Origin: an uncultured Aminicenantes bacterium
GTDB taxonomy: Bacteria > Acidobacteriota > Aminicenantia > UBA2199
Direction: 5' to 3'
DNA length: 64,000 nt
NCBI GenBank assembly: GCA_965195285.1
Contig: CBDAFS010000015.1
Coordinates: forward strand, 32,001 to 96,000
Position numbers and translations under genes: made by a program. Positions 1 to 64,000 of this stretch are shown in pieces. Numbering within the stretch: position 1 is the first letter of the stretch; every line of letters starts with the position of its first letter. The notes beneath the pieces were generated by a model. That model was not told the origin of the DNA and made no database searches. It saw nothing but the letters and a program-made list of their open reading frames with translations.

Positions 1-837
1 AGAATCAAATCCAAAATTAACCGGGAAACTCAGGAGAAGATGAAGGTGATTGCCCGGCTGGGTCAGTTGGCCTGGGATAAACAGATTGATCTGGCGGAAA
101 TCGGATCTGAAACCAGAGAAATAAAAAAGTTAAAGGAGGACCTGGTCCTGATCAATAATGATATCCGTAAACTGGATTCGGAACTTGAGAAACACCAAAC
201 CCGGACGGAAGCGATCAAAAAAGATCATGACACCGGGATTTCTTCGCTTGAAGAGAAAAAGAAACCGCTTGCTCTGAGTCATAAAGAACTGCTCCGTCAG
301 ATTGATTCCATTGGCAATAAAATCAAGGAAAATGACAAATTGAAAACAAAACTGGCCCGGGATATCAGGCATCAAATCCAGGAAATGGAAAAAACGGGAA
401 AGGACGGGTATTTATCCAAGATTGAAAAAGACCTGAAGCTGAAGGAATATGAAAAAAAGATCGAAGCGTTAAAACAAAAGGAGCCCCGGTTCCAGTCAAT
501 TCAAAATACTGCCGAAGTAGAAAAGCAAAATACCAGCGGACAAATCACGGAATTGAATGCCAAAATAGATGAAATGGAATCCCGGATCAATGGATTGAAG
601 AAAGAATTCAGTGAGCAGCACAAAAAGGACGAAGAGATTATTGGAAATTTACAGAAAAACCGGAAGGCACTAAGCATAAAAAAGATCGGGATAGAGAAAC
701 AATTGACCGTTTTGTTTGAAAAAACCGGTGAAAAACTCAATCAGAACCGGCCGGACCGGGCAGAACTCAAGGAAATTTATTCCCGGATCGATCTAATTGA
801 TCAACGCATCCGGGAACTTGAGAGTAAGATGAAATAG
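1..837 (+). CDS. Long coiled-coil hypothetical protein (probably 5'-partial)
   Basis: K/E-rich heptad-like sequence throughout; the frame is open from position 1, so the true start may lie outside the window (first ATG at 40). Confidence 0.6.
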   Translation, partial: RIKSKINRETQEKMKVIARLGQLAWDKQIDLAEIGSETREIKKLKEDLVLINNDIRKLDSELEKHQTRTEAIKKDHDTGISSLEEKKKPLALSHKELLRQIDSIGNKIKENDKLKTKLARDIRHQIQEMEKTGKDGYLSKIEKDLKLKEYEKKIEALKQKEPRFQSIQNTAEVEKQNTSGQITELNAKIDEMESRINGLKKEFSEQHKKDEEIIGNLQKNRKALSIKKIGIEKQLTVLFEKTGEKLNQNRPDRAELKEIYSRIDLIDQRIRELESKMK

Positions 838-838
838 G

Positions 839-1516
839 TTAGAAGGCATAGGTAAACTTCAGACTGTATTTTTCTATAGTGTCGTTTCGATTGTTGTAAA
901 ATAATATTCTGGAAATCAGTTCAATCATCAGAGAGCCGGTTTTTCCAGTTTGGATTTTAATGGGCAGGGTCAACACCAGGTGAGATTGCACTATCCCCTT
1001 GTCCATCTCTTCATACTCGGTCCGCTGCATGTAGGTCAAATAGGCGGCGATCCCGATGGCCGGATACAAACGGATATGTTTCCCTAACTTGATCTCTTTG
1101 AAGAGTAATAAGTGCGGATCAATTTCAGCCATGAATTTGGTTTTGTCTTCCTCGGTTTCGGTTGAGGTAAGCGACGAATAAAGGGAAAGCCAGAGATTCA
1201 TGGTAAAGCGCAGTCCGGCCCTGCCTTTTTTAAAGGCGATGGTGTGTGCCCACATGGGACCGATGGTGAGGTTGCTCCCCTCTAAAAATTCTTCCGGATT
1301 ACTGAAATCATAGTAATGGACTCCCCAGCCCAGCTCGGTTTTTTCATTTATCTGGTAAAAATAAAATATCCCCGCATGCAGAACATGATCATCCAGAAAA
1401 CTGGAAAAAAACCCGATTTTTGATTTTTCGGTTTCATGCTTTTCATAGATCCAGCCATACTGGAACAGACTGGCTGTCAACAGGAAAAAGATGAAAAACG
1501 TTGTTTTGATATTCAT
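839..1516 (-). CDS. Secreted hypothetical protein, probable outer-membrane beta-barrel
   Basis: N-terminal signal peptide, alternating aromatic beta-strands, C-terminal ...LKFTYAF ending in Phe. Confidence 0.55.
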   Translation of the reverse strand: MNIKTTFFIFFLLTASLFQYGWIYEKHETEKSKIGFFSSFLDDHVLHAGIFYFYQINEKTELGWGVHYYDFSNPEEFLEGSNLTIGPMWAHTIAFKKGRAGLRFTMNLWLSLYSSLTSTETEEDKTKFMAEIDPHLLLFKEIKLGKHIRLYPAIGIAAYLTYMQRTEYEEMDKGIVQSHLVLTLPIKIQTGKTGSLMIELISRILFYNNRNDTIEKYSLKFTYAF

Positions 1517-1595
1517 AGGCTTTTAACCTGTATTATACCCCATTCATCCATGACACGCAAAAAGATTTGTCAACCATTTCCAAAATACTTTTTTG

Positions 1596-1624
1596 TTGAC
1601 AAACCGGGAGAATGATATTATAAT
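1596..1624 (+). promoter_or_regulatory. Sigma70 promoter of lexA-dinB
   Basis: Perfect TTGACA (1596-1601), 17-bp spacer, TATAAT (1619-1624). Confidence 0.85.
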
Positions 1625-1630
1625 GAAGGC

Positions 1631-1645
1631 GAACGGAAAGCGAAC
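1631..1645 (+). promoter_or_regulatory. Putative LexA box GAAC-N7-GAAC
   Basis: GAACGGAAAGCGAAC lies at the predicted TSS, 2 nt before the lexA ATG; matches the direct-repeat box known for Alphaproteobacteria and Acidobacterium LexA. Confidence 0.75.
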
Positions 1646-1647
1646 AG

Positions 1648-2223
1648 ATGTTGACCAAGAAACAGAAGGGTTTTCTGGAAATCCTTAAAAAAATGGTAGA
1701 GCAAAAGGGATATTTTCCCACTGTCAGAGAGATTGGCCAGCGTATGCGCTTTTCATCTCCGGCCACGGTTCATGCTTATCTGAACCGGTTGTATCAAAAG
1801 GGAAAGCTTACCAAACAGAACAATTCCTGGGAACTGGTCTCTGATCTTTCCCCGATCCCCCTGATGGGGATTGTGCCGGCAGGTTCCCCGCTTGAAATTT
1901 TCGAGGCCCTGGGGGAGGAAGTTACCCTGCCTGAATGGATGCTGGAAAGGGGAGGCGATATGGTTGCTTTTCGGGTTCAGGGTGAAAGCATGAAGGATGC
2001 TTATATCCGGGAAGGCGATATTGTGATTGTCAAGCGAACTGCGGATGCGGAAAACGGTGAAATGGTGGTGGCATTCCTCTCCGATTCATCCATTACCCTG
2101 AAAAGATTAAAAAAAGAAAAAGACCGTTATTGCCTGATTCCTGAGAATCCCGACTATGAGATCATATGCGAGCCCTTTCAACTGGTAGGCAAAGTGATCG
2201 GTGTACTGAGAAGCTACCGATGA
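1648..2223 (+). CDS. lexA: SOS repressor LexA
   Basis: N-terminal wHTH (PTVREIG...SPATVH), Ala-Gly cleavage site (VPAGSP), catalytic Ser (GESM) and Lys (TLKR). Confidence 0.95.
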   Translation: MLTKKQKGFLEILKKMVEQKGYFPTVREIGQRMRFSSPATVHAYLNRLYQKGKLTKQNNSWELVSDLSPIPLMGIVPAGSPLEIFEALGEEVTLPEWMLERGGDMVAFRVQGESMKDAYIREGDIVIVKRTADAENGEMVVAFLSDSSITLKRLKKEKDRYCLIPENPDYEIICEPFQLVGKVIGVLRSYR

Positions 2224-3407
2224 AGGCTCCTTTTATTCTTCACATTGATATCGATGCTTTTTTTGCGGCCGTGGAAGTGATGTTGAAACCTTCCCTGAAA
2301 GGCAAGCCGGTCATTGTCGGCGGTATGCCCGATGAGCGGGGAGTCGTTTGTACCGCTTCCTATGCAGCCAGAAAGTTTGGCGTTCATTCGGGAATGGCCC
2401 TGAGAACTGCTGCCCAAAAATGTCCTTCCGGTATTTTCTTGAGAGGGCGATACCATATTTACAGTCAGATTTCCAGGCGTTTTTTTGATTCCCTCAACCG
2501 CCTTTCTCCCGGAGTTGAAGGGGTTTCCATTGATGAGGCCTATATTGATTTGAGAGGAATGCGGTATCTTTATCCTTCTGTTTATCAGATGGCTCAATGC
2601 CTGAAGGAATCGGTTGAAAAGGAGATCGGCCTAAAGGTCTCGGCAGGCCTGGGTTTTTCAAAATTAGGGGCCAAACTGGCTACCGAAGTGGCCAAACCCG
2701 GAGGTTTCTTTTTTCTGGGCGATGAAAGAACCTTTGTCTCCAATCTGGCCCTGGAAAAGATTCCGGGGATCGGGCCCCATACCCTTTTGATTCTCCAGGG
2801 GTTGGGCATAAAGCGGGTGAAGGAACTGGAGTCTGCTTACCCGTCTATCTGGAAAAAGCTCATCGGCCCGCATCTGTATTCCAGCTCCCGCTATCCGGGC
2901 AATACTCAGGGACAGGCCAAGAGTTTCAGCCGGGAAACCACTTTTCCCGAGGATATTTCGGACCGGGAAATGATCATGTCTCATCTGGCTTACCTGGTTG
3001 ACCGGTTATCGGTGTGTTTGATTGAACATCATCTGTTTGCCGGGCGGATTGAAGTCAAGGTGAGGTTCGGTGATTTTTCAACTTTTACCCGGAGAACCAC
3101 TCTGGAATTTCCCACCGGTTCTTATCAGCACCTGTGGAAAGCGTCATTATCTTTATTGAATCAGTTGCTCAATAAGAAGAAACTGGCCTTGAGACTGGTG
3201 GGGGTTAAGGTGGAAGATATGATGAGACAGAGGGATTTATTGCCTTTTGTCTGTTTGAAGAGCGAGAAATTGAGTCATGGGATAAGCGATATCCGCAAAC
3301 GGTTTGGTTTTTCGTCTATTTTTATTGGAAGGGAACTGTTTCTGGAAGGCATATACCCGGTGGAAAGGGAAGGAATGGTCTTGAAAACCGCTTCTTTAAC
3401 CAAATAA
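2220..3407 (+). CDS. dinB: DNA polymerase IV (Y-family)
   Basis: HIDIDAFFAAVE, SYAARKFGV and SIDEAY motifs; ATGA overlap with the lexA stop; clamp-like QRDLL near the C-terminus. Confidence 0.9.
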   Translation: MKAPFILHIDIDAFFAAVEVMLKPSLKGKPVIVGGMPDERGVVCTASYAARKFGVHSGMALRTAAQKCPSGIFLRGRYHIYSQISRRFFDSLNRLSPGVEGVSIDEAYIDLRGMRYLYPSVYQMAQCLKESVEKEIGLKVSAGLGFSKLGAKLATEVAKPGGFFFLGDERTFVSNLALEKIPGIGPHTLLILQGLGIKRVKELESAYPSIWKKLIGPHLYSSSRYPGNTQGQAKSFSRETTFPEDISDREMIMSHLAYLVDRLSVCLIEHHLFAGRIEVKVRFGDFSTFTRRTTLEFPTGSYQHLWKASLSLLNQLLNKKKLALRLVGVKVEDMMRQRDLLPFVCLKSEKLSHGISDIRKRFGFSSIFIGRELFLEGIYPVEREGMVLKTASLTK

Positions 3408-3491
3408 TTTTTCATAACCTGGTACTCTGGTGATTGAATATTTACGCATTATGATTTACACTAAATAAGATGATTTAATTATTGAACAACC

Positions 3492-6440
3492 ATGACACTT
3501 TCTAAAGATTATCAGCCTCAATTTGGTATATTTCATGATTTAATGAAATTCAGGGTGAGGGAGATCCTGTTGGTATCGAGTTATTATGATGCGTTTGTTC
3601 TGGAAGAAGACGGGAGGATATCCGAAAAGATATTCAGTGAGTATCTGGATTTAAACCTTCGTTATGTCCCCCGTATCAACCGGGTTTCAAGTGCCGAAGA
3701 AGCGCTGCTGCTATTGGAAGAAGGACATTATGACCTGGTGATTACCATGATGAGGATAGCCGATATGGATGTGATGGAATTCGGCCGCAAGATAAAGGAA
3801 ATAAACCCGGAACTCCCGGTTGTCCTCTTAACGTATGAATGGGTGGGGATTGATCTTTTTAGCCAATTGAGGACTTCAGCCAATATTGATAAAATATTTT
3901 TCTGGTCCGGGGATACCCGGATTTTGTTAGCCATCATCAAATATGTAGAAGACATCAAAAATGTCGATCAGGATATTAAGCAGGGGGTTCAGGTCATTCT
4001 TATCCTGGAGGATTCTCCCAAGTTTTATTCCATGTATCTTCCGGGCATATATACCGAGATCATGACCCAGACCCGGTTGTTAATCACCGAAGGTATCAAT
4101 GATTTACATCGATTGTTGAGAATGAGGGCCAGACCCAAAATCATTATGGCTGAAACCTATGAGCAGGGCATGAAACTCTTTCGAAAATATCGAAAGAACC
4201 TTCTTGGAATCATTTCGGATGTTGAATTTATCAGAAACGGTGAAATGGATGATACCGCGGGCTTTTTATTTGCGGAAAAAGCCAGGGGGGAAATCCATGA
4301 CCTGCCCATTTTGATCCAATCGGCCAAGTTGAAAAACAGGGAAATTGCTGTTCAAAACGAATTGGATTTCATTAATAAGAATTCCCCGCATTTATTACAG
4401 GAGTTGACCCAGTTCATTCTGAACCGGTTTGGCTTCGGTGATTTTGTTTTCAGTTATCCCGACGGCAGGGAGATTGGCCGGGCCGGTTCGCTTCATGAGT
4501 TTCAGAAGATGATCCAAATTATTCCGGCCGAAAGCCTGGAGTTTCATGCCAGCAGGAATCATATCTCCATCTGGCTGCGGGCCAGAACTGAATTTGAAAC
4601 AGCTGAAAAACTAAGGCCCAGAAAAGTATCGGATTTTACAGATATTGAAGAAGTGAGAAAATTCATTCAACGGACCATTCAAAATTTGATCATTCAGAAT
4701 CAGTCCGGTGTGATTACCGATTTCGGACCGGCCCGGTTTGATATGGACCATTCATTTGTGCGTCTGGGAAACGGTTCGATGGGTGGAAAAGCCAGGGGGA
4801 TCGCTTTCCTCAATAGCTTATTGATGGACTCACCAATCAAAAAAAACTTCGAAGAGGTAGATATCCGGACACCCCATACTTTTGTGATCTGCAGTGAAGT
4901 ATTTGAGGAATTTATCGCTGCCAATGATTTGCAGAACGTTGCCATCGGGGAAACCGACAATGACCGGATTGCTAATGCATTTATAGAAAAAAAGCTTCCG
5001 GATAGAATTGCCAGTGATCTTCGAACCTTGCTGGAAAATATCCGCTACCCTTTGGCCATTCGTTCTTCGAGTCTGCTCGAGGATTCTCAAATGCTGCCGT
5101 TTGCCGGTTTGTATTCCACCTATATGCTTCCCAATAATCATCGGGATGTCAGGGTACGGTTGGAACAGCTGTGCAAAGCCGTCAAGCTGGTATTTGCATC
5201 CGTGTTTTACAAATCTCCCAAGGAATATGTAAAAAATACAAATTTCAGAATAGAAGAAGAAAAAATGGCGGTGATTATTCAACAGGTAGTGGGCCAGGAA
5301 TTCAACCACAGGTTTTATCCGGTCATCTCCGGTGTGGCCCAGTCTTATAATTATTACCCGATTTCCAATATGGAACCGGAAGATGGGATTGTCCAGCTCG
5401 CACTGGGTCTGGGCACCACCATTGGAGAGGGCTCTCAGACCCATAAATTTTCCCCCCGGTTTCCGGAGATGAATCCACTGTTTTCAGCCCCGGTTGAATG
5501 GGTGAATAATTCTCAGAATTATTTTTATGCACTGAATCTCGCTGAACCGGATGTGGAAATAATAAAAGACGAAAAATTCAGTTTGAATAAATTGGACCTC
5601 ACCCATGCTGAAAGCGATGGGACCCTGTATTTTGTTGCCAGTACTTTTTCACCCCAGGACAATGTCATTCAGGATAACCTTACTATCAAGGGACCCCGAT
5701 TGGTGACGTTTGCCCATGTGTTGAAATACAATATTTTTCCGCTCTCGGAGATTCTGCTTGAGATCTTGAAATTGGGTCGCACCTCTTTTGGTTCTCATAT
5801 CGAATTGGAGTTTGCCATCAACCTGTTCAGGGAAAAGAAAAAGAAACCGGAATTTTTTCTGTTGCAGATAAGACCACTGGTTGGTGGGCGGGAAACCATC
5901 CAGGTATCCTGGGATCAGGATTCTCAAAAGGATATCATATGCATGTCATCCCATGCCCTGGGAAATGGGATATACGATGATTTGTATGACCTGGTTTATG
6001 TGGATCCCGATGCCTTTGATGTTTCCAAAAGCCGGGTTATAGCGGGCGAAATCGGAGAAATAAACCAGGGATTCATTGCAGAAAACCGAAAATATATTTT
6101 AATCGGCTTTGGTCGATGGGGTACCGCCGATCCCTGGCTGGGGATTCCGGTTGAATGGTATCAGATCTGCAAAGCCGGTATTGTGGTAGAATCCAACAGG
6201 GATGGTTTTATTGTAGACCCATCTCAGGGCAGTCATTTTTTTCACAATCTGGTATCTTTAAAAATTGGATATTTTCACATTAAAAAAACCAATGACCAGG
6301 AGTTCATATCCTGGGACTGGATCAAGAAACAACGCCCTTTCCGAAAAAAAAAATATATTAGACATGTTCGATTTAAAAAACCGCTTCCCGTAAAAATTGA
6401 CGGACGCCAGTCTAAAGGTATTATTTTGAAGCCCCGCTAA
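3492..6440 (+). CDS. Receiver-domain / PEP-pyruvate-binding (PPDK_N) fusion protein
   Basis: N-terminal REC-like repeats; GGKARG, PLAIRSSSLLED, FAGLYST and LLQIRP motifs; C-terminal SQGSHFFHN. Confidence 0.85.
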   Translation: MTLSKDYQPQFGIFHDLMKFRVREILLVSSYYDAFVLEEDGRISEKIFSEYLDLNLRYVPRINRVSSAEEALLLLEEGHYDLVITMMRIADMDVMEFGRKIKEINPELPVVLLTYEWVGIDLFSQLRTSANIDKIFFWSGDTRILLAIIKYVEDIKNVDQDIKQGVQVILILEDSPKFYSMYLPGIYTEIMTQTRLLITEGINDLHRLLRMRARPKIIMAETYEQGMKLFRKYRKNLLGIISDVEFIRNGEMDDTAGFLFAEKARGEIHDLPILIQSAKLKNREIAVQNELDFINKNSPHLLQELTQFILNRFGFGDFVFSYPDGREIGRAGSLHEFQKMIQIIPAESLEFHASRNHISIWLRARTEFETAEKLRPRKVSDFTDIEEVRKFIQRTIQNLIIQNQSGVITDFGPARFDMDHSFVRLGNGSMGGKARGIAFLNSLLMDSPIKKNFEEVDIRTPHTFVICSEVFEEFIAANDLQNVAIGETDNDRIANAFIEKKLPDRIASDLRTLLENIRYPLAIRSSSLLEDSQMLPFAGLYSTYMLPNNHRDVRVRLEQLCKAVKLVFASVFYKSPKEYVKNTNFRIEEEKMAVIIQQVVGQEFNHRFYPVISGVAQSYNYYPISNMEPEDGIVQLALGLGTTIGEGSQTHKFSPRFPEMNPLFSAPVEWVNNSQNYFYALNLAEPDVEIIKDEKFSLNKLDLTHAESDGTLYFVASTFSPQDNVIQDNLTIKGPRLVTFAHVLKYNIFPLSEILLEILKLGRTSFGSHIELEFAINLFREKKKKPEFFLLQIRPLVGGRETIQVSWDQDSQKDIICMSSHALGNGIYDDLYDLVYVDPDAFDVSKSRVIAGEIGEINQGFIAENRKYILIGFGRWGTADPWLGIPVEWYQICKAGIVVESNRDGFIVDPSQGSHFFHNLVSLKIGYFHIKKTNDQEFISWDWIKKQRPFRKKKYIRHVRFKKPLPVKIDGRQSKGIILKPR

Positions 6441-6609
6441 GCCTGGAATCCTTATTCCTTTTGATGACCCGGCCGGCGATAGATAAGGAATACCAGTCCC
6501 CCCAGGATACCATAACCCACTCTCATCCCCAGATCGATGAGTTCGCCGGACAGGGCAAAGGCTGGCGGAAAATTCATCAACTGTTTGAAACTGGCTGTCC
6601 GAATTCCCA
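6403..6609 (+). repeat. 207-bp direct repeat, copy A (other copy 8062-8268)
   Basis: GACGCCAGTCTAAAGG...TGTCCGAAT(T/C)CCCA; ungapped, about 5 mismatches; spans the 3' ends of two convergent genes. Confidence 0.95.
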
Positions 6610-6756
6610 ATAAATTTATTTTAAACGGAGTGATAATGCTTTTTCCGACTGCAGGTGTTCGGTGGACCTGAGTAGTAATTTGACTTTTTTAGTGATATCT
6701 ATAAAATAAATATTGAGAGGAGATCTGATTTTTATTAGATGATTAGGAGGAGAAGC

Positions 6757-7974
6757 ATGAAGAGATTTTTATTTTTTGTCATAATACCCATTTTGATTTT
6801 ACCAGTAATGACCTGTAACGAGGTGGTGGAGGAAATTATTGAAGAAATAACCTCCATGTCCTTTACCACACCCAATAAAATTTATGATGGCAATCTTCCG
6901 GCGGAGGGGGATAATACCAGTTATTTATTGGATCCAGCCATGGAGGTGAGTACGGATGGCGAGATTTATCTGATCTGGAATAATTGGATAAATGATGATG
7001 AAGATCGTATTTCCTTTGGATGGTCCGGTGATAGGGGGGATACCTGGAGTGAATCAAAAAGGATATCCAGTGGTTACAAGGCCTCCATTTCCCTGTCAAA
7101 TTCAGGAAATGTTAATGTTGTTTATCCTCGGTGCTGCCCCTGGGATTTATTTCATATCAGCTCATCGGACAATGGTACTACATGGCGATCACCGGTCCAG
7201 ATAACCAACTCCAGTTTCCTCACTCCCTCCCTGGATCCAAAAATTTGTATTGATAATTCTGGTAATATGAATGTGGCTTGGAATAAAGGGAATCAGCAAG
7301 ATGTATGGGAAGTGTATTTCAGCCACTCCTCTGATAGTGGCTTTAACTGGTCAGTGTCAATAGGGATATCAAATAAGCCCAACTATCATTCAAATGATTC
7401 CTCCATCACCTGTTTGGCAAGTGGAAGCATTTATTTGGTATGGCAGCAGAATCTTCCCCAAAACGCCATGCAGGTATTTTTCAGTCAATCGGATGATTAT
7501 GGGGTCACCTGGACAATACCCAAAGATGTATCGCCGGGGGACAATCATTCTGAACACCCCTTTATTACCTGTGATGGTTCATCCACCATCTACCTGACCT
7601 GGTCCAATAATTACCATTATACGGAAAAACTAAATGTATTTTTATCATTCTCTACTGATAATGGTGCAACCTGGAGAACTCCAGTCAATGTATCCAATAC
7701 TGCCAATGCTGATTCCAAATATCCGGTAATGGCTATTGATAATAAGGGATATATTTATATCGCCTGGATGGAGAAGGTGAGTGGCAACTGGGAGATATAT
7801 TTTAAGCATTCTCCGGATGGGGGAGAGAATTGGAGTGATCCGGTTAATATATCCAGTAATTCGGGTGATTCCTGTGTGCCGGTAGTGGGAGTGGATGGTG
7901 ATGGAACAGTATACCTGGTCTGGGATGATGATACCTCCGGCAAAAATGCCATTTACTTTGCTAGGAGTTTTTAA
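6757..7974 (+). CDS. BNR/Asp-box (sialidase-like beta-propeller) lipoprotein
   Basis: Six SxDxGxxW Asp-box repeats; signal peptide with lipobox-like VMTC; AGGAGG RBS. Confidence 0.85.
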   Translation: MKRFLFFVIIPILILPVMTCNEVVEEIIEEITSMSFTTPNKIYDGNLPAEGDNTSYLLDPAMEVSTDGEIYLIWNNWINDDEDRISFGWSGDRGDTWSESKRISSGYKASISLSNSGNVNVVYPRCCPWDLFHISSSDNGTTWRSPVQITNSSFLTPSLDPKICIDNSGNMNVAWNKGNQQDVWEVYFSHSSDSGFNWSVSIGISNKPNYHSNDSSITCLASGSIYLVWQQNLPQNAMQVFFSQSDDYGVTWTIPKDVSPGDNHSEHPFITCDGSSTIYLTWSNNYHYTEKLNVFLSFSTDNGATWRTPVNVSNTANADSKYPVMAIDNKGYIYIAWMEKVSGNWEIYFKHSPDGGENWSDPVNISSNSGDSCVPVVGVDGDGTVYLVWDDDTSGKNAIYFARSF

Positions 7975-8061
7975 TTGATAATGGTATTTATTTGAATACT
8001 TTTATTAAATAGAACACTGATAATTGATTCTATTTAATTCTAAAGTGAGGAGAGAATTACA

Positions 8062-8268
8062 GACGCCAGTCTAAAGGTATTATTTTGAAGCCCCGCTAAG
8101 CCTGGAATCCTTATTTTTTTTGATGATCCGGCCGGCGATAGATAAGGAATACCAGTCCCCCCAGGATACCATAACCCACTCTCATCCCCAGATCGATGAG
8201 TTCGCCGGACAGGGCAAAGGCTGGCGGAAAATTCATCAACTGTTTGAAACTGACTGTCCGAATCCCCA
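8062..8268 (+). repeat. 207-bp direct repeat, copy B
   Basis: Matches 6403-6609 at an offset of 1659 bp. Confidence 0.95.
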
Positions 8269-9094
8269 GTCCATTTATGGCCGGTACGGTCATGAGCAGA
8301 ACGATCATTACCGGTACTTTGATCATGAAATCAATGGTATCCGGATTCTGGCCCAGAGCCCGGGCAATCAGGTAATAGTATATGATCATATTCAATTGAA
8401 ATATAATGCTGATCAACAGCGCAGACATGAGCTCAAAAGGCCGGTGAAAGTAAATGGATAGGGCTTGGTAAGATTCGTTTAATAAATGACCGACTTTTTT
8501 CGGTAATATTTTATTCAAAAAATTAAGAACTTTGGGGGCAATACCGGGATGAGCCAACATCATTCCAACCGCTCCCATTAAAATCAGGACAGCGAATAAA
8601 AACCAGATTCCTGTATTTTCATTGTCTCCCCTTAGGGTTTTGATGATTAAAGCGGTCAGGGCGATTAAAATCAGGGCTGCCAATCCGGTTATCCTTTCCA
8701 TTATGACAACCATTAAAGAGGTGGTGGTTTTCCCGGTCAGTTTTTTGCTTTCAATGACTCGGAGGGTATCGCCTCCGATTGTGGATGGTAAAAAAGTATT
8801 GAAAAAAGCTGCCATAAAATAGTAAAGAAAGAGTTGGCCGAAGTTGGCCTGGACATCCTGGGCTCTTAACATGAATTTCCATCTCAGGCTAATCAGGCCG
8901 AATCCTACCAGGTGGAGCAGACTGGCCGGAATAAGGTACTTGAGCGAAGCAGAAGAAAAGGCCTCAAAGATCTTTTTAAAAGCATCGGTGAGGCCACCCT
9001 GTTGATTGGAGAGCATGAGCAGAAAGTATCCGATCAGTATGGTGCTGACCACTATCCTGAGAAATAAAAGTATTGTCTTTTTTTTCATGTTCAT
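8111..9094 (-). CDS. Lysylphosphatidylglycerol-synthase TM / UPF0104 flippase-like membrane protein
   Basis: RW..L, FFNTFLPSTIGGD, ERITGL and P..NGLG motifs; multiple TM helices. Confidence 0.85.
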   Translation of the reverse strand: MNMKKKTILLFLRIVVSTILIGYFLLMLSNQQGGLTDAFKKIFEAFSSASLKYLIPASLLHLVGFGLISLRWKFMLRAQDVQANFGQLFLYYFMAAFFNTFLPSTIGGDTLRVIESKKLTGKTTTSLMVVIMERITGLAALILIALTALIIKTLRGDNENTGIWFLFAVLILMGAVGMMLAHPGIAPKVLNFLNKILPKKVGHLLNESYQALSIYFHRPFELMSALLISIIFQLNMIIYYYLIARALGQNPDTIDFMIKVPVMIVLLMTVPAINGLGIRTVSFKQLMNFPPAFALSGELIDLGMRVGYGILGGLVFLIYRRPDHQKK

Positions 9095-9156
9095 GCAGAC
9101 CCGATATCAGAAATACATCCATACTAACACCCTGCTGAAACATAGTCAATAATCCT

Positions 9157-9185
9157 TTGACTTTGGTTTGGGGGGGTGATAAAAT
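9157..9185 (+). promoter_or_regulatory. Sigma70 promoter for nupC
   Basis: TTGACT, 17-bp spacer, TAAAAT with an extended TG. Confidence 0.6.
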
Positions 9186-9249
9186 CAATCTTGGATCAGG
9201 TGTTTCCTGAGGCATATACACAGACATTTATCTTAAACAGGTTAATAGA

Positions 9250-10458
9250 ATGATCAGGTATTCCGGAATTATCGGTATTGTGGTTTTCTTGCTGGTTGCT
9301 TTTTTATTGTCCAATAACCGGAAAAAAATTGCTTTGAAAACTGTTATTTACGGTTTGATTACCCAATTTGTTATAGCGGTTTTCATGCTGAAAACCGCTG
9401 TGGGTGTGGTCCTATTCGAATGGGTGAACCGCATTTTTGTCAGGATCCTGGGATACAGTGATAAAGGGGCTGAATTGTTATTCGGAAAACTGGTTCACTC
9501 CAGTGAGATCGGGGCCACACTGGCCTTTCAGGCGCTCCCGGTTATCATATTTGTGTCGGCCCTGATGGGCTTACTGGTCTATTTCGGGGTGATTCAATTC
9601 ATTATCAGGATTTTGGCCCGCATTTTTTATAAAACGTTGAAAATAACCGGAGTTGAGGCTTTTATCGCTTCACTATTGATATTTATGGGAATCGAGGCGA
9701 TTACCGGAGTTAAAGAATATATTAAAAACATGAATGAATCCAGGATTTTTACCATCATGGTTACCTTTATGTCAACCATTGCCGGAAGCGTCATGGTTGC
9801 CTATATGAGTTTTGGGGCCAAGGCCGGGCATCTGCTGACCGCCTCATTGATGAGTGCTCCGGCTGCAATTGTGATATCCAAGATAATGATCCCGGATGTG
9901 GATAAATCGGAAACCGATCCTCTGCATACCGTTAAAATTGATAAGAAAGGAGGGACTGCGATTGAAGCCATTGCCAATGGCACTTCTGATGGTTTGAATT
10001 TATCCCTGCAAATTGCAGCAATGCTAATTGCTTTTATGGCCATCATTCATTTGGTAAATGGGATCTTTGGGAATATCACCGGATTAACTCTGGAACGGTT
10101 CCTGGGATATTTGCTCTCTCCGGTGGCTTTTTTAATCGGAATTCCACCGGGTGAGTCTATTGAAGTGGGGAGACTGCTGGGTATCAAGATCCTTTTCACG
10201 GAATTCATTTCCTATCTTCAATTGAAAACCCATATCATTGACCAGACCCTTTCAGCCAGGACCATTGCCATTACCACTTATGCTTTATGCGGATTCACCC
10301 ATTTCGGGAGTGTGGCAATATTGATCGGCGGAATCGGAACCCTGGTGCCAGATAAGAAACCAATGGTTTCAAAACTGGCCATCAAGGCCTTGATCGGAGG
10401 TTTCCTGGCCACGGTTATAACGGCTGCTATTGCCGGGATTTTAATCGGGACGGCCTGA
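9250..10458 (+). CDS. nupC: Concentrative nucleoside transporter (CNT/NupC family)
   Basis: LSNNRKKI, FQALPVIIF, STIAGSV, MSAPAA and YALCGF motifs. Confidence 0.9.
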   Translation: MIRYSGIIGIVVFLLVAFLLSNNRKKIALKTVIYGLITQFVIAVFMLKTAVGVVLFEWVNRIFVRILGYSDKGAELLFGKLVHSSEIGATLAFQALPVIIFVSALMGLLVYFGVIQFIIRILARIFYKTLKITGVEAFIASLLIFMGIEAITGVKEYIKNMNESRIFTIMVTFMSTIAGSVMVAYMSFGAKAGHLLTASLMSAPAAIVISKIMIPDVDKSETDPLHTVKIDKKGGTAIEAIANGTSDGLNLSLQIAAMLIAFMAIIHLVNGIFGNITGLTLERFLGYLLSPVAFLIGIPPGESIEVGRLLGIKILFTEFISYLQLKTHIIDQTLSARTIAITTYALCGFTHFGSVAILIGGIGTLVPDKKPMVSKLAIKALIGGFLATVITAAIAGILIGTA

Positions 10459-10486
10459 GGTTTAGTGAAAATCAGATGAGGAGAAA

Positions 10487-11743
10487 ATGTTAGAAAAAAC
10501 GGTTTTGGATTGTGGCTTAACCATTCTCAGTGAATACCGACCCGAACTGCCCTCATTTGCACTCAGTTATTCCCTCAGAAGCGGCTCCCGGACCGAAACC
10601 CCTCAAAACAATGGTATCCACCACTTGATTGAACATATGATGTTCAAGGGCTCTCAACAATACGATTTGAAACAAATAGCCAGGATTTCAGATCAACTGG
10701 GTGGCAACTTGAATGCCTTTACCGGTAAGGAGATTACCCAGTTCTATTTAAAAGCCATTGATGAGAGATTTGAATTGGGTTTCGACATTCTGACCGATAT
10801 CATACTGAATGCCACTTTTCCCGGGGAGGAGTTCTTTAAAGAAACCAATGTGGTTTTGCAGGAGATCAAGGAGTCAGAAGATACACCCGATACCCATGCT
10901 TTTGAAATCTTTTACGAGCAGATATTTGAAAATAATCCTCTGGGTTATCCCATCTCGGGAAGGGAGGATCAGGTTTTGCTTTTCACCCAGGATATGGCCT
11001 TTAAGTTTTACAAAAAAAAATACAACCCGGAAAACCTGGTGTTGGCAGCTGTCGGGAATTTGGACCATTATTCTCTGGTCAAGGAAGCCCGGAGCTATTT
11101 TTCAGGCTTCAGGGCAAAATTACCAGCTGATTTTTCTTTTAAAAAACCGGAAATGGTTTTTGGAACTGCCGTTAAGGAAAAGGAATCCTTAAAACAGACT
11201 TACGTGATTATCGGATTTAAGGGCATTCCGGTTGTATCTCCCATCAGATATAAATTTTTATTGATGAATGAGATACTCGGCTCCGGGATGAGTTCCCGAT
11301 TGTTTCAAAGAATCCGTGAAGAAAAAGGCCTGGCCTATACCGTGCATTCCTTTCTGGATTTTTATCTGGATAACGGTTTGTTAATCGTTTATTCGATTGT
11401 CGAAGCGGAAAAAATCAATGATTATCTTCAGTCGGTAAAAGAGGAAATTAATTTATTGAAGCAAAAGGGGATCAGTAGAGAAGAACTGTCCAGAGCCAAA
11501 GATCATCTGAAATCTTCGATTATACTGGCTTTGGAAAGCAATGCGGCCAAAATGAGTTTCAATGTCAGCCAGGACCTGTTTTTAAAAAGAGAGGTGAAGA
11601 TCAATGAAATTTTAGAAAATATAAATGAAACCACTGTTCATGATATCAATAAATTACTGGAAATCCATTTGAATCTGGATCAGGTTGCCATGTTATTGTA
11701 TGGCAATGTTCAGGAAGAAAAATATCAAGATTTCACTTTTTAA
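10487..11743 (+). CDS. M16 family zinc peptidase
   Basis: Inverted HxxEH (HLIEH) motif; GMSSRLFQRIREEKGLAY. Confidence 0.92.
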   Translation: MLEKTVLDCGLTILSEYRPELPSFALSYSLRSGSRTETPQNNGIHHLIEHMMFKGSQQYDLKQIARISDQLGGNLNAFTGKEITQFYLKAIDERFELGFDILTDIILNATFPGEEFFKETNVVLQEIKESEDTPDTHAFEIFYEQIFENNPLGYPISGREDQVLLFTQDMAFKFYKKKYNPENLVLAAVGNLDHYSLVKEARSYFSGFRAKLPADFSFKKPEMVFGTAVKEKESLKQTYVIIGFKGIPVVSPIRYKFLLMNEILGSGMSSRLFQRIREEKGLAYTVHSFLDFYLDNGLLIVYSIVEAEKINDYLQSVKEEINLLKQKGISREELSRAKDHLKSSIILALESNAAKMSFNVSQDLFLKREVKINEILENINETTVHDINKLLEIHLNLDQVAMLLYGNVQEEKYQDFTF

Positions 11744-11792
11744 AAGGAATATGTTTTTTTCATATAGATTTTAATTATGATATGATATCCGA

Positions 11793-14700
11793 ATGGATAA
11801 GGCGAAGAAGATGAGAGTTGTTTTTACCGGAGGTGGCACCGGGGGCCATGTCTATCCGAATATTGCCATTTATGATGTCATAAAGGAGAGATACCCAGAG
11901 GCCTCTTTTTTGTATATCGGGACCAGAAAGGGGGCAGAGGAGAGAATCGTTTCCAATCTTCCCCAGCCTATAGAATTTGTCAGTATCGTGTCCAGGGGGA
12001 TTCCCCAGAAAATAAGGAGTTTTAAAACCATAATGGCCCTGCTGGTTATGTTTTTTGGATTTGTAAAAAGTTTTTTTGCACTCAGAAAATTTAAGCCGGA
12101 TGTCGTTATCGGCAGTGGTGGTTATGTGTCAGCCCCGGTTCTGTTTGCCTCGGCGTTTCTACGCTTAAAGATTTTTATTCATGAACAGAATGCGGTTCCC
12201 GGAAGACTAAATCGCTATATATCCAAGTTCGCACACAAAATAGGGGTCAGTTTTGCCTCTACCGCCAGTTTTTTTCCAAGGAAAAAAGTTGCCATTACCG
12301 GATATCCGCTCAGAAAGTCAATCCTGAAGAAAAAAGATGTGAATGTAAAAGAAAAATACGGTATTCCATCAGACAATCGTGTCCTGTTTATCTGCAGCGG
12401 AAGTAGCGGTGCCCGGACCATCAACAATGCCATTGCGGAAATTCTTCCGGATTTGTTGACCATCGATGATCTCACCATTATTATTTCAACCGGAAGGGGG
12501 TACACCAGAGAATACAGGGCTTTTGACGATACGGTTGCCATTCTCCAAAGAATTGGGGTTCAGCCTGATATTGAAGGGAAACTGATTATCCGGGAATATT
12601 TTGACAATATTGATGAAATTTATTCCATTTCGGATTTAATTGTTTCCCGAGCCGGTGCAGGTACCATCAAGGAAATTACCACACTGGGAATTCCTTCGAT
12701 TTTAATTCCAAAGATCGATCTTCCCGGGGATCACCAGATCTTAAATGCCATTGAAGTGCAGAAGATGGGGGGAGCTGAGATTGTATATGAAGAAGTCGAT
12801 CTGCGAAATAATCAGAAAACCATATATGTTCCGGAGAAAATACTTTTAGATACCATTCGGAAACTATTATTTGATAACCGGTTCTTTTCCCTGATGAAGA
12901 AGAATTTAGATAAGATTGATAAGCGGAATAGCGCCGAACTCATCCTGGCTGAGATTGAGTTGATCCTGGAAATTAAGCAATCGGTTGAGGAAAAACAGAT
13001 CAAGATTTTTTATCTGCAGTCTGAAGAAAGTGATAAGAGCTATGAATTGATTTTTGATTCCACAACCCTGGGGAATTCCTTCCTTTGTGATGTTTATCTG
13101 GGAGAGATCAAGTCCAATGTGATCTTCCGGATCAAAAATATCAACAATGATGAAAAGTTGATCCTTAAAAGGGTGAAGGGAAGGATTACATTGAATGGGG
13201 AGGAAGTGGGAGACTGGACTGAAATTGTAGAGAATGACTGTCTGGAAATTGCCGGTCATGTTTATGTTTTAAAACGTTATCTGGAAAAATTGGAACAGTT
13301 TCATTTTGAAAAAACCACTTCTTCTAAAATTTTGGGATCCTCTTTTGGCATTATGATCTCCCGGATTGGCGGATTTTTCAGGGAGATCGTTTTTGCCGCT
13401 ACTTTCGGAGCCGGGAAAACCATGAGTATTTTTGCGGTCGGATTAACCATTTCAAATTTTTTGAGGCGGGTGGTTGCCGAGAATGCCCTCGAGAATGCCT
13501 ATCTTCCCATATTTTTAAGAATTTTTCACCGGAGCGCGCGAAAAAAAACCTGGAAGGCTGCTTCATCCATTGTCAATGTCACTCTTCTGCTCTCCGTTAC
13601 CTTTACCCTGCTGGGTATTTTACTGGTCCCGCTGTTGATTAAATTTCTGTTTCCTGCATTCGTGGCCAGGGGAATGATTAATGAAACCATCAACATGACC
13701 CGACTGATGTTCCCTTATCTTTTTCTGGTGACAGTGGCATCGGTGATGACCACCTACTTGAAGGCCTTCAACCGTTTTGGTATTGCCGAGTCTTCGGCTC
13801 TGTTTTTTTCCGTCGGTACTATCACCGGAGTGGTTATCCTGCATTCATTCACCGGGATTTATTCTCTGGCTTACGGTGTTTTACTCGGCGGGGTTTTACA
13901 AATATTATTTGCCTTGCCATTTACCGTTAAAATACTTTCACAAAAGGCCTTGCAGTTTCATTATTCTCCCTCCATTCAATTTGCCAGCCCTGAGAATAAA
14001 AAATATTATTCACAACTGGGACCCATATTCATTGATGTCATCCTGTCAAATTCCTCTGAAATTGTTGCGCAGATACTGGCTGCCGGATTGAAAACAGGGG
14101 CCATTGCTTTTTTATATTTTGCCAAGACGATTTTCAGGTTGCCTTTTGCCATAATCTCACAGGCGATCAACAGTGTGATTTTAAGGGAGTTTTCGGATAA
14201 AATTGCCCTGTTCGATAAAGAGAAGGCCAGAAAATTATTCATCGATGGACTGAAAACCAATTTATTCCTACTCACTCCTATATCGATTTCTATGATTATT
14301 CTGGCAGAACCGATTGTTTCATTGATCCTGGGTCGCGGTGAGTTCAACCAGTCGGATATACTTCATACTGCATATGCACTCCAATTTTATTCGATCGGGT
14401 TGATCGGGTGGGGGATTCATTCGTTTACAGTCAGAATATTCTCGGCCAGGATGGATATTAAGACTTCCATGATATTGAATTTTTTCATGCTGACCACTAA
14501 TATTACACTATGCCTTCTACTGGTCAGGACAAGCTTGACTTTTGCCGGGTTGGCCCTGGCCACTTCACTTTCATATTTGATCTTTTCGGTTATCCGGGTG
14601 CTGGTATTGAAATACAAGCTGGAAAGAGAAGATATTCGAATCGCCTACCGGGAAATATTAATATCTTTTTTCAAAACCCTCCTGGCCTCATGTTTCATGG

Positions 14701-15578
14701 TGGTCATCATGCTGGAAACCAAATTAATATTTAAGAAAATTCCTTTCGGATCCAAAACCTTTGAAAACATTATAATGCTGGTATCCTTGCTGTTTATCGG
14801 AACTGCGGTATATTTCCTTTCATCTCTGTTACTTAAAAATACCGAAATTCTCATTTTAAGAAAAACCCTGATGAAAGGAGATAGAAATATACCGATTTCC
14901 ATGCTGTCACCTTTTGAGTTTTTAAACCGGGCCGCTCGATTTCCTGAAAAATTCAGGGATGATTACCTTTACAAGATCAATATTTTCATCTCCAGTGAAA
15001 AATGGGAGATCAGAAATGTGGGGGTTAAACTGGTAGGCATTTTTCAGGATAGAACCAAAATTGATTTTTTATTAAATTTGATAAAATCAACTTCTGCCAA
15101 TGGTTTCATCAAACGAAACGCACTGATGGCCTTGATCCAGCTGGATTTCTGGGATGCCAAACAAAAAGATTTAATGAAAAGCCTTTTAAATGACAGCTAT
15201 TTTGAAGTTAGAGCCGCCACAATTGAATACCTCTACAACAAGCTGCCTGACCAGGACTATGATGAATTCAAGGGTATGATTCATAAGAAATTGAAAAGAT
15301 CATCTCTGGAGGAAAAAATCGCCTCTTTGAAGCTCATTGGGAAACTCGGTTCAAAAGATGAACTCGCTTTACTGAAGCATTTCTACCTGAGCAGCAATTC
15401 CATCCTGAGAGAGGAATTGCTGGAAATGATTTTAAGATTTTACCGGAGGAAGCTGCTTTCTGTTGATGAAGTCAAAGAGCAGATTGATAAAATACTGAAA
15501 ACCTCCAATAACTTCAGTCCTGAGTTTAAGCTGAAGGCAATAATAAACAAGGTTTTTAAGGAGCTAGGAGAAACATGA
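11793..15578 (+). CDS. murG-murJ: MurG - FHA-like - MurJ - HEAT-repeat fusion protein
   Basis: MurG: GGGTGGH, HEQN..PG, SRAGAGT..E, HQ..NA. FHA-like segment ...LNGEEV...NDCLEIAG. MurJ: SRIGGFFRE, NFLRRVVAE, RLPFAII, GLALATS. C-terminal helical repeats (DSYFEVRAAT). One continuous ORF. Confidence 0.9.
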   Translation: MDKAKKMRVVFTGGGTGGHVYPNIAIYDVIKERYPEASFLYIGTRKGAEERIVSNLPQPIEFVSIVSRGIPQKIRSFKTIMALLVMFFGFVKSFFALRKFKPDVVIGSGGYVSAPVLFASAFLRLKIFIHEQNAVPGRLNRYISKFAHKIGVSFASTASFFPRKKVAITGYPLRKSILKKKDVNVKEKYGIPSDNRVLFICSGSSGARTINNAIAEILPDLLTIDDLTIIISTGRGYTREYRAFDDTVAILQRIGVQPDIEGKLIIREYFDNIDEIYSISDLIVSRAGAGTIKEITTLGIPSILIPKIDLPGDHQILNAIEVQKMGGAEIVYEEVDLRNNQKTIYVPEKILLDTIRKLLFDNRFFSLMKKNLDKIDKRNSAELILAEIELILEIKQSVEEKQIKIFYLQSEESDKSYELIFDSTTLGNSFLCDVYLGEIKSNVIFRIKNINNDEKLILKRVKGRITLNGEEVGDWTEIVENDCLEIAGHVYVLKRYLEKLEQFHFEKTTSSKILGSSFGIMISRIGGFFREIVFAATFGAGKTMSIFAVGLTISNFLRRVVAENALENAYLPIFLRIFHRSARKKTWKAASSIVNVTLLLSVTFTLLGILLVPLLIKFLFPAFVARGMINETINMTRLMFPYLFLVTVASVMTTYLKAFNRFGIAESSALFFSVGTITGVVILHSFTGIYSLAYGVLLGGVLQILFALPFTVKILSQKALQFHYSPSIQFASPENKKYYSQLGPIFIDVILSNSSEIVAQILAAGLKTGAIAFLYFAKTIFRLPFAIISQAINSVILREFSDKIALFDKEKARKLFIDGLKTNLFLLTPISISMIILAEPIVSLILGRGEFNQSDILHTAYALQFYSIGLIGWGIHSFTVRIFSARMDIKTSMILNFFMLTTNITLCLLLVRTSLTFAGLALATSLSYLIFSVIRVLVLKYKLEREDIRIAYREILISFFKTLLASCFMVVIMLETKLIFKKIPFGSKTFENIIMLVSLLFIGTAVYFLSSLLLKNTEILILRKTLMKGDRNIPISMLSPFEFLNRAARFPEKFRDDYLYKINIFISSEKWEIRNVGVKLVGIFQDRTKIDFLLNLIKSTSANGFIKRNALMALIQLDFWDAKQKDLMKSLLNDSYFEVRAATIEYLYNKLPDQDYDEFKGMIHKKLKRSSLEEKIASLKLIGKLGSKDELALLKHFYLSSNSILREELLEMILRFYRRKLLSVDEVKEQIDKILKTSNNFSPEFKLKAIINKVFKELGET

Positions 15579-16675
15579 TTGTCTGGTTAATGGAGTTTAT
15601 GGAATTTATTCCGGAATCGATTCAGCGGCTCTTTTCTTATGTTAGTTTTAGAGCATTGATGGCCATGTTAACTGCTTTTTTGTTCGGGGTTTTTGTGGGG
15701 AAAAGACTGATTAACATTATTTATCAGCTTAATTTCCGGGATGTATCCAGGAGTTATGGGAATTTGTCCCCGAAAAACAAAACAGGAACTCCCACCATGG
15801 GCGGGATCATCATTTTTTTATCTTTCCTGATTGCGGTGTTGATTTGGTCAAAGCCGGATAATTTTTTTATTTCAATTATTCTACTGGCCGCTTTCTGGTT
15901 TACCACTCTGGGTTTTTTTGATGATTATTTAAAAAATGTGAAAGGCACCAGTGATGCGGGTATGAGCCGGGGATTGAAGCTCTTTTTTCAGGCATTGTTC
16001 GGACTAATCCTGGGACTCCTGGTTTTATCAAACAACTCACCCATCGGCCAGGAAATAGCAACGAAACTGTTCATTCCCTTTATTAAAAATCCAGTTATCG
16101 ATCTTTCTTTTTTTTATTATATTTTTATTATACTGGTGATCATCGGAATTTCCAATTCGATTAATTTTGCCGATGGCCTAGATGGGCTGGCCGCAGTACC
16201 GGTTTCCCTGCTGGCTTTTGTGTATGCCGTATTTGCCTATATATTAGGCAATTCAAAACTGGCTGAATATTTACTCTTTCCCTATATAAACGGGGCCGAG
16301 GAACTGGTGATTGCACTGGCTGCCCTGGCAGGTGCCATGATCGGTTTTCTGTGGTTTAATACCTATCCGGCCGAGATATTTATGGGAGATACCGGTTCTC
16401 TGTTTTTGGGTGGAATTATTGCTACTACGGCGATATTGTTAAAAAAAGAAATACTATTTCTGGTTGCAGGCGGACTCTTTGTGATTGAATTCCTATCTGT
16501 TTTTATTCAGGACTATATTGGTATCAAATGGTTCAAAAGAAGGATTTTTTACCGGGCCCCGATTCACCATACCTATCAATTTTTGGGAATTGCTGAACCT
16601 AAAATTGTGGTTCGATTCTGGATTATAGCCGGGATTTTTACCCTGGTCAGTTTAATCAGCTTGAAGTTACGGTAA
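15575..16675 (+). CDS. mraY: Phospho-N-acetylmuramoyl-pentapeptide transferase
   Basis: KTGTPTMGG, GFFDDY, NFADGLDGL, FMGDTGS and APIHH motifs; ATGA overlap with the upstream fusion gene. Confidence 0.96.
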   Translation: MIVWLMEFMEFIPESIQRLFSYVSFRALMAMLTAFLFGVFVGKRLINIIYQLNFRDVSRSYGNLSPKNKTGTPTMGGIIIFLSFLIAVLIWSKPDNFFISIILLAAFWFTTLGFFDDYLKNVKGTSDAGMSRGLKLFFQALFGLILGLLVLSNNSPIGQEIATKLFIPFIKNPVIDLSFFYYIFIILVIIGISNSINFADGLDGLAAVPVSLLAFVYAVFAYILGNSKLAEYLLFPYINGAEELVIALAALAGAMIGFLWFNTYPAEIFMGDTGSLFLGGIIATTAILLKKEILFLVAGGLFVIEFLSVFIQDYIGIKWFKRRIFYRAPIHHTYQFLGIAEPKIVVRFWIIAGIFTLVSLISLKLR

Positions 16676-17385
16676 TGAAGGATATCAAAGACATTCTTGT
16701 TTTTCTGAGCCTTTCTCTTAAGATTTTTCTGAGTTTGGTGTTTTTCAATTTATTGTATTTGCTCATATCTATCATGATTATTGTTGGTCTCTTTTTTGTA
16801 TCTCCTGCACCAATGAGCCATTCGGGGTCTCTATTGTTGTTATTGATATCCATCATCGCTTTCCATATCGCTTTTAAAAACATTTTTTTGTTTAAATATC
16901 AGTGGTTGCTCAATTTCAGGTTTATAGATTTTTTAGGTAACAATCCATCATTGAACCCGCCGATATCGATGGACTATGACCGTGGGTTGAAACTTCCCAT
17001 TGAAGAGATAAAAAGTCAATATAAAGCCGTCAAATCTGGTTTAAAACCAAGAGGGCTGGCATTATTCTCAAAAATGTTTGTTATTTCCATGATAATGACC
17101 CTGATTTTAACTGAGCACCCATTCAACTGGAATCGGGGTATTACCGAAAATTTAAAAAAAAGCGTATTGAAGCTATACTTGTTGAATTTGCTGATTTTTT
17201 TCATGATATTGGTTACGTTTACCCTGATTTCATTTTTACTTACTATTGGAATTCATTTGGAATTGAAATGTCTGGTTTTTTTTATCGGATTTTTGTTTGC
17301 TTATTTTTTGCATGCTGCCCTGTTCGATCCCATTGTTTCACTCATGATTCAGAAGCAAACTTATTTGTCGGTTTCACAGAGTTGA
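16675..17385 (+). CDS. Hypothetical membrane protein (about 4 TM)
   Basis: Hydrophobic helices at both ends; TAATG overlap with mraY. Confidence 0.7.
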   Translation: MKDIKDILVFLSLSLKIFLSLVFFNLLYLLISIMIIVGLFFVSPAPMSHSGSLLLLLISIIAFHIAFKNIFLFKYQWLLNFRFIDFLGNNPSLNPPISMDYDRGLKLPIEEIKSQYKAVKSGLKPRGLALFSKMFVISMIMTLILTEHPFNWNRGITENLKKSVLKLYLLNLLIFFMILVTFTLISFLLTIGIHLELKCLVFFIGFLFAYFLHAALFDPIVSLMIQKQTYLSVSQS

Positions 17386-17391
17386 TAATAA

Positions 17392-17799
17392 TCAACCCTC
17401 GGATGGGAGAAAATCTCGCCGGATGAGCATTTCAATCTTGGGATTCCAGCAAGGATTTTCAATGAAACGGCGTTCCTGGCGTATCGAGTTTCTGGAAACA
17501 AAGGTATCCCCCCCTTTGTTAAATCGGATAATACCGGATCCGGTCATGATACTCATTTGGGTGGCCAGTGTAGCCACCGGATGGCCGGTTGAATCCAGAA
17601 TACCTTCACGATCTCCGCTTTTAAACATCAACAGGTGATGTCCGATTTCATGCAGTATTTCCCGGGCCAGGGATTTGGCATGAGAGACATCGATGCTCTT
17701 ACTGGCCAACCACCAGAAATCAGACCAGATGAAAATGGCCGGTGATTTTCCAGCCATCGAACTGCCCGTACCATAAGCAGACCATTCGATCAGATCCAA
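17392..17799 (-). CDS. HExxH-containing hypothetical protein, possibly a 5'-truncated zincin fragment
   Basis: ILHEIGHHL and a SIM Met-turn-like motif; only a TTG start, with the frame open upstream to about 17901. Confidence 0.45.
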   Translation of the reverse strand: MDLIEWSAYGTGSSMAGKSPAIFIWSDFWWLASKSIDVSHAKSLAREILHEIGHHLLMFKSGDREGILDSTGHPVATLATQMSIMTGSGIIRFNKGGDTFVSRNSIRQERRFIENPCWNPKIEMLIRRDFLPSEG

Positions 17800-17964
17800 T
17801 TCCTCGGGACTGTAATGATAGTGATAGTCGACCGGAATCGGAGTGTCTTTATCCTCTGATTGGTTATTATATATACCTGAATTTATATCAAAAAGACTCG
17901 TTTATGGCATTTTTTTTCAAAAAGGAAATAGTGTATAATATTTGGTATATTGGAAGAGATAGAA

Positions 17965-18684
17965 ATGAGATTGTTTTCCGCTTTTCAGGAATTGTTCAAT
18001 CTGGTTCGGGTCTCGGTCTATCAACCCAGGTGTATATGCTGTCAGGACTTACTGGTATTCAAAGAGGAGCAGCATATCTGTGGGTCATGCCGTTCTCAAA
18101 TTCAACCCTTTTTTTTTCCGGTCTGCCGTCTTTGCGGAAAATCTATCAACGAAAATGGGGAGATCTGCGGAGAGTGCTCGATAAATCCCCCTCCCTTTCG
18201 GAAACATGCTTCCTATACACGGTATGAAGGGGTTATTAAAGAGCTGATTATTTATTATAAGTTCAAGGGCATACAGGGATTAAAAGTTCTTTTTGAGAAT
18301 CTTCTGGCTGAACTGTTCAACAGCCAAATCACCGGGCATTTCGACTGGATGGTTCCGGTACCGGCTGACAGGGGGAGGAAGCGGGAACTGAATCCCATTC
18401 TGGCTCTCTGTAAAAGGTTATCCAGGAGTGTGGACATTCCTTTAATGCGGAAAAATCTAATCAAGGTTAAAAGGACCGAACCCCAGGTCCTGTTGAGTCA
18501 GGCCAGGCGTTTGAAAAATCTGGACGGGGCTTTTCAACTAAAAGATCCAGCCGCAGTCAAAAAAAAGAGAATATTGCTGGTGGATGATGTGTATACCACC
18601 GGTACCACCATAAAAAAGTGTACTCAGTTGCTTAAAAAGGCCGGAGCCGACGTAGTGGCCATTACCCTGGCCCGATCAATATAA
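17965..18684 (+). CDS. comF: ComF family protein (double zinc ribbon + PRTase)
   Basis: Four CxxC pairs, VPVP, LLVDDVYTTGTT. Confidence 0.92.
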   Translation: MRLFSAFQELFNLVRVSVYQPRCICCQDLLVFKEEQHICGSCRSQIQPFFFPVCRLCGKSINENGEICGECSINPPPFRKHASYTRYEGVIKELIIYYKFKGIQGLKVLFENLLAELFNSQITGHFDWMVPVPADRGRKRELNPILALCKRLSRSVDIPLMRKNLIKVKRTEPQVLLSQARRLKNLDGAFQLKDPAAVKKKRILLVDDVYTTGTTIKKCTQLLKKAGADVVAITLARSI

Positions 18685-18787
18685 ATATTTCAATTAGACC
18701 ACTAACTCTTTCGGGTGTTGCGTTGGTTATATAAAGTTTATCCTGACTGTTAAGATTTGTGTCAGTATGTGAATTTAATATTATTTT

Positions 18788-19156
18788 TTATCTGGTGCAG
18801 CTCCAGGTACCAGTCCAACCCGAATCTTCAATAAATGTGCCATTCATGGAGTTGTTGGTTGGAGCTGACCCAATATAATTTGATGAATTGCCGTTGTCCC
18901 AGACAACATTGAAATTTACCGTTGTTCCTGTTACCGTATATGTACCGATTCCACCCCAGCCATCCACTGCAGTGCCTGCAGTTGCTGATCCTGAAAATGT
19001 GATTGTGGTAACATATATGTCCATATCAGAATAAGTAAGGGTTAAACTCCAAAGTCCGACAATGTTAAAAACTTCTTCTTCAGCGGTTTTACAAGCAGGC
19101 ATAAATATTAAAGCAATACAAACTAAAAATAATAACAACAAAGAAAACTTTTTCAT
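18788..19156 (-). CDS. Small beta-rich lipoprotein
   Basis: Signal peptide with lipobox MPAC; GGAGG RBS; G-x-W beta motifs. Confidence 0.75.
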   Translation of the reverse strand: MKKFSLLLLFLVCIALIFMPACKTAEEEVFNIVGLWSLTLTYSDMDIYVTTITFSGSATAGTAVDGWGGIGTYTVTGTTVNFNVVWDNGNSSNYIGSAPTNNSMNGTFIEDSGWTGTWSCTR

Positions 19157-19259
19157 TGTTCCTCCTTTTTTTTTATATTATATAATTGAAAATATAAAAT
19201 CAATAAAAAACTTCAATAGCTTTATTTATGAAAAGAGCGATTATAACATACAAAAGTGA

Positions 19260-19350
19260 TTTTTGACTGATAGATCCTGTTGCAGTCAAAAAAAAGAGAA
19301 TAGTGGTGGCCATTACCCTGGCCCGATCGGTGTAGATCGGGCGGGGTAAG
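19260..19350 (+). repeat. comF-3'-derived direct repeat with two hairpins (left of RAYT)
   Basis: Matches 20363-20449 (87 bp, 1 mismatch) and comF 18531-18573 plus 18652-18677. Confidence 0.9.
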
Positions 19351-19365
19351 AGTATATATGACAAT

Positions 19366-20357
19366 AAGGGGTGACGGTGCTTGTATTCTTGTAAATATGT
19401 TGTTAAAATAAATGTATGAGAAGAGCCAGGATAACATACCAGGGTGCCTTTCATCATGCGATGAACCGAGGACATGAGGGAAAGAAAATCTTTTTAAAGG
19501 ATTCAGAAAAGAATTCATTTTTAAAACTATTAAAAGAGACTGCAAAAGGATACCGTATCAGAATTTTTGCCTATTGTATAATGGATAATCACTACCATTT
19601 AGTACTGGAAAACAGTTCAGGTCGGATGTCAGAATTTTTTAAAAAGCTTAATGGACAATATGGGAGGATTTATCGGAGAGAGAATAAAGGAAAAGGGTAT
19701 GTTTTCCAAGACAGATTTAAATCAAAGCTAATTCAGGATGATTCATATCTATTGATGGTTATTGGGTATGTATTGAAAAATCCTGTTAGAGCTGGTTCGG
19801 TTACAGATTTTGTGGATTATCAGTGGTCCAGTTCTTCAATGTATTTTAATAAAAATATTTTGGATATTGTAGATAATAAATATGTTGAATCACTCTTTGG
19901 TTCCTTTCATAATATGTCCAATCAGATCAGGAATTTGACAATCAAAAAATTGCCTGTAATTCTAACCAGGGTTGGAGAAATTATAGGTGGAGAAGAGTTT
20001 GTTGTCGAATCTTTGGAGAAGTTCAATCGTCGGAAACCGAATGATCAAGTAGAAGAGTATAAAAGAAAAGATGATTATTATTTTGATCCTGTAGAAAAAG
20101 TGTTTTATGAATTTAAAAAGAAACATAAAATAAATGCTTTTGATATTGACACAAGATCTTATAAAGGCAAACGATTGAGAGGTGAATTGTTGGTTTATTT
20201 GAAGGATAATGCGGGATTAACATATGGAATGATAAAAAAAGTACCTATTTTTAGTGACCTTAAAATCAATTCCTTGGGATGGATTTACAAAAATGCAAAA
20301 ATCCGGTTGAAAAGCTAATTTGAGATAAATACAAGTTTACAAGCACCGTCACCCCTT
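19366..20357 (+). mobile_element. RAYT/Y1-transposase element with 28-bp terminal inverted repeats
   Basis: Left AAGGGGTGACGGTGCTTGTATTCTTGTA (19366-19393); right copy in reverse orientation at 20330-20357 (26/28 identical). Confidence 0.8.
19416..20318 (+). CDS. REP-associated tyrosine transposase (Y1_Tnp, HUH) with C-terminal helical extension
   Basis: MRRAR...HHAMNRG, AYCIMDNHYHL (HUH), FQDRFKS, YVLKNPVRAG (catalytic Tyr) and YQWSS motifs; AT-rich. Confidence 0.92.
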   Translation: MRRARITYQGAFHHAMNRGHEGKKIFLKDSEKNSFLKLLKETAKGYRIRIFAYCIMDNHYHLVLENSSGRMSEFFKKLNGQYGRIYRRENKGKGYVFQDRFKSKLIQDDSYLLMVIGYVLKNPVRAGSVTDFVDYQWSSSSMYFNKNILDIVDNKYVESLFGSFHNMSNQIRNLTIKKLPVILTRVGEIIGGEEFVVESLEKFNRRKPNDQVEEYKRKDDYYFDPVEKVFYEFKKKHKINAFDIDTRSYKGKRLRGELLVYLKDNAGLTYGMIKKVPIFSDLKINSLGWIYKNAKIRLKS

Positions 20358-20362
20358 TTTTA

Positions 20363-20449
20363 TGACTGATAGATCCTGTTGCAGTCAAAAAAAAGAGAAT
20401 AGTGGTGGCCATTACCCTGGCCCGATCGGTGTAGACCGGGCGGGGTAAG
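20363..20449 (+). repeat. comF-3'-derived direct repeat (right of RAYT)
   Basis: TGACTGATAGATCC...GGGCGGGGTAAG, matching 19264-19350. Confidence 0.9.
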
Positions 20450-20504
20450 GACCTATAGAGAAGGAGGAGGTTGATTATTAATCGATAAGATGGCTTTCAT
20501 TATT

Positions 20505-21131
20505 TTAATCGTCATCATCATCTTCTTCTTCATCAACGTTCGTCACCTTTAAGACTGGATTTAATTTATATTTCGGATTGTCCTTGTTTCCGGTGACTTT
20601 TAGCGATGCCTCAGGATCAACTTCGATGGTAATTTCTGTTGTACCATCCTCATAAACAATGAAAGGCACATTGACTTTGATTTTACCACTGGGAACTTCA
20701 GCTTCATAGACCCCGCTTTCAGTGGTTACCTGGGCTCCGGTTACATCAAACCTGAATTTATTATAATTTCCGGCAGCTATATCAGTCTCAGATATTATTT
20801 CAGCCCAGGAAGTAGCATCAAGCACCATCAGATCAAAAGTGCCATCAGATATTGGAAGTGAAATCCAGCCTGCATCCTGATCAGAAGTTCGATGCACGTC
20901 AAGATTTTCAAAAGTAACCACAAGACTAATCACATCTTCTTTATTAGCTTGAGATGCGATCATCGCAATGTTTGACGCACTGTCAGCAGTTATAGAGAAC
21001 TTGAAAGTACCTGTCTTAGTGCCTAACTCAACATAGTCTTCATTTTCCTGTAATTCTGAACTTTTTTTGCAATTGTTAATCAAAAAAATCATCATCAAAA
21101 TTAAAATGCTTACATACCATATTTTTTTCAT
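20505..21131 (-). CDS. DUF4382-like lipoprotein
   Basis: Signal peptide ending INNC; ITAD, W..L....FDL, GNY...R, VPSGKIK and YKLNPVL motifs. Confidence 0.75.
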   Translation of the reverse strand: MKKIWYVSILILMMIFLINNCKKSSELQENEDYVELGTKTGTFKFSITADSASNIAMIASQANKEDVISLVVTFENLDVHRTSDQDAGWISLPISDGTFDLMVLDATSWAEIISETDIAAGNYNKFRFDVTGAQVTTESGVYEAEVPSGKIKVNVPFIVYEDGTTEITIEVDPEASLKVTGNKDNPKYKLNPVLKVTNVDEEEDDDDD

Positions 21132-21351
21132 AATATTCTCCTGATAAAGTTTCCAAATTATAATAGCATTTATCATGCCAATTTATTCAGGTTTGTTTCT
21201 TTATTTTTAATTTTAGCATAGAATCCATTACCAATAATACTTTTCAGAAAAATTTATTTTTTGGTAATTTTATTTTTTTGAAAATAAATTAAAGAATTGA
21301 CAATATTCATGGTTTACAATCTGTCAAGTTGTAAACTCAAATGATTTCCCT

Positions 21352-21400
21352 AAAGGCCGGAGTCGAAGTGATGGCCATTACCCCGGTCCGATCGGTTTAA
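21352..21400 (+). repeat. Degenerate copy of the comF 3' end
   Basis: AAAGGCCGGAGTCGAAGTGATGGCCATTACCCCGGTCCGATC, 36/42 identical to 18636-18677; reads KAGVEVMAITPVRSV-stop. Confidence 0.85.
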
Positions 21401-21561
21401 GCCGGATGAGTTGAGGAGAGGGTGTGGTATCCTGTTGATATTAATCGATAAATAGAGTTTGATTAATTGATTCAATCCAGGTATAATTTTTTTGACTTGA
21501 ATTGAATTCAAATTCAAAGCATTATGTCCCAAAAAAATTAACCGAAAAAGGACAACAAGAC

Positions 21562-22965
21562 ATGAGTGGATTTTTTGGAATCACCAGTAAAAAGGATTGC
21601 ATCGTTGATCTTTACTATGGCATTGACTATCATTCCCATTTGGGAACCCGTTACGGTGGCATGGCTGTGGCCACTTCCCAGGGGTTTAACAAGGCTATTC
21701 ATAGTCTGGAAAATGCTTATTTTCGCTCAAAATTTGAGCCTGACCTTTCGTATCTGGCCGGAAACCGTGGAATCGGAATCATCAGTGATCTGGAACCACA
21801 GCCCATTATCGTAAATTCTCACCTGGGGCGGTTCGCAGTGGTTTCTGTGGGAAAAGTGTGTAATGTTGATCAACTGGAATCCGTTGCCTTAAAAAACAAG
21901 AGACATTTTTCCGAAACCGGGGGGACTAAAATAAATCCCACCGAATTGATTGCCATGTTGATAACCGAATGTGACAGTTTCGAATCCGGCATTGCCAATG
22001 TCCAAAACAAGGTACAAGGGTCCTGTTCGATGCTGGTTTTAACCGAAAAAGGACTCTTTGCCGCCCGGGATAAACTGGGCAGAACCCCCATCATATTAGG
22101 GAAAAATGACCATGCCTATGTAGCGGCATCCGAAACCAGTTCATTTCCGCCTCTGAATTTTGAAATTGAACATTATCTGGGTCCCGGAGAGATCGTATTT
22201 ATGACTCCGGAGGGTTATGAGCAGCGTCAGAAACCAGGGGACAATCTTCAGATATGCTCTTTTTTATGGGTATATTTCGGTTATCCTCCATCATACTATG
22301 AAGGTATCAATGTTGATGAATGTCGCTACCGCTGCGGCCGGGCACTGGCCCGGAATGATGATGTCGGGGCTGATTTTGTTTCCGGAATACCAGATTCGGG
22401 GATCGGTCATGCCATCGGATACAGCAATGAACGCAGAATTCCCTATAAGCGGCCTTATGTGAAATATAGCCCGACCTGGCCCCGCAGTTTTATGCCCCAG
22501 AATCAGGATACCCGGGATCTGGTAGCCAAGATGAAGCTGATATCCAATTCGGATTTGATAGAGGATAAAAAAATCATTTTTTGTGAGGATTCCATTGTCA
22601 GGGGAACCCAGTTGCAGGATAAAATAAAGGCATTGTTTAAACTGGGAGTCCGGGAAGTTCACATGCGGGTCGCCTGTCCACCACTGATGTTTCCCTGTCA
22701 GTTTCATAATTTTTCTACCTCCAGATCCACTATGGAGCTGGCTTCCCGCAAAGCTATTTTTGAACTGCAAGGAGAAGAATCTCCCGGACTGGAAGAATAC
22801 CAGCTGGATCATTCAGAGAAAAATCAGCAAATGGTTGAGCAGATTAGAAAGCGGATCGGTGCTACCACCTTGAAATATCAAAAAATATCTGACCTGGTTA
22901 AGGCCATCGGCCTCCCCTTTGATCAATTGTGTACCCATTGCTGGGATAATTCCAGCTATTTTTGA
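21562..22965 (+). CDS. purF: Amidophosphoribosyltransferase (variant lacking Cys1)
   Basis: RDKLGRTP, ASET, IPDSG, RSF, EDSIVRGT, Fe-S cysteines (CSFLWVY, CPP, CTHCW); N-terminus MSGFFG. Confidence 0.9.
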   Translation: MSGFFGITSKKDCIVDLYYGIDYHSHLGTRYGGMAVATSQGFNKAIHSLENAYFRSKFEPDLSYLAGNRGIGIISDLEPQPIIVNSHLGRFAVVSVGKVCNVDQLESVALKNKRHFSETGGTKINPTELIAMLITECDSFESGIANVQNKVQGSCSMLVLTEKGLFAARDKLGRTPIILGKNDHAYVAASETSSFPPLNFEIEHYLGPGEIVFMTPEGYEQRQKPGDNLQICSFLWVYFGYPPSYYEGINVDECRYRCGRALARNDDVGADFVSGIPDSGIGHAIGYSNERRIPYKRPYVKYSPTWPRSFMPQNQDTRDLVAKMKLISNSDLIEDKKIIFCEDSIVRGTQLQDKIKALFKLGVREVHMRVACPPLMFPCQFHNFSTSRSTMELASRKAIFELQGEESPGLEEYQLDHSEKNQQMVEQIRKRIGATTLKYQKISDLVKAIGLPFDQLCTHCWDNSSYF

Positions 22966-22990
22966 AGCCTTCAGCCGAATAGGAATAAAA

Positions 22991-23269
22991 ATGAATATAA
23001 AACATGTCGAGGGAATTAAAAAAAGGGGTATCATGCTTTATGCATTGAGTACCTGTGTATGGTGTAAAAAAACCAAAAGGTTGTTAAACGAGCTGGATGC
23101 TGAATATGACTATATTGATGTGGATCTCCTGGATGAAAATGAGAAGGAAAGGGTTGAGGAGGAAATCAGGCGCTGGAACCCGGCCTGTTCGTTCCCCACA
23201 CTGGTAATTGATAAGGAGAGATGTATTGTCGGTTATAAGAATGATGAAATAAGGGAAGCCTTGGGATGA
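22991..23269 (+). CDS. Glutaredoxin (NrdH-like)
   Basis: LSTCVWC, SFPT and IVGY motifs. Confidence 0.88.
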
Positions 23270-23784
23270 GTAACGACAATTCTACTGTCAGTGAGCAGGA
23301 GATTGACAGACTTTATGACAAATTAAACCGGGAAGCAGAGGCCTCCGGTTATCATCTGAATCCGGATATCGAATTCACCCGGGAACTGGCCATGGGTTTG
23401 ATTGTCAATCAGAAAAGATACGGTTATATGGCCTGTCCCTGCCGTCTGGCTGTCGGAAAAAAACGATTGGATCTGGATATCATATGTCCCTGTGACTACA
23501 GAGACCCGGATTTGAATGATTTTGACGTCTGTTATTGTGCTCTCTATGTCTCCCAGACTGTACTGGCAGGGAATAAGACTGCGGAACCCATACCGGAAAG
23601 ACGTCCATCCGCAAAAATCCGGCAGGAACAAAAACCGACTGTCCAATCTGGGTCAGGGGTTTCGCTTTCCTTTCCGGTCTGGAGATGCCGCGTTTGTGGC
23701 TATTTATGTGCCCGTGAGGGGCCTCCCGAAGTCTGTCCCATCTGCAAAGCCAAGAAGGATCGATTTGAAGCCTTCTTGAGCTAA
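23266..23784 (+). CDS. Ferredoxin:thioredoxin reductase catalytic subunit fused to rubredoxin (ferredoxin:glutaredoxin reductase)
   Basis: CPCR, CPCDY, CYC; C-terminal WRCRVCGY...CPIC. Confidence 0.9.
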
Positions 23785-25031
23785 AAATCTTCTAAATAGG
23801 CAATTGCTGCCCCTGCAAAAAGCATTGGCCCAATTTTCAAAATATTTTCATCAATTGAAAAAGTGGGCGTGTGAAGGGGAGAGGTATTACCGGTTCCCAG
23901 GAAGAAAAACACAGCGGGAATCTGATGTGAGTAATAAGAAAAATCCTCGGCTATACTCATGGGTTTAACCTTCTGAACCTGATTTTTTCCTAATATTTTT
24001 TCAAAAACAGGTATGAAAAACTCGGTGAGTTCCGGATCATTGTTCACAAAGGGAGCGTCTTTGCTGAAGGTGAATTGATAGGTGATACCATAGGCCACAG
24101 CCAATCCCTTTAAAATCTTTTCCATTCCCTCAGCAATTTTATCCTGTAGTTCAAAAGAGAATGTACGAACGGTTCCCTCCAGTTCAACTTTTTCAGCAAT
24201 CACATTCGTTCGGACACCACCTTTTATTTTTCCAACCGACAGAACCGCCGGTTCTTTTGGATCTCTGAATCGGCTGATGAGTGATTGAAACTGTTGAATC
24301 GCAGAGGAGGCCACATAAATGGCATCAATTCCCTGGTGGGGGAAGGCACCATGGCTGGCCTTTCCTAAAATATCCACATAGAAGGAAGCCACATTGGCCA
24401 TAATCGGGCCGGTGCGGATTCCAATGCTGCCAACCGGAATGCCGGGCAAAACATGAAGGCCCAGTATGGCATTTACCGATGGATTTTCCAGGACATTCTC
24501 CTGAATCATGGCCTGGGCACCACCGGGCTGGTTGGGAAGGGGGCCTTCTTCACAGGGTTGAAAAATAAACACGATGGTACCGGGAATCCGATCCCTCAGA
24601 TCAGACAGTATCTTGGCTGTAATTAACACATTGGTCATGTGGGCGTCATGTCCGCAGGCATGCATATGTCCCGGATTTCTGGAGGCATAGGGGAAATCGG
24701 TTTGTTCGGTAATGGGTAACGCGTCCATGTCGGACCGGATAGCCAAAGCAGGTTTCTTTCTGGTGCCCCGGAGTATGGCCTTGATGCCGGTTCCGGCGAT
24801 ACCGGTTTGGACTTTCAGGCCCAGTTTTTCCAAAAAAGTAGCGATAAATTCAGAGGTTTCCTTTTCCTGGAAACACAACTCCGGACATTGATGTAAATGT
24901 CTTCTCAGCTTCAGGGCCTGGGGATGATATTGCTCTGCCTTCTGACGGATTTGCTTGATGATCTCAACATCCAGGCCCAGGCAGGGAAGAAACAGCCAGG
25001 TGACCAGAACCAAGCTGATTGATTTTTTCAT
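23781..25031 (-). CDS. M20D amidohydrolase with signal peptide
   Basis: [27 protein letters not shown] and AEDF motifs. Confidence 0.92.
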
Positions 25032-25127
25032 TATATCAAATTATAACAGAAAAATATTATTATCAATAATCTGAATTTCTTGCTTTTTGATTATTTAAAG
25101 TATAAAATATGGGTAATTGATCAAACC

Positions 25128-25661
25128 ATGAATCTGGCAAATCTTATCACTATTTTAAGAATTATTCTGGTCCCGTTTTTTTTGGTTATTCTACTGACCG
25201 AGATGGAAAATAAAGAGATTTTTGCCTTGATCATTTTTGTTATTGCCTCGATTTCCGACGGGATTGACGGATATATTGCCAGAAAATACAATCAGATCAC
25301 AGAATTGGGCAAATTCCTTGATCCCTTAGCCGATAAACTGTTAGTATCGGCTGCATTACTGGCCCTGGTTTATCTTCAGATTGTCGAAACCTGGGTAGCA
25401 GCGGTTATCATATTAAGGGAAATCTTCATCACTGCTTTCCGATTTTATTTTCTGGTCAAGGATTCCACATTTTCAGCATCCTGGATTGCCAAGAAAAAAA
25501 CCCTGTCTCAAATCATTGCCATTTCCATTTTGATCGTGCATAACAAAGTGCCCGGTTTTGAATCTGTTGCCTTGAAATTCGGTACTTTTTTACTGTATTT
25601 TGCCACTTTCCTAACCATATACAGCGGAATAGAATATCTCATTAGATATTCAAAGAAATAG
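25128..25661 (+). CDS. pgsA: CDP-diacylglycerol--glycerol-3-phosphate 3-phosphatidyltransferase
   Basis: NLITILR; DGIDGYIAR...GKFLDPLADK CDP-alcohol motif. Confidence 0.92.
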   Translation: MNLANLITILRIILVPFFLVILLTEMENKEIFALIIFVIASISDGIDGYIARKYNQITELGKFLDPLADKLLVSAALLALVYLQIVETWVAAVIILREIFITAFRFYFLVKDSTFSASWIAKKKTLSQIIAISILIVHNKVPGFESVALKFGTFLLYFATFLTIYSGIEYLIRYSKK

Positions 25662-25669
25662 AGTTCAGA

Positions 25670-26617
25670 ATGCCGTATAAGAAATATCCTCCGTTGAACA
25701 AAAAGAATTTAAAAACCATTTCCATCAACGATAGAAAATCTCTGGTTGAAATCGACAGTTTTGCCAAGCCCTTTGCGCCGGGATCAAGTTTTGAATCTTT
25801 CATGCATTCGTTACCGAATAGCTTATCGGCCAAAGATTTATTAGAGTTTTCGACTCATGTTAAAGATGCCCGGAAAAAAGACAAACCCATTATTTTCGGA
25901 ATGGGTGCCCACACCATTAAGGTGGGGCTCAATCCCATTATCATTGATCTGATGGAAAGGGGGTGGGTCTCGGCCATCAGTATAAACGGGGCCTTTATGA
26001 TTCATGATTTTGAGATCGCCTTGTGCGGTAAAACTTCGGAGGATGTGGCAGCGAATCTGCATAAAGGTACTTATGGTAATACCGAAGAGACCGGTTTGTT
26101 CTTGAATATTGCCTTGAAGGATGGATATAAACATGGGTTCGGGTGCGGAGAGTCTATCGGTCATTATTTGATTCAATCGGAGTTTCCCCATAACCAGTCC
26201 AGCGTTCTGTACCATGCCTATAAAATGAATATTCCCGTTTCCATTCATCCGGCAATCGGAACTGATTTTATTCATTACCATCCCAGTTTTGACGGAAGTA
26301 TCATGGGGGCATTAGCTGAAAAGGATTTTTTATTGCTTTCATCGATTATATCTCAGTTGGCTGACGGGGGCGTCTATATGAATATCGGTTCAAACGTGAT
26401 ATTACCCGAAGTTTTTCTGAAAGCCATTGCCTTTTGCACAGCTCAGGGTATTCGCTTGGACGAATTTTATACAGCTGTTTTTGATTTTAACAAACATTAT
26501 CGTCCCTATGAAAATGTAGTCAGGCGACCGGTTTTGAATGGGGGAAAAGGGTATTATTTTGTCGGTTCCCATGAGATTATGATTCCTCTACTGGCAGCGG
26601 TTTTATTGAGCATTTAG
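25670..26617 (+). CDS. Deoxyhypusine-synthase-like (DHS fold) protein
   Basis: GMGAH.IKVG, NGA..IHDFE, IGTD..H and NIGS.V.LPEVFLKA motifs. Confidence 0.7.
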   Translation: MPYKKYPPLNKKNLKTISINDRKSLVEIDSFAKPFAPGSSFESFMHSLPNSLSAKDLLEFSTHVKDARKKDKPIIFGMGAHTIKVGLNPIIIDLMERGWVSAISINGAFMIHDFEIALCGKTSEDVAANLHKGTYGNTEETGLFLNIALKDGYKHGFGCGESIGHYLIQSEFPHNQSSVLYHAYKMNIPVSIHPAIGTDFIHYHPSFDGSIMGALAEKDFLLLSSIISQLADGGVYMNIGSNVILPEVFLKAIAFCTAQGIRLDEFYTAVFDFNKHYRPYENVVRRPVLNGGKGYYFVGSHEIMIPLLAAVLLSI

Positions 26618-26637
26618 GCAGGGATGAGAACGGTCTT

Positions 26638-27000
26638 ATGAAAATTGAATTCAGCCCGGGGGCCAGGTTGCAGCTGGATGTATTATCTGAATTGGATTCA
26701 ATCGAGACCGGGTTCTTATTCGGATTCAATATGGGTCGGTATTTAATTATTGAAAGTTTTTTTCCGCTACGTTTCACAAAAAATAGTATCAATCGGATAT
26801 ATCCCCAGATTTTCAATCATTTCAGTGACCGATTGCTTGGAGTATTTTTTGTCAATGGGAAGGCATTTTTAAATGATTGGTTTCTCGAGAATATTATTAT
26901 CCAGGTTAAGAATCATTCCCGAAAAATATTCTTATGCCGGTTTGATGATCAATCAGGTCAGAAACAGTGGGTGCCGATTTCGGGAAGTGAGAAGGGATAA
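26638..27000 (+). CDS. Hypothetical protein (possible degenerate JAB/MPN fold)
   Basis: In operon; GFLFG...IES and LLGVF pattern, with no HxH metal motif. Confidence 0.55.
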   Translation: MKIEFSPGARLQLDVLSELDSIETGFLFGFNMGRYLIIESFFPLRFTKNSINRIYPQIFNHFSDRLLGVFFVNGKAFLNDWFLENIIIQVKNHSRKIFLCRFDDQSGQKQWVPISGSEKG

Positions 27001-27569
27001 TGGATGGAAATTTCAGAAACGAAGAGAAAAAAGAACTCTTAAACCTGGCCAGAAAGACCATTCGATCATTTCTTGAAAGCGGGAAGGTCGAATATTCCTC
27101 GTATCATAATCCCAAATACAAAATAAAAATGGGCGTTTTTGTTACCCTGCATATGAATAATGCGTTAAGGGGATGTATTGGGTATCCGTTACCCCAGAAG
27201 CACTTGTCTGAGGCAATAGCGGACAACGCCATTGCTTCTGCCACCCAGGATCCAAGGTTTGAACCGGTTTCACTGTCTGAGCTGGAAGCAATTGATATAG
27301 AGATATCAATTCTAACCGTTCCGGAAAAAATCACGCAAGTGAGTGAAATTAAGGTAGGAAGGGACGGAATAATCATCAGCAAGGGATTTAACCGAGGATT
27401 GCTTTTGCCCCAGGTTCCCCTGGAACAGAATTGGACACTGGACCAGTACATTTCTTACGGTTGTATGAAAGCCGGACTGCCTGGTGATGAGTGGAAACGC
27501 GGGGTGGAAATTGAGACTTTCCAGGCAATTGTATTTGGTGAGAAACACCAATCGCAGATCGGTGAGTGA
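27000..27569 (+). CDS. amrA: AmmeMemoRadiSam system protein A (AMMECR1)
   Basis: GVFVTL...LRGCIG, DPRF, GLLLPQV, CMKAG. Confidence 0.92.
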   Translation: MDGNFRNEEKKELLNLARKTIRSFLESGKVEYSSYHNPKYKIKMGVFVTLHMNNALRGCIGYPLPQKHLSEAIADNAIASATQDPRFEPVSLSELEAIDIEISILTVPEKITQVSEIKVGRDGIIISKGFNRGLLLPQVPLEQNWTLDQYISYGCMKAGLPGDEWKRGVEIETFQAIVFGEKHQSQIGE

Positions 27570-27985
27570 TGGATAGTAAACATGGCTCCTTTAAAACAAT
27601 CCATCTCAGAACGGAAAAGCACATTGATTTTTATGATATAACCTCTGAAATCGAATTCCAGGTGACGGATTCCGGAGTTCGGGATGGAATCCTGCTGGTG
27701 TTTACACCACATACCACTGCCGGTATAACCATTAACGAAAATGCGGATCCATCGGTCAGGTCCGATATCAGGGAGTTCATCAGTCGAAATATTCCTCCCG
27801 GGTCATACTTCAAGCATCTGGAGGGTAATTCCCCCTCTCATATTATGTCCAGTCTTTTTTCTGTCTCTGAGACGATCATTATCCAGGACGGTCAACTGGT
27901 TTTAGGGTCCTGGCAGGGGATTTTTTTTTGTGAATTCGATGGACCCAGAAACAGAAAGGTATATGTAAAAATCATTGGAGATTGA
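27566..27985 (+). CDS. yjbQ: YjbQ family (secondary thiamine-phosphate synthase)
   Basis: PHTTAG..NE.D, H.EGNS..H, LG.WQGI.F.EFDGPR. Confidence 0.92.
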   Translation: MMDSKHGSFKTIHLRTEKHIDFYDITSEIEFQVTDSGVRDGILLVFTPHTTAGITINENADPSVRSDIREFISRNIPPGSYFKHLEGNSPSHIMSSLFSVSETIIIQDGQLVLGSWQGIFFCEFDGPRNRKVYVKIIGD

Positions 27986-28027
27986 TGCTTCAGTGATAGT
28001 GGATTTGAATTTCCCTAAAAAACCAGA

Positions 28028-30070
28028 TCAGTCTGAAACCATCAGGACTTCATTTAACTTGTCGACCAGTTGATTCAGTGAATATGGCTTCTGGATAAAT
28101 CCCGCCAATCCCTGCCCGATAAAATGACTGGTGGCTTCCTGTTCACTGTATCCACTGGAAAGAATCACTTTAATTTTTGGTTCTATGCGGGTCAATTCCC
28201 GAAATGCCTCTTCTCCATTCATATTGGGCATGGTGGTATCAAGAAGGACCAGAGCAATGCTTTCTTTATGCCGGCTGAAAACATCCACCCCTTCACGCCC
28301 ATCCATGGCTTTTAAAACCTTGAATCCAGCACACTCCAGCATATTGCTGGTCACATCCAGAACCGCCTCCTCGTCATCGACGACCAGAATGGTTTTGGCG
28401 TCTATGTTTTTCTTGTCGTGATTTGATTTCTCCTGGGTTTTCATTTTGGTTTTTTTCTCCATTATAGGCAAAATTGCTCTTATTGATGAACCCTTTCCAG
28501 ATTTACTCCAAACCTTCAGGGTACCATTATGACCCCGTACAATCCCCAAAACTACAGCCAGGCCCAATCCCCGCCCGCTGAATTTCGTGGTGAAAAACGG
28601 ATCAAATATTTTATTCTTGATATTGGCTTCCATTCCCGGACCGGAATCGGTTACTTCCAGGCAAATATATTCACCCTCCCTTAGATTGGGATCCAGATAA
28701 TCATCTACAAACGAGGCCCGATTCATCTTCAATCGACAGGTTTTTACCTGCACGGTCCCGTTTTTTTCTCCAATCGCCTCTGAAGCATTGATGATGAGGT
28801 TTAAAATAACCTGTCGAATTTGAGATGAATCGGCCATAATTGGGGGCAGAAGCTTATCAAATTCGAATTTGAGAGAAACTTTTTTGGATATGGAGGCTTT
28901 CAATAGCTGGCGCATATCATCAATTAGTCGGGAAAGATTGACCTCTTTCAGGATGAACTTTCCCTTTCCCGAGTAGGCCAGCATTTGATTGGTGAGTTCA
29001 GCGGCATCTTTTGATGACTTTTCAACTTTTTTTATAAATTTATAGGGTAGGGCTTCCGGTGATAAATAACTGGAGGCCAGACTGGCATTGCCCAATATTG
29101 CCATCAGTAGATTATTGAAATCATGGGCAATCCCTCCGGCAAGGATTTCCAGACTCTTCAGTTTCTGAGTATATTGCATCTGGGACTGCAATTTTTGACG
29201 CTCTGCCTCTGCTTTTTTTATTTCGGTGATATCGGTTAGCAGACCTTCATAGTGAGAAATATTCCCGTGTTCATCTCGGACGATTCGGGCATTTTCAAGA
29301 AACGTGATTTTACGGCCATTCTTGCATCGAAGCTGCAACTCAAAATTTCGCACTTCACCTTCTCTTTCCAATTTGTGGGTTAAAAACTTCCGGTATTCCG
29401 GGTTGACATACAGATCCTGTACCTTGGTGGTTTTACATAATTCCGCTTCAGAATTATATCCCAGCATCTTCACCAGTGCCGGATTGGCAGCCAGAATTAT
29501 TCCGTCAGGCCGGGTCAGGAATAATCCTTCAATCATGTTTTCAAAAAGACTGCGGTATTTGGCTTCGGATTGCTGAAGCTCAAGGTTGGCCGTTTGGAGT
29601 TCGGAGGTCCGCTCCCTTACCCGATTTTCCAGCTGAATATGAGCTTGCTTGAGGGCCTGTTCGGTTTTGATACGATCGGTAATGTCTTCAACGATTCCAT
29701 CTAAATATTTAACCTGTCCATGATGATCCCTGACAGCCATGGCCGTGGTGGAACAAATGATTGGAGTTCCGTCTTTTTTCTTGCAATTCAAAATTTCATT
29801 TCTGACCAAACCCTGGCTGAGAACTTTGTGACTGAATTTATCCCGGTCCTCGGGCAATTGATAGATATCGACCGGATGTATCCTGAGATATTCAGATTTG
29901 CTGGAATATCCAAACATCTCATACATGGCCGGGTTCACTTCAATGTATTTACCTTCCGGACCTGCAGTACTCCGGTATATTCCCACATTAATATTTTCAG
30001 TTATGGACCGGTACTTTTCCTCGCTCTCCAGAAGTGTTGCTTTGGATTTATCCCCTTCTTTTTTTGCCAT
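28028..30070 (-). CDS. PAS-PAS hybrid histidine kinase / receiver (CckA-like)
   Basis: Two PAS domains, AHDFNNLL H-box, N/G/F boxes (DPFFTTK, GRGLGL), C-terminal REC. Confidence 0.95.
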   Translation of the reverse strand: MAKKEGDKSKATLLESEEKYRSITENINVGIYRSTAGPEGKYIEVNPAMYEMFGYSSKSEYLRIHPVDIYQLPEDRDKFSHKVLSQGLVRNEILNCKKKDGTPIICSTTAMAVRDHHGQVKYLDGIVEDITDRIKTEQALKQAHIQLENRVRERTSELQTANLELQQSEAKYRSLFENMIEGLFLTRPDGIILAANPALVKMLGYNSEAELCKTTKVQDLYVNPEYRKFLTHKLEREGEVRNFELQLRCKNGRKITFLENARIVRDEHGNISHYEGLLTDITEIKKAEAERQKLQSQMQYTQKLKSLEILAGGIAHDFNNLLMAILGNASLASSYLSPEALPYKFIKKVEKSSKDAAELTNQMLAYSGKGKFILKEVNLSRLIDDMRQLLKASISKKVSLKFEFDKLLPPIMADSSQIRQVILNLIINASEAIGEKNGTVQVKTCRLKMNRASFVDDYLDPNLREGEYICLEVTDSGPGMEANIKNKIFDPFFTTKFSGRGLGLAVVLGIVRGHNGTLKVWSKSGKGSSIRAILPIMEKKTKMKTQEKSNHDKKNIDAKTILVVDDEEAVLDVTSNMLECAGFKVLKAMDGREGVDVFSRHKESIALVLLDTTMPNMNGEEAFRELTRIEPKIKVILSSGYSEQEATSHFIGQGLAGFIQKPYSLNQLVDKLNEVLMVSD

Positions 30071-30204
30071 ATCAAAGCTGCTTTATTTTACCTTTTAAAA
30101 AAAACAATTTCAACCCCATCGGTATAAAATGTTACAATTTTCCGGGGGCCTGGAAGAAAAGATGCTTTTGATTATTTGGTTAGTTGTGATAAAATAGCTC
30201 TATT

Positions 30205-30278
30205 CGGGGTGTAGCGCAGGCTGGTAGCGCGCACGGTTCGGGATCGTGAGGTCGGAGGTTCGAATCCTCTCACCCCGA
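30205..30278 (+). tRNA. tRNA-Pro (anticodon CGG), CCA not encoded
   Basis: Acceptor stem CGGGGTG/CACCCCG, D arm, anticodon arm CACGG-TTCGGGA-TCGTG, T loop GGTTCGAATCC. Confidence 0.96.
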
Positions 30279-30290
30279 TTTTATTAAAAC

Positions 30291-30374
30291 AGTAAGTAGT
30301 AGGAAGTAAGTAGTAGGTAGTAGGAAGTAAGTAGTAGGTAGTAGGAAGTAGGAAGTAGGAAGTAGGTAGTGGAT
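30291..30374 (+). repeat. Heptamer tandem repeat AGTA(A/G)G(T/A) x 11-12
   Basis: Units AGTAAGT, AGTAGGA and AGTAGGT start 12 nt after the tRNA. Confidence 0.92.
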
Positions 30375-30526
30375 TAATTTCTCATAAAAGTCTCGTATAA
30401 TTCTCACGGATTTTTCCCAAATTTTATTAATAATATTCGAACAATATCTTCATGAACGGATTTTTGGTGATATTTAATTGAAAATGCAAGATTATGATGT
30501 AAATCTGGGTATCAGTTTTCATTTTT

Positions 30527-31549
30527 TCAATTTGCCAATTTTATTTGAAAGCGGTTGATCTCCCAGACCTCTTTTTCAATATTTTCTTCAAGATAATAAT
30601 AAAATCCATCCAGGATACTGTGGAGTGTGGCCTGGTCGGTGTAGAAATTTATTGCAGGCAAATGGGTGTTCCCTTTTAAATTACCCTTCAGATCAAAAAC
30701 AAGCCATTTTATCTGTCGATTTTTAACCTGAAAGGTTTGCACATAAATCAAATCTTGATCAATAAAAAAATCCCTGACCGCCGGAAAATGATCCGGGAAG
30801 GTAAGGTATTGTTTCAAGTAATTCCAAAAGATTTTCCATTCGGGGCTGGTCCTGTAGTAAGTTTTCAATTTTTCGATGTATGCAGCGGGAACCTTTAATT
30901 TGTCTGCTTGATGGTCTATTGGTGACAATCTATTTCCTTTAAAATCAAATACACGTATAGATATGGTATCCAAATCGCTGGACAGGTAGATTTTTTCCTT
31001 ATACACTATAAATTTGTAGTTGGGCTTGGGTACAAATATTTTCACTCCCATCCCTACGGGGGTATTGGTTCTTAAAAGGATTTTTTTTCTCCTCATTTCC
31101 TTATCAAACAGGGCAATCCCCTGAACCTGAAATCCCTCTCCCGTAGCCAGTGAGGTTGAGGAGATAAAACCGCCTTCCACCGGAATAAACCGCTGCATGG
31201 GAGGAACCTTGCACTCCCCGATTGGATTTCCTTCCAGGGTAAAAAGGGACAGCTTCCCGATACTGCCAATCGCCAGCTTCCCGTCCACAGCATCAATGGT
31301 AAGGCTGTTGATCCCGTGACCCAGTTTGAATTCACCGGGTCCTTCTCCGGGATTTCCGAATTTCTTGATCAATTTCAAATCTTGTAAAGAATAGATATAA
31401 ACCCGGTGTTTCTCTCCGATGTAAATATGGTTTTTGGTTAGCAAGAAGGCATCTGGTTTGGAGACTTCGTACAATATTTTTTTACTTCCGAGAACAATAC
31501 TGGGACAAAATATGAAAACCATAACTATAACTGTAACCATCTTTTTCAT
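30527..31549 (-). CDS. Secreted 6-bladed beta-propeller protein
   Basis: Signal peptide; FGNPGEGPGEF motif; repeated VFD..G. Confidence 0.8.
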   Translation of the reverse strand: MKKMVTVIVMVFIFCPSIVLGSKKILYEVSKPDAFLLTKNHIYIGEKHRVYIYSLQDLKLIKKFGNPGEGPGEFKLGHGINSLTIDAVDGKLAIGSIGKLSLFTLEGNPIGECKVPPMQRFIPVEGGFISSTSLATGEGFQVQGIALFDKEMRRKKILLRTNTPVGMGVKIFVPKPNYKFIVYKEKIYLSSDLDTISIRVFDFKGNRLSPIDHQADKLKVPAAYIEKLKTYYRTSPEWKIFWNYLKQYLTFPDHFPAVRDFFIDQDLIYVQTFQVKNRQIKWLVFDLKGNLKGNTHLPAINFYTDQATLHSILDGFYYYLEENIEKEVWEINRFQIKLAN

Positions 31550-31589
31550 ATATATTCTCCTAAATAACAATGCTCAGGGTTCTTTTCTT

Positions 31590-32123
31590 TCATGAATTCT
31601 CCAGGGTTTTCATTACTTCATCTAAAAACTGCATTTCCAAAGTTAATGCACGGTGGATATATTCTATTGCCAGATTGGTACTTCCGTGATGGTGATTGTT
31701 TGGTGCTGCGTTGCCTTCAGTCTTTTTATTGAAAATGGCAATATACTTTTCAATTTGAGATTTTCGATTTCGAATTAGTTTAACGGCTTCAGGCGCTGGT
31801 ATTGCATCTAGAAAGCAAATGCTTACCATACCAGGATGTTCACCGGGAGTGAAGGCAGTAAGTTGCTGTCTGAGGAGTTTGAAAAACATAGCTTCACCAC
31901 CCTCTGTAACTGTATATACTTTCCTTGCTCTATTACCAGTTAGTTCATCCCGATGTGTGATCCAGCCGTCTTTTTCCATTATTTCAAGCAAATTATACGA
32001 AGTTGGCTTTTTCATTGTGATTGGAATAGTTAAGTCAAGATGGGCGTTGAGCATATAACCATGCATATCTGTTTGCCTGAGCATTCCGAGTAAAAGTAAT
32101 TTACGTTCATTAATCATAGACAT
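31590..32123 (-). CDS. PadR family transcriptional regulator
   Basis: LLGML...MHGY, Y..L..ME..GWI, RKVYTVTEGG; AT-rich. Confidence 0.9.
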   Translation of the reverse strand: MSMINERKLLLLGMLRQTDMHGYMLNAHLDLTIPITMKKPTSYNLLEIMEKDGWITHRDELTGNRARKVYTVTEGGEAMFFKLLRQQLTAFTPGEHPGMVSICFLDAIPAPEAVKLIRNRKSQIEKYIAIFNKKTEGNAAPNNHHHGSTNLAIEYIHRALTLEMQFLDEVMKTLENS

Positions 32124-32135
32124 TATAAATCCTTA

Positions 32136-32185
32136 TAGTCAGTTCTGACTGTTTATAGTTTAGTCAAAACTGACTATATTGTCAA
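32136..32185 (-). promoter_or_regulatory. PadR promoter with two AGTCA-N4-TGACT palindromic operators
   Basis: Palindromes at 32136-32151 and 32161-32176; minus-strand TTGACA (32180-32185), 17-bp spacer, TAAACT (32157-32162). Confidence 0.75.
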
Positions 32186-32215
32186 GTAGGTAGAATAATT
32201 TTTTTATTTTTTTTC

Positions 32216-32310
32216 AAAAGGGGGGTGACGAAAAGGGGGTGACGCTAAAGGGGGTGACGGTGCTTGTAAACTTGTATTTATCTCACCTCAGCTTTTCAAC
32301 CGCACTTTTC
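32216..32310 (-). mobile_element. Relic right end of a RAYT element with triplicated terminus
   Basis: GGGGTGACGGTGCTTGTAAACTTGTATTTATCTCA..AGCTTTTCAACCG matches the reverse complement of 20303-20355, including the last codons (KVRLKS-stop vs KIRLKS-stop). Confidence 0.85.
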
Positions 32311-32498
32311 TTTTCCCTCTTATTGTATTGATGGATGGTGTGATTTGAACTTAACTTCAGGATATTCATTTGCTTTCGGTTCTGTCGGATACCACACTTA
32401 CACCCAGCATAAGAGCCGCTGGGATTTGGAAGAGAGAAATCAGAGCGGGAATCAACCGTTGCACAATTGAATCAAAAAAAATTTAAAAGCTTAATTGT

Positions 32499-32530
32499 GA
32501 AGATGAGAAGTTAAGAAGTTGAGAAAATGA
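32499..32530 (+). repeat. Octamer tandem repeat (GAAGWTRA-like) x4
   Basis: GAAGATGA GAAGTTAA GAAGTTGA GAAAATGA directly after the DUF72 stop. Confidence 0.6.
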
Positions 32531-33328
32531 CTATTTTTCTATGAGGATATTTTTTAGTTCTTTCAGGTTTCTGACTGCCTGGCCTTTATAGTGGTTGTTG
32601 CCGGAGACAAAGATGGTCCGGGCTAATTTTTTTAATTTTTTCATCTTTTCAGCAATTTGAGTGAGTTCTTGAGTGCTGTAAGAGTAGTTGTAGCGGGCAT
32701 CCCGCCCCTGATTGGAAAACCAGGACTGGTAATTGCGGCCGTGCAGCCGGAAATAGGATATCTCGGGGTGGGTCAGGTGCCAGGTCAGGGGAAGTGATTG
32801 GGAGATAACCGGCTGGTCAATGTTGACCCAGATCATCCGGTTCTGCTTGAAAGCATCCATGGTTTCTTCCCGGTTCCAGCTGTTGTGGCGGAATTCAACG
32901 GCAAAAGTATGAGACTGGAAATACTTCTGCAGGTTCATTAAGTAATCGAAATTATCGGTTGATAACTTGAATGAATACGGAAACTGAGCCAGGAATCCTG
33001 CCAGTTTATTGGATTGAATCAGGGGCTGGCAGGAATTAAAAAAATCCTTCATGTCATTTTCAGCCCATTCCCGTTTGTGGGTAAAATGTTGATAAATCTT
33101 TATCCAGAACGAAAAGTGCGGGAGTGATTCTGTTTTTGATACCCATCCGTTTGTCAGTTTCAAGGAGGGAATCCGGTAAAATGTGGTGTTTACTTCAACA
33201 AAATCAAAATCTCGGGAAAGAAACAGCAGCGGGTTAAAAAAAGGTTCCCTGGGGACGGGGTAGACAGTGTCCTCCCAGTCTTTATAACTCCATCCGGCGG
33301 TTCCAAACAGATACTGTGCGTCGGTCAT
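32531..33328 (-). CDS. DUF72 (YecE) family protein
   Basis: GTAGWSY, VEVNTTFY, QFP.SF, EFRH.SW, Y.RLHGRN, NNH. Confidence 0.92.
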   Translation of the reverse strand: MTDAQYLFGTAGWSYKDWEDTVYPVPREPFFNPLLFLSRDFDFVEVNTTFYRIPSLKLTNGWVSKTESLPHFSFWIKIYQHFTHKREWAENDMKDFFNSCQPLIQSNKLAGFLAQFPYSFKLSTDNFDYLMNLQKYFQSHTFAVEFRHNSWNREETMDAFKQNRMIWVNIDQPVISQSLPLTWHLTHPEISYFRLHGRNYQSWFSNQGRDARYNYSYSTQELTQIAEKMKKLKKLARTIFVSGNNHYKGQAVRNLKELKNILIEK

Positions 33329-33332
33329 TGGA

Positions 33333-33749
33333 TCAGGGTTTTAAATTCAGCAGGTCGGACAAAAGCTTTTCCTGAAGTTTTTCCATTTCTCCGGTGTCCT
33401 GTTCATGATCGTAGCCGGCCAGGTGGAGAATGCCGTGGATCATCAGCCTCAATAATTCGTTATTTGGGGGAATGTCGAATTTTTGAGCCTGTTCATGTGC
33501 CAGGGGAAAGCAGATGAAGATATCTCCCAGGTAAAATCCCCCGGGGAGTTGTTGCTGAAGGGGAAAACTCAACACATCGGTGGGATAATCTTTTTGTAAA
33601 TATTCCAGGTTTAAGGCCTGAGATTCCTGGCTGGATCCCAGTTTTATGGAAATGTCTCCCTTGAGGTCCAGTATCCGGGAAAGTTCGGATAATCTGGAAA
33701 CAAAGTATTTCTCATCTATTTTATGCCTATTTTTGATTAGATTTATCAT
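33333..33749 (-). CDS. ybeY: Endoribonuclease YbeY
   Basis: PTDVLSF, LGDI, HGILHLAGYDH. Confidence 0.95.
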   Translation of the reverse strand: MINLIKNRHKIDEKYFVSRLSELSRILDLKGDISIKLGSSQESQALNLEYLQKDYPTDVLSFPLQQQLPGGFYLGDIFICFPLAHEQAQKFDIPPNNELLRLMIHGILHLAGYDHEQDTGEMEKLQEKLLSDLLNLKP

Positions 33750-36021
33750 GATGGTGGTTTTCTTTAAAGTCAAAGCCGGGATACGATATTCTCATATTGT
33801 AAATAGAGGATAATTTTTTTAAAAATCCATTGGCGATGATATTTAAGGCTTTGAAGGTGATGCCTTCACCGGCATCAAATTGTTTTTCTTCTATATTGGT
33901 GTCGATTATTTGTTGAATGACATTTCGAATCTCTTCATCAGTGGGAGAGGCCAGGCTTTTGGAGGCCGCTTCCACCTGGTCGGCCAGCATAATAATGGCA
34001 TTTTCAATGTTCTGAGGTTTTTCCCCCGGATATTTGAAATTTTTTTCATCAATTTCCTCGGCTTCGGCATCATTCTGTTCCAGGGCCTTATCGTAAAAAA
34101 AATGAACCAGTTTGGTTCCGTGATGCTGGGATATAGAAGAAGATACCACCTGGGGGATTTTCAGTTTCTTGGCGATTTCAAGCCCGTCAGGAATATGGGC
34201 GATGATCATTTTGGCACTTTCCTGAGGTGACAGCTTGTCATGGGGGTTATCCGGATAAAGGGTGTTGTTTTCGGTAAAAAACTGCGGGGTTTCAATTTTA
34301 CCGATATCATGGTAAAGAGCCATGGCTGTAATCAGGTAAGGAGATAATTTTAAATCGAGAGCAGCGGTTTCCGAGAGTGTGGCCACCATCAGGGAATGAT
34401 GGTAGGTGCCCGGAGCCTTTTCCAGCATTTCCCGGAATATCGGGAGATTCAAATTGTTGAGCTCAATGAGCTTCAAATCACTGATCAGATTAAAAATAAC
34501 TTCCCAGAGGGGGATGATGAAATTGGCTAAAATAGCCGAGAGAATGGCTGATATACCGCCCATGAACAGATTGAATGCCATCAGGGACACATCCATATTT
34601 GGATCGGTCAGGTTAAAGAGCAATATGAAAAAAATGTTAATAGGAATCAGCCAGAAGATACTGGCCTTCAGGATAGGGGAACGTTTGATTCGCTGGTAGT
34701 ATTCAATGGCATAGGTAATGAACAGGTTTCCTACCAGTATATAAAGAACAATGGATAAATCCCAATCGCATATAATACCGCCGATAATGGAATTGATAAA
34801 GGAATATATAACCGCGCTTTCAAGAGTAAAGATGAACGCAATAAGCAGGGCGCTGAAACCAAAGGGAATGGCAAAGTATATACTGTCAATGTTGTAGTTT
34901 AGGTCAAAAGAAATATTTTTCAGAATCAAAGGAAATAAAAATATCGATATCCGGTAGATGACTGCACTCAAAAAGAGGGTGGTACAGGTGACAACGAACA
35001 GTTTGTGCCGGTTTAAATCACCGGATTTCCAGGTATTGAAAAATTTGGCAATAAACAGGAATAAGAATCCCATTATGGCCAGTATCAGATAATAACTGGA
35101 CAGTTTTTTCCCCCTTATTTTTTGCTCTGACGCAATCAATTTGATTATTTTAATATCTTCCGGGCTGATTTCATCTCCCTTTCTCAGAATGACTTTACCG
35201 GATTTTAGTTTGATGATAACCGGATTTATTTGAGCAGAGGCGTTGGCTTCCTCTTCTCGGGTAAGGGTTATTGAATAGGCCAGATTCACATCGATAAATT
35301 CCATGAAGATCAATGACAGAATCTCGATTTCCTGAGGAGATAGTTGCTGATCCTTGAGAAAAGCATTCAATAAAATCTGGACATCCCTCAAATCTTTGAC
35401 ATCCTCTATTTTGAGGATTTGCTGTTCACGGTTCTTGGAAACCACCTTGATGGTTCCTTCTTTGCTTTTTTTGGCACCTAATGTTGAAGCCAGAATTCCG
35501 GCTTTTTCAATCTGATCGATAAATTCAAACAGCTTATTCAGATTGACTTTAAAAAATGGATTGGAAAGCAGGATGTATTTCAGCTGTTTTTCATTGATCA
35601 CAATCCCGAAGGTTTTTTCAATGGTAGACTTGATACCGGGAAGTTCCTTTCGGTTTTTTATGTACTTTTTACGCGATTGTCGGAGCAACTGATACCATTC
35701 ATTGATGAGTCCTTTGGCTTTTCCCTGGTTTTCCGCATAGTATTCGTAAACCGGGGTTACATTTTCAATGGCGGCTTTTCTTTTTTCATTGGTGCTTATT
35801 TTGTCTTCAACCGTGATATCTTTTTTAATGATAATATTCTCTTTGACGATATTTCCGGCTTTGAACGTATGATCCGCGATGGGTTTTTCCTGGGGAATAT
35901 ATAAAACATAAGAAATAGCCAGAATAAAGGCCATGGCAACCAGAATTTTTATCAACGAAGGGCGCTTCCGCTTACCTTCGGTGGAATTATAATTTTTGAA
36001 GAAATTCAGCTCAAATTTCAT
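33727..36021 (-). CDS. 7TM-HD phosphohydrolase (PgpH-like c-di-AMP phosphodiesterase)
   Basis: Extracellular domain, 7 TM, APGTYHHS, YHDIGK, HHGT, MLAD.VEAA; classic phoH-HD-ybeY context. Confidence 0.88.
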   Translation of the reverse strand: MKFELNFFKNYNSTEGKRKRPSLIKILVAMAFILAISYVLYIPQEKPIADHTFKAGNIVKENIIIKKDITVEDKISTNEKRKAAIENVTPVYEYYAENQGKAKGLINEWYQLLRQSRKKYIKNRKELPGIKSTIEKTFGIVINEKQLKYILLSNPFFKVNLNKLFEFIDQIEKAGILASTLGAKKSKEGTIKVVSKNREQQILKIEDVKDLRDVQILLNAFLKDQQLSPQEIEILSLIFMEFIDVNLAYSITLTREEEANASAQINPVIIKLKSGKVILRKGDEISPEDIKIIKLIASEQKIRGKKLSSYYLILAIMGFLFLFIAKFFNTWKSGDLNRHKLFVVTCTTLFLSAVIYRISIFLFPLILKNISFDLNYNIDSIYFAIPFGFSALLIAFIFTLESAVIYSFINSIIGGIICDWDLSIVLYILVGNLFITYAIEYYQRIKRSPILKASIFWLIPINIFFILLFNLTDPNMDVSLMAFNLFMGGISAILSAILANFIIPLWEVIFNLISDLKLIELNNLNLPIFREMLEKAPGTYHHSLMVATLSETAALDLKLSPYLITAMALYHDIGKIETPQFFTENNTLYPDNPHDKLSPQESAKMIIAHIPDGLEIAKKLKIPQVVSSSISQHHGTKLVHFFYDKALEQNDAEAEEIDEKNFKYPGEKPQNIENAIIMLADQVEAASKSLASPTDEEIRNVIQQIIDTNIEEKQFDAGEGITFKALNIIANGFLKKLSSIYNMRISYPGFDFKENHHHDKSNQK

Positions 36022-36958
36022 TTTTCTTGGTTTCGTAGGCTTCTATGATTTTTTGAACCAATTCATGTCTCACCACATCGGTGGCATTCAGGTGAACGAT
36101 TTTGATTCCTTTAATTGGTTTGAGTATTTTAAGGGCTTTAAATATACCTGATTTTTTAGGTTCATTCAAATCAATCTGGGAAATGTCAGCAGTGACCACG
36201 ACTTTTGAATGTTGTCCAAATCGGGTGAGAAACATCTTCATCTGGGCTCTGGAGGTATTTTGACCTTCATCCAGGATAATAAAGGCATTGTTGATAGTCC
36301 TGCCCCGCATATAGGCCAGGGGAGCGATTTCTATGATTCCTTTGTCGATAAATTCCGAAGTTTTATCAAAACCGATGAAATAATACAATGCGTCATAAAG
36401 GGGCCTGAAATAAGGATTTACCTTCTGTTGGATGTCACCCGGCAGAAATCCCAGTTTTTCTCCGGCTTCCACGACCGGTCGGGTCAGTACAATTCGCTCT
36501 ACTCTTTTTTTCAGTAAATATTGAAGTGCTACGGCAATGGCCAGGAAGGTTTTTCCGGTACCGGCCGGCCCGATGCTAAAGGCCAGATCATTGTCTAACA
36601 TAGCCTTGATATAGTTATTTTGATTATGGGTTTTGGGAGAGACTTCTTTTCCATTCAGTTTGAGCACGGATCTGGATTTTATTTCTTTCTCCATCAATTC
36701 GATTTTTCCATCATTGGCCAGGCTGAGACTGATTTTGAAATCATCTTCAGTGAAACTTCCGTTTTGTTTCAACGATTTCAGGATTTGTTTTATATATAGC
36801 CTGAAATTTTTTTTATCCCGGATTTGACCGTCAAACATAATCTTGTTTCCCCTCAGGGCAATATCTACATTAAACATGGATTCCAGTTGGGCAGTATATT
36901 TATTAATGATGGGAACTAGATCCTGGAAATGTGGATCCGGGTAGATTATTTCTTCCAT
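36011..36958 (-). CDS. phoH: PhoH family ATPase
   Basis: GPAGTGKT, RPVVEAGEKLGFLPGD, YMRGRT, DEGQN. Confidence 0.95.
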   Translation of the reverse strand: MEEIIYPDPHFQDLVPIINKYTAQLESMFNVDIALRGNKIMFDGQIRDKKNFRLYIKQILKSLKQNGSFTEDDFKISLSLANDGKIELMEKEIKSRSVLKLNGKEVSPKTHNQNNYIKAMLDNDLAFSIGPAGTGKTFLAIAVALQYLLKKRVERIVLTRPVVEAGEKLGFLPGDIQQKVNPYFRPLYDALYYFIGFDKTSEFIDKGIIEIAPLAYMRGRTINNAFIILDEGQNTSRAQMKMFLTRFGQHSKVVVTADISQIDLNEPKKSGIFKALKILKPIKGIKIVHLNATDVVRHELVQKIIEAYETKKNEI

Positions 36959-37141
36959 ATTTGATTGTTCCGTACCAAAATCATTATCTTAATTATAAAT
37001 CTCAAAACCACATTTGTCAAATTCACAACCGGGATTCATCTGTGGTGTAAATGCGAAGCCAAGGGCGGGGTCCGAAAATCAAAAATAAAAAATTCAATTT
37101 TTTAAATTTATTATAATATTATAATAGCAGGAATAACAAAA

Positions 37142-38659
37142 ATGATTCGAAAGCAAATCTGTTATCTTTGTCTATTTTTTGTTTTTTCATCTACGTTGAT
37201 ATTCGCCAAGAGTAATGTCAAGTTAAAGCTCCCGGTTAGAATTTTTGTTGAAACCAGCCAGGTAAAAGAATTTGATAAAGAGAAATTCACACTATTTATA
37301 AATAATAAAAAAATCAAAATATTTAATATTTTAACAAAAAATAAATCCATTAGTAAAAAATCCGATATGGGGAGGAATTTCATACTCTCCTTTCAAACAA
37401 CCGAATATGATCAACAAGTATCTACTGGTATTTTTCACTTTATTACCCAAATTTTAGATACAACAGACCGTTTAATAATATTGACTCCTCTGAAAATTCA
37501 TAAGATGGAGGTTTCCAGAAATAAGATCAGCATGTTGGTAAAAATTGAGAAATTATTAAGAAATGATTTTCTTACCTGTAAACAATTAAAATTTTCTGTA
37601 GAGGAAGCTTTAAAAAATAAAATAATCAAATTGAAAAGAAGTTTGATCGATTCATACAAAAATATCTTTAATTTTAGTCAAAGTAATAAAGATGCCATCC
37701 AATTTCTAAACACTTATCCGAAAGAATTCCAGAATTTCAAGAATGAATTTTTGGTGCCTAACTACAGAATTATCAAGTTGATCACAGAGTTAATGGCCAC
37801 AAGTGGTGGAGAGAGGTGGTGGATACACTTTCAACACCGAGATATCTCTCCACTATTTTCCATGACAAAAGTCATCATTAACATGATTAAGGATTATGAA
37901 TCTCTACATTATAACAAATTGAATATTGATCAAAGTATTGCTCAGCTTAAAAAACAGTTACAATTTTCCAGTTCTTTTCCACAATATCAGTTTTCAAAAG
38001 AACTCATAAATAACCATATTAATTATAATGTTATTATGATGGGGAAACCAATAGATTGTGAATTACGTTCCTCCGTTGCTGAGTTTTTGGATCTCGAAAA
38101 AATCTTCAAAAATCTAACCCTTTATACTGGCGGTATGATGGTCTGTACAACAGATGTGATTGACGGATTAAAAAATATTTCCAGACATACGGATTATTAC
38201 TATGAGCTGGTTTATAATTTTAATGGGCAATTTGAGAGGAAAAATATTCGAGTCGGTATACCGGATCAGAAAAAGAGTTTATATTACAGGAAATCATTCA
38301 GCAGAGATGAGATGGAATCATTAATTACTTTCCTTACCACACAAAAAATTCATATTGAAAAATTTTCCTTCCATGAAAAATATTTCAATTTTTTAGTTAC
38401 AAAATTCAAATTAGATGAAACTGGAAATTTTGGAATTTTAAAAATATTTGTTCGTGTGTTGGATTATCAAAAAAATGTGGTTTACAAAGAGGAAAAAATT
38501 CTCAGGACATTCAAGGATAAAGTTTCAATATCTCTTCCTCATCCCTCTTTGAAAACAGGAACTTATGAACTCATATTATCTGTATACGATTTGATTGCAA
38601 ACCATTATGCATCTCTACAGCATAATTTTTATTTTACTGAAAAATATGAATCCGAGTGA
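37142..38659 (+). CDS. Secreted hypothetical protein (VWA-related architecture, Ig-like C-terminus)
   Basis: Signal peptide; TGG...YYELVY; very AT-rich; C-terminus resembles that of 63590-64000. Confidence 0.65.
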   Translation: MIRKQICYLCLFFVFSSTLIFAKSNVKLKLPVRIFVETSQVKEFDKEKFTLFINNKKIKIFNILTKNKSISKKSDMGRNFILSFQTTEYDQQVSTGIFHFITQILDTTDRLIILTPLKIHKMEVSRNKISMLVKIEKLLRNDFLTCKQLKFSVEEALKNKIIKLKRSLIDSYKNIFNFSQSNKDAIQFLNTYPKEFQNFKNEFLVPNYRIIKLITELMATSGGERWWIHFQHRDISPLFSMTKVIINMIKDYESLHYNKLNIDQSIAQLKKQLQFSSSFPQYQFSKELINNHINYNVIMMGKPIDCELRSSVAEFLDLEKIFKNLTLYTGGMMVCTTDVIDGLKNISRHTDYYYELVYNFNGQFERKNIRVGIPDQKKSLYYRKSFSRDEMESLITFLTTQKIHIEKFSFHEKYFNFLVTKFKLDETGNFGILKIFVRVLDYQKNVVYKEEKILRTFKDKVSISLPHPSLKTGTYELILSVYDLIANHYASLQHNFYFTEKYESE

Positions 38660-38660
38660 C
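38486..38660 (+). repeat. Direct repeat (3' end of 37142 gene), copy A
   Basis: AAAGAGGAAAAAATTCTCAGGACATTC...GAGTGAC, matching 39705-39864 with small indels. Confidence 0.92.
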
Positions 38661-38702
38661 TAACATTGATGATGTGTAATCGTTCCAAAAGGGAGGTATA
38701 AT

Positions 38703-39149
38703 ATGAAAGGAACCAGGGTGTATGCTTTAATGACAGTATTTTTTGTTCTTGCCATGACAGGGTCCGGTGGGGCAGGACCTGTAAAAAAAGATTTTATCAA
38801 TACGCTGGGCATGAAATTTGTGTACATTCCCGCGGGAAATTTTGTAATGGGAGCAGTCGAGATTATTGAGGATGACAATACCCCCACCCATAAAGTAACT
38901 ATCAGTAAAGGATTCTACCTGGGTATTCAGGAGGTAAACGCAGATCAATGGTATGCGGTGATGAAGAAGTATCCCGATGACAGTCGGGGTAAACTGCCGG
39001 TGGCCAATGTCTCCTGGCAGGATGTTCAGGCCTTTATCAATAAACTCAATGAGTTGGAAAAAACAACAAAATACCGGCTGCCCACCGAGGCCGAGTGGGA
39101 ATATGCTGCCCCTGCCGTAACCATTTTTTATGGTTTCATCCATAATTGA
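38703..39149 (+). pseudogene. Truncated FGE-sulfatase (SUMF1/EgtB/PvdO) domain protein
   Basis: GMKFV.IPAG.F.MG, PV.NVSW and YRLPTEAEWEYAA, then ends abruptly; the C-terminal half (N..EW, RGGSW) is missing. Confidence 0.8.
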
Positions 39150-39179
39150 ATTTATATTCCTTATATGATATCCTAAAAC

Positions 39180-39701
39180 ATGAAAAATCCAAATGACATT
39201 ATTGCAGTAATCGGTACCAATAAAGGTACTATTAAAATTAAACTTTTTTGGGAAGAAACACCAGTAACTTCTGGAAGTTTTGTGAATTTGATTCAACGAG
39301 GTTATTATAATGGGTTGATCTTTCACAGAGTTATTCCTGACTTCATGGTTCAGGGTGGTTGTCCTGATGGAATGGGAACAGGTGGACCGGGATATAATTT
39401 TGAAGATGAGTTTGTTTCAGAACTCAGACACGACAGCCCTGGAGTCTTGTCAATGGCAAATGCCGGTCCCGGTACAAACGGAAGTCAATTTTTTATTACT
39501 CATCTAAAAACCCCATGGTTAGATGATCATCATACTGTTTTTGGGAAAGTCCTTTCAGAAGATGACCAGACTGTAATAGACTCAATTGAAGGAAATGACA
39601 AAATTGAATCAATCCGTATTGAAGGTGATCCAGCAAAAATATTGAAAAAAATTGAAAATAGATTAACAGAATGGAATAAAATACTAGATAAAAAAGTTTA
39701 A
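39180..39701 (+). CDS. Cyclophilin-type peptidyl-prolyl isomerase
   Basis: [40 protein letters not shown]. Confidence 0.96.
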
Positions 39702-39704
39702 AAT

Positions 39705-39864
39705 AAAGAGGAAAAAATTCTCAGGACATTCAAAGATAAAGTTTCAATATCTCTTCCACTTTGAAAACAAGTACTTATGAACTCATACTATCTGTATACG
39801 ATTTGATTGCAAACCATTATGCATCTCTACAGCACTTTTTTTATATTCATGAAAAATGAGTGAC
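39705..39864 (+). repeat. Direct repeat copy B (decayed 3' end of 37142 gene)
   Basis: Matches 38486-38660; begins 3 nt after the cyclophilin stop. Confidence 0.92.
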
Positions 39865-39900
39865 ATAAAATAAAAATCAAAAAACAAAATAGATTTTGTA

Positions 39901-40536
39901 TTAATACTTAATCCCTCGGGCCACCACAAAAGAACCCCTGCCGTAACCATTTTTTACCGGCTCGATCTGGCATATCTCATCAAGGGGATTGAATAATGTT
40001 TGAACAAATAAAATATCTTCAAAAGAGGCATTGCCCAGTAATTCCGTGAGTTCTTCGGGAGAATAAAAAGTTGCCTGCTTGAAGAATATACTTACCTCTT
40101 TTTCCTGCTGGTATTTCATACCCAGGGGACTGAGTCTGTCAATAAATCCAATGACCAGATGCCCTCCGGCGGTCAGAATTCGATTGGCCTCTTTTAAACT
40201 ACTTTTTATATCATTTAAAAAACAAATGGTGGTAACCATCAGCACCAGATTAAAGGATTCATTGCGGAAAGGCAGTGTTTCGGCCACACCCTGGATAACA
40301 TGAATATCCCTGGCTCTGGCCAGTTTCAGCATGTTTTTGCTCGGATCAACCCCGGTTTTGATATTGAAGGAGCTGGAAAAACGGCCGGTTCCTACCCCGA
40401 TCTCCACAGCATTTGCACGTCGCGGCAGTAGCCGCTCCACAGCAAATACCTCGCTCTGATAAACCCAGTGGTATTTCTCATACCACCGGTCGTATTTTTC
40501 AGCAAAATTATTGAAAGGCTCGATTGCTTGACTCAT
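39901..40536 (-). CDS. Class I SAM-dependent methyltransferase
   Basis: EIGVGTGRF, GVDPS, GVAETLPF. Confidence 0.92.
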   Translation of the reverse strand: MSQAIEPFNNFAEKYDRWYEKYHWVYQSEVFAVERLLPRRANAVEIGVGTGRFSSSFNIKTGVDPSKNMLKLARARDIHVIQGVAETLPFRNESFNLVLMVTTICFLNDIKSSLKEANRILTAGGHLVIGFIDRLSPLGMKYQQEKEVSIFFKQATFYSPEELTELLGNASFEDILFVQTLFNPLDEICQIEPVKNGYGRGSFVVARGIKY

Positions 40537-40724
40537 GTAGCTGGAATTTTTTTCTTCCGCATAAATTCAATCAGGTTTAAAATGGCCATCATACATTTTA
40601 AAGATGATTGATCCGCCTGTCAATTGAAACCTTCATTTCTGAAATAAGTAATATAAATATTACCAATTGAACCTTGAACATAATATCAGGCGATGTTCTG
40701 GAGTAGGTGTGAGTTTGCTGCGTC

Positions 40725-40753
40725 TTGACATTTTGGAGTGTTTATTTTATAAA
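40725..40753 (+). promoter_or_regulatory. Sigma70 promoter of the ACP-kbl-kbl operon
   Basis: TTGACA, 17-bp spacer, TATAAA. Confidence 0.65.
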
Positions 40754-40808
40754 AGATCATGCTGTTCAGGATAATTCAATATCTTTTGAAAAACCAAAGG
40801 AGATGCCC

Positions 40809-41060
40809 ATGCCGGATTTAAAAGAGGATATTTTAGATTATATCAAAGAGGAATATCTGGATGAAGACGAAGATATTGAAATCGGCTATGAAACCCACTT
40901 GATATCCGGTGGATTTGTCGATTCTTTTTCCATGGTGTCCTTAAAACGTTTCCTGGAAACCAATTATAAAATTCAAATTCCCGATGGCAAGGCCTCACCA
41001 GAGGCTTTTGATACGGTCAATAATATAGTCAAGCTTTTAAATGAATTCGGAATTCGATAA
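40809..41060 (+). CDS. Acyl/aminoacyl carrier protein
   Basis: Acidic 83-aa protein, GFVDSF phosphopantetheine site, F.TV..I; AAGGAG RBS. Confidence 0.88.
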   Translation: MPDLKEDILDYIKEEYLDEDEDIEIGYETHLISGGFVDSFSMVSLKRFLETNYKIQIPDGKASPEAFDTVNNIVKLLNEFGIR

Positions 41061-41069
41061 ATCAATCAC

Positions 41070-42317
41070 ATGGCCTACGGTAAAATCGAACAAGACCTTT
41101 TCAAAGAGGAACTGAATTCCATAAAGAAAGCGGGAATTTTTAAAGAGGAACGCATCATTCATACACCCCAGAATTCAAAAATCGGAGTGGTTTTTCCCCA
41201 TGGCTCAGCGCAAAAAGAATTAATCAACATGTGTTCCAACAATTATCTGGGCTTGTCATCTCATCCGGACGTGGTTCAGGCTGCCCATAGGGGATTGGAT
41301 AGCAGAGGGTATGGTTTGTCTTCGGTCAGGTTTATCTGCGGAACCCAGGACATTCACAAGCAACTGGAGGACAAATTGACCCGATTTCTGGGAACCGAAG
41401 ACACCATTCTGTTTCCTTCCTGTCTGGATGCCAATGCCGGTGTATTTGAGGCCCTGCTCAGTGAAGAGGATGTAATGATTGCGGACCGTCTGGTTCATGC
41501 ATCAATTGTGGATGGAATGCGTCTGGCCAGGGCCCAGACCGATACCTTCAAACATTCTGACATGAATCATCTGGAAAAGAAGCTTCGGCTTCATCGGGAT
41601 AAACGCCTGAAAGTTATTATTACGGATGGTGCTTTTTCAATGGATGGTGACCTGGCAAAGCTGGACCAGATTTCCCGGCTGGCCGATGTCTACCAGGCCC
41701 TGGTTTTCGTAGATGATTCCCATGCCACCGGTTTTATCGGGAAGAATGGCCGGGGAACTCATGAGTATTTTAAGGTGGTGGAGAAAATTGATATCATTAC
41801 CACCACTCTGGGGAAAGCCCTGGGAGGAGCTTCGGGTGGATGTGTTTCCGGGCGCAGAGAGATTGTGGAAATCTGTCGGCAGAAAGCCAGGCCTTACCTG
41901 TTTTCCAATACCATTGCTCCGGTCATTGTCTATGCAGCCAACCAGGTGATGGATATGATATCAAAAACTTCCGAAGCCAAAGACAGGCTGCAAAAGAATA
42001 CCGACTTCTGGAGAAAGGGATTGCAGGAGGCCGGATTTATCATAAAAGAGGGTCAAACACCGATTGTTCCGGTAATGCTATTCAATGCCAGTTTATCCCA
42101 GGATTTTGCCTCTGAATTATATAACCAGGGGATTTATGCCATTGGATTCTTTTTCCCGGTGGTGCCCAGAGGTCAGGCCAGAATCCGAACCCAATTGTCA
42201 GCATCCCACCAGATGACCGATCTGGAAAAAGCACTGGATGCCTTTGTCAAAATCGGTAAAAAGTTTGATATTTTATTTAAATCCAAACAGGAAGTTATTG
42301 AGATGTACGGAAACTGA
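41070..42317 (+). CDS. kbl: Kbl-like alpha-oxoamine synthase (paralog 1)
   Basis: SNNYLGL, SVRFICGTQ, HASIVDG, FSMDG, DDSH, TLGKA (PLP Lys), ARIRTQ. Confidence 0.85.
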   Translation: MAYGKIEQDLFKEELNSIKKAGIFKEERIIHTPQNSKIGVVFPHGSAQKELINMCSNNYLGLSSHPDVVQAAHRGLDSRGYGLSSVRFICGTQDIHKQLEDKLTRFLGTEDTILFPSCLDANAGVFEALLSEEDVMIADRLVHASIVDGMRLARAQTDTFKHSDMNHLEKKLRLHRDKRLKVIITDGAFSMDGDLAKLDQISRLADVYQALVFVDDSHATGFIGKNGRGTHEYFKVVEKIDIITTTLGKALGGASGGCVSGRREIVEICRQKARPYLFSNTIAPVIVYAANQVMDMISKTSEAKDRLQKNTDFWRKGLQEAGFIIKEGQTPIVPVMLFNASLSQDFASELYNQGIYAIGFFFPVVPRGQARIRTQLSASHQMTDLEKALDAFVKIGKKFDILFKSKQEVIEMYGN

Positions 42318-42334
42318 TCAATCATGGAGGCGTC

Positions 42335-43579
42335 ATGTATGAAAAAATCGGGAAAGAATTAAGTGAAGAACTCAAGCAAATAAAGCAGGCCGGGCTCTTC
42401 AAAGAGGAGCGAATTATACTGACCGACCAGAAAGCCAATATTCAGGTATCCTACCCGGCCGGTTCCGAGGCTAAATCGGTGCTCAATTTTTGTGCCAACA
42501 ATTATCTGGGGCTTGCCAATCACCCGGAACTGGTTCAGGCAGCCAGGCAGGCCCTGGATAAATATGGCCTGGGTTTGGCTTCGGTTCGTTTTATCTGCGG
42601 TACCCAGAATATTCACACCCAGCTGGAAAAGATCATTTCCGATTTCTATCAGACCGATAACACCATTCTATATACTTCCTGTTATGATGCCAATGGCGGT
42701 CTTTTTGAAGGGATTTTAAGACCGGAAGATGCCATCGTGACCGATGAGTTAAACCATGCCAGTATTATTGATGGCATACGTTTGTGTAAAGCCAAAAGGT
42801 TTATTTTCAAACATGGAGATATGAATTCTCTGGAGGAAAGTTTACAGAATGCCCGTGAAGGCGAAAGGGATGAAAGTGTTTCTGTTTCCAGAAGAATTCT
42901 GGTTGCTACTGACGGTGTATTTTCCATGGATGGAAACATTGCCAATTTGAGAGGTATTGTGGACCTGGCTAAAAAATATCAGGCCCTGGTGATGGTAGAT
43001 GATTCTCATGCCACCGGTTTTCTGGGTAAAACCGGCCGCGGATCTCTTGAGTACTGCAATGTACTGGGAGAAATTGATATTGTTACTTCCACACTGGGAA
43101 AGGCAATGGGCGGGGCTTCCGGTGGCTTCACCACCGGCAGACAGGAAATTGTCGATATGTTGCGACAGCGCTCCAGGCCCTATTTATTTTCCAACACCCT
43201 GGCACCGGCTCTGGTGTCGGCAGCGATCCGGGCATTTCAACTACTGGATAAAAGCGATGATCTCAGGCAAAAGCTGATGGAGAATACCCGATTCTTCCGG
43301 CAGAAAATGATTGACCTGGGTTTTGACATTATCCAGGGGAGTCACCCGATTGTCCCGGTCATGTTCAGGAAATTTGATGATGATGCCTTGCTGGCCCAAC
43401 AGGTTTCTAAAGATCTTTATGAAATGGGAATCTATGTGATCGGCTTTTTCTATCCCGTGGTACCCAGAGGTCAGGCCAGGATACGGGTACAGGTATCAGC
43501 CGCCCATACCCGGGAACAACTCCAAAAGGCGATAGATGCCTTCAAAACGGTTGGTAAAAAACATGGGGTTATCCAGTAA
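42335..43579 (+). CDS. kbl: Glycine C-acetyltransferase (Kbl) (paralog 2)
   Basis: CANNYLGL, SVRFICGTQ, LNHASIIDG, TDGVFSMDG, DDSH, STLGKA, RPYLFSN. Confidence 0.9.
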   Translation: MYEKIGKELSEELKQIKQAGLFKEERIILTDQKANIQVSYPAGSEAKSVLNFCANNYLGLANHPELVQAARQALDKYGLGLASVRFICGTQNIHTQLEKIISDFYQTDNTILYTSCYDANGGLFEGILRPEDAIVTDELNHASIIDGIRLCKAKRFIFKHGDMNSLEESLQNAREGERDESVSVSRRILVATDGVFSMDGNIANLRGIVDLAKKYQALVMVDDSHATGFLGKTGRGSLEYCNVLGEIDIVTSTLGKAMGGASGGFTTGRQEIVDMLRQRSRPYLFSNTLAPALVSAAIRAFQLLDKSDDLRQKLMENTRFFRQKMIDLGFDIIQGSHPIVPVMFRKFDDDALLAQQVSKDLYEMGIYVIGFFYPVVPRGQARIRVQVSAAHTREQLQKAIDAFKTVGKKHGVIQ

Positions 43580-43608
43580 TCCGCCTGTTCAACGGTTTTG
43601 GCAAGGGG

Positions 43609-45069
43609 TTAGAGTCGACATGTCGGTTTTGATTTGAAAATAGCCTGATATTGTTTTTCAAAATCACTCTTTCCACACAATAAAAGACTGGCAAGCGGCA
43701 TAATATTTTTAACCTGATCCAACAATGTATGGGCCAGTGATTTAATATCCCATTGGGCGTGTTGGTCATCTCTCAAGCGAATAAAATGATACAATTCCCG
43801 AAGGTTCATTTTCATGATTACCATCCGCCGGTGGGAGTTGGTCAGGATATAATCAGCGGCTTCTCCATAGCGTTCCCTCAACCTCTTGTAAACGAAGTTG
43901 GTAGTCTCTATGATATGCATAAATTCTTTTTCAAGGTGATTCAGGCAGATACTTTCCGGAACGGTATTTCCGAGTTGGATGTCATAATCCCCGCTTATTA
44001 AGGTAGCCATTCGGTGTCTTTTAAGCTGGGCAAAGTTGGATGCACTGATAAAGGCCTGGAAGGTTATTGAAGGGAGTTCGAATTCCCGGGGAGGGGTATC
44101 AAAGAATTCCATTTTTTTGAAAAGGTTTTTGAAAATATCCTTTTTTTGATCCGATGATAATTTTTTTATCGTCTCAAGGGTTTTCGGGTAATCAGTTGAA
44201 TGGTGCAGACTTAAAAAGGCAGCCAGAATTATATCATCGCCTCGGGGTGTGAATTGGATGATTTTGGGCTCTGAAAAAGCTGACGAAGGTGTGGAGAGTG
44301 TTTTCCACTGATTTTTCAAGGTCTGCTTCAAGGCACAATCATAATCCGATGGTTCCGGGAAGAGAATAATCGAAGGGGCGACATTTTTTATCAGATTAAA
44401 GATTTTTTCTCCCATATTCCTGACTTCCTGACTCAGGCTCAAAGAAAATCTTCTCAGCAGATGTTCAATATTCCGGGCGTTAATGGTCATTCCCATCTGT
44501 CCCTGAGTGGCCAGGGAAAGGATATATCTGGCATCCTCTTTGGCCCAGTTTTCCAGAAGGCGTTTTTTGCCCTTCTTTTCGATCAGTCGGGGGTATTTTG
44601 AAACAAGATATTTCTTTAAAACCAGATATGCTTTTTGGTAAAATTGGTTCTGAACATTGATGGTATCTTTAAATTGAGATATCGATTCCCTATCCTTGAT
44701 TTCCGATGGAAGGACATAATCTCCCTTGAGGGTGACATAACGCTGAGATTTTTCGGTATAAGATGCCAGACGGAATTTTTCGATTTCCTCCAGTGCAAGT
44801 CGTGATATTCCGATAACATCGAAATTAAATACGGCATGTTCAGCCACTGAATGATGTCCCATTTCAAAAATGATGATTCGATTGGATTTTCGGGCTTTTT
44901 CCACATCTTCCCGTGCTTTTTTGCGCAGGGTGGTGATATCATCTGAACTGCGACTGATACGGGCATAGGCAGCGCTGAAGGTTTCAGGAGTTAAAATTTC
45001 ATTTTTGCCTGTTTTCAAATGTTCCAGGATCTCTGTATCCACATTGTAACCGGCTAATTCAATTTTCAA
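43609..45069 (-). CDS. thyX: FAD-dependent thymidylate synthase, tandem two-domain type
   Basis: GHHSVAEH, SQRYV and EDARY in domain 1; RHR, N.REL.HF..LR and HAQW in domain 2; TTG start with GGAGG. Confidence 0.9.
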   Translation of the reverse strand: MKIELAGYNVDTEILEHLKTGKNEILTPETFSAAYARISRSSDDITTLRKKAREDVEKARKSNRIIIFEMGHHSVAEHAVFNFDVIGISRLALEEIEKFRLASYTEKSQRYVTLKGDYVLPSEIKDRESISQFKDTINVQNQFYQKAYLVLKKYLVSKYPRLIEKKGKKRLLENWAKEDARYILSLATQGQMGMTINARNIEHLLRRFSLSLSQEVRNMGEKIFNLIKNVAPSIILFPEPSDYDCALKQTLKNQWKTLSTPSSAFSEPKIIQFTPRGDDIILAAFLSLHHSTDYPKTLETIKKLSSDQKKDIFKNLFKKMEFFDTPPREFELPSITFQAFISASNFAQLKRHRMATLISGDYDIQLGNTVPESICLNHLEKEFMHIIETTNFVYKRLRERYGEAADYILTNSHRRMVIMKMNLRELYHFIRLRDDQHAQWDIKSLAHTLLDQVKNIMPLASLLLCGKSDFEKQYQAIFKSKPTCRL

Positions 45070-45134
45070 TATTCCTCCATCTTGTCAATACTTTATTCAA
45101 ATCCCAGGGGAATTTCTTTTGAAGGCCCGGTTAT

Positions 45135-45719
45135 TCAAGATTGTTGAAATTCAGAGATATGTTTGATAATATCGTGGGCACTTTCGTCCACAGAATTATT
45201 ATTCCAGATTTCGATCACCTTCAGGTTGTCATCCTTTATGGTCTGCAGGTAAAAAGATTCCGTTTCCTTGAAATAGTCCAGACTGGGTAGTTCTAATTTT
45301 TTGGTATCTTTCCTGTTTTCCAGAATTTTGGGGTCTACCCTGATAAAAAAAATAATGTCGTAGGTCCTGATCCAGAAATGATAAAGGTTTTTCAGCAGGT
45401 TGTTTTTTTCCTCGGAATGGTTATTGGTCTCAACATCGGAAATGTATTTTTTATAGCGAATCCATTGATCCAGTATAGAAGTGTCACATAATAACAAATC
45501 CGGTGATGTCAATGCCTTCAGGTTCTCTTCATTTATCTGGTTTGTCAATGAATAAAACTGGCCGACAAAGTTCAATTTATTGTCGGTATCAAAGGGGTTT
45601 TTCTGGGATAGGTATTCAATGGATTCCACTTCCTCCTTCAATGAAAGAATTTTTTTGCCTTCATTCAGAATGGAAGTTTTGCCAGTACCCGTACAACCTG
45701 AAAATGAAATTTTTATCAT
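45135..45719 (-). CDS. AAA_28 / nucleotide-kinase-like P-loop protein
   Basis: SGCTGTGKT Walker A, LLCD.S.LD, YD.IF. Confidence 0.75.
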   Translation of the reverse strand: MIKISFSGCTGTGKTSILNEGKKILSLKEEVESIEYLSQKNPFDTDNKLNFVGQFYSLTNQINEENLKALTSPDLLLCDTSILDQWIRYKKYISDVETNNHSEEKNNLLKNLYHFWIRTYDIIFFIRVDPKILENRKDTKKLELPSLDYFKETESFYLQTIKDDNLKVIEIWNNNSVDESAHDIIKHISEFQQS

Positions 45720-45783
45720 AGGGCAATTTTAATCTGAAAAAGAATAAAAGTCAAATTCCAACATTGATTAAATATACCAATTT

Positions 45784-47985
45784 ATGATACATTCTTACCT
45801 TGTGATGAAAGTAAAAGCCAGAGTGATGATTGTTGTTTTTCTACTCAGTATCTCTTTCTACTGTTTTGGAGAAAAAATTGTTATCCAGGCTCAAAAAAAA
45901 GAATTTATTGATGATATATTCAAGGCTGAGGGTGATGTTGAGGTGATCTGGGGAGATTATCACATTTTTGCCCAGTATGTGGAGTATAATAAAAAAACCG
46001 GTATTGTGATAGCCCGGGGACGCGTGACCATGTCCTCCAAAGACAGTATTATAAGCGGGGAGGAAATGACCTTTAATACCAAAGATAAAACCGGAGAGAT
46101 CATTGATGCTTACGGAATGATGAAGCCCACCATCCGTTATGAAACCGATCATTTAAAACAAATTGATGATGATACCCTGACCTTTGATAAAATGGACTTC
46201 ACCTCCTGTTCCCAGTTAAAACCCAGATGGAAGATTACCTGTAAAGAGGGAAAAATAAAAAAGGAAAAATATGTGGAGATGAAGCATGCGGTTTTCTGGA
46301 TTAAAAAGATTCCTTTTTTTTATATTCCATATATCAAATATCCGGTGGATAAAGACGGCCGGGCTACCGGTTTCTTATTTCCAAACTTCGGTTATTCAGA
46401 TCTCAGGGGGTATTATATTTTGAATGCTTTTTTCTGGGAACTTAATTCCAATTTGGATTTGACCATCGGTCTGGATTATTATTCACAGGTTGGCTTGGGT
46501 AGCCATGAAGAACTGCGTTATCTTTATCGGAATATGAGTGGTTTTGTCAAGTTTTACTATTTCAATTATTCGGAAGACAGTGTGTTTCAAACCGACTCCG
46601 AATACGATTACTATATAAAGGCGGAACATTTACAGAATATTAATTTTTTAAATACCAAAGTTATTTTCAAGGTCAATTACCCTAGCGACCCCAATTTTCT
46701 AAGGCAATTTAACAATAACTTTGACACGATTCTCAGTACCAATTTCAATTCGTCATTTGCCCTGACATCATCTTTTTCGATTTTTAATTTTTCAATTTCC
46801 GCCTCTCGGTATGAAACATATATTCTTCAGGAGGAGGTCAATGATTTGGGCGAGGTGGAGCTGGTGGGTTCTTCCAAGTATAACTTAACGCTTCCATCCA
46901 TTTCCCTGAATGTCAAGCAAAAGAAAATCGGAAAGCTTCCCGGTTATTTTTCTCTGAACTCAACCTATGAAAGTACAGAAAGAGGCGGTCTGGTACTGGA
47001 AGGAGAGCCGGAATTTGATTCTGATGAACGTTCGAACCGGTTCATTGTTATTCCTCAATACACCTTGAGTTTGGTTAAACTTCCCTGGTTAAACGCAAGT
47101 GTAACACTGGATTCCCACAACAGTTTTTACGGAAGGAGTAAAGATCCTGAAACCGAGGAAGTGGTTGATGTGCCCTTGCGTATCAGTTATCAGGAAGCCA
47201 AATTTGTGCTGAAGGGTCCCATTTTTTATAAAATTTTCGATTCAAAAAAGAAGAAAACCAAGCATCTGATTGAACCCCAGGTGACCTTTCGTTATGCTAC
47301 TTCTATTCCTGAGGAAGACCGGGAAAGAATGTTGATGGTTGATCTCAAGGACTACCCATCTTACTCTTATGTTGGGTTCAGTTTGACCAGCCGGTTGATT
47401 ACCAAAGACAGAGCCGGGAATGAATCTCCTAGAGAAATTTTGAGCTTTAGTCTGAGCCAGGAATATTATCTGGACCCGGAAGAAGCCAACCATAACAAGA
47501 CGATCAACGATACCTATCCGGAATTTTCCGATTTGAGGGCAAGCTTGAGGTTCAAACCCTTTAAGAATTTCTCTCTGAATGTCAACGTGTCTTATAATTA
47601 TTTTATCGAAGATTTTACCAGGATCAATGCCAAAATCGCTTATGATAATGAGAATAGTGTGGTCAACGGATATTTTTCTTATTCCAAGACCCGAAATGCC
47701 TATACAGCTGCTGATTATTTTTTCAACCGAGAGATCATTCGCGCCCTTGTTAATTTGAATTTAAAGGGGTTTCCCTTGAAGCTTTCATCGGATATCAACT
47801 ATGATATCACGGAAAAGGAATTCCGTTCAGCCTCAATCAAGGCAATTCTGGATTATCAGTGTGTGATCATCAATGCAGAATTCAAGATTTTTTCATATTG
47901 GGGTCGGGAAGAGACTCAGTTTAATATCGGGGTGAGTTTCGGAAACCTGGGAATGGTATCCAATTTTTTTGGTGAGGGTGAGTAA
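45784..47985 (+). CDS. lptD: LPS assembly protein LptD
   Basis: N-terminal beta-jellyroll, FTSC...P.W, TGFLFP, C-terminal barrel YQC; start uncertain (45784 or 45805). Confidence 0.85.
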   Translation: MIHSYLVMKVKARVMIVVFLLSISFYCFGEKIVIQAQKKEFIDDIFKAEGDVEVIWGDYHIFAQYVEYNKKTGIVIARGRVTMSSKDSIISGEEMTFNTKDKTGEIIDAYGMMKPTIRYETDHLKQIDDDTLTFDKMDFTSCSQLKPRWKITCKEGKIKKEKYVEMKHAVFWIKKIPFFYIPYIKYPVDKDGRATGFLFPNFGYSDLRGYYILNAFFWELNSNLDLTIGLDYYSQVGLGSHEELRYLYRNMSGFVKFYYFNYSEDSVFQTDSEYDYYIKAEHLQNINFLNTKVIFKVNYPSDPNFLRQFNNNFDTILSTNFNSSFALTSSFSIFNFSISASRYETYILQEEVNDLGEVELVGSSKYNLTLPSISLNVKQKKIGKLPGYFSLNSTYESTERGGLVLEGEPEFDSDERSNRFIVIPQYTLSLVKLPWLNASVTLDSHNSFYGRSKDPETEEVVDVPLRISYQEAKFVLKGPIFYKIFDSKKKKTKHLIEPQVTFRYATSIPEEDRERMLMVDLKDYPSYSYVGFSLTSRLITKDRAGNESPREILSFSLSQEYYLDPEEANHNKTINDTYPEFSDLRASLRFKPFKNFSLNVNVSYNYFIEDFTRINAKIAYDNENSVVNGYFSYSKTRNAYTAADYFFNREIIRALVNLNLKGFPLKLSSDINYDITEKEFRSASIKAILDYQCVIINAEFKIFSYWGREETQFNIGVSFGNLGMVSNFFGEGE

Positions 47986-47987
47986 CC

Positions 47988-48923
47988 ATGCACCGCATTC
48001 TGGTTACTGGCTGTTCCGGATTCTTGTCCCGTTATTTAATCGATCTGCTGAAAGACAAAAAAGGATATGAGATCCATGGCCTCACTGAGGTAGAAGATTT
48101 CAAATCAAGTCAGTGCCGGGTATATCATTTAGACTTAAGGGACCCGGATAAAATGAGCCGGGTCATTAAGTCGGTCAAGCCAGAAATTGTCTATCATCTG
48201 GCAGCGGTTTCCAATGTAGGATACAGCTGGAAAAACCAGCGATTGACCTATGAAGTAAATTTTATCGGCAGTTCGAATATGCTTGAGAATCTGTGGCAGC
48301 ATTGTCCTGAATCCAGGATTATTCTCATGAGTTCAGCGGAACTCTACGGTGGAGGCGGTAAAAAGCCGATAAAAGAAAACCTGCCAACTGATATTCGGAA
48401 CCCCTATGCGCTTTCCAAGCTGGCCATGGAAATGGTCGGAGATATGTATTTCAACTCATTGGGTATGGATATCATCAAGGTGAGATCCTTTAATTTTACC
48501 GGTCCCGGTCAGGACAAAAATTTTGTCTGTTCTGATTTTGCCTGTCAAATTGCGGAAATTGAAAGAAGCAGAAGAGATCCGGTTATCCGAGTGGGTAATC
48601 TGGCTGCAGTGAGAGATTTTTCGGATGTGAGGGATATTGCCGGTTATCTCATTGCTATTGGGGAACAGGGCGAGAGGGGGAGTTTATATCATGTTTGCTC
48701 GGGGACCGGTTATTCCATAGACTCAATGCTGGAAACTTTGCTCTCATTTTCAAAGATAAAAATTGAGGTAGAGGTTGACCGGTCAAAGTTCAGGCCGGTC
48801 GATATTCCGTTTCTGGTCGGAGATTGTAGTTTGATCAGAAAAAAGTTTAATTGTAATCCCCGATTTGATTTACGTCAGACCCTGCTGGATGTTTTAAATT
48901 ACTGGAGAAACCGAATCAGATGA
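47988..48923 (+). CDS. GDP-sugar SDR (Rmd / GDP-mannose 4,6-dehydratase-like)
   Basis: TGCSGF, HLAA, YALSK, FN.TGPGQ, GNL..VRDF.DVRD. Confidence 0.85.
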   Translation: MHRILVTGCSGFLSRYLIDLLKDKKGYEIHGLTEVEDFKSSQCRVYHLDLRDPDKMSRVIKSVKPEIVYHLAAVSNVGYSWKNQRLTYEVNFIGSSNMLENLWQHCPESRIILMSSAELYGGGGKKPIKENLPTDIRNPYALSKLAMEMVGDMYFNSLGMDIIKVRSFNFTGPGQDKNFVCSDFACQIAEIERSRRDPVIRVGNLAAVRDFSDVRDIAGYLIAIGEQGERGSLYHVCSGTGYSIDSMLETLLSFSKIKIEVEVDRSKFRPVDIPFLVGDCSLIRKKFNCNPRFDLRQTLLDVLNYWRNRIR

Positions 48924-50053
48924 ACGTTCATATGATAACCGACAGATTTTCGATGGGCGGCGGTGCGGAGCATATATTTCAGGTGGTGAAGGGCATCAGA
49001 GAGATTGATTTCAGGATCTTCGCATATCCGGCCAGCTCCGGCCATCCGGCGGAATCCGAACGGGTAATGTCCAAGTTCAAGGCATTGAATAATGTGCTAT
49101 TGGATGATGAGGGGTATGTACCGGGATCTGTTTTACAAAACAAGCCGGACATCATTCATTTTCATCACCTGCTTCCACTGTTTCATTTTTATAAAAATCC
49201 GTTCAGGCAACATAAAGTACCGGTAATATTTACTGCCCATGGTTTGCATATTCACAAGTATGAATTCTCCAACCAACAGTGGCTCCAAAAAGCATCCAGC
49301 CGGATAAAATATATTTTGCGTTTCATACTGGAAAAATATTTACTCAAACAGGTTGACCGGATCATAGCGGTTTCAAGAGAGGATGAGCTATTTATACAAT
49401 CGGAATACCAACTGAATAATGTGACTTATCTCACCAATGGGATCGCCATTGATTGCCTGGGTATATCTGATAGTGTTTCCAGAACTGAGTTGAGAAAGTC
49501 ATTGAATTTACCGGTTGATTGTTTTTTGTTCATGACCGTGGCCCGGTTCAATTTTCAGAAGGCCTATGATTTTCTGATCAATACGATTGGCCCCATTGGA
49601 GGATTTTTAAAGGAAAACAAAGTTCGATTTATTCTGGTCGGGGGCGGAGCCGAATTCGATCGTATTCAGAAAATGGTGGTTGATCTTGGATTATCTTCAT
49701 TCGTTTCTTTCCTGGGTGAGAGAACCGATAGTCTTAAGTTGATCAAAGCCGGAGATATTTTTCTGTTGCCATCACGGTGGGAGGGACTTCCGATTGTGCT
49801 TTTGGAGTGCGGATTGTTGCAGGTGCCGGTGATTGCTTCCGATACTTATGGTAACCGAGAAATCATCGGGCAGGACAATGGAATTCTATTCAAGAATTTG
49901 GATGGTCCGGAATTGATTAAGGTGATAAAAAAAGCGGTAAATAGAGAGTACGACTGGGATCCGCTGATTAAAAACCTGAAACGGGAAGTACAACAGAACT
50001 ACAGCATTGAAAAAATGCTCGCCGGATTGAGAGCCATTTACAATTCTTTCTGA
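48920..50053 (+). CDS. Glycosyltransferase family 4
   Basis: GGGAE, TAHG, ARF..QK, PSRWEGLP...LE. Confidence 0.92.
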   Translation: MNVHMITDRFSMGGGAEHIFQVVKGIREIDFRIFAYPASSGHPAESERVMSKFKALNNVLLDDEGYVPGSVLQNKPDIIHFHHLLPLFHFYKNPFRQHKVPVIFTAHGLHIHKYEFSNQQWLQKASSRIKYILRFILEKYLLKQVDRIIAVSREDELFIQSEYQLNNVTYLTNGIAIDCLGISDSVSRTELRKSLNLPVDCFLFMTVARFNFQKAYDFLINTIGPIGGFLKENKVRFILVGGGAEFDRIQKMVVDLGLSSFVSFLGERTDSLKLIKAGDIFLLPSRWEGLPIVLLECGLLQVPVIASDTYGNREIIGQDNGILFKNLDGPELIKVIKKAVNREYDWDPLIKNLKREVQQNYSIEKMLAGLRAIYNSF

Positions 50054-50101
50054 ATAAAATCCATTTCATCTCCTTCTTTTGCCGGATTGACGGTTTTTTC
50101 T

Positions 50102-51790
50102 TTAATATAATCCCAGGTTATTCAACTGAATAGTGCCTTGGGTATCCGGGTAGGCGATGGCATTGTTGATGGAAATGAAAATAGCATAAATTTTGGACAT
50201 ATCCGGTTTGACTACTGGGCCGTGAATCAAATGAAATTTATGAAAAGGTATGGAATGGTGGTTCCAGTCCGGTTCAACCAGAAAGGAATGCCTGAACCAG
50301 CTTTCTCCCTGCTGGGTTCTGATCCTGAACTCAATCCAGAGGCGGGATGTGTTTTTTCCCCGACTCTGGAAGGCAAATCCCGAATAGTTACTCAGGTCAA
50401 ACCGGTTTCTGGCAGTAAGAGCAGCCCAAAAATCTTTTTGATCGGAGGTTTTTTTCAATTCGTAATCGAAGCGGGTTTGCCAATCCTGTGTAGGCAATTG
50501 TCGGGTGGAAACCGATCCACTGGACATGGAATTGGTCTCAATTGAAAAAAAATCCTCACGATTTACCAACAACTTGCTGATGAGATGTCTCTGGCGGGGC
50601 CGATCCGGATACTCCTTGCCGATATAAAAGGGATTGGTAAGTATCCAGGGGATTTTCCTGAAGCTGTTGTCGCTGACAAAAATCTCTGCCCGGTAAATCC
50701 CCGGGCCTGATATTTTATAGGACAGGTTTTTTTTGAGATTTCGGGTTGTTTTCTGGAAGAGGGTACCGTCTTTTTTTATGACAATATCGGTTTCAAAGTC
50801 AAAAGGCAACCTCAGGTGGATGGTCCCTTCGGTTGTCCCGGTGGATTCACCCATTTCAAGCATATCTCCTGTTGAATTGGCAAAATAAATTTTAAAACCA
50901 TTGGCCGGTGCAATGGCTTCCACCACATTGAAAAAATGGCCTTGTTTAATGGCCTTAGTGATGATGGAAGCAGATTGGTGGGGATCCTGGCTGAGATTAC
51001 GATCGATTTTAACATAGGTGTTGAATATTTCAAACATGGACTGGTAAGAGGGGAAATGCAATTTGATGTTCCGAGAAATAGGCAGAACTGCATGGGCATC
51101 GCAGGCATAAATGGCCAAATATTTTCCACTTTGACTCAGTGAATCCCAGAAATCAATGTGCCTCTGCGGGTAATACAGGGTTTTTAGCAGGGCATAGCGT
51201 TTATTGAATAAATATTGAAGCGGGAATGTTAACAATTTGAACCATCCCCTCTTCCGGGCAAAACTGTAAGAATTGAATACTTCAATGCCGCTGAACTCAT
51301 GAATATCCCAATCAGTCCAGGGAATCTTGTCGTCGAAGGGATGGGATATAAAGCTGACTCCTTGATCCCGGTTGATATCATCAATGGCCTCCTGCGGTTC
51401 GGGGGGGAAGTGATAATTGGGGACTTTGAAGCCAAAAACCGCCAGATGGCCCGAATTTAACGAGAGTTCTGATCCTCCGATGAGCAACACATCGTTCATC
51501 CATGATGTGGATTTCGAACACATTAGGTTGGGTTCGCCATGGTCGGTTAGAATGATAAAATCCTGTTTCGCTTGTTTGGCAGCCCGGGTTATTTCATCCA
51601 CTGAACCTTTGCCATCTGAAAAATTGGAATGGACATGATAAACACCCTTAACATATCCGGAAGACATGGGAAGGGTATTGATTTCCTGGTGATAAAAAAG
51701 TGGAGGTAAAACAATTATTAATAAGAATATAATAACCAGGTAAAGCCCGTAGCGGAGAAGTTTCTTGCCTTTTTCTTTTGGCTGGTCCAT
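50102..51790 (-). CDS. Membrane-anchored PHP-domain metallohydrolase with C-terminal CIA30/CBM11-like domain
   Basis: HVHS..SDG, TDH, HP, EV.N and DAH motifs; N-terminal TM. Confidence 0.82.
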   Translation of the reverse strand: MDQPKEKGKKLLRYGLYLVIIFLLIIVLPPLFYHQEINTLPMSSGYVKGVYHVHSNFSDGKGSVDEITRAAKQAKQDFIILTDHGEPNLMCSKSTSWMNDVLLIGGSELSLNSGHLAVFGFKVPNYHFPPEPQEAIDDINRDQGVSFISHPFDDKIPWTDWDIHEFSGIEVFNSYSFARKRGWFKLLTFPLQYLFNKRYALLKTLYYPQRHIDFWDSLSQSGKYLAIYACDAHAVLPISRNIKLHFPSYQSMFEIFNTYVKIDRNLSQDPHQSASIITKAIKQGHFFNVVEAIAPANGFKIYFANSTGDMLEMGESTGTTEGTIHLRLPFDFETDIVIKKDGTLFQKTTRNLKKNLSYKISGPGIYRAEIFVSDNSFRKIPWILTNPFYIGKEYPDRPRQRHLISKLLVNREDFFSIETNSMSSGSVSTRQLPTQDWQTRFDYELKKTSDQKDFWAALTARNRFDLSNYSGFAFQSRGKNTSRLWIEFRIRTQQGESWFRHSFLVEPDWNHHSIPFHKFHLIHGPVVKPDMSKIYAIFISINNAIAYPDTQGTIQLNNLGLY

Positions 51791-52037
51791 TTTATCAGTT
51801 TAAAAAAAAATAAATCGGATAACTTATTATTATATCATCAGCCCGAAACAAAGTCAAAATTATGGCGGTCTTTAATTGTAAAATGAACCTGGATACAGGT
51901 CCTCGGATCTTGTGGATATGGGACGCTGGAACGGGTACCGGCTTGATTTTTTCAGCAAAATAGGATATAAATCTATTTGAAATTATACCGGTTGGGACTA
52001 TGCGTCATTTCTGAAATTACTACAAAATCAGATCATT

Positions 52038-52892
52038 ATGGATGATTATTATAAAAATTTAACCGACTGCGTTAACCAATCTCTCCTTCAGGGAATTAAT
52101 CCCAGCAAAAATTACCTGGAGGGAGCGGTTTACTATTCACTTTCTGTGAAGGGAAAGCGATTTCGTCCCCTGTTATTTCTCAGCTTGATCGAGGGATTTG
52201 GTCAATCACCCACCCAATACATTGATATTGCCTGTGGAATTGAATATATTCATACCTATTCACTGATTCATGATGACCTGCCAACCATGGACAATGATGA
52301 TTTTCGTCGCGGCATGCCCACAGTACATAAACAGTTTAATGAACCGATTGCACTGCTGGCCGGAGACACACTCCTGACCCTGGCCATTGAAAGGGTTTCC
52401 CAGGCCAATATTTCGGAGCAAAAGACTGTCAGAATTATAAGGATATTGACTTCCTGTATCGGCCTCAGAGGCATGGCAGGCGGGCAGGCAATGGATCTGG
52501 AGTTCAAAGGGGAGAAGGAAAAAATTTTCAGGATTCAACGGATGAAAACAGCTGATTTGATCAGGGGAACACTATTGTCCGCTGCAGAGGTTTTGGATAT
52601 GACCGATGTTCAAAAAAAAGCACTGGATATGGCCGGAGTGTTCATCGGAATTGCATTTCAGATGGCCGATGATTTACTGGATGTTATCGGCGATGAGCAT
52701 GAAGTGGGGAAAAAGCTGCATAAAGATGCACTCAATAAGAGTCCGAATTCCGTGGTTTTTTACGGCAGGGAATTTATCGAGGAAAAAATTGATTTTTTAT
52801 ACCAAAAAACCATGGAAAAATTAAAAGAAATCAAGATTGAATTTCCACCTTTTTTAAATTTAATAAAAAAAATGGCCTACCGGAGCCGATAA
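52038..52892 (+). CDS. ispA: Farnesyl/geranylgeranyl diphosphate synthase
   Basis: GKRFRP, SLIHDDLP.MDND..RRG, FQMADDLLD. Confidence 0.93.
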   Translation: MDDYYKNLTDCVNQSLLQGINPSKNYLEGAVYYSLSVKGKRFRPLLFLSLIEGFGQSPTQYIDIACGIEYIHTYSLIHDDLPTMDNDDFRRGMPTVHKQFNEPIALLAGDTLLTLAIERVSQANISEQKTVRIIRILTSCIGLRGMAGGQAMDLEFKGEKEKIFRIQRMKTADLIRGTLLSAAEVLDMTDVQKKALDMAGVFIGIAFQMADDLLDVIGDEHEVGKKLHKDALNKSPNSVVFYGREFIEEKIDFLYQKTMEKLKEIKIEFPPFLNLIKKMAYRSR

Positions 52893-54808
52893 TGGGGATA
52901 CTGGACAAGGTTAATTTTCCATCTGATCTCAAGAAACTGTCATTTCAGGAATTAGATCGATTATCCGCAGAAATCCGGGATGTCATTATCGATGTGGTAT
53001 CCCGAAGCGGTGGCCATCTGTCATCCAATCTGGGTGTGGTTGATTTGACTTTATCGCTCCATCTGGCTTTCAATACTCCCCGGGACAAAATAATCTGGGA
53101 TGTTGGACATCAGAGCTATACCCATAAAATCATAACCGGAAGAAAGGAAAGTATCTTTACCATCAGACAGAAGGGCGGTCTGGCCGGATATCCGGATATT
53201 CATGAGTCTGAACATGATTGCCTGAATACCGGACATGCGTCAACCTCACTGGCTTTTGCATCGGGTATGGCAGTGGCCAGGGATATGAATAAAAAAGATT
53301 TTCATATCATTGCCGTACTGGGTGACGGGGCGTTAACCGGTGGTATGGCTCTGGAGGCCCTGAGTCACATCGGTCAGGTGAAACAGAGATTGATTATTGT
53401 ATTGAATGACAACAAAATGTCCATCTCTCCGAATGTGGGGGGGATATCCAAGCATTTGAATTATCTGGTTGCCGGCAGGCCCTATATCCGTTTAAAGGAA
53501 ATGCTGCAATCCGTTATGGGTTCCATTCCCGGAATTGGCAAGTCCATGGTTGAAGTGGCCCGGAAGATTGAAGTGTTGATGCGAACCATGATGGTACCCG
53601 GATCATTATTCGATGAACTGGGTGTAAAATATATCGGTCCCATTAATGGTCACAACATCAAGGAGATGATTAAAGAATTTGAAGAGGCCAAAAAGTATGA
53701 TTTTCCGGTCCTGTTGCATGTGGTGACCAAAAAGGGAAAAGGATATCAGCCAGCTGCCGATAATCCGGTATCTTTTCACTCATCGGCTCCTTTTGATATT
53801 CAGAACGGAAAATTCATTAAGCCGGGAAATAAACCTTCTTACTCAAAAATTTTCGGCCAGACGGTCCTGGAGTTGGTCAGGAAGGATAACAAAATTATAG
53901 CCCTTACCGCAGCCATGCCCGAAGGTACGGGTCTGGATATTGTTCAGAAGGAGTTCCCCGATAACTTTTTCGATGTGGGCATTGCCGAGCAATACATGTT
54001 TGATTTTGCCGGTGGGCTTTCGCTGGGAGGAATGAAACCGGTAATTGGAATATATTCCACTTTCATGCAGCGGGCCATTGATCAGATTATTCATGATTTC
54101 ACCTTGATGGATATCCCGGTAGTTGTAGGGATAGATCGGGCCGGTCTGGTCGGCGGCGACGGAAGTACCCATCAGGGCATTTATGATATTGCCATGCTCA
54201 GATCACTACCCAATGTGGTGATGATGGCTCCAAAGGATGAAAATGAACTTCAACATATGATTTATACCGGGACCCGGTTGAACCGGATAGTTTTCATCCG
54301 ATATCCAAAAGAACCGGGGGTGGGAGTGGACCTGGATAAACGGTATAATGAGATCCCTTTTTCCAAAGCTGAAATCATGAGGGATGGCCGGGATGCGGTG
54401 GTTTTTGCGGTGGGTCCGCTGGTATACCAGGTTATAGAGGCTGCGGAGAAGCTGGCCAAGAAGGATCGGATAAATATCACCGTGGTTAATATCCGATATG
54501 TTAAGCCTTTTGACAAGGAATTGATTCTCAAGCTGGTCAGGAAAACCCGCAAGATTATAACCGTTGAGGATGGAATCAAGAACGGTGGATTTGGTTCAAT
54601 GATCCAGGAGTTGCTAATTTCCGAGAGTATAAAAAAATACAACATTTTATCCCTGGGTGTTTCAGAAGGGATTATTGAAGTGGCTTCCCGACAAGAACTA
54701 CTGGAGAAATATCACCTGGATTCGGGGGGTCTGGTCAGAGAAATCAGGAATTTTTTGAAAAAAAATATTATAAACCGAATTTTAAATCCCAATATAGACA
54801 GAAGGTAA
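52892..54808 (+). CDS. dxs: 1-deoxy-D-xylulose-5-phosphate synthase
   Basis: GGHL, WDVGHQ, GDGA...NDN, IAEQ, YSTF, DRAG. Confidence 0.97.
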   Translation: MGILDKVNFPSDLKKLSFQELDRLSAEIRDVIIDVVSRSGGHLSSNLGVVDLTLSLHLAFNTPRDKIIWDVGHQSYTHKIITGRKESIFTIRQKGGLAGYPDIHESEHDCLNTGHASTSLAFASGMAVARDMNKKDFHIIAVLGDGALTGGMALEALSHIGQVKQRLIIVLNDNKMSISPNVGGISKHLNYLVAGRPYIRLKEMLQSVMGSIPGIGKSMVEVARKIEVLMRTMMVPGSLFDELGVKYIGPINGHNIKEMIKEFEEAKKYDFPVLLHVVTKKGKGYQPAADNPVSFHSSAPFDIQNGKFIKPGNKPSYSKIFGQTVLELVRKDNKIIALTAAMPEGTGLDIVQKEFPDNFFDVGIAEQYMFDFAGGLSLGGMKPVIGIYSTFMQRAIDQIIHDFTLMDIPVVVGIDRAGLVGGDGSTHQGIYDIAMLRSLPNVVMMAPKDENELQHMIYTGTRLNRIVFIRYPKEPGVGVDLDKRYNEIPFSKAEIMRDGRDAVVFAVGPLVYQVIEAAEKLAKKDRINITVVNIRYVKPFDKELILKLVRKTRKIITVEDGIKNGGFGSMIQELLISESIKKYNILSLGVSEGIIEVASRQELLEKYHLDSGGLVREIRNFLKKNIINRILNPNIDRR

Positions 54809-54846
54809 AGACATTTTTATTGGTTGGACCGGGTTTCCCCGGATGA

Positions 54847-56130
54847 TCAATCCGGTATCAATTGTCCGGTTAGCTGAATCAATTCAATTTCCTTTAATTT
54901 GGCTTCGTATTTGGCAGTGGATACATTACTGCGGGAACGAATAAGGTTGATCTGGGCTTCCCGGAACTGGGTAGTGGTTACCTGTCCCAGATTATACAAT
55001 TCTTGGGTTCGCTTGAAATTCAATTCTGCTGCCTCAACATATTGCTTTTGCAGGTCCAGCTCTAGCAAATTGTTCTTGTAGGCTTCATAGACATTAATAA
55101 CCTTTTTTTCAAGAGTCAAGCGCTGGTCACGAACGGTTAATTCCTGGTTTTTCAATTCAATTTTGGCAATTTTTCTCTGCACGACGTTTTTGAAACCGTC
55201 GAAGAGATTTAGCTGGAGATTCAGGCCGATGCGGGTATTTTCTTGGGGATCGTTAAGTGAAATTCCCCAGCCTCCTATACTCTGGTTGAGTCCATAGGAA
55301 GCGGAAAAAACCAGACGCGGATAGAATACCGAACTCGAAATTTTCACATCCAGTTGCAATTGTCTGAGATATTCCAGGGTTGACAAATAAGATGCATTAC
55401 TGGATAGTGCGCGGACTTTCAGGTTTTCCAGTTGCAGATCTGTCTGGAAACTGACTGCGGTTTCCACCCGAAAGGGATGATTTACCTCACGATTCAACAG
55501 TACATTCAGATTACGGCAGGCTTCTTCCCAGAGAAAACGTGTCCGGTTAAGGATTACCTGATCTGCGGCAAAATCCACCTGAGCAGATAAAACCTCAATG
55601 GTTGTAGCCCTTCCGTATAATGAGCGTTTCCGGGCCCGTACCAGGCGCTCTTGAGAAATCTGCAGCATCTCCTCGGAAATAATCATCTGTTCATATGCCG
55701 ATGCAGATGAATAATAGGCTGCACTCACCTCCAATAATATCAGTTCGACTTGGTTGCGGGCCTCCAGATGTCCCAGACGTTTTCCGGACTGTAATTTCTT
55801 CCAGTTGAAGATATTTCCCAGGCCATCAAAAAGGGTATAACTGGCCTGAATCTGGGTGCTGGTGGTGGTGCTGGTTTCTCTCTCATCGAATCCGATGCCA
55901 CCTTCTTGATAGCTGGCATCTCCGCTTAGTTCCAGCTTAGGAAGCAATCCGGCATTGCCGATATGGGCATTGCGGTTGGCAATCAGGATATTATTCCTGG
56001 CCATTCTAATCTTCAAATTTTCCTTCAGGGCAATGGAAAGCGCTCTGGAATAGTTCAAATGATCGACTTCAGCCGGCAGCCAGAGAACCGTTAAACTCAG
56101 TAATATAATCAGGGTCATTGGTTTGTTCAT
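54847..56130 (-). CDS. TolC family outer-membrane efflux protein
   Basis: Two OEP repeats (LLP...LFDG; YP...LFDG); ATGA overlap with the RND gene. Confidence 0.9.
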   Translation of the reverse strand: MNKPMTLIILLSLTVLWLPAEVDHLNYSRALSIALKENLKIRMARNNILIANRNAHIGNAGLLPKLELSGDASYQEGGIGFDERETSTTTSTQIQASYTLFDGLGNIFNWKKLQSGKRLGHLEARNQVELILLEVSAAYYSSASAYEQMIISEEMLQISQERLVRARKRSLYGRATTIEVLSAQVDFAADQVILNRTRFLWEEACRNLNVLLNREVNHPFRVETAVSFQTDLQLENLKVRALSSNASYLSTLEYLRQLQLDVKISSSVFYPRLVFSASYGLNQSIGGWGISLNDPQENTRIGLNLQLNLFDGFKNVVQRKIAKIELKNQELTVRDQRLTLEKKVINVYEAYKNNLLELDLQKQYVEAAELNFKRTQELYNLGQVTTTQFREAQINLIRSRSNVSTAKYEAKLKEIELIQLTGQLIPD

Positions 56131-59100
56131 TTGTCTTCCCCGCAAATAATGTCGGACTGTTCCCTGGCGAAAATTTCTTCACGAATGGCCGGCTCAACAT
56201 CCTCCCGGGTCAGGTTCTTCTTGGAAATCTTTACTGAAAAATAAAAACGGGTGTTGTTTAATAAGGTGAGCATGGAGGGAAGCATCAGCAGGGTTAACAG
56301 CGTAGCGTACAACAACCCATAGGCAACAGAGATGGCCATTGGCGATAGGAATTGGGCCTGGTGACTCTTCTCGAAGATCAGTGGTCCCAGTCCGGCTATG
56401 GTGGTCAGGGAGGTCAGGAGAACCGGGCGAAATCTGGAGAGTCCGGTATCGAAGAGAGCCTCTTTGAATTTTTTCCCCTGCTTGAGCATTCGGTTGAGGG
56501 TACTGACCAGCACCAGTGAATCGTTCACCACTATTCCGGCCAGGGCAATGGCCCCGAACCAGGACAGAATACTAACAATATATCCCTGAATAAAATGTCC
56601 CCAGAGGACACCCACAATACTGAATGGAATCAATATGATTACTACCAGGGTCTGGCTGAAACTTCGAAAAGTGATGACGATTATCAAAAACATCAGGATG
56701 AAAATCGGAGGAGCAATACGTCCGATGGCTTTCATGGTTTTTAAATTTTCACGGCTCTGACCCTCGAACAAGAACTGTATGTCGGGATAACGGACTGCAA
56801 TATCCGGTAGAATATCTTTTTTGATATCGGCAATGGTATCCGGGACTGATTCTTTTGGATTGGTGATGTCCGCCTCCACATTGACCACCCGTTGGCCATC
56901 GATGTGGTTAATCGTCATCACCCCGCGATGGATGGAAAAATCGGCAATTTCGCCCAGAGGGTATTCCTTGTTGCCGGGTAACCGGATCCGCATGTTCTCC
57001 AGTTTTTGAATGGTGGAACGGTCTTTCTGGGTATAACGCACCCAAATCTTGACTTCATCGATTCCACGCAGTATTCTCTGGGCCTCTCCGCCAAAAAAAC
57101 CGGAGCGAACCTGACTGAGAACATCGGCAGTGGTTAAACCCAGGGCATGGGCACTTTCTTTTAATCTAATGTTGACTTCCCTCAATCCCGGGGGATCGTC
57201 ATCCACCACATCCTTTAATTTTTCAATTTTTCTCAATTCCGCTTTGAGGGTTTCTTTGGCTTCCCGCAACTGGCCTAAATTATTGCTGGCCAGGGCAATG
57301 GATATGGGCTTCCCCCACCATCCCCGACCCCCGAATTCTAGTTTCTCCGCACCCGGGATCTTGCCCACCTGTTTCCGGATACGGTTGGTGGCCTTCATGT
57401 GATTCCAATCCCTTAGTTCACTGCTGATCAGGGTGATCGCGAGGTTGCCCTGGTGGGTTCCCGGTCCGATACGGCGAGCGATTGAGAGTATCAAATTCTG
57501 ACGGTCCTGATGTTGTTTTTTATAGATGTCATTAACCTGCCAGACCTTTTGCTCTATTCCGGACAGCAATGTATCGGTGATGGAATCCGGAGTGCCCGCA
57601 GGCATTTCCAGGATCACATCCACATTTCTACGCTCAATGATGGGAAAAAAAGTGGTCTTGATCAAACTTCCCTGGAGGGCACCCAGGGTAATGATAAAGA
57701 GTGCCAGAGGCACTGCAATTCCGATCAATGGATACTGAATCACAAATTTAAGCGCAGGGCCATATACTCTTGTACGAATGGTTTTCAGGGTTTTGTCCGA
57801 TACCCTTTCGATAATATTTTTACGCCGGGTATGATTGCACAGGGCCCGGGAATGGGCAATGTGGGCCGGAAGGATAAAGGTGGCTTCCACCAGTGAGAAT
57901 AAAAGGGTGGCCACCACAACAAAAGCCAGATCGCGGGTTCGGTCTCCCAGGCCGCCTTCAAGGAAGAAAAATGTGGTGAAAATCACCACCGTGGTTAAAA
58001 TGGAAGCCACAACCGAAGGCAGTACTTCAACGGTTCCCTTGACTGCTGCCTGGATCGGCTTTTCGCCCCGTTCGTGATGCTGGTAGATATTTTCCCCGAT
58101 GACGATTCCATCATCAACCAGAATACCCAGAACCAGAATCATACCCAGCAAGGACATAACATTGATAGTCAGATTGTAAAAAGGACCGAATATCAACATG
58201 CCGGCAAAGGAAACCGGAATGGCCAGGGCCACCCAAAAAGACATACGGGTATTCAGGGAAAGGGAAAGGAACAATAAAACCAGAAACATGCCCAGGAGAC
58301 CATTGCTGGAGAGAACGTCAATCCGCTCCTGGATGATTTCCGATCCGTCCCGAACCACATAGGCCTGAACATCCGGGTGGATCTGGTTGTAATTTTTGAT
58401 ATAGGCCTTTACCTGTTTGGTGATATGGAAGAGATCTTCACGGTTGGTGTTCTGTATGGTGACTCGGACTGCCGGATTTCCGTTGTGATAAACCCGGTTG
58501 GGATTTTCTGACCAACGGTCCTTTAAATCCGCCACATCTTTGAGACGGATGATTACACCATCGTCGGTGGCTTTCAGCATATGGTTGGCCAGATCCCGGG
58601 CATAGTATCCCTTGACATTGGCCCGGATCAGCAACTCTTCCTGCTGTCCTTTAATTTTTCCCCCGGTCATACGGATATTGGCTTTCTGAATGGCAGAGAT
58701 GACTTCCTGGAAGGTCAGTCCGTAGGCTCTCAGGTCCTTTTCTCTCAGTGCAATTTCGATTTCTTCGTCAGGGAAGCCGCTGAGGGAAATCTTGGAAATT
58801 CCCTCTTTTGACAACAGGTCTCGCTCCACACGGCGGGACTCTTGTTTTAATCGAGCCAGGCTCACTTTTCCGAACAGAACAAAATCAATAGCAAAGTTTC
58901 GTGTTTCCCGGCGGTAAATAGTTAACCGCTCCATACCGACCGGAAAGGAGCTGACCTGATTAACCGCATTCTTGACATCCTGCAGAACCACATTGACATC
59001 ATACCCGGTTAAAACCGTAATCGTTATCAGACAGGAATTTTCGCTGGAGACCGATGTGACCCGTTCCAGGCCGGTCACTCCTTTCAGGTTGTCCTCGATC

Positions 59101-59300
59101 TTCAAAACAATGGCCTCTTCAATTTCCTCGGGCGCGGCACCGGGATAAGAAGCCTGAATCATAATGATCTTGCTGGGTATAATGGGAAAAAAGGTGGTTT
59201 TCATATTCTTGAATCCCACCCAGCCGAATAGGAACATGGCTACCAGGAGCACATTTCCCAGGATTGGGTATTTAATGAATAGTTGAATGGCCTTTTTCAT
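56127..59300 (-). CDS. RND efflux permease (AcrB family)
   Basis: GILVDDGIVIGEN, GIVVNDS, RFRPVLLTSLTT. Confidence 0.95.
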   Translation of the reverse strand: MKKAIQLFIKYPILGNVLLVAMFLFGWVGFKNMKTTFFPIIPSKIIMIQASYPGAAPEEIEEAIVLKIEDNLKGVTGLERVTSVSSENSCLITITVLTGYDVNVVLQDVKNAVNQVSSFPVGMERLTIYRRETRNFAIDFVLFGKVSLARLKQESRRVERDLLSKEGISKISLSGFPDEEIEIALREKDLRAYGLTFQEVISAIQKANIRMTGGKIKGQQEELLIRANVKGYYARDLANHMLKATDDGVIIRLKDVADLKDRWSENPNRVYHNGNPAVRVTIQNTNREDLFHITKQVKAYIKNYNQIHPDVQAYVVRDGSEIIQERIDVLSSNGLLGMFLVLLFLSLSLNTRMSFWVALAIPVSFAGMLIFGPFYNLTINVMSLLGMILVLGILVDDGIVIGENIYQHHERGEKPIQAAVKGTVEVLPSVVASILTTVVIFTTFFFLEGGLGDRTRDLAFVVVATLLFSLVEATFILPAHIAHSRALCNHTRRKNIIERVSDKTLKTIRTRVYGPALKFVIQYPLIGIAVPLALFIITLGALQGSLIKTTFFPIIERRNVDVILEMPAGTPDSITDTLLSGIEQKVWQVNDIYKKQHQDRQNLILSIARRIGPGTHQGNLAITLISSELRDWNHMKATNRIRKQVGKIPGAEKLEFGGRGWWGKPISIALASNNLGQLREAKETLKAELRKIEKLKDVVDDDPPGLREVNIRLKESAHALGLTTADVLSQVRSGFFGGEAQRILRGIDEVKIWVRYTQKDRSTIQKLENMRIRLPGNKEYPLGEIADFSIHRGVMTINHIDGQRVVNVEADITNPKESVPDTIADIKKDILPDIAVRYPDIQFLFEGQSRENLKTMKAIGRIAPPIFILMFLIIVITFRSFSQTLVVIILIPFSIVGVLWGHFIQGYIVSILSWFGAIALAGIVVNDSLVLVSTLNRMLKQGKKFKEALFDTGLSRFRPVLLTSLTTIAGLGPLIFEKSHQAQFLSPMAISVAYGLLYATLLTLLMLPSMLTLLNNTRFYFSVKISKKNLTREDVEPAIREEIFAREQSDIICGEDK

Positions 59301-59311
59301 AATAGAATTTC

Positions 59312-60418
59312 CTAATTTTCTGATACCCGAGCACCTTCCCGGGCTTCGACCCAGGTTTCACCCAGTATTCGAGTACCATCTGACAGGCCCCTTACAATCA
59401 CCCGATCACCCATTTCCCCGACAATTTCCACTTTTTTGAGTACCAGCCGGTTATCTTTAACCACATAAACCTGGTCATTGTCTACCATTAAATCCTTGGC
59501 CAGGGTAAAGGCCATGGCAATGGGGGTTCCCCGGGCATGTCCGTTCATATACATACCCTCCTTTAACAGTGGATCTGAAAGATGGATGTAAACCTTTACT
59601 GTCATGGAATTGCGGTCAATTACCCGGTTGATCCGCTGTATTCGACCTTTGAAGTCTCCGTTTACATCCTGGGTTTTCAAGTTGACTGTCTGGCCGACTC
59701 GAATCCGGCTCAGGTCAAAAAGACCGACCGGTGCTTCCAGTTCGTACAACTTGGTATTGGTGAATTCACCCAGTTTCTGACCGATCCTCACCAGGGTACC
59801 GGGATTGATGTTGGACTGAGTCACCAGGCCGGAAAAAGGGGCATTTATGGTATATTTGGCCAGAGTGGCTTCCATGCTTTTAATGTTGTAGAAAGAATTG
59901 AAAATATTACGTGAAGCGATATAATATCGTTCCTTTTCATTGGCGGGTTCCGGAAGCAGCGCTAAAGGTTTATCCAATTGGAATTGCCGTAAGTATTTTT
60001 CCCAGCGTTTGGCACTGGCGGGGAAATCAATGCTTAGATCGGGTAAAAGCAGGGTCAGTTGGTTCAGCAAGCTGCTTTTCTGGGCCAGTACATTGTTGAG
60101 GTATACCTGATCGTCAATCATGATAAGCGTCTCTCCTTTACGAAAGGCGGTACCTTCTCTGAACTGTTTGCCGGTTCTTAGCAGGATTCCCGAGACCTCT
60201 GCATATATCTCCAGTTTGTCATACGCATAGAGGTGGCCGCTGATTTCAATAGGGGCATGGATGTTTTTGTTAACAACTGTGATTAACCTGGGTAAGGTGG
60301 CCTGACTGGCGGAAGGTTTTCGGCGCATGGGTTCCTTCTGATTACTGAGTATATTTCCGATGACAAAACTGATAACAACAATAGCCAGGGCTATTAATCC
60401 GATCCATTTCTTATTCAA
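59312..60418 (-). CDS. RND membrane fusion protein
   Basis: TM anchor, EVSG, APFSG lipoyl halves; TTG start with GGAGG. Confidence 0.9.
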   Translation of the reverse strand: MNKKWIGLIALAIVVISFVIGNILSNQKEPMRRKPSASQATLPRLITVVNKNIHAPIEISGHLYAYDKLEIYAEVSGILLRTGKQFREGTAFRKGETLIMIDDQVYLNNVLAQKSSLLNQLTLLLPDLSIDFPASAKRWEKYLRQFQLDKPLALLPEPANEKERYYIASRNIFNSFYNIKSMEATLAKYTINAPFSGLVTQSNINPGTLVRIGQKLGEFTNTKLYELEAPVGLFDLSRIRVGQTVNLKTQDVNGDFKGRIQRINRVIDRNSMTVKVYIHLSDPLLKEGMYMNGHARGTPIAMAFTLAKDLMVDNDQVYVVKDNRLVLKKVEIVGEMGDRVIVRGLSDGTRILGETWVEAREGARVSEN

Positions 60419-60571
60419 CTTGGCTCCTCCTGTTTTAGATAAAAAACCAATTAAACAAATCTATAAAGGAAATCTTTCAGTTTTTTTTAACGAAACAATT
60501 CTCATTCTATCACATGTTTCTGCCTTAAACAAGAAGTTGAAAAGAGGACCAAATCGCTATGGACACTGGAG

Positions 60572-61171
60572 TCATAAACCCAGTATATCTGTTATCCGTT
60601 TCAATATGGTTTTTAAATCCTGGTTGCCATCTATAATGTGAATGTTTTTCCCGGTAAGAGCCAGATAATTTTTTCTGACCTTTTTCAAAAATTTTTTCTG
60701 CTCAAAAAGCTTTACCCGGGAATTACGGCTCTTTTTTATACGGTTCATACCAATATTTACATCTACATCAATAATAAAGGTGATATCCGGCTCCGGGGCG
60801 AATTCCCGGTTCATCTGAATAATCTCGTCCATGTTCATTCCCCGGGCTCCCTGATAACAGGCGGTTGAATAGTAATAACGATCCAAAATCACGGTTTTGT
60901 TCTGACTGAGGGCCGGCTTAATATTATGGGATACATTGAATTTTCTATCTTTAATGAAATAATTTAGTTCTTCTTCCAGGGGGATACTACTTTTAAACCT
61001 GGATATTTCTCTTATTTTTTTCCCCCAATTGGAATCAGAGGGTTCCCGCAGCCAGGCGACCGGAAGATTTTTTTCTTTCATATAATCAAAAAGCATTTTG
61101 GATACAGTGGTTTTGCCGGAACCGTCAATTCCTTCAAAGACAATTAGTTTGTGTGGTATTATTTCAGACAT
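60572..61171 (-). CDS. tmk: Thymidylate kinase
   Basis: FEGIDGSGKTT, REP, DRYYYS..YQG. Confidence 0.96.
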   Translation of the reverse strand: MSEIIPHKLIVFEGIDGSGKTTVSKMLFDYMKEKNLPVAWLREPSDSNWGKKIREISRFKSSIPLEEELNYFIKDRKFNVSHNIKPALSQNKTVILDRYYYSTACYQGARGMNMDEIIQMNREFAPEPDITFIIDVDVNIGMNRIKKSRNSRVKLFEQKKFLKKVRKNYLALTGKNIHIIDGNQDLKTILKRITDILGL

Positions 61172-61235
61172 TTATTTTATTCATTCAGGATCAAAAATAT
61201 ATCATAATTATCGGTATTAATAAATACGGTAAATA

Positions 61236-63047
61236 TCAAATGAATTCTGCCAGTTTCATTTCCACCTTTTTTTCAACGGTTTTCAATGCATCTGCCAATT
61301 GATAATCCGGTGATGATTCAATTGACAGGCGCTCCTGCTTGAGAAAGTCGTAAGCGGTCTTTAGAGCCCGGACATAATCCCCCTTTTTGATGACATCCAG
61401 AAAACCGGGTGATTGATGTAATGATTGATTGTTCAGCAGATTGTTCAGATAATCAAACCGGGTTTCAACCTGATTAACCAATGGAAAATGAAATACGCTT
61501 CTGTCGGCTCTCAATATGGTTTTGGTTTTAATCTGTCCTTTGAACCGCTCATTACTGTTCAACAGCTCAAAGAGGGGTGTACTGGAATACGGAATGAGGA
61601 ATGGAGAGTGGGCCAGTATAAAAAATGAAGGGAATTTCATTTTCAAATGAATGATGAGAAGAAACTCCCGGATGAACTCCTCCCAGCTGGAATCATGGTC
61701 ACTGCTGATCCAGTAATGGTAGTTGAGGATACCCTTATTTTCAAATGCATCCAGGAGGGTTTCGATCTGATTTTGATTCGGGATCCATTTTCCCAGTTTT
61801 TTTCCCCTTTTTTTCAAAAAAGTATCGGTGCCCAACCAGAGGAGGGGCCGGTTTTTTACAAACAGGGATGGATCCGAGAGCATTTCTACGATTTCAGGGG
61901 TTAGCTGTTGTTTCCGGTTGAAAAAAGAAGCGATTGAAGTCTGGACTCCCCATAATTTGAAATGGTTTTTTTTGATGGCATGAAAGACTCCAGACGCAAA
62001 GTGAGGATCCTGCAGGATATCATCGTCATTGATATTAATGGTTTTGGCTGGTTCTGGGGCAATTTTATGGAATTTCAGTTTTTCTGAAAATGTTTCCAGC
62101 AAACCGGATATTTTTTCCAGAGGGATTTGTCTCAATGTCCGGCCCTGAACCCGGGAGCAGAATATACAGCCCCGGTTGCACCCCCGGGTTACATTCAATT
62201 CAAGCCCGTTTCCGAAATGGCTGGCATCCAGAAAATCCAGGTTGAAATGAAATTTGCTGAAATTCTGCGGTTGGTTTATATAATCAAAGTCGGAAATAAT
62301 CATTGTCCCTTGGCTTTGAAACAGAAACCCCCTCCATTTGAACAGTTCATCGATATTATTCAGGTGAATGGCCTTCAACAAAGAAGGTAAAATGAATTCT
62401 GATTCTCCCCGGATCATTAAATTGATTTCAGGCAGATGATAAGCGGATTGAAGGGGATTCAGGCTGATTAAGGGTCCACCGGCTACAATCAGGCCCTGGT
62501 ACTGCGGCCTGATTAAATTCAGAAATTCCGAAATATCCATCAAGGAATCTTCATACAGAGTTAATCCCAAGGCATCATAATAGTTCCAGTTCAGGTTCGG
62601 TGGAACAGCGGGAAGCGGGATAATGCGGGTATGGACTTCAAATTCCGCTTCCGATAGAGAAGATCCGAGAAACAGCCAGGCAGTGGGTATTTGGATGGAC
62701 TTCCACCTAATATCTGAGAGCATTGAGGGGTAAATAAGGAGTACTCTGTTTAGAGAATAAGAAAGGGAAATATTCTTTTTCAAGGTAAAGGTATCATGAA
62801 TATCTCTTTTGATGTTGGAAAATCTATGGTCTTTCATTTGAATGCTCATTATATTTTTGTTTATATAAATGGAATTGGAGGAATGGTTTTTATCCAGGTT
62901 GACCTTGATAAAGGTGCAGTGCTTTTCATTCAGTTCTCGCCACTGCTGGATATCCAACAGAATTTCCATCACCTGTGGCGGAGAAAAATCCAGGGGATGA
63001 TACGAAATCAGCCACTTCCCGGTCAATGCATCCTTAAAATTACTCAT
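61236..63047 (-). CDS. Radical SAM protein with B12-binding-like domain
   Basis: RGCNRGCIFC (CxxxCxxC); upstream GGP...GE.E; NDDD; TPL. Confidence 0.8.
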   Translation of the reverse strand: MSNFKDALTGKWLISYHPLDFSPPQVMEILLDIQQWRELNEKHCTFIKVNLDKNHSSNSIYINKNIMSIQMKDHRFSNIKRDIHDTFTLKKNISLSYSLNRVLLIYPSMLSDIRWKSIQIPTAWLFLGSSLSEAEFEVHTRIIPLPAVPPNLNWNYYDALGLTLYEDSLMDISEFLNLIRPQYQGLIVAGGPLISLNPLQSAYHLPEINLMIRGESEFILPSLLKAIHLNNIDELFKWRGFLFQSQGTMIISDFDYINQPQNFSKFHFNLDFLDASHFGNGLELNVTRGCNRGCIFCSRVQGRTLRQIPLEKISGLLETFSEKLKFHKIAPEPAKTININDDDILQDPHFASGVFHAIKKNHFKLWGVQTSIASFFNRKQQLTPEIVEMLSDPSLFVKNRPLLWLGTDTFLKKRGKKLGKWIPNQNQIETLLDAFENKGILNYHYWISSDHDSSWEEFIREFLLIIHLKMKFPSFFILAHSPFLIPYSSTPLFELLNSNERFKGQIKTKTILRADRSVFHFPLVNQVETRFDYLNNLLNNQSLHQSPGFLDVIKKGDYVRALKTAYDFLKQERLSIESSPDYQLADALKTVEKKVEMKLAEFI

Positions 63048-63206
63048 GGTTTGCTCTCATTATACACCAAATGGATCGGGTGTTGGACTTGACAATCAAA
63101 ATCAAGGTTCTATAAGTAACTATAAATTACCATGTTTGTTGAGATCCGAAACTCTGGTTTGCGTTATTGATTAAATTGAACTATAGTGGTTGTATTGGTA
63201 TGTGAA

Positions 63207-63581
63207 ATGGAAGATTATATACTTAGCGCTAAAAATTCGGGTTTTAAAACCTGTTCGGTTTGCCGTCAAACCTGGAATGACCGGGCGGAGTTTTTGGCTG
63301 ATCCGGACCTTGAAATAATCGGTTACCAGGTTCATTTCAAAGATTTGAAAAAGGGACTTTTCATGTTCAATCACAGTTGCAATACCAGCCTGGCCATACC
63401 TGCCGAGAAATTTACCGACCTTTACCATGGTGAGATAGTGAAGGAAAGGAAAACCGGGACCGAGGAATGCCCGGGTTACTGCCTGCATAAGGATGAGTTG
63501 CAACCCTGCCCGGCGATATGCGAATGTGCCTATGTCAGGGACATCATTCAGATCATACGCAACTGGCCCAAGAGGGATTAA
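63207..63581 (+). CDS. Small Cys-rich hypothetical protein
   Basis: CxxC, HxC, CPGYC, C...CEC. Confidence 0.7.
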   Translation: MEDYILSAKNSGFKTCSVCRQTWNDRAEFLADPDLEIIGYQVHFKDLKKGLFMFNHSCNTSLAIPAEKFTDLYHGEIVKERKTGTEECPGYCLHKDELQPCPAICECAYVRDIIQIIRNWPKRD

Positions 63582-63589
63582 TCAAAAAG

Positions 63590-64000
63590 TTAGAGTAACA
63601 GATGTAAATATTTAAAGGCTGATTTTTGGGTATAAAGATCTTCTACGTCAATAATAAAGTTATATTTCCCCTTTTTCATCCAATCCATACTTATTTTTAT
63701 GTTTACCTCGGTATTTTCAGGTTTCAGACTTTTGTTTTGGTCGTAAAGCGTTTTATTGTCTTCACCCTTTATTTGAACATGGACATTTACCATTCCCGAT
63801 TTTTTCCCTTCAATTTCCTTTACCAAAAGATCAATTATTGTGAAATAGAGAATGTTGTTTTCAAATTTTACCTTTTCAAGCTTAATATCTGTTATTTCTG
63901 ATTTTCTTTTTTTCAAATAGGTGGATATATAGTCTGCCCTTATATTATCATCATAAAAAACATTATATTTTTTGTTATTTACCTTCACCTTTATCTTTCC
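63590..64000 (-). CDS. Hypothetical protein, C-terminal part (paralog-like to 37142-38659)
   Basis: Runs off the window end; Ig-like tail GKY.F...V.DL. Confidence 0.6.
   Translation of the reverse strand, partial: GKIKVKVNNKKYNVFYDDNIRADYISTYLKKRKSEITDIKLEKVKFENNILYFTIIDLLVKEIEGKKSGMVNVHVQIKGEDNKTLYDQNKSLKPENTEVNIKISMDWMKKGKYNFIIDVEDLYTQKSAFKYLHLLL

Follow-up and report, generated by a model that had tools for sequence, protein, structure and literature searches.

In the laboratory, Campbell-type integration of a non-replicating circle yields the order target fragment, insert, target fragment, and a gene remains whole only where the cloned fragment extends to its end. SCCmec-like composite islands at the rlmH end are a related case of tandem accretion. 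For Rhs tip arrays, whose core fragments vary in length, a two-step model with a circle and a single crossover (“C-terminal displacement”) has been proposed (Jackson et al. 2009, PMC2935791). The 13 kb H47 genomic island of E. coli shows experimentally established, RecA-independent mobility, and several identity segments are used in its excision (Azpiroz et al. 2011, PMC3191183; 2017, PMC5426353). CIMEs, in the definition that accompanies a three-step accretion model, have short att repeats and one fixed core and consist of units from integrase-bearing elements (Guedon et al. 2017, PMC5704250).

The window analysed here, a stretch of 64,000 nt from an uncultured Aminicenantes bacterium, resembles the Rhs arrays as presented in the sections of PMC2935791 on which we draw: units lie downstream of an intact gene, each starting with a variable-length fragment of that gene, there is no integrase, and the older 3′ end is pushed downstream and decays. 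It differs in that the displaced pieces are copies of one ordinary 3′ end rather than alternative toxin tips, the cargo consists of unrelated accessory genes, the repeats fall far short of Rhs core fragments in length, and there are three unrelated addresses, two of them spanning convergent gene pairs. Like H47, a small island without a recombinase gene (PMC3191183, PMC5426353), the cassettes have extensive imperfect direct repeats and empty sites in relatives, those of H47 holding one hybrid copy in other strains; unlike the repeats here, those of H47 are not described, in the sections cited, as copies of neighbouring-gene ends. Unlike CIMEs as defined in the cited part of PMC5704250, boundaries vary within a site, repeats reach ~270 nt and the window contains no integrase or vestige of one. 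An earlier, sequence-only reading of this DNA had spoken of an “undescribed mobility system”. This was too strong, since a proposal of the same kind already exists for Rhs tip arrays (PMC2935791) and an integrase-free E. coli island is known (PMC3191183), as far as the cited portions of these reports go.

Gene-end repeats around accessory genes

At three loci in the window, direct repeats of 22–228 nt with ~80–98% identity bracket 0.6–2.8 kb of accessory genes, and at all three they reproduce the ends of adjacent genes. The sequence-only reading had described this shared architecture, and each locus was recovered within a few bases of where it had been placed. Chance expectation was modelled with 30 first-order Markov simulations of the window, considering direct repeats spaced 300–5000 nt. 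Five pairs of at least 40 nt occur in the window at this spacing, two of which are paralogous aminotransferases, while none of the 30 simulations yields any; with repeats of at least 30 nt, one of the 30 does. The claimed architecture is real and recurs at three loci. Locus 1 has the following features.

3492–6440, forward strand: host gene A, response-regulator receiver and PPDK_N domain protein, 982 aa, intact (Pfam)
6400–6629, no strand: left repeat, with the functional A 3′ end, an 11-nt spacer and a fossil of the B 3′ end (self-comparison)
6630–8058, forward strand: BNR/sialidase-like lipoprotein cassette, ORF 6739–7974 (Pfam BNR_2)
8059–8288, no strand: right repeat, with a fossil of the A 3′ end, the spacer and the functional B 3′ end (self-comparison)
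8111–9094, reverse strand: host gene B, LPG_synthase_TM/flippase-like, 327 aa, intact (Pfam, NCBIfam, synteny)

Each repeat holds the last 38 nt of gene A, the 11-nt spacer and the last 168 nt of gene B, and the two (6400–6619(–6629) and 8059–8278(–8288)) are identical at 217 of 225 aligned bases (96%). The B fossil differs from functional B by four non-synonymous and three synonymous codons, and the mismatches (C/T, G/A, T/C) run in both directions. Genes A and B are whole, as had been claimed for the host genes; the alignment of A with its orthologue in a relative, L003, reaches residue 981 of 982. L003 belongs to a comparison set of 78 related loci (~1.2 Mb) and represents the empty locus 1: A and B lie tail to tail there, ~10 nt apart, and the BNR cargo is absent from the corresponding site. 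This cargo forms a one-member cluster of its own, unique to this genome, its best other match being 40% identical. At locus 3, a similar arrangement is found.

37142–38659, forward strand: host gene X, 505 aa, no Pfam family, signal-like N-terminus (Pfam scan, N-terminus)
38471–38664, no strand: left repeat, functional X 3′ end (self-comparison)
38703–39149, forward strand: truncated FGE-sulfatase gene, profile positions 4–122 of 255 (Pfam)
39180–39701, forward strand: cyclophilin-type peptidyl-prolyl isomerase, cargo (Pfam)
39690–39865, no strand: right repeat, fossil of the X 3′ end with a 7-nt deletion (self-comparison)
39901–40536, reverse strand: host class I SAM methyltransferase (Pfam)

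The Atlas clusters nearest to gene X are Aminicenantota hypothetical proteins. Its repeats (38471–38645 and 39690–39857) are ~89% identical with a 7-nt indel, and a 22-nt piece of the methyltransferase 3′ end (39935–39956) recurs at 39112–39133, at the end of the truncated FGE-sulfatase gene (blastn). The duplications at loci 1 and 3, ~228 and ~270 nt, cover both convergent gene ends.

Such repeats could in principle come from the assembly, if shared sequence led the assembler to stitch strain variants, or a separate circle, into the chromosome. The source is indeed a metagenome-assembled genome, and close strains exist (eight members in the MurG–MurJ 90% cluster). However, substitutions and indels separate the copies, as do a stop codon and a shared internal deletion, and the longest identical run is 125 nt; joints between cargo and flank or in mid-gene must occur in real DNA for an assembler to use them, and an independent assembly of another species (L003) has the same architecture. 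We regard an artefact as hardly credible.

Successive insertions at the ComF end

Locus 2 contains four copies of the 3′ end of a ComF gene, c1 to c4, separated by three cassettes.

17950–18684, forward strand: host ComF-family phosphoribosyltransferase (Pfam, NCBIfam, alignment, homologue C-termini)
18531–18676, no strand: c1, native ComF end (18531–18684), the stretch repeated in c2 (−154 to −8; alignment)
18677–19259, reverse strand: cassette 1, 122-aa lipoprotein gene (18788–19156, reverse) and flanks (no Pfam family)
19260–19350, no strand: c2, ComF fossil −154 to +16 with an internal deletion and an in-frame TGA (alignment)
19351–20358, forward strand: cassette 2, Y1/HUH (RAYT-like) gene 19416–20318 (Pfam Y1_Tnp)
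20359–20510, no strand: c3, second c2-type fossil (20359–20449) and a diverged copy of the conserved ComF–purF spacer (alignment)
20505–21351, reverse strand: cassette 3, DUF4382 lipoprotein gene (20505–21176, reverse) and upstream flank (Pfam; N-terminus)
21352–21473, no strand: c4, ancestral ComF terminus from −49 to the stop (21352–21400) and the original conserved downstream spacer (match to L002)
21502–22965, forward strand: host purF-like amidophosphoribosyltransferase (NCBIfam, synteny)

The claim of intact host genes needs a qualification here: the final 8 nt of ComF, including the last Ile and the stop, derive from the inserted cassette, as judged by alignment and homologue C-termini. 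The resulting ending, ARSI, is found in a 96% identical ComF and is missing from 92% and 88% identical ones. The ancestral terminus, c4, has been displaced ~2.7 kb from ComF. In the relative L002, which has an empty ComF site, the spacer found behind c4 directly abuts ComF (70/74 nt identical), the coding ends of the L002 and window ComF genes being identical at 113/152 nt. With L003 for locus 1 and L002 for locus 2, the empty sites anticipated in relatives are in place. At both loci the repeats are collinear with the uninterrupted target and the distal copy is joined to the ancestral downstream DNA, a product topology identical to that of Campbell-type insertion-duplication, itself a laboratory construct.

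Copies c2 and c3 are 98% identical and have the internal deletion and the in-frame TGA in common, whereas identity runs between c1 and c2 are now just 21–23 nt. The sequences downstream of c3 and c4 align with a score reached by none of 500 shuffles; the repeat of the DUF4382 cassette thereby extends ~110 nt beyond the ComF stop, which corrects the earlier reading. Insertion points at the ComF end in the window are −8, +16 and ~+110, and the duplications measure 147, 91 and ~160 nt.

A further event is seen in L003, where a 74-nt repeat at the ComF end has its junction at −2, inside the stop codon, and the cargo belongs to the same small lipoprotein family as the 122-aa protein of the window (127 representative clusters; own representative 90% identical). 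The two cargoes have the same orientation and 32% identity (E 7e-11); other family members reach 47%, so they are not simply orthologues, and their cassette flanks are not alignable. The ComF site was struck independently in another species, at a different junction.

Altogether, we reconstruct six insertion-duplication events, with duplicated targets of 74, 91, 147, ~160, ~228 and ~270 nt and with insertion points and fragment lengths that vary within one site and between arrays. Repeat divergence rises with event depth, from the unique BNR cargo (repeats 96% identical) to the 122-aa cargo (~80%). The locus 2 duplications are unnecessary for an intact ComF and are therefore a by-product of the mechanism, not of selection. 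The non-coding remainder of the cassettes is only 30–175 nt. As to the cargo having been called mostly exported, four of the six cargo proteins have a hydrophobic, signal-like N-terminus, a judgement made by eye and not with a signal-peptide predictor.

Host recombination and its alternatives

Among 58 distinct window ORFs (43 + 15), Pfam scans found no match to Phage_integrase, Recombinase or Resolvase, in agreement with what had been read from the sequence, and no recombinase vestige was found in or near the cassettes. Several known classes were also rejected: a transposon with target-site duplication, since duplications of 74 to ~270 nt with variable ends are, as previously suggested, unlike such duplications and the Y1 unit alone combines ends with a transposase-like gene; an integron cassette array or CALIN, since there is no integrase and the repeats are gene-end copies; and a diversity-generating retroelement, since the Pfam scans gave no reverse transcriptase domain and the locus 1 mismatches are not adenine-specific. 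Terminal inverted repeats were not found at the locus 1 and locus 3 cassettes.

The lack of a recombinase gene nearby points to host recombination over a classical mobile element. We tentatively favour, while stopping short of calling it probable, insertion-duplication by the host recombination machinery acting on single-crossover circles, with no element-encoded recombinase. A small circular DNA would bear one or two accessory genes and a 70–270 nt piece of the chromosomal target, and would recombine once with that target, leaving an intact target copy, followed by the cargo and another copy of the target, ahead of the original downstream DNA. Events would persist only where both neighbour genes are left whole, the redundant copy decaying to a fossil, and arrays would grow by repeated strikes at one address. 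At ComF, the DUF4382 and 122-aa lipoprotein cassettes would have come first, followed by the fossil deletion and then by the Y1 element. A crossover between two repeat copies would free a circle and restore the empty site, and the repeat would therefore be an address that travels with the cargo. The earlier idea of circles and single crossover is the one reading that fits all six events; the circle itself, the single crossover, the formation of the first circle, its excision and any transfer between cells are what we infer. The 21–23 nt identity runs between c1 and c2 would be marginal for RecA if the copies were equally diverged at the time.

Could the cassettes instead be decayed or trans-mobilised site-specific elements, accreted as in CIMEs by a tyrosine recombinase at gene-3′-end att sites, with the integrase lost or elsewhere and arrays built by re-integration at regenerated att? 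One relative invites this reading: in L031, a 65-nt, 92% identical repeat of an M29 peptidase 3′ end flanks a DUF454 gene and sits beside a tyrosine recombinase that is truncated and has the C-terminal box ...LGHKSSKTTKIYTHV...; the start of that gene occurs a second time 2.6 kb upstream. L031 has an integrase remnant; the 58 window ORFs have none, and the cassettes are too tight for a vestige. A candidate common core exists in the 23-nt stretch present in every ComF copy (identical in c1–c3, 20/23 in c4 and L003), yet homology ends at −8, +16 and ~+110, and ComF-site junctions differ by up to ~120 nt. Moreover, c2 and c3 are near-identical on either side of any core and share a deletion, which is unexpected from independent att events; the Y1 element is flanked on both sides by this 98% identical, locus-specific fossil, which calls for copying or homology rather than an att core. 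At loci 1 and 3 the duplication takes in part of each convergent gene, beyond an element's need, and three unrelated addresses demand three specificities. That one cargo family occupies the ComF end in two species would follow just as readily from a family of site-specific elements. Overall we consider this origin unlikely, and the variable insertion points and duplication lengths fit single-crossover circles better than att-site recombination.

Locus 1 counts against the favoured circles: illegitimate joints would be needed at two places, within A and within B, and a separate founding mechanism is still called for. A one-step insertion during repair or replication, in which a broken or stalled 3′ end takes foreign or ectopic DNA as template and returns to the original one 70–270 nt behind its point of departure (template switching), or in which foreign DNA is joined between staggered, filled-in ends, accounts for both joints in a single step and is compatible with variable duplication lengths. 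Short A/T-rich overlaps at several joints are possible microhomology, the Y1 element has 12 extra nt outside its left inverted repeat, and three of the seven substitutions in the first 37 nt of c2, all on one arm, perfect a 10-bp stem, as in templated quasi-palindrome correction. Such a process, on the other hand, gives no reason for the lipoprotein family to appear twice at the ComF end, and among the window and the 78 loci, the one further copy of a cargo that might have been a template is a Y1 remnant. We consider this route unlikely as well.

The remaining candidate is the Y1/HUH (RAYT-like) enzyme, which had been suggested as possibly involved and, as the driver of the cassettes, would nick single-stranded DNA at hairpin feet in the repeats to release circles. 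Its protein matches Pfam Y1_Tnp at 43.4 bits (cut-off 23) and NCBIfam REP_Tyr_transpos at 69.1 bits, under the cut-off of 80, and the element has 36-nt imperfect terminal inverted repeats at 19363–19398 and 20325–20360. It is multicopy, with one remnant in the window.

32247–32309, reverse strand: truncated second copy, right end of the Y1 element, preceded by three GGGGGTGACG units (blastn, motif matches)

In a REPtron, REP sequences flank a RAYT gene and recur as many dispersed copies of the palindrome; here the terminal 20-mer has three matches in the 64 kb, two being the element's own ends. In favour of the enzyme, the 91-nt repeat around its gene has its limits at the feet of two strong hairpins (z −6.2, −3.8), c2 folding into two hairpins with a fold z of −6.2, while the native ComF end (c1) and c4 show no comparable folding and fold no better than shuffles. 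The same holds for the locus 1 and 3 joints, where no hairpins were found (z −1.4 to +1.1). Further, L003 has the architecture yet no Y1 gene in 23.7 kb, and neither the terminal motif nor the Y1 protein (tblastn) has a match in the 78 related loci. The Y1 insertion is also the youngest at locus 2 and so could not have produced the older events from that position. The HUH gene is itself cargo, with its own inverted repeats, and a driving role for it is very improbable.

Gene gain at conserved gene ends

Among the 78 loci, two of 13 repeat pairs touching a gene 3′ end are true analogues, one of them (L031) with the decayed tyrosine recombinase. With just these in ~1.2 Mb of relatives, the generality proposed in the earlier reading is not supported. 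It is conceivable, if doubtful, that Aminicenantes harbour a recombinase-free cassette system in which circles with a 70–270 nt address copy would exit by repeat recombination and enter naive genomes by single crossover; a pool of lipoprotein and other accessory genes would then share conserved gene ends, the ComF terminus among them, as docking sites, and hairpins would be the places where nicking or template switching, perhaps by Y1/HUH enzymes, gave rise to the first circles.

If the cassettes are decayed integrase islets, the finding is ordinary. If host recombination alone can add genes at conserved gene ends, with an address tag left in place, genes would be gained in a way that escapes integrase-based island finders, and this in a phylum for which metagenomes are the sole source. 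The fossil copies also form a dated stack of past gene ends, from which the order of acquisitions at a locus can be read in the sequence alone.

Gene-end repeats around cargo genes

The sequence-only reading had described three loci at which cargo genes are bracketed by copies of host-gene 3′ ends, and a direct-repeat search together with pairwise alignment bore out all three. Direct repeats of at least 40 nt at a spacing of 300–5000 nt appeared in 0/30 Markov simulations of the window; the pattern is real and beyond chance, and an assembly artefact is an extremely improbable source of it. The window is core chromosome from an uncultured Aminicenantes bacterium of the Acidobacteriota, and most of the 58 ORFs have housekeeping functions according to Pfam (LexA, DinB, MraY-like, ComF, purF-like, PhoH, YbeY, LptD, Dxs, RND efflux pump and others). 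A single protein of 1261 aa (11793–15578) combines MurG and MurJ with a HEAT-repeat tail; this full-length fusion occurs in more than 100 database proteins, its full-length relatives stand at 79, 79, 72 and 69% identity and below, and they are Aminicenantes wherever a name is given. G+C content is about 41%, with drops at 19–22 kb and 37–40 kb. Promoter and terminator scans gave counts not above those of shuffles, and the tRNA was the sole Rfam match.

Main features of the three loci (window coordinates)
3492–6440 (+): gene A, receiver + PPDK_N protein
6400–6629: locus 1 repeat, first copy (about 228 nt)
8059–8288: locus 1 repeat, second copy (217/225 aligned bases identical)
8111–9094 (−): gene B, LPG_synthase_TM/flippase-like
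Locus 2, c1: native ComF 3′ end
19260–19350: c2, copy of the ComF 3′ end
20359–20449: c3, copy of the ComF 3′ end
21352–21400: c4, copy of the ComF 3′ end
Locus 3: final 175 nt of a 505-aa gene, found again 1.2 kb downstream (about 89% identity, 7-nt deletion)

In the locus 1 repeat, 11 nt of spacer separate the final 38 nt of gene A from the final 168 nt of gene B, and the 1.43 kb between the two repeat copies hold one BNR/sialidase-like lipoprotein gene. An empty site is seen in L003, a related locus, where about 10 nt separate the tail-to-tail genes A and B, and both the BNR gene and the repeat are absent. The fossil of B, i.e., its redundant and decaying copy, differs from functional B by four non-synonymous and three synonymous changes, too few sites for dN/dS inference. 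The BNR protein is the sole member of its own 90% cluster (the MurG–MurJ cluster has eight members), and its best other match is 40% identical. At locus 3, where the host gene is Aminicenantes-specific, the copies enclose two genes, an FGE-sulfatase gene that is truncated and a cyclophilin gene, and 22 nt from the 3′ end of the convergent methyltransferase gene are likewise duplicated; no relative of this locus was found among the 78 fetched loci.

Repeats are better kept where the cargo looks younger (96% identity at the BNR cassette versus about 80% at the cassette of the 122-aa lipoprotein gene in locus 2), as expected if the copies are identical at the start and the redundant one then decays. 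Among the 58 ORFs, Pfam revealed no tyrosine or serine recombinase. Several familiar systems could be rejected: a transposon target-site duplication is ruled out by the length of the repeats and the absence of element ends, a diversity-generating retroelement by the absence of a reverse transcriptase and by mismatches that are not adenine-specific, and an integron-like array by the absence of an integrase and by repeats that are gene ends.

The remaining long repeat families of the window have nothing to do with the cassettes: they come from a tandem pair of aminotransferase paralogues and from a heptamer array 3′ of a tRNA. The class I/II aminotransferase paralogues (41070–43579, about 75% DNA identity), which explain repeat families D2, D8, D10 and D11, are an ordinary gene duplication.

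Reconstructed order of events in the ComF array

Locus 2 carries the ComF 3′ end four times. Of the three cassettes between the copies, two carry lipoprotein genes (the 122-aa one and one of the DUF4382 family) and the third a Y1/HUH gene. The related locus L002, whose sequence stops 78 nt 3′ of ComF, indicates which copy is old. This short stretch agrees with what follows c4 in the window (70/74 nt) and not with the sequence behind functional ComF; c4 and its downstream spacer are thus the original end of ComF, since displaced to 2.7 kb from the gene. The ComF–purF-like spacer (21401–21500; L002 9777–9854) shows stronger conservation than the end of the ComF coding sequence (70/74 versus 113/152 nt identical), which suggests that the purF-like gene is preceded by a regulatory element; the spacer has no Rfam match.

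Functional ComF ends in cassette-derived bases (GATC/AATATAA, slash at the joint), so its final Ile is a junction product. The same ending is present in a database ComF of 96% identity and absent from those of 92% and 88%. Past the stop, c3 runs on for about 110 nt that are a diverged version of the conserved spacer, with a score reached by 0/500 shuffles; in the reconstruction, the DUF4382 cassette was thus inserted at about +110 relative to the ComF stop, duplicating −49 to +110. The 122-aa cassette entered at −8, with duplication of −154 to −8; in the fossil of that event, about 70 nt between two GTGG motifs were then deleted and a TGA arose. The Y1 unit came last, at +16 of that fossil and with a 91-nt duplication; c2 and c3 have a deletion in common and are 98% identical. 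ComF integrity did not require the duplication in any of the three events. Compared with ComF homologues in a test for foreign alleles, the fossils retain the majority ending (Val), which fits a local copy of some age and a copy of foreign origin alike.

The Y1 gene matches Pfam Y1_Tnp, its score against the NCBIfam RAYT model lies under the cut-off, and the element has imperfect terminal inverted repeats of 36 nt. The 91-nt repeat around it (c2 and c3) folds into two strong hairpins whose feet are the repeat ends (z −6.2 and −3.8), a fold found neither at the native ComF end nor in c4. Within its first 37 nt, 3/7 substitutions complete a 10-bp stem, all in one arm, creating TGA. The hairpins could be a Y1 substrate or the outcome of templated palindrome correction. 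That the Y1 enzyme drove the cassette insertions is nevertheless very unlikely: at loci 1 and 3 the joints lack hairpins of this kind, so the enzyme does not account for the cassettes in general. Neither the Y1 terminal motif nor the Y1 protein (tblastn) had a match among the 78 loci. A 63-nt remnant of the Y1 right end (32247–32309) lies in the PadR–DUF72 spacer and is preceded by three GGGGGTGACG units, remnant and units together covering 32220–32309.

Gene-end repeats in related genomes

One scan of species-representative genomes by MurG–MurJ alignment gave the 78 loci; they are picked around a conserved cell-wall cluster, and the rate obtained from them is not representative genome-wide. 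Together with the window they amount to 1.27 Mb, with 90 repeat pairs of at least 24 nt, at least 80% identity and 300–5000 nt spacing, scored when the pair overlaps the end of an ORF lying outside it. Outside the window, 13 pairs fall at a 3′ end and four, serving as controls, at a 5′ end. True analogues account for two of the 13 (ComF in L003 and an M29 peptidase in L031), paralogous genes for two (L012, L013) and short 6–7-mer tandem arrays for seven (L020 twice, L022, L024 three times, L035), and the remaining two are short and ambiguous (L010, L077). In L012 (16232–18665), a 969-nt stretch occurs twice, 1.3 kb apart and at 99.9% identity, within two adjacent ORFs of no known family.

Both this genome and several relatives have tandem arrays of 6–7-nt units (AGTAGGA, GTGACAA, TTTCACT and similar) directly 3′ of stop codons or of a tRNA-Pro gene, and one unit type was found again in several spacers of the same genome. 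Four relatives have direct repeats of 70–180 nt on either side of ispD, directly upstream of MurG–MurJ, with four copies in L039.

Other repeat sites (locus coordinates)
Window 30291–30377: tandem array
L020 17898–21821: tandem arrays
L022 18795–22464: tandem arrays
L024 17799–22810: tandem arrays
L035 17789–18774: tandem arrays
L040 18803–22228: tandem arrays
L033 5281–6327: ispD (−) repeats
L039 8422–9894: ispD (−) repeats
L053 8381–9562: ispD (−) repeats
L060 8709–9850: ispD (+) repeats
L031 1507–4893: two islets stacked at the M29 peptidase 3′ end

L003, of about 70% protein identity and syntenic from LexA through CDP-alcohol transferase, has a ComF-end event of its own: a 74-nt repeat (73/74 identical) around a 144-aa lipoprotein gene, with the joint within the stop codon (GTAT/GA versus GTATAAG in the fossil). 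The cargo product is 32% identical to the window 122-aa protein (E 7e-11), in like orientation. It belongs to a small family (127 representative clusters at E ≤ 0.001 among 1.84 billion); the 122-aa protein has a 90% identical representative, and further members reach up to 47% identity with it. We rejected a single ancient, vertically inherited event because the junctions (−8 versus −2) and repeats (147 versus 74 nt) differ, the flanks cannot be aligned, and the cargoes are only 32% identical as against 47% for other members. The non-coding flanks of the two lipoprotein cassettes gave no alignment, with 169 and 192 of 300 shuffles scoring at least as high as the real sequences. Unlike joints, unlike repeat extents and similarity at family level alone thus point to two independent events involving one address and one gene family. 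Recombination at an att site would account for this link between cargo family and site, and for the 23-nt stretch common to the ComF copies; we consider it unlikely because joints at one site lie up to about 120 nt apart, c2 and c3 are near-identical on either side of any core, shared deletion included, the duplications cover both convergent gene ends, and no recombinase or vestige of one is present in the window.

Between a 241-aa gene and ComF, L003 also has an ORF of 476 aa that belongs to no known family (15569–16999), where the window has about 560 nt. This ORF has no flanking repeats; not every difference in gene content here comes with a duplication.

In L031, a 65-nt repeat of the M29 peptidase 3′ end (92% identical) brackets a DUF454 gene as well as what is left of a tyrosine recombinase gene, its start and its C-terminal box, the middle being deleted; another copy of the recombinase start lies 2.6 kb to the left, followed by three more accessory genes. 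The decayed recombinase means that classical integrase islets decaying in place occur in this class, and at first glance they resemble the cassettes.

Possible circle integration and its precedents

The reading we tentatively put first, as possible rather than probable, is single-crossover integration of a hypothetical circle carrying a fragment of its target. In the ComF events, one illegitimate joint would be required, at circle closure, and the other apparent junction would be where donor and recipient cease to be alike, in the last ComF codons or the spacer. The circle model fits every event, but locus 1 would need two illegitimate joints or an earlier founding event. Template switching or end-joining in one step would explain locus 1 best; why one gene family should have reached ComF twice does not follow from it, and we regard it as improbable overall.

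A literature search found no description of this architecture in Aminicenantes, which is weak evidence that it is unpublished. Circle integration itself has been proposed for Rhs tip arrays (PMC2935791), and it resembles the integrase-free H47 island (PMC3191183). The architecture and the excess of repeats over chance stand; the mechanism is inferred and its logic has precedents. The interpretation given in the sequence-only reading is partly supported, and its suggestion of an undescribed mobility system goes too far. We therefore regard these Aminicenantes cassettes as a variant of a known logic, not as a new category.

What the first reader, a model, noticed from the sequence alone, without database searches (positions are those of the whole stretch)
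11793..16675. Single polypeptide fusing MurG, an FHA-like domain, MurJ and HEAT repeats, coupled to mraY
Seen: one 1261-aa ORF with full MurG (about aa 1-395), a roughly 90-aa beta domain with an FHA-like pattern (TLGN...CDV...LNGEEV...NDCLEIAG) lacking the usual pThr-binding Arg/Ser/His, a full MurJ (about aa 505-1020) and about 230 aa of HEAT-like helices. mraY overlaps its stop, and no other dcw genes are adjacent. Known: MraY, MurG and MurJ make and flip lipid II in consecutive steps and are normally separate proteins; mycobacterial MurJ is regulated through a pseudokinase and FhaA. Inference: a lipid II synthesis-flipping channelling machine with built-in scaffold or regulatory domains. 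I know of no described example.
Basis: partly seen in the sequence, partly recalled or inferred. Interest (0 to 1): 0.85.

Follow-up and report, generated by a model that had tools for sequence, protein, structure and literature searches.

The report
Natural MurG–MurJ fusion with MraY
One 1261-residue protein joins the enzyme that finishes the cell-wall precursor lipid II (MurG) to the flippase that exports it (MurJ), with an FHA-fold domain and a HEAT-repeat domain, and it belongs to a conserved gene module with MraY that has left the usual cell-division gene cluster.

Summary
ORF 11793-15578 (+) encodes MurG (aa 1-395), an FHA-fold domain (399-507), MurJ (513-1028) and a HEAT-like solenoid (1030-1261). 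mraY (15575-16675) overlaps its stop by 4 nt. It is not an assembly artefact: the frame is intact in 39 of 39 fetched loci (GC 0.28-0.69), and a contig from another study spans it without indels.

It is the only MurG and MurJ found in this 95%-complete genome. The genome's dcw cluster (murE-murF-murD-ftsW-murC) lacks exactly mraY and murG.

The fusion is one form of a wider module not found in the papers searched: (MurJ)-MurG-HEAT followed by mraY. The module occurs as MurG-FHA-MurJ-HEAT, MurG-MurJ-HEAT, MurJ-MurG-HEAT and MurG-HEAT. It is found in several Acidobacteriota families and in MAGs labelled Deltaproteobacteria/Syntrophobacterales.

The FHA fold is well supported, but the canonical phosphothreonine-binding Arg, Ser, His and Asn are replaced.

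Substrate channelling and a physical complex with MraY are inferred, not shown. Databases already auto-annotate such proteins. My searches found no paper describing the fusion.

Verdict: real, conserved, a new variant of known kinds, moderately high interest.

The parts
11793..15578 (+). Fusion ORF, 1261 aa (P0001): MurG, FHA-fold domain, MurJ, HEAT
   Evidence: ORF list, translation, Pfam, NCBIfam. Intact in 39 of 39 related loci. No indels in independent contigs.
11793..12977 (+). MurG domain (aa 1-395), GT28 lipid II synthase
   Evidence: Pfam PF03033 and PF04101. TIGR01133 scores 227.5 bits, just under its cut-off. Aligns to E. coli MurG 1f0k over residues 7-333, E 4e-31, with GGTGGHVYP, HEQN, GSSGAR and RAGAGTIKEI aligned to the E. 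coli motifs.
12987..13313 (+). FHA-fold domain (aa 399-507), degenerate at the canonical phosphothreonine-binding residues
   Evidence: AlphaFold2 model with pLDDT 85.1 and pTM 0.74. All listed top-ranked Foldseek PDB hits (E 1.6e-5 to about 2e-4) are FHA domains, at TM about 0.65. Profile A1 finds the EmbR FHA domain at E 4e-4. In A1 the Arg of GR is N in 23 of 30 and R in 2 of 30; the His position is F in 24 of 30; the Asn of NG is K or R in 29 of 30.
13329..14876 (+). MurJ domain (aa 513-1028), lipid II flippase of the MOP superfamily
   Evidence: PF03023 at 5.1e-73. TIGR01695 at 288 bits, above its cut-off. Aligns to solved MurJ chains 7waw and 7wag over their residues 12-512, E 9e-48 and 8e-42.
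14880..15575 (+). C-terminal HEAT-like alpha-solenoid (aa 1030-1261)
   Evidence: PF13646 marginal here but 55-72 bits in relatives. Profile A2 against PDB finds alphaRep HEAT-like proteins at 2.4e-20, plus MTH187, YibA and PP2A-A. Model has pLDDT 92.8, pTM 0.89 and 14 helices. Foldseek finds alphaRep, PP2A-A and importin-alpha.
15575..16675 (+). mraY (366 aa, P0002), start codon overlapping the fusion's stop (ATGA at 15575-15578)
   Evidence: PF00953. TIGR00445 at 302 bits. Sequence. The Asp and His motif columns are invariant in alignment A3 of 38 sequences. mraY follows the fusion in 39 of 39 loci.
15566..15570 (+). AGGAG, a ribosome-binding-site-like motif 4 nt before the mraY ATG, inside the end of the fusion ORF
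   Evidence: Read directly from the sequence. Its function is inferred.
16675..17385 (+). Downstream 236-aa multi-pass membrane ORF (P0389), start overlapping the mraY stop by 1 nt. Membership in the module is doubtful.
   Evidence: No Pfam or NCBIfam family. One weak tblastn match outside the window's own locus (L052) among the 39 fusion loci, many of which end shortly after mraY.

Best explanation
The ORF is a genuine, selected, multi-domain enzyme. It is the organism's only MurG (lipid I to lipid II glycosyltransferase) and only MurJ (lipid II flippase), joined in one chain and translationally coupled to MraY (lipid I synthase).

**Topology.** Both MurJ termini are cytoplasmic (recalled from the E. 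coli work). The MurJ part aligns end to end with solved MurJ, and a crude hydropathy scan shows no hydrophobic segment above threshold after residue 1014 or between residues 232 and 597. MurG, the FHA-fold domain and the HEAT solenoid therefore all sit on the cytoplasmic face next to the inward-facing mouth of MurJ.

**Likely mechanism (inferred).** MraY makes lipid I. The tethered MurG adds GlcNAc. The product is released within nanometres of MurJ's cavity and flipped. The fusion and the overlapping genes fix a 1:1(:1) stoichiometry and co-localisation of the three membrane steps.

**HEAT.** It is the old partner of this MurG lineage: MurG-HEAT proteins followed by mraY are widespread. It is most likely a protein-binding scaffold whose ligand is unknown. 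Candidates are MraY, the MurG or MurJ cytoplasmic faces, Mur ligases, or the synthase complexes.

**FHA-fold domain.** It was added only in MurG-to-MurJ linkers. It has lost the canonical pThr-binding residues, so it is more likely a phospho-independent adaptor or spacer than a classical pThr reader.

**Evolution.** The module (MurJ)-MurG-HEAT + MraY replaces the dcw-encoded mraY and murG.

**Shown:** anatomy, folds, conservation, sole copy, synteny, dcw gaps.
**Inferred:** channelling, the complex with MraY, and the roles of HEAT and FHA.
For: **Anatomy.**

**Sole copy.**
- The only MurJ match above the cut-off in the genome is the fusion.
- The second GT28 match is a macrolide-type glycosyltransferase, and the second MOP match is Wzx-like.

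**dcw gaps.**
- The own dcw cluster on contig C62 reads mraZ-rsmH-ftsI-murE-murF-murD-ftsW-murC-ftsQ-ftsA. murF/murD and ftsW/murC each overlap by 8 nt, leaving no room for mraY or murG.
- The same gaps appear in 5 of 5 other module-bearing genomes examined.
- 2 of 2 sister-family genomes without the module keep the canonical murF-mraY-murD-ftsW-murG-murC order.

**Conservation.**
- 24 of 24 genomes of the family, and 67 of 71.
- The 4 family misses, plus 1 miss in family f6, also have no GT28 match above the cut-off. They are probably assembly gaps.
- Of the 120 homologues listed, 113 are 1240-1277 aa, down to 47% identity.
- 39 of 39 fetched loci keep the frame open across GC 0.28-0.69 with mraY immediately downstream. 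At least 20 of the 39 overlap.

**Variants.**
- MurJ-MurG-HEAT and MurG-MurJ-HEAT without FHA.
- MurG-HEAT then mraY, with murJ fused or as a separate gene beside it in 4 loci, in 12 of 12 other Acidobacteriota loci.
- The module in 17 of 19 Deltaproteobacteria/Syntrophobacterales-labelled loci; the other 2 end at the contig end.

**Catalytic motifs.**

**Folds.** FHA; HEAT.

**Phylogeny.** HEAT-linked MurG domains separate from stand-alone MurG, including the dcw MurG of the same class. Support is FastTree SH-like 100 and IQ-TREE SH-aLRT 94.

**MraY similarity.** The module MraY scores higher against module MraYs of other classes (209-262 bits) than against dcw MraYs of its own class (160-167 bits).

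**Independent contig and RNA libraries.** The X2 contig has no indels. Pieces 100% identical to the window occur in two RNA libraries, which is weak evidence of expression.
Against: - No experiment or structure shows substrate hand-off, and a tether alone does not prove channelling.
- MurG TIGR01133 falls below NCBI's cut-off (227.5 against 250.25).
- The residue aligned to E. coli MurJ R270 (numbering recalled) is Thr, and the one aligned to D39 is Ser. Lys and Arg lie next to the R270 position.
- Cleavage into separate proteins after translation cannot be excluded.
- Some assemblies of the family show the gene in two frames (G141, G143, G100, G134). I read these as frameshift errors but did not check them.
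- The IQ-TREE split has 94% support (not starred), many rows have deviant composition, and the trees are unrooted.
- RNA-library contigs do not prove transcription, and none bridges the FHA/MurJ junction.
Confidence: 0.72

Rival explanations
1. The fusion serves only co-expression, fixed stoichiometry and membrane anchoring of MurG (a 'Rosetta stone' of pathway membership). There is no direct substrate hand-off and no stable MraY complex. HEAT and FHA recruit the protein to division or elongation sites, or regulate it.
For: - Mur chimeras of non-consecutive steps exist (MurG-MurC, MurD-FtsW, MurC-Ddl). The authors of PMC10214165 (passages read) argue for stability and expression control.
- Domain order is not fixed: G-J-H and J-G-H both occur.
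- murJ is absent from the roughly 8-kb flanks of 8 of 12 MurG-HEAT loci.
Against: - The three consecutive membrane steps are repeatedly brought together.
- MurG/MurJ fusions arose on at least two separate branches of the MurG tree.
- mraY is always adjacent.
Confidence: 0.2
2. Assembly or gene-calling artefact: two or three adjacent genes are read as one because of a missed stop, a frameshift or a chimeric contig.
For: - The genome is a 62-contig draft.
- A few relatives show the gene in two frames.
Against: - The frame is open in 39 of 39 loci from independent assemblies with GC 0.28-0.69.
- Of the 120 homologues listed, 113 are full length.
- A contig from another study has 0 gaps, and no indels were listed in the 4 runs.
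- There is no stop or start structure at the domain borders.
Confidence: 0.01
3. The module makes and flips a different undecaprenyl-linked glycolipid (a secondary polymer), and true lipid II enzymes lie in the unassembled 5% of the genome.
For: - The MurG equivalog score is below its cut-off.
- HEAT-linked MurG forms its own branch apart from dcw MurG.
- The genome is 94.9% complete.
Against: - The MurJ and MraY equivalog models are passed.
- The dcw cluster is contiguous and has tight gene overlaps exactly where mraY and murG would sit, in 6 of 6 module genomes including complete-looking 1-3-contig ones.
- No other GT28 MurG-like or MurJ gene was found.
Confidence: 0.05

Closest known systems
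Natural Mur chimeras (MurE-MurF, MurC-Ddl, MurC-MurB, MurG-MurC, MurD-FtsW, MraY-MurG) surveyed in PMC10214165 (passages read; supplementary figure not seen)
   Same: Peptidoglycan-pathway enzymes fused into one polypeptide. MraY-MurG is named there as an observed chimera.
   Different: - No MurG-MurJ chimera is listed in the passages read.
- That survey excluded unidentified species.
- Here a soluble or peripheral enzyme is fused to a 14-TM flippase, with two non-catalytic domains.
- The genes have left the dcw cluster.
Mycobacterial MviN (MurJ) with a C-terminal pseudokinase domain, regulated through the FHA protein FhaA. The PDB 3oun title was seen; the biology is recalled from Gee et al. 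2012, which I did not read here.
   Same: - A MurJ flippase carries extra cytoplasmic domains.
- An FHA-fold module is functionally tied to it.
- The host genome is rich in Hanks-type kinases (29 Pkinase matches).
   Different: - Here the FHA fold is in the same chain, N-terminal to MurJ.
- It lacks the pThr-binding Arg, Ser and His.
- There is no pseudokinase domain.
- The C-terminal extension is a HEAT solenoid, and MurG is fused as well.
MurG-HEAT two-domain proteins (about 650-720 aa) and MurJ-MurG-HEAT proteins (about 1150-1200 aa) found here
   Same: - Homologous MurG and HEAT domains.
- Always followed by mraY where the flank is available.
- dcw lacks mraY and murG.
   Different: - The window's form has MurJ inserted between MurG and HEAT, plus the FHA-fold linker domain.
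- The FHA profile hits 0 of 130 MurG-HEAT and 0 of 55 MurJ-MurG-HEAT proteins.
E. coli MraY-MurG association within elongation and division complexes (PMC2170320; only the search listing and the start of the abstract were seen)
   Same: The idea that the membrane steps of lipid II synthesis work as an assembly.
   Different: In E. coli the proteins are separate, encoded inside dcw, and associate non-covalently. Here two of the three are covalently joined.

Membership tests
MurG (GT28, UDP-GlcNAc:lipid I transferase) | Two-domain GT-B architecture: GT28 N- and C-terminal domains | tested here: met
   PF03033 at 9-151 (115 bits) and PF04101 at 197-337 (84 bits), both above their cut-offs. Aligned to 1f0k over residues 7-333.
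MurG (GT28, UDP-GlcNAc:lipid I transferase) | Glycine-rich loop GGTGGH and the C-domain nucleotide-sugar motifs (motif identities recalled) | tested here: met
   GGTGGHVYP, HEQN, GSSGAR, RAGAGTIKEI and HQILNA align with the E. coli motifs.
MurG (GT28, UDP-GlcNAc:lipid I transferase) | Passes NCBI's equivalog model TIGR01133 | tested here: not met
   227.5 bits against a cut-off of 250.25. It is the best MurG-like gene in the genome, and dcw lacks murG.
MurG (GT28, UDP-GlcNAc:lipid I transferase) | Converts lipid I to lipid II | not testable with these tools
   Needs an assay or complementation.
MurJ (MOP superfamily lipid II flippase) | Passes Pfam MurJ and NCBIfam TIGR01695 | tested here: met
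   246.6 bits (cut-off 27.4). 288.2 bits (cut-off 235.55).
MurJ (MOP superfamily lipid II flippase) | Full 14-TM core, collinear with solved MurJ | tested here: met
   Aligned to 7wag_A residues 12-512 of 522. A crude hydropathy scan shows no segment above threshold after residue 1014.
MurJ (MOP superfamily lipid II flippase) | Central-cavity charged residues (E. coli R18, R24, R52, R270, D39; numbering recalled) | tested here: inconclusive
   R18, R24 and R52 align to Arg. R270 aligns to Thr, with Lys at -1 and Arg at +3. D39 aligns to Ser.
FHA domain | Beta-sandwich FHA fold | tested here: met
   Model pLDDT 85.1. All listed top-ranked Foldseek hits (E 1.6e-5 to about 2e-4) are FHA domains, TM about 0.6-0.69. 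Profile against PDB finds EmbR FHA at 4e-4.
FHA domain | Conserved pThr-binding Arg (GR), Ser and His (SxxH), Asn (NG) | tested here: not met
   In A1 the Arg is N in 23 of 30 and R in 2 of 30. The Ser position is S in 3 of 30. The His position is F in 24 of 30. The Asn position is K or R in 29 of 30. Only the two Gly are kept.
FHA domain | Match to Pfam FHA-clan models | tested here: inconclusive
   The window's domain matches no family at E <= 10. Among the 30 homologues, 3 match PF16697 Yop-YscD_cpl (best 1.8e-6) and 1 matches PF00498 (0.0022).
HEAT-like repeat (PBS-lyase / alphaRep type) | Tandem helix-turn-helix repeats forming a solenoid; match to HEAT models | tested here: met
   PF13646 at 28.0 against 27.7 here and 55-72 bits in relatives. 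Profile against alphaRep at 2.4e-20. Model has 14 helices and pLDDT 92.8. Foldseek finds alphaRep and PP2A-A.
MraY (phospho-MurNAc-pentapeptide translocase) | Passes TIGR00445; catalytic Asp and His motifs | tested here: met
   302 bits against a cut-off of 192. D116, D117, D200, D203, D272, H331 and H332 are invariant in 38 sequences. Which of these are catalytic is recalled.

The most novel reading that the evidence does not exclude
The HEAT solenoid is a dedicated assembly platform that docks MraY (and perhaps the SEDS-PBP synthases or MurF) onto MurG and MurJ. This would create a self-contained 'lipid II metabolon': lipid I, lipid II and flipped lipid II never leave one complex. The metabolon has displaced the dcw-encoded MraY/MurG pair in several phyla. 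In that reading the degenerate FHA fold gates MurJ without phosphorylation, a hard-wired counterpart of the mycobacterial FhaA-MviN control. The repeated natural fusion of the lipid II synthase to MurJ would also be independent genomic evidence that MurJ, not FtsW, takes lipid II directly from MurG.
Probability: 0.25. Interest if true: 0.8.

Novelty: new variant of a known kind. Interest (0 to 1): 0.64.

Why it matters
- **A natural MurG-MurJ fusion.** MurG, MurJ and MraY are essential antibiotic targets. How lipid II passes from its synthase to its flippase is not settled, and which protein is the flippase was long disputed. A covalent MurG-MurJ fusion that arose more than once and always travels with mraY is a 'Rosetta stone' for that hand-off. 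It is also a ready-made construct for cryo-EM of a synthase-flippase pair.
- **A second genomic organisation of the membrane steps.** The (MurJ)-MurG-HEAT + MraY module goes together with dcw clusters that lack mraY and murG. This points to a different way of organising the membrane steps of wall synthesis.
- **A new accessory domain.** The HEAT domain's partner is unknown, which makes it a concrete target for follow-up.

Tried and rejected
- **Complex prediction, HEAT (A2) with MraY (A3).** Score 0.01, 'no answer'. This says nothing either way.
- **The search for related loci with the HEAT alignment** failed because no stretch was conserved enough. I used a single protein instead.
- **Kyte-Doolittle TM counting** was too crude to count MurJ's 14 helices. 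I rely on the alignment to solved MurJ instead.
- **Promoter and terminator scan of 9000-18000.** It found 28 promoter-like sites against 22.1 +/- 4.8 expected, and 11 terminator-like sites against 10.0 +/- 2.6. This gives no usable operon boundary.
- **Downstream membrane ORF P0389 as a conserved module member.** Only one weak match outside the window's own locus, so not supported.
- **M16 peptidase upstream as a module member.** It lies directly upstream on the same strand in only 15 of 29 family loci and is not there outside the family, so it is local synteny only.
- **Second GT28 and second MOP genes as hidden MurG or MurJ.** Rejected: they are MGT-type and Wzx-like.
- **Literature.** No paper was found for 'MurG-MurJ' or 'MurJ-MurG' (0 papers), for MurG + 'HEAT repeat' (the 15 of 32 hits listed were ATR/DNA-damage and other unrelated papers, none on cell wall), for 'fused to MurG/MurJ' and similar phrases (15 papers listed, none by title or abstract start about a natural MurG-MurJ fusion), for Aminicenantes + peptidoglycan (12 papers, none relevant by title), or for dcw + Acidobacteriota + mraY + murG. 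Only the held library was searched, and supplements were not available.


Full report
**1. Observation**

The window holds an ATG-started ORF at 11793-15578 (+) of 1261 aa, followed by a 366-aa ORF at 15575-16675 (translations). The two overlap by ATGA, and an AGGAG lies 4 nt before the second start.

Pfam finds four things in the long protein: both GT28 domains (aa 9-151 and 197-337), MurJ (534-981, E 5e-73) and a marginal HEAT_2 (1064-1147). It finds Glycos_transf_4 with the MraY signature in the second protein.

NCBIfam names the parts as follows:
- murJ: TIGR01695, 288 bits, above its cut-off.
- murG: TIGR01133, 227.5 bits, just below its 250.25 cut-off. This explains why NCBI records call such proteins only 'MurJ'.
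- mraY: TIGR00445, 302 bits.

The flanking genes are unrelated to the wall: a nucleoside transporter, an M16 peptidase, a family-less membrane protein, a ComF-like protein and an IS200-like transposase.

**2. Not an artefact**

A 35.5-kb contig from a run of a different study than the putative source covers 11700-16700 with 8 substitutions and no gaps. None of the four runs laid shows an indel.

The protein has many full-length relatives. Of the 120 best listed, 113 are 1240-1277 aa, down to 47% identity. All 120 carry precomputed GT28 C-terminal-domain (PF04101) and MurJ Pfam hits, and all but three also the GT28 N-terminal domain. The sources name them Candidatus Aminicenantes or Acidobacteriota MAGs. 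JGI already gives the double name MurJ/MurG.

In 39 loci fetched from species-level genomes the frame is open, although GC ranges from 0.28 to 0.69. mraY follows immediately in 39 of 39.

Two RNA libraries hold 100%-identical pieces of the gene, one of which crosses the MurG/FHA border. Such contigs do not prove transcription.

**3. Sole copy, and a dcw cluster with two holes**

In the 3.28-Mb, 94.9%-complete genome the fusion is the only MurJ match above the cut-off. The second GT28 match is a macrolide-type glycosyltransferase and the second MOP protein is Wzx-like.

The dcw cluster lies on another contig and reads mraZ-rsmH-ftsI-murE-murF-murD-ftsW-murC-ftsQ-ftsA. murF/murD and ftsW/murC each overlap by 8 nt. 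The two canonical slots for mraY and murG are therefore closed.

Five other module-bearing genomes show the same two gaps (5 of 5). Two genomes of sister families that have separate murG and murJ keep the canonical murF-mraY-murD-ftsW-murG-murC order (2 of 2).

**4. Distribution and variants**

Within the family, 24 of 24 genomes and 67 of 71 have the fusion. The four misses (completeness 73-93%), and one miss in family f6, also lack any GT28 match above the cut-off. I read them as assembly gaps.

Of the 14 families of the class sampled (251 genomes), only three carry a fusion in the rows listed:
- The window's family: MurG-FHA-MurJ-HEAT.
- A second family: MurG-MurJ-HEAT, with a shortened middle domain in one genus and none in another.
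- A third family: the permuted MurJ-MurG-HEAT.

Beyond the class, the HEAT-domain profile finds 42 of 301 Acidobacteriota genomes. In 12 of 12 fetched loci outside the class the order is MurG-HEAT then mraY. murJ is fused in two of these loci, a separate gene just upstream in a third, and downstream of mraY in one. No other dcw gene lies within about 8 kb.

A search started from a 1204-aa MurJ-MurG-HEAT protein found 19 loci in MAGs labelled Deltaproteobacteria, Syntrophobacterales or Syntrophobacteria. Of these, 17 show the module followed by mraY, and the other two stop at the contig end.

Source names of other hits include Candidatus Lernaella stagnicola (1316 aa), Latescibacterota (MurG-HEAT) and Omnitrophota.

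In the library of 50%-identity representatives, 22 of the best 150 hits are 1137 aa or longer. Many are MurG-HEAT proteins of about 590-770 aa, and two are MurJ-HEAT.

Typing all 427 pooled sequences with segments of P0001 gave GFJH 149, GH 130, G 64, JGH 55, GJH 16, JH 2 and a few truncated forms (G = MurG, F = FHA-fold domain, J = MurJ, H = HEAT; letters in N-to-C order). This set is biased by my queries and contains some duplicates between loci and proteins.

**5. The middle domain**

It is present in 29 of 29 family loci. The window's copy matches no Pfam family at E <= 10. Among 30 homologues, 3 hit the FHA-clan family Yop-YscD_cpl (best 1.8e-6) and 1 hits FHA (0.0022).

A profile of the 30 finds the EmbR FHA domain first (E 4e-4), then the Ki-67 FHA and, after one non-FHA hit, the KIF13B FHA, both weakly.

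The AlphaFold2 model is confident (pLDDT 85.1, pTM 0.74, all-beta). All the top-ranked Foldseek PDB matches listed (E 1.6e-5 to about 2e-4) are FHA domains: CEP170, EmbR, FhaA/Rv0020c, Ki-67, KIF13A, OdhI/GarA and YscD, at TM about 0.6-0.69. The list includes the entry of FhaA bound to the intracellular domain of mycobacterial MviN/MurJ.

The canonical pThr-binding residues are gone, judged by the EmbR alignment:
- The Arg of GR is Asn in 23 of 30 and Arg in 2 of 30.
- The Ser position is Ser in 3 of 30.
- The His position is Phe in 24 of 30.
- The Asn of NG is Lys or Arg in 29 of 30.
- The two Gly and the flanking loops (TTxGNS, KG) stay conserved.

So it is an FHA fold with a conserved but chemically different loop face. 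The genome has 29 Pkinase matches, so a link to kinase signalling is possible but not indicated by the residues.

The FHA profile hits only MurG-to-MurJ linkers: 8 of 16 GJH, 0 of 55 JGH and 0 of 130 GH.

**6. The C-terminal domain**

The profile of 39 sequences matches alphaRep (designed HEAT-like) proteins at 2.4e-20, and also MTH187, YibA, Integrator-4 and PP2A-A. The model has 14 helices, pLDDT 92.8 and pTM 0.89. Its nearest solved folds are generic protein-binding solenoids.

It is homologous across all architectures: 353 of the 427 pooled sequences are hit by the window's domain.

**7. Catalytic competence and topology**

The MurG part aligns to E. coli MurG 1f0k with the G-loop and nucleotide-sugar motifs in place.

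The MurJ part aligns to solved MurJ over residues 12-512. Arg is kept at the positions I recall as R18, R24 and R52. Thr, flanked by Lys and Arg, sits at R270, and Ser at D39.

MraY keeps its Asp and His motif columns invariant in 38 sequences.

A crude hydropathy scan shows no hydrophobic segment above threshold after residue 1014, and MurJ's termini are cytoplasmic (recalled). MurG, FHA and HEAT therefore share the cytoplasmic face. This also makes both domain orders topologically legal, and makes 'MurJ inserted between MurG and HEAT' a plausible origin of the window's form.

**8. Evolution**

In a FastTree of 186 MurG domains, the HEAT-linked ones (136 rows, including 10 typed as MurG only, some probably truncated) separate from 50 stand-alone MurGs with SH-like support of 100. 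The stand-alone side includes the dcw MurGs of two sister families of the same class.

In that tree MurJ-MurG-HEAT forms are interleaved with MurG-HEAT. The Lernaella-type MurG-MurJ-HEAT falls in that second clade, away from the window's clade.

An IQ-TREE quick search on 61 rows keeps the main split at SH-aLRT 94.

The module MraY scores higher against module MraYs of other classes (209-262 bits) than against dcw MraYs of its own class (160-167 bits).

I infer that the module is an evolutionary unit distinct from the dcw pair, and that MurG/MurJ fusion happened at least twice. Caveats: the trees are unrooted, many rows have deviant composition, and the sampling followed similarity searches.

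**9. Mechanism**

*Shown:* the anatomy, the folds, the sole-copy status, the conserved coupling to mraY and the dcw gaps.

*Inferred:* MraY, tethered MurG and MurJ act as a local assembly line with fixed stoichiometry; HEAT is a scaffold for an unknown partner; the FHA fold is a phospho-independent adaptor or spacer.

The single complex prediction (HEAT with MraY) gave no verdict and is not used as evidence.

**10. Known or new**

The Mur-chimera survey PMC10214165 (passages read) lists MurE-MurF, MurC-Ddl, MurC-MurB, MurG-MurC, MurD-FtsW and MraY-MurG, but no MurG-MurJ. Its supplement was not available to me.

Phrase and keyword searches found no paper on a MurG-MurJ fusion, on MurG with HEAT repeats, or on dcw clusters lacking mraY and murG in Acidobacteriota. 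These searches cover only the held library.

The architecture does sit in public databases under automatic names. I therefore rate it a new variant of known kinds: real, conserved and mechanistically suggestive, but built from well-known parts.

Noticed in passing
G141:C2:165393-168264; G143:C1:290106-293874; G100:C11:4689-8094; G134:C30:609-2195 (handles): In a few genomes of one genus of the family the fusion gene appears in two adjacent frames. The breaks fall near residue 182-185 (between the two MurG lobes) or near residue 445 (inside the FHA fold). These are probably frameshift errors in few-contig assemblies, but real splits were not excluded.
   Followed up: no
L041 (G138:C53) 2432-6220 (+), opposite the fusion gene at 2402-6184 (-): A 1262-aa antisense open frame runs the whole length of the fusion gene in a GC 0.64 relative. 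It is most likely a high-GC frame artefact.
   Followed up: partly
window 16675-17385 (+): A 236-aa multi-pass membrane ORF (P0389) starts 1 nt inside the mraY stop (TAATG). It has no Pfam or NCBIfam family and only one weak match among relatives (L052).
   Followed up: partly
window 3492-6440 (+): A 982-aa protein combines a response-regulator receiver domain with a PPDK_N (pyruvate phosphate dikinase ATP-binding) domain.
   Followed up: no
window 19416-20318 (+); composition 19000-20500: An IS200-like Y1 transposase ORF lies in a low-GC stretch (0.32-0.33) with strong GC skew. It is possibly a mobile insertion about 3 kb downstream of the module.
   Followed up: no
P0266 (729 aa), P0290 (771 aa): MurJ-HEAT two-domain proteins without MurG exist. 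The HEAT domain can therefore be attached to either enzyme.
   Followed up: partly
P0207-P0211 (about 1310 aa; one named Candidatus Lernaella stagnicola): These MurG-MurJ-HEAT proteins have a linker of about 160 aa that the FHA profile does not hit. Their MurG domain groups with the MurJ-MurG-HEAT/MurG-HEAT clade. This looks like an independent fusion with an uncharacterised linker.
   Followed up: partly
G000 genome-wide: There are 29 Pkinase (Hanks-type kinase) matches in a 3.3-Mb genome, many in frames of 800-1200 aa.
   Followed up: no
L064 (G515:C30) 6283-10599 (-): Here the module order is MurG-HEAT, mraY, then murJ downstream. murJ can therefore sit on either side of the core pair.
   Followed up: no
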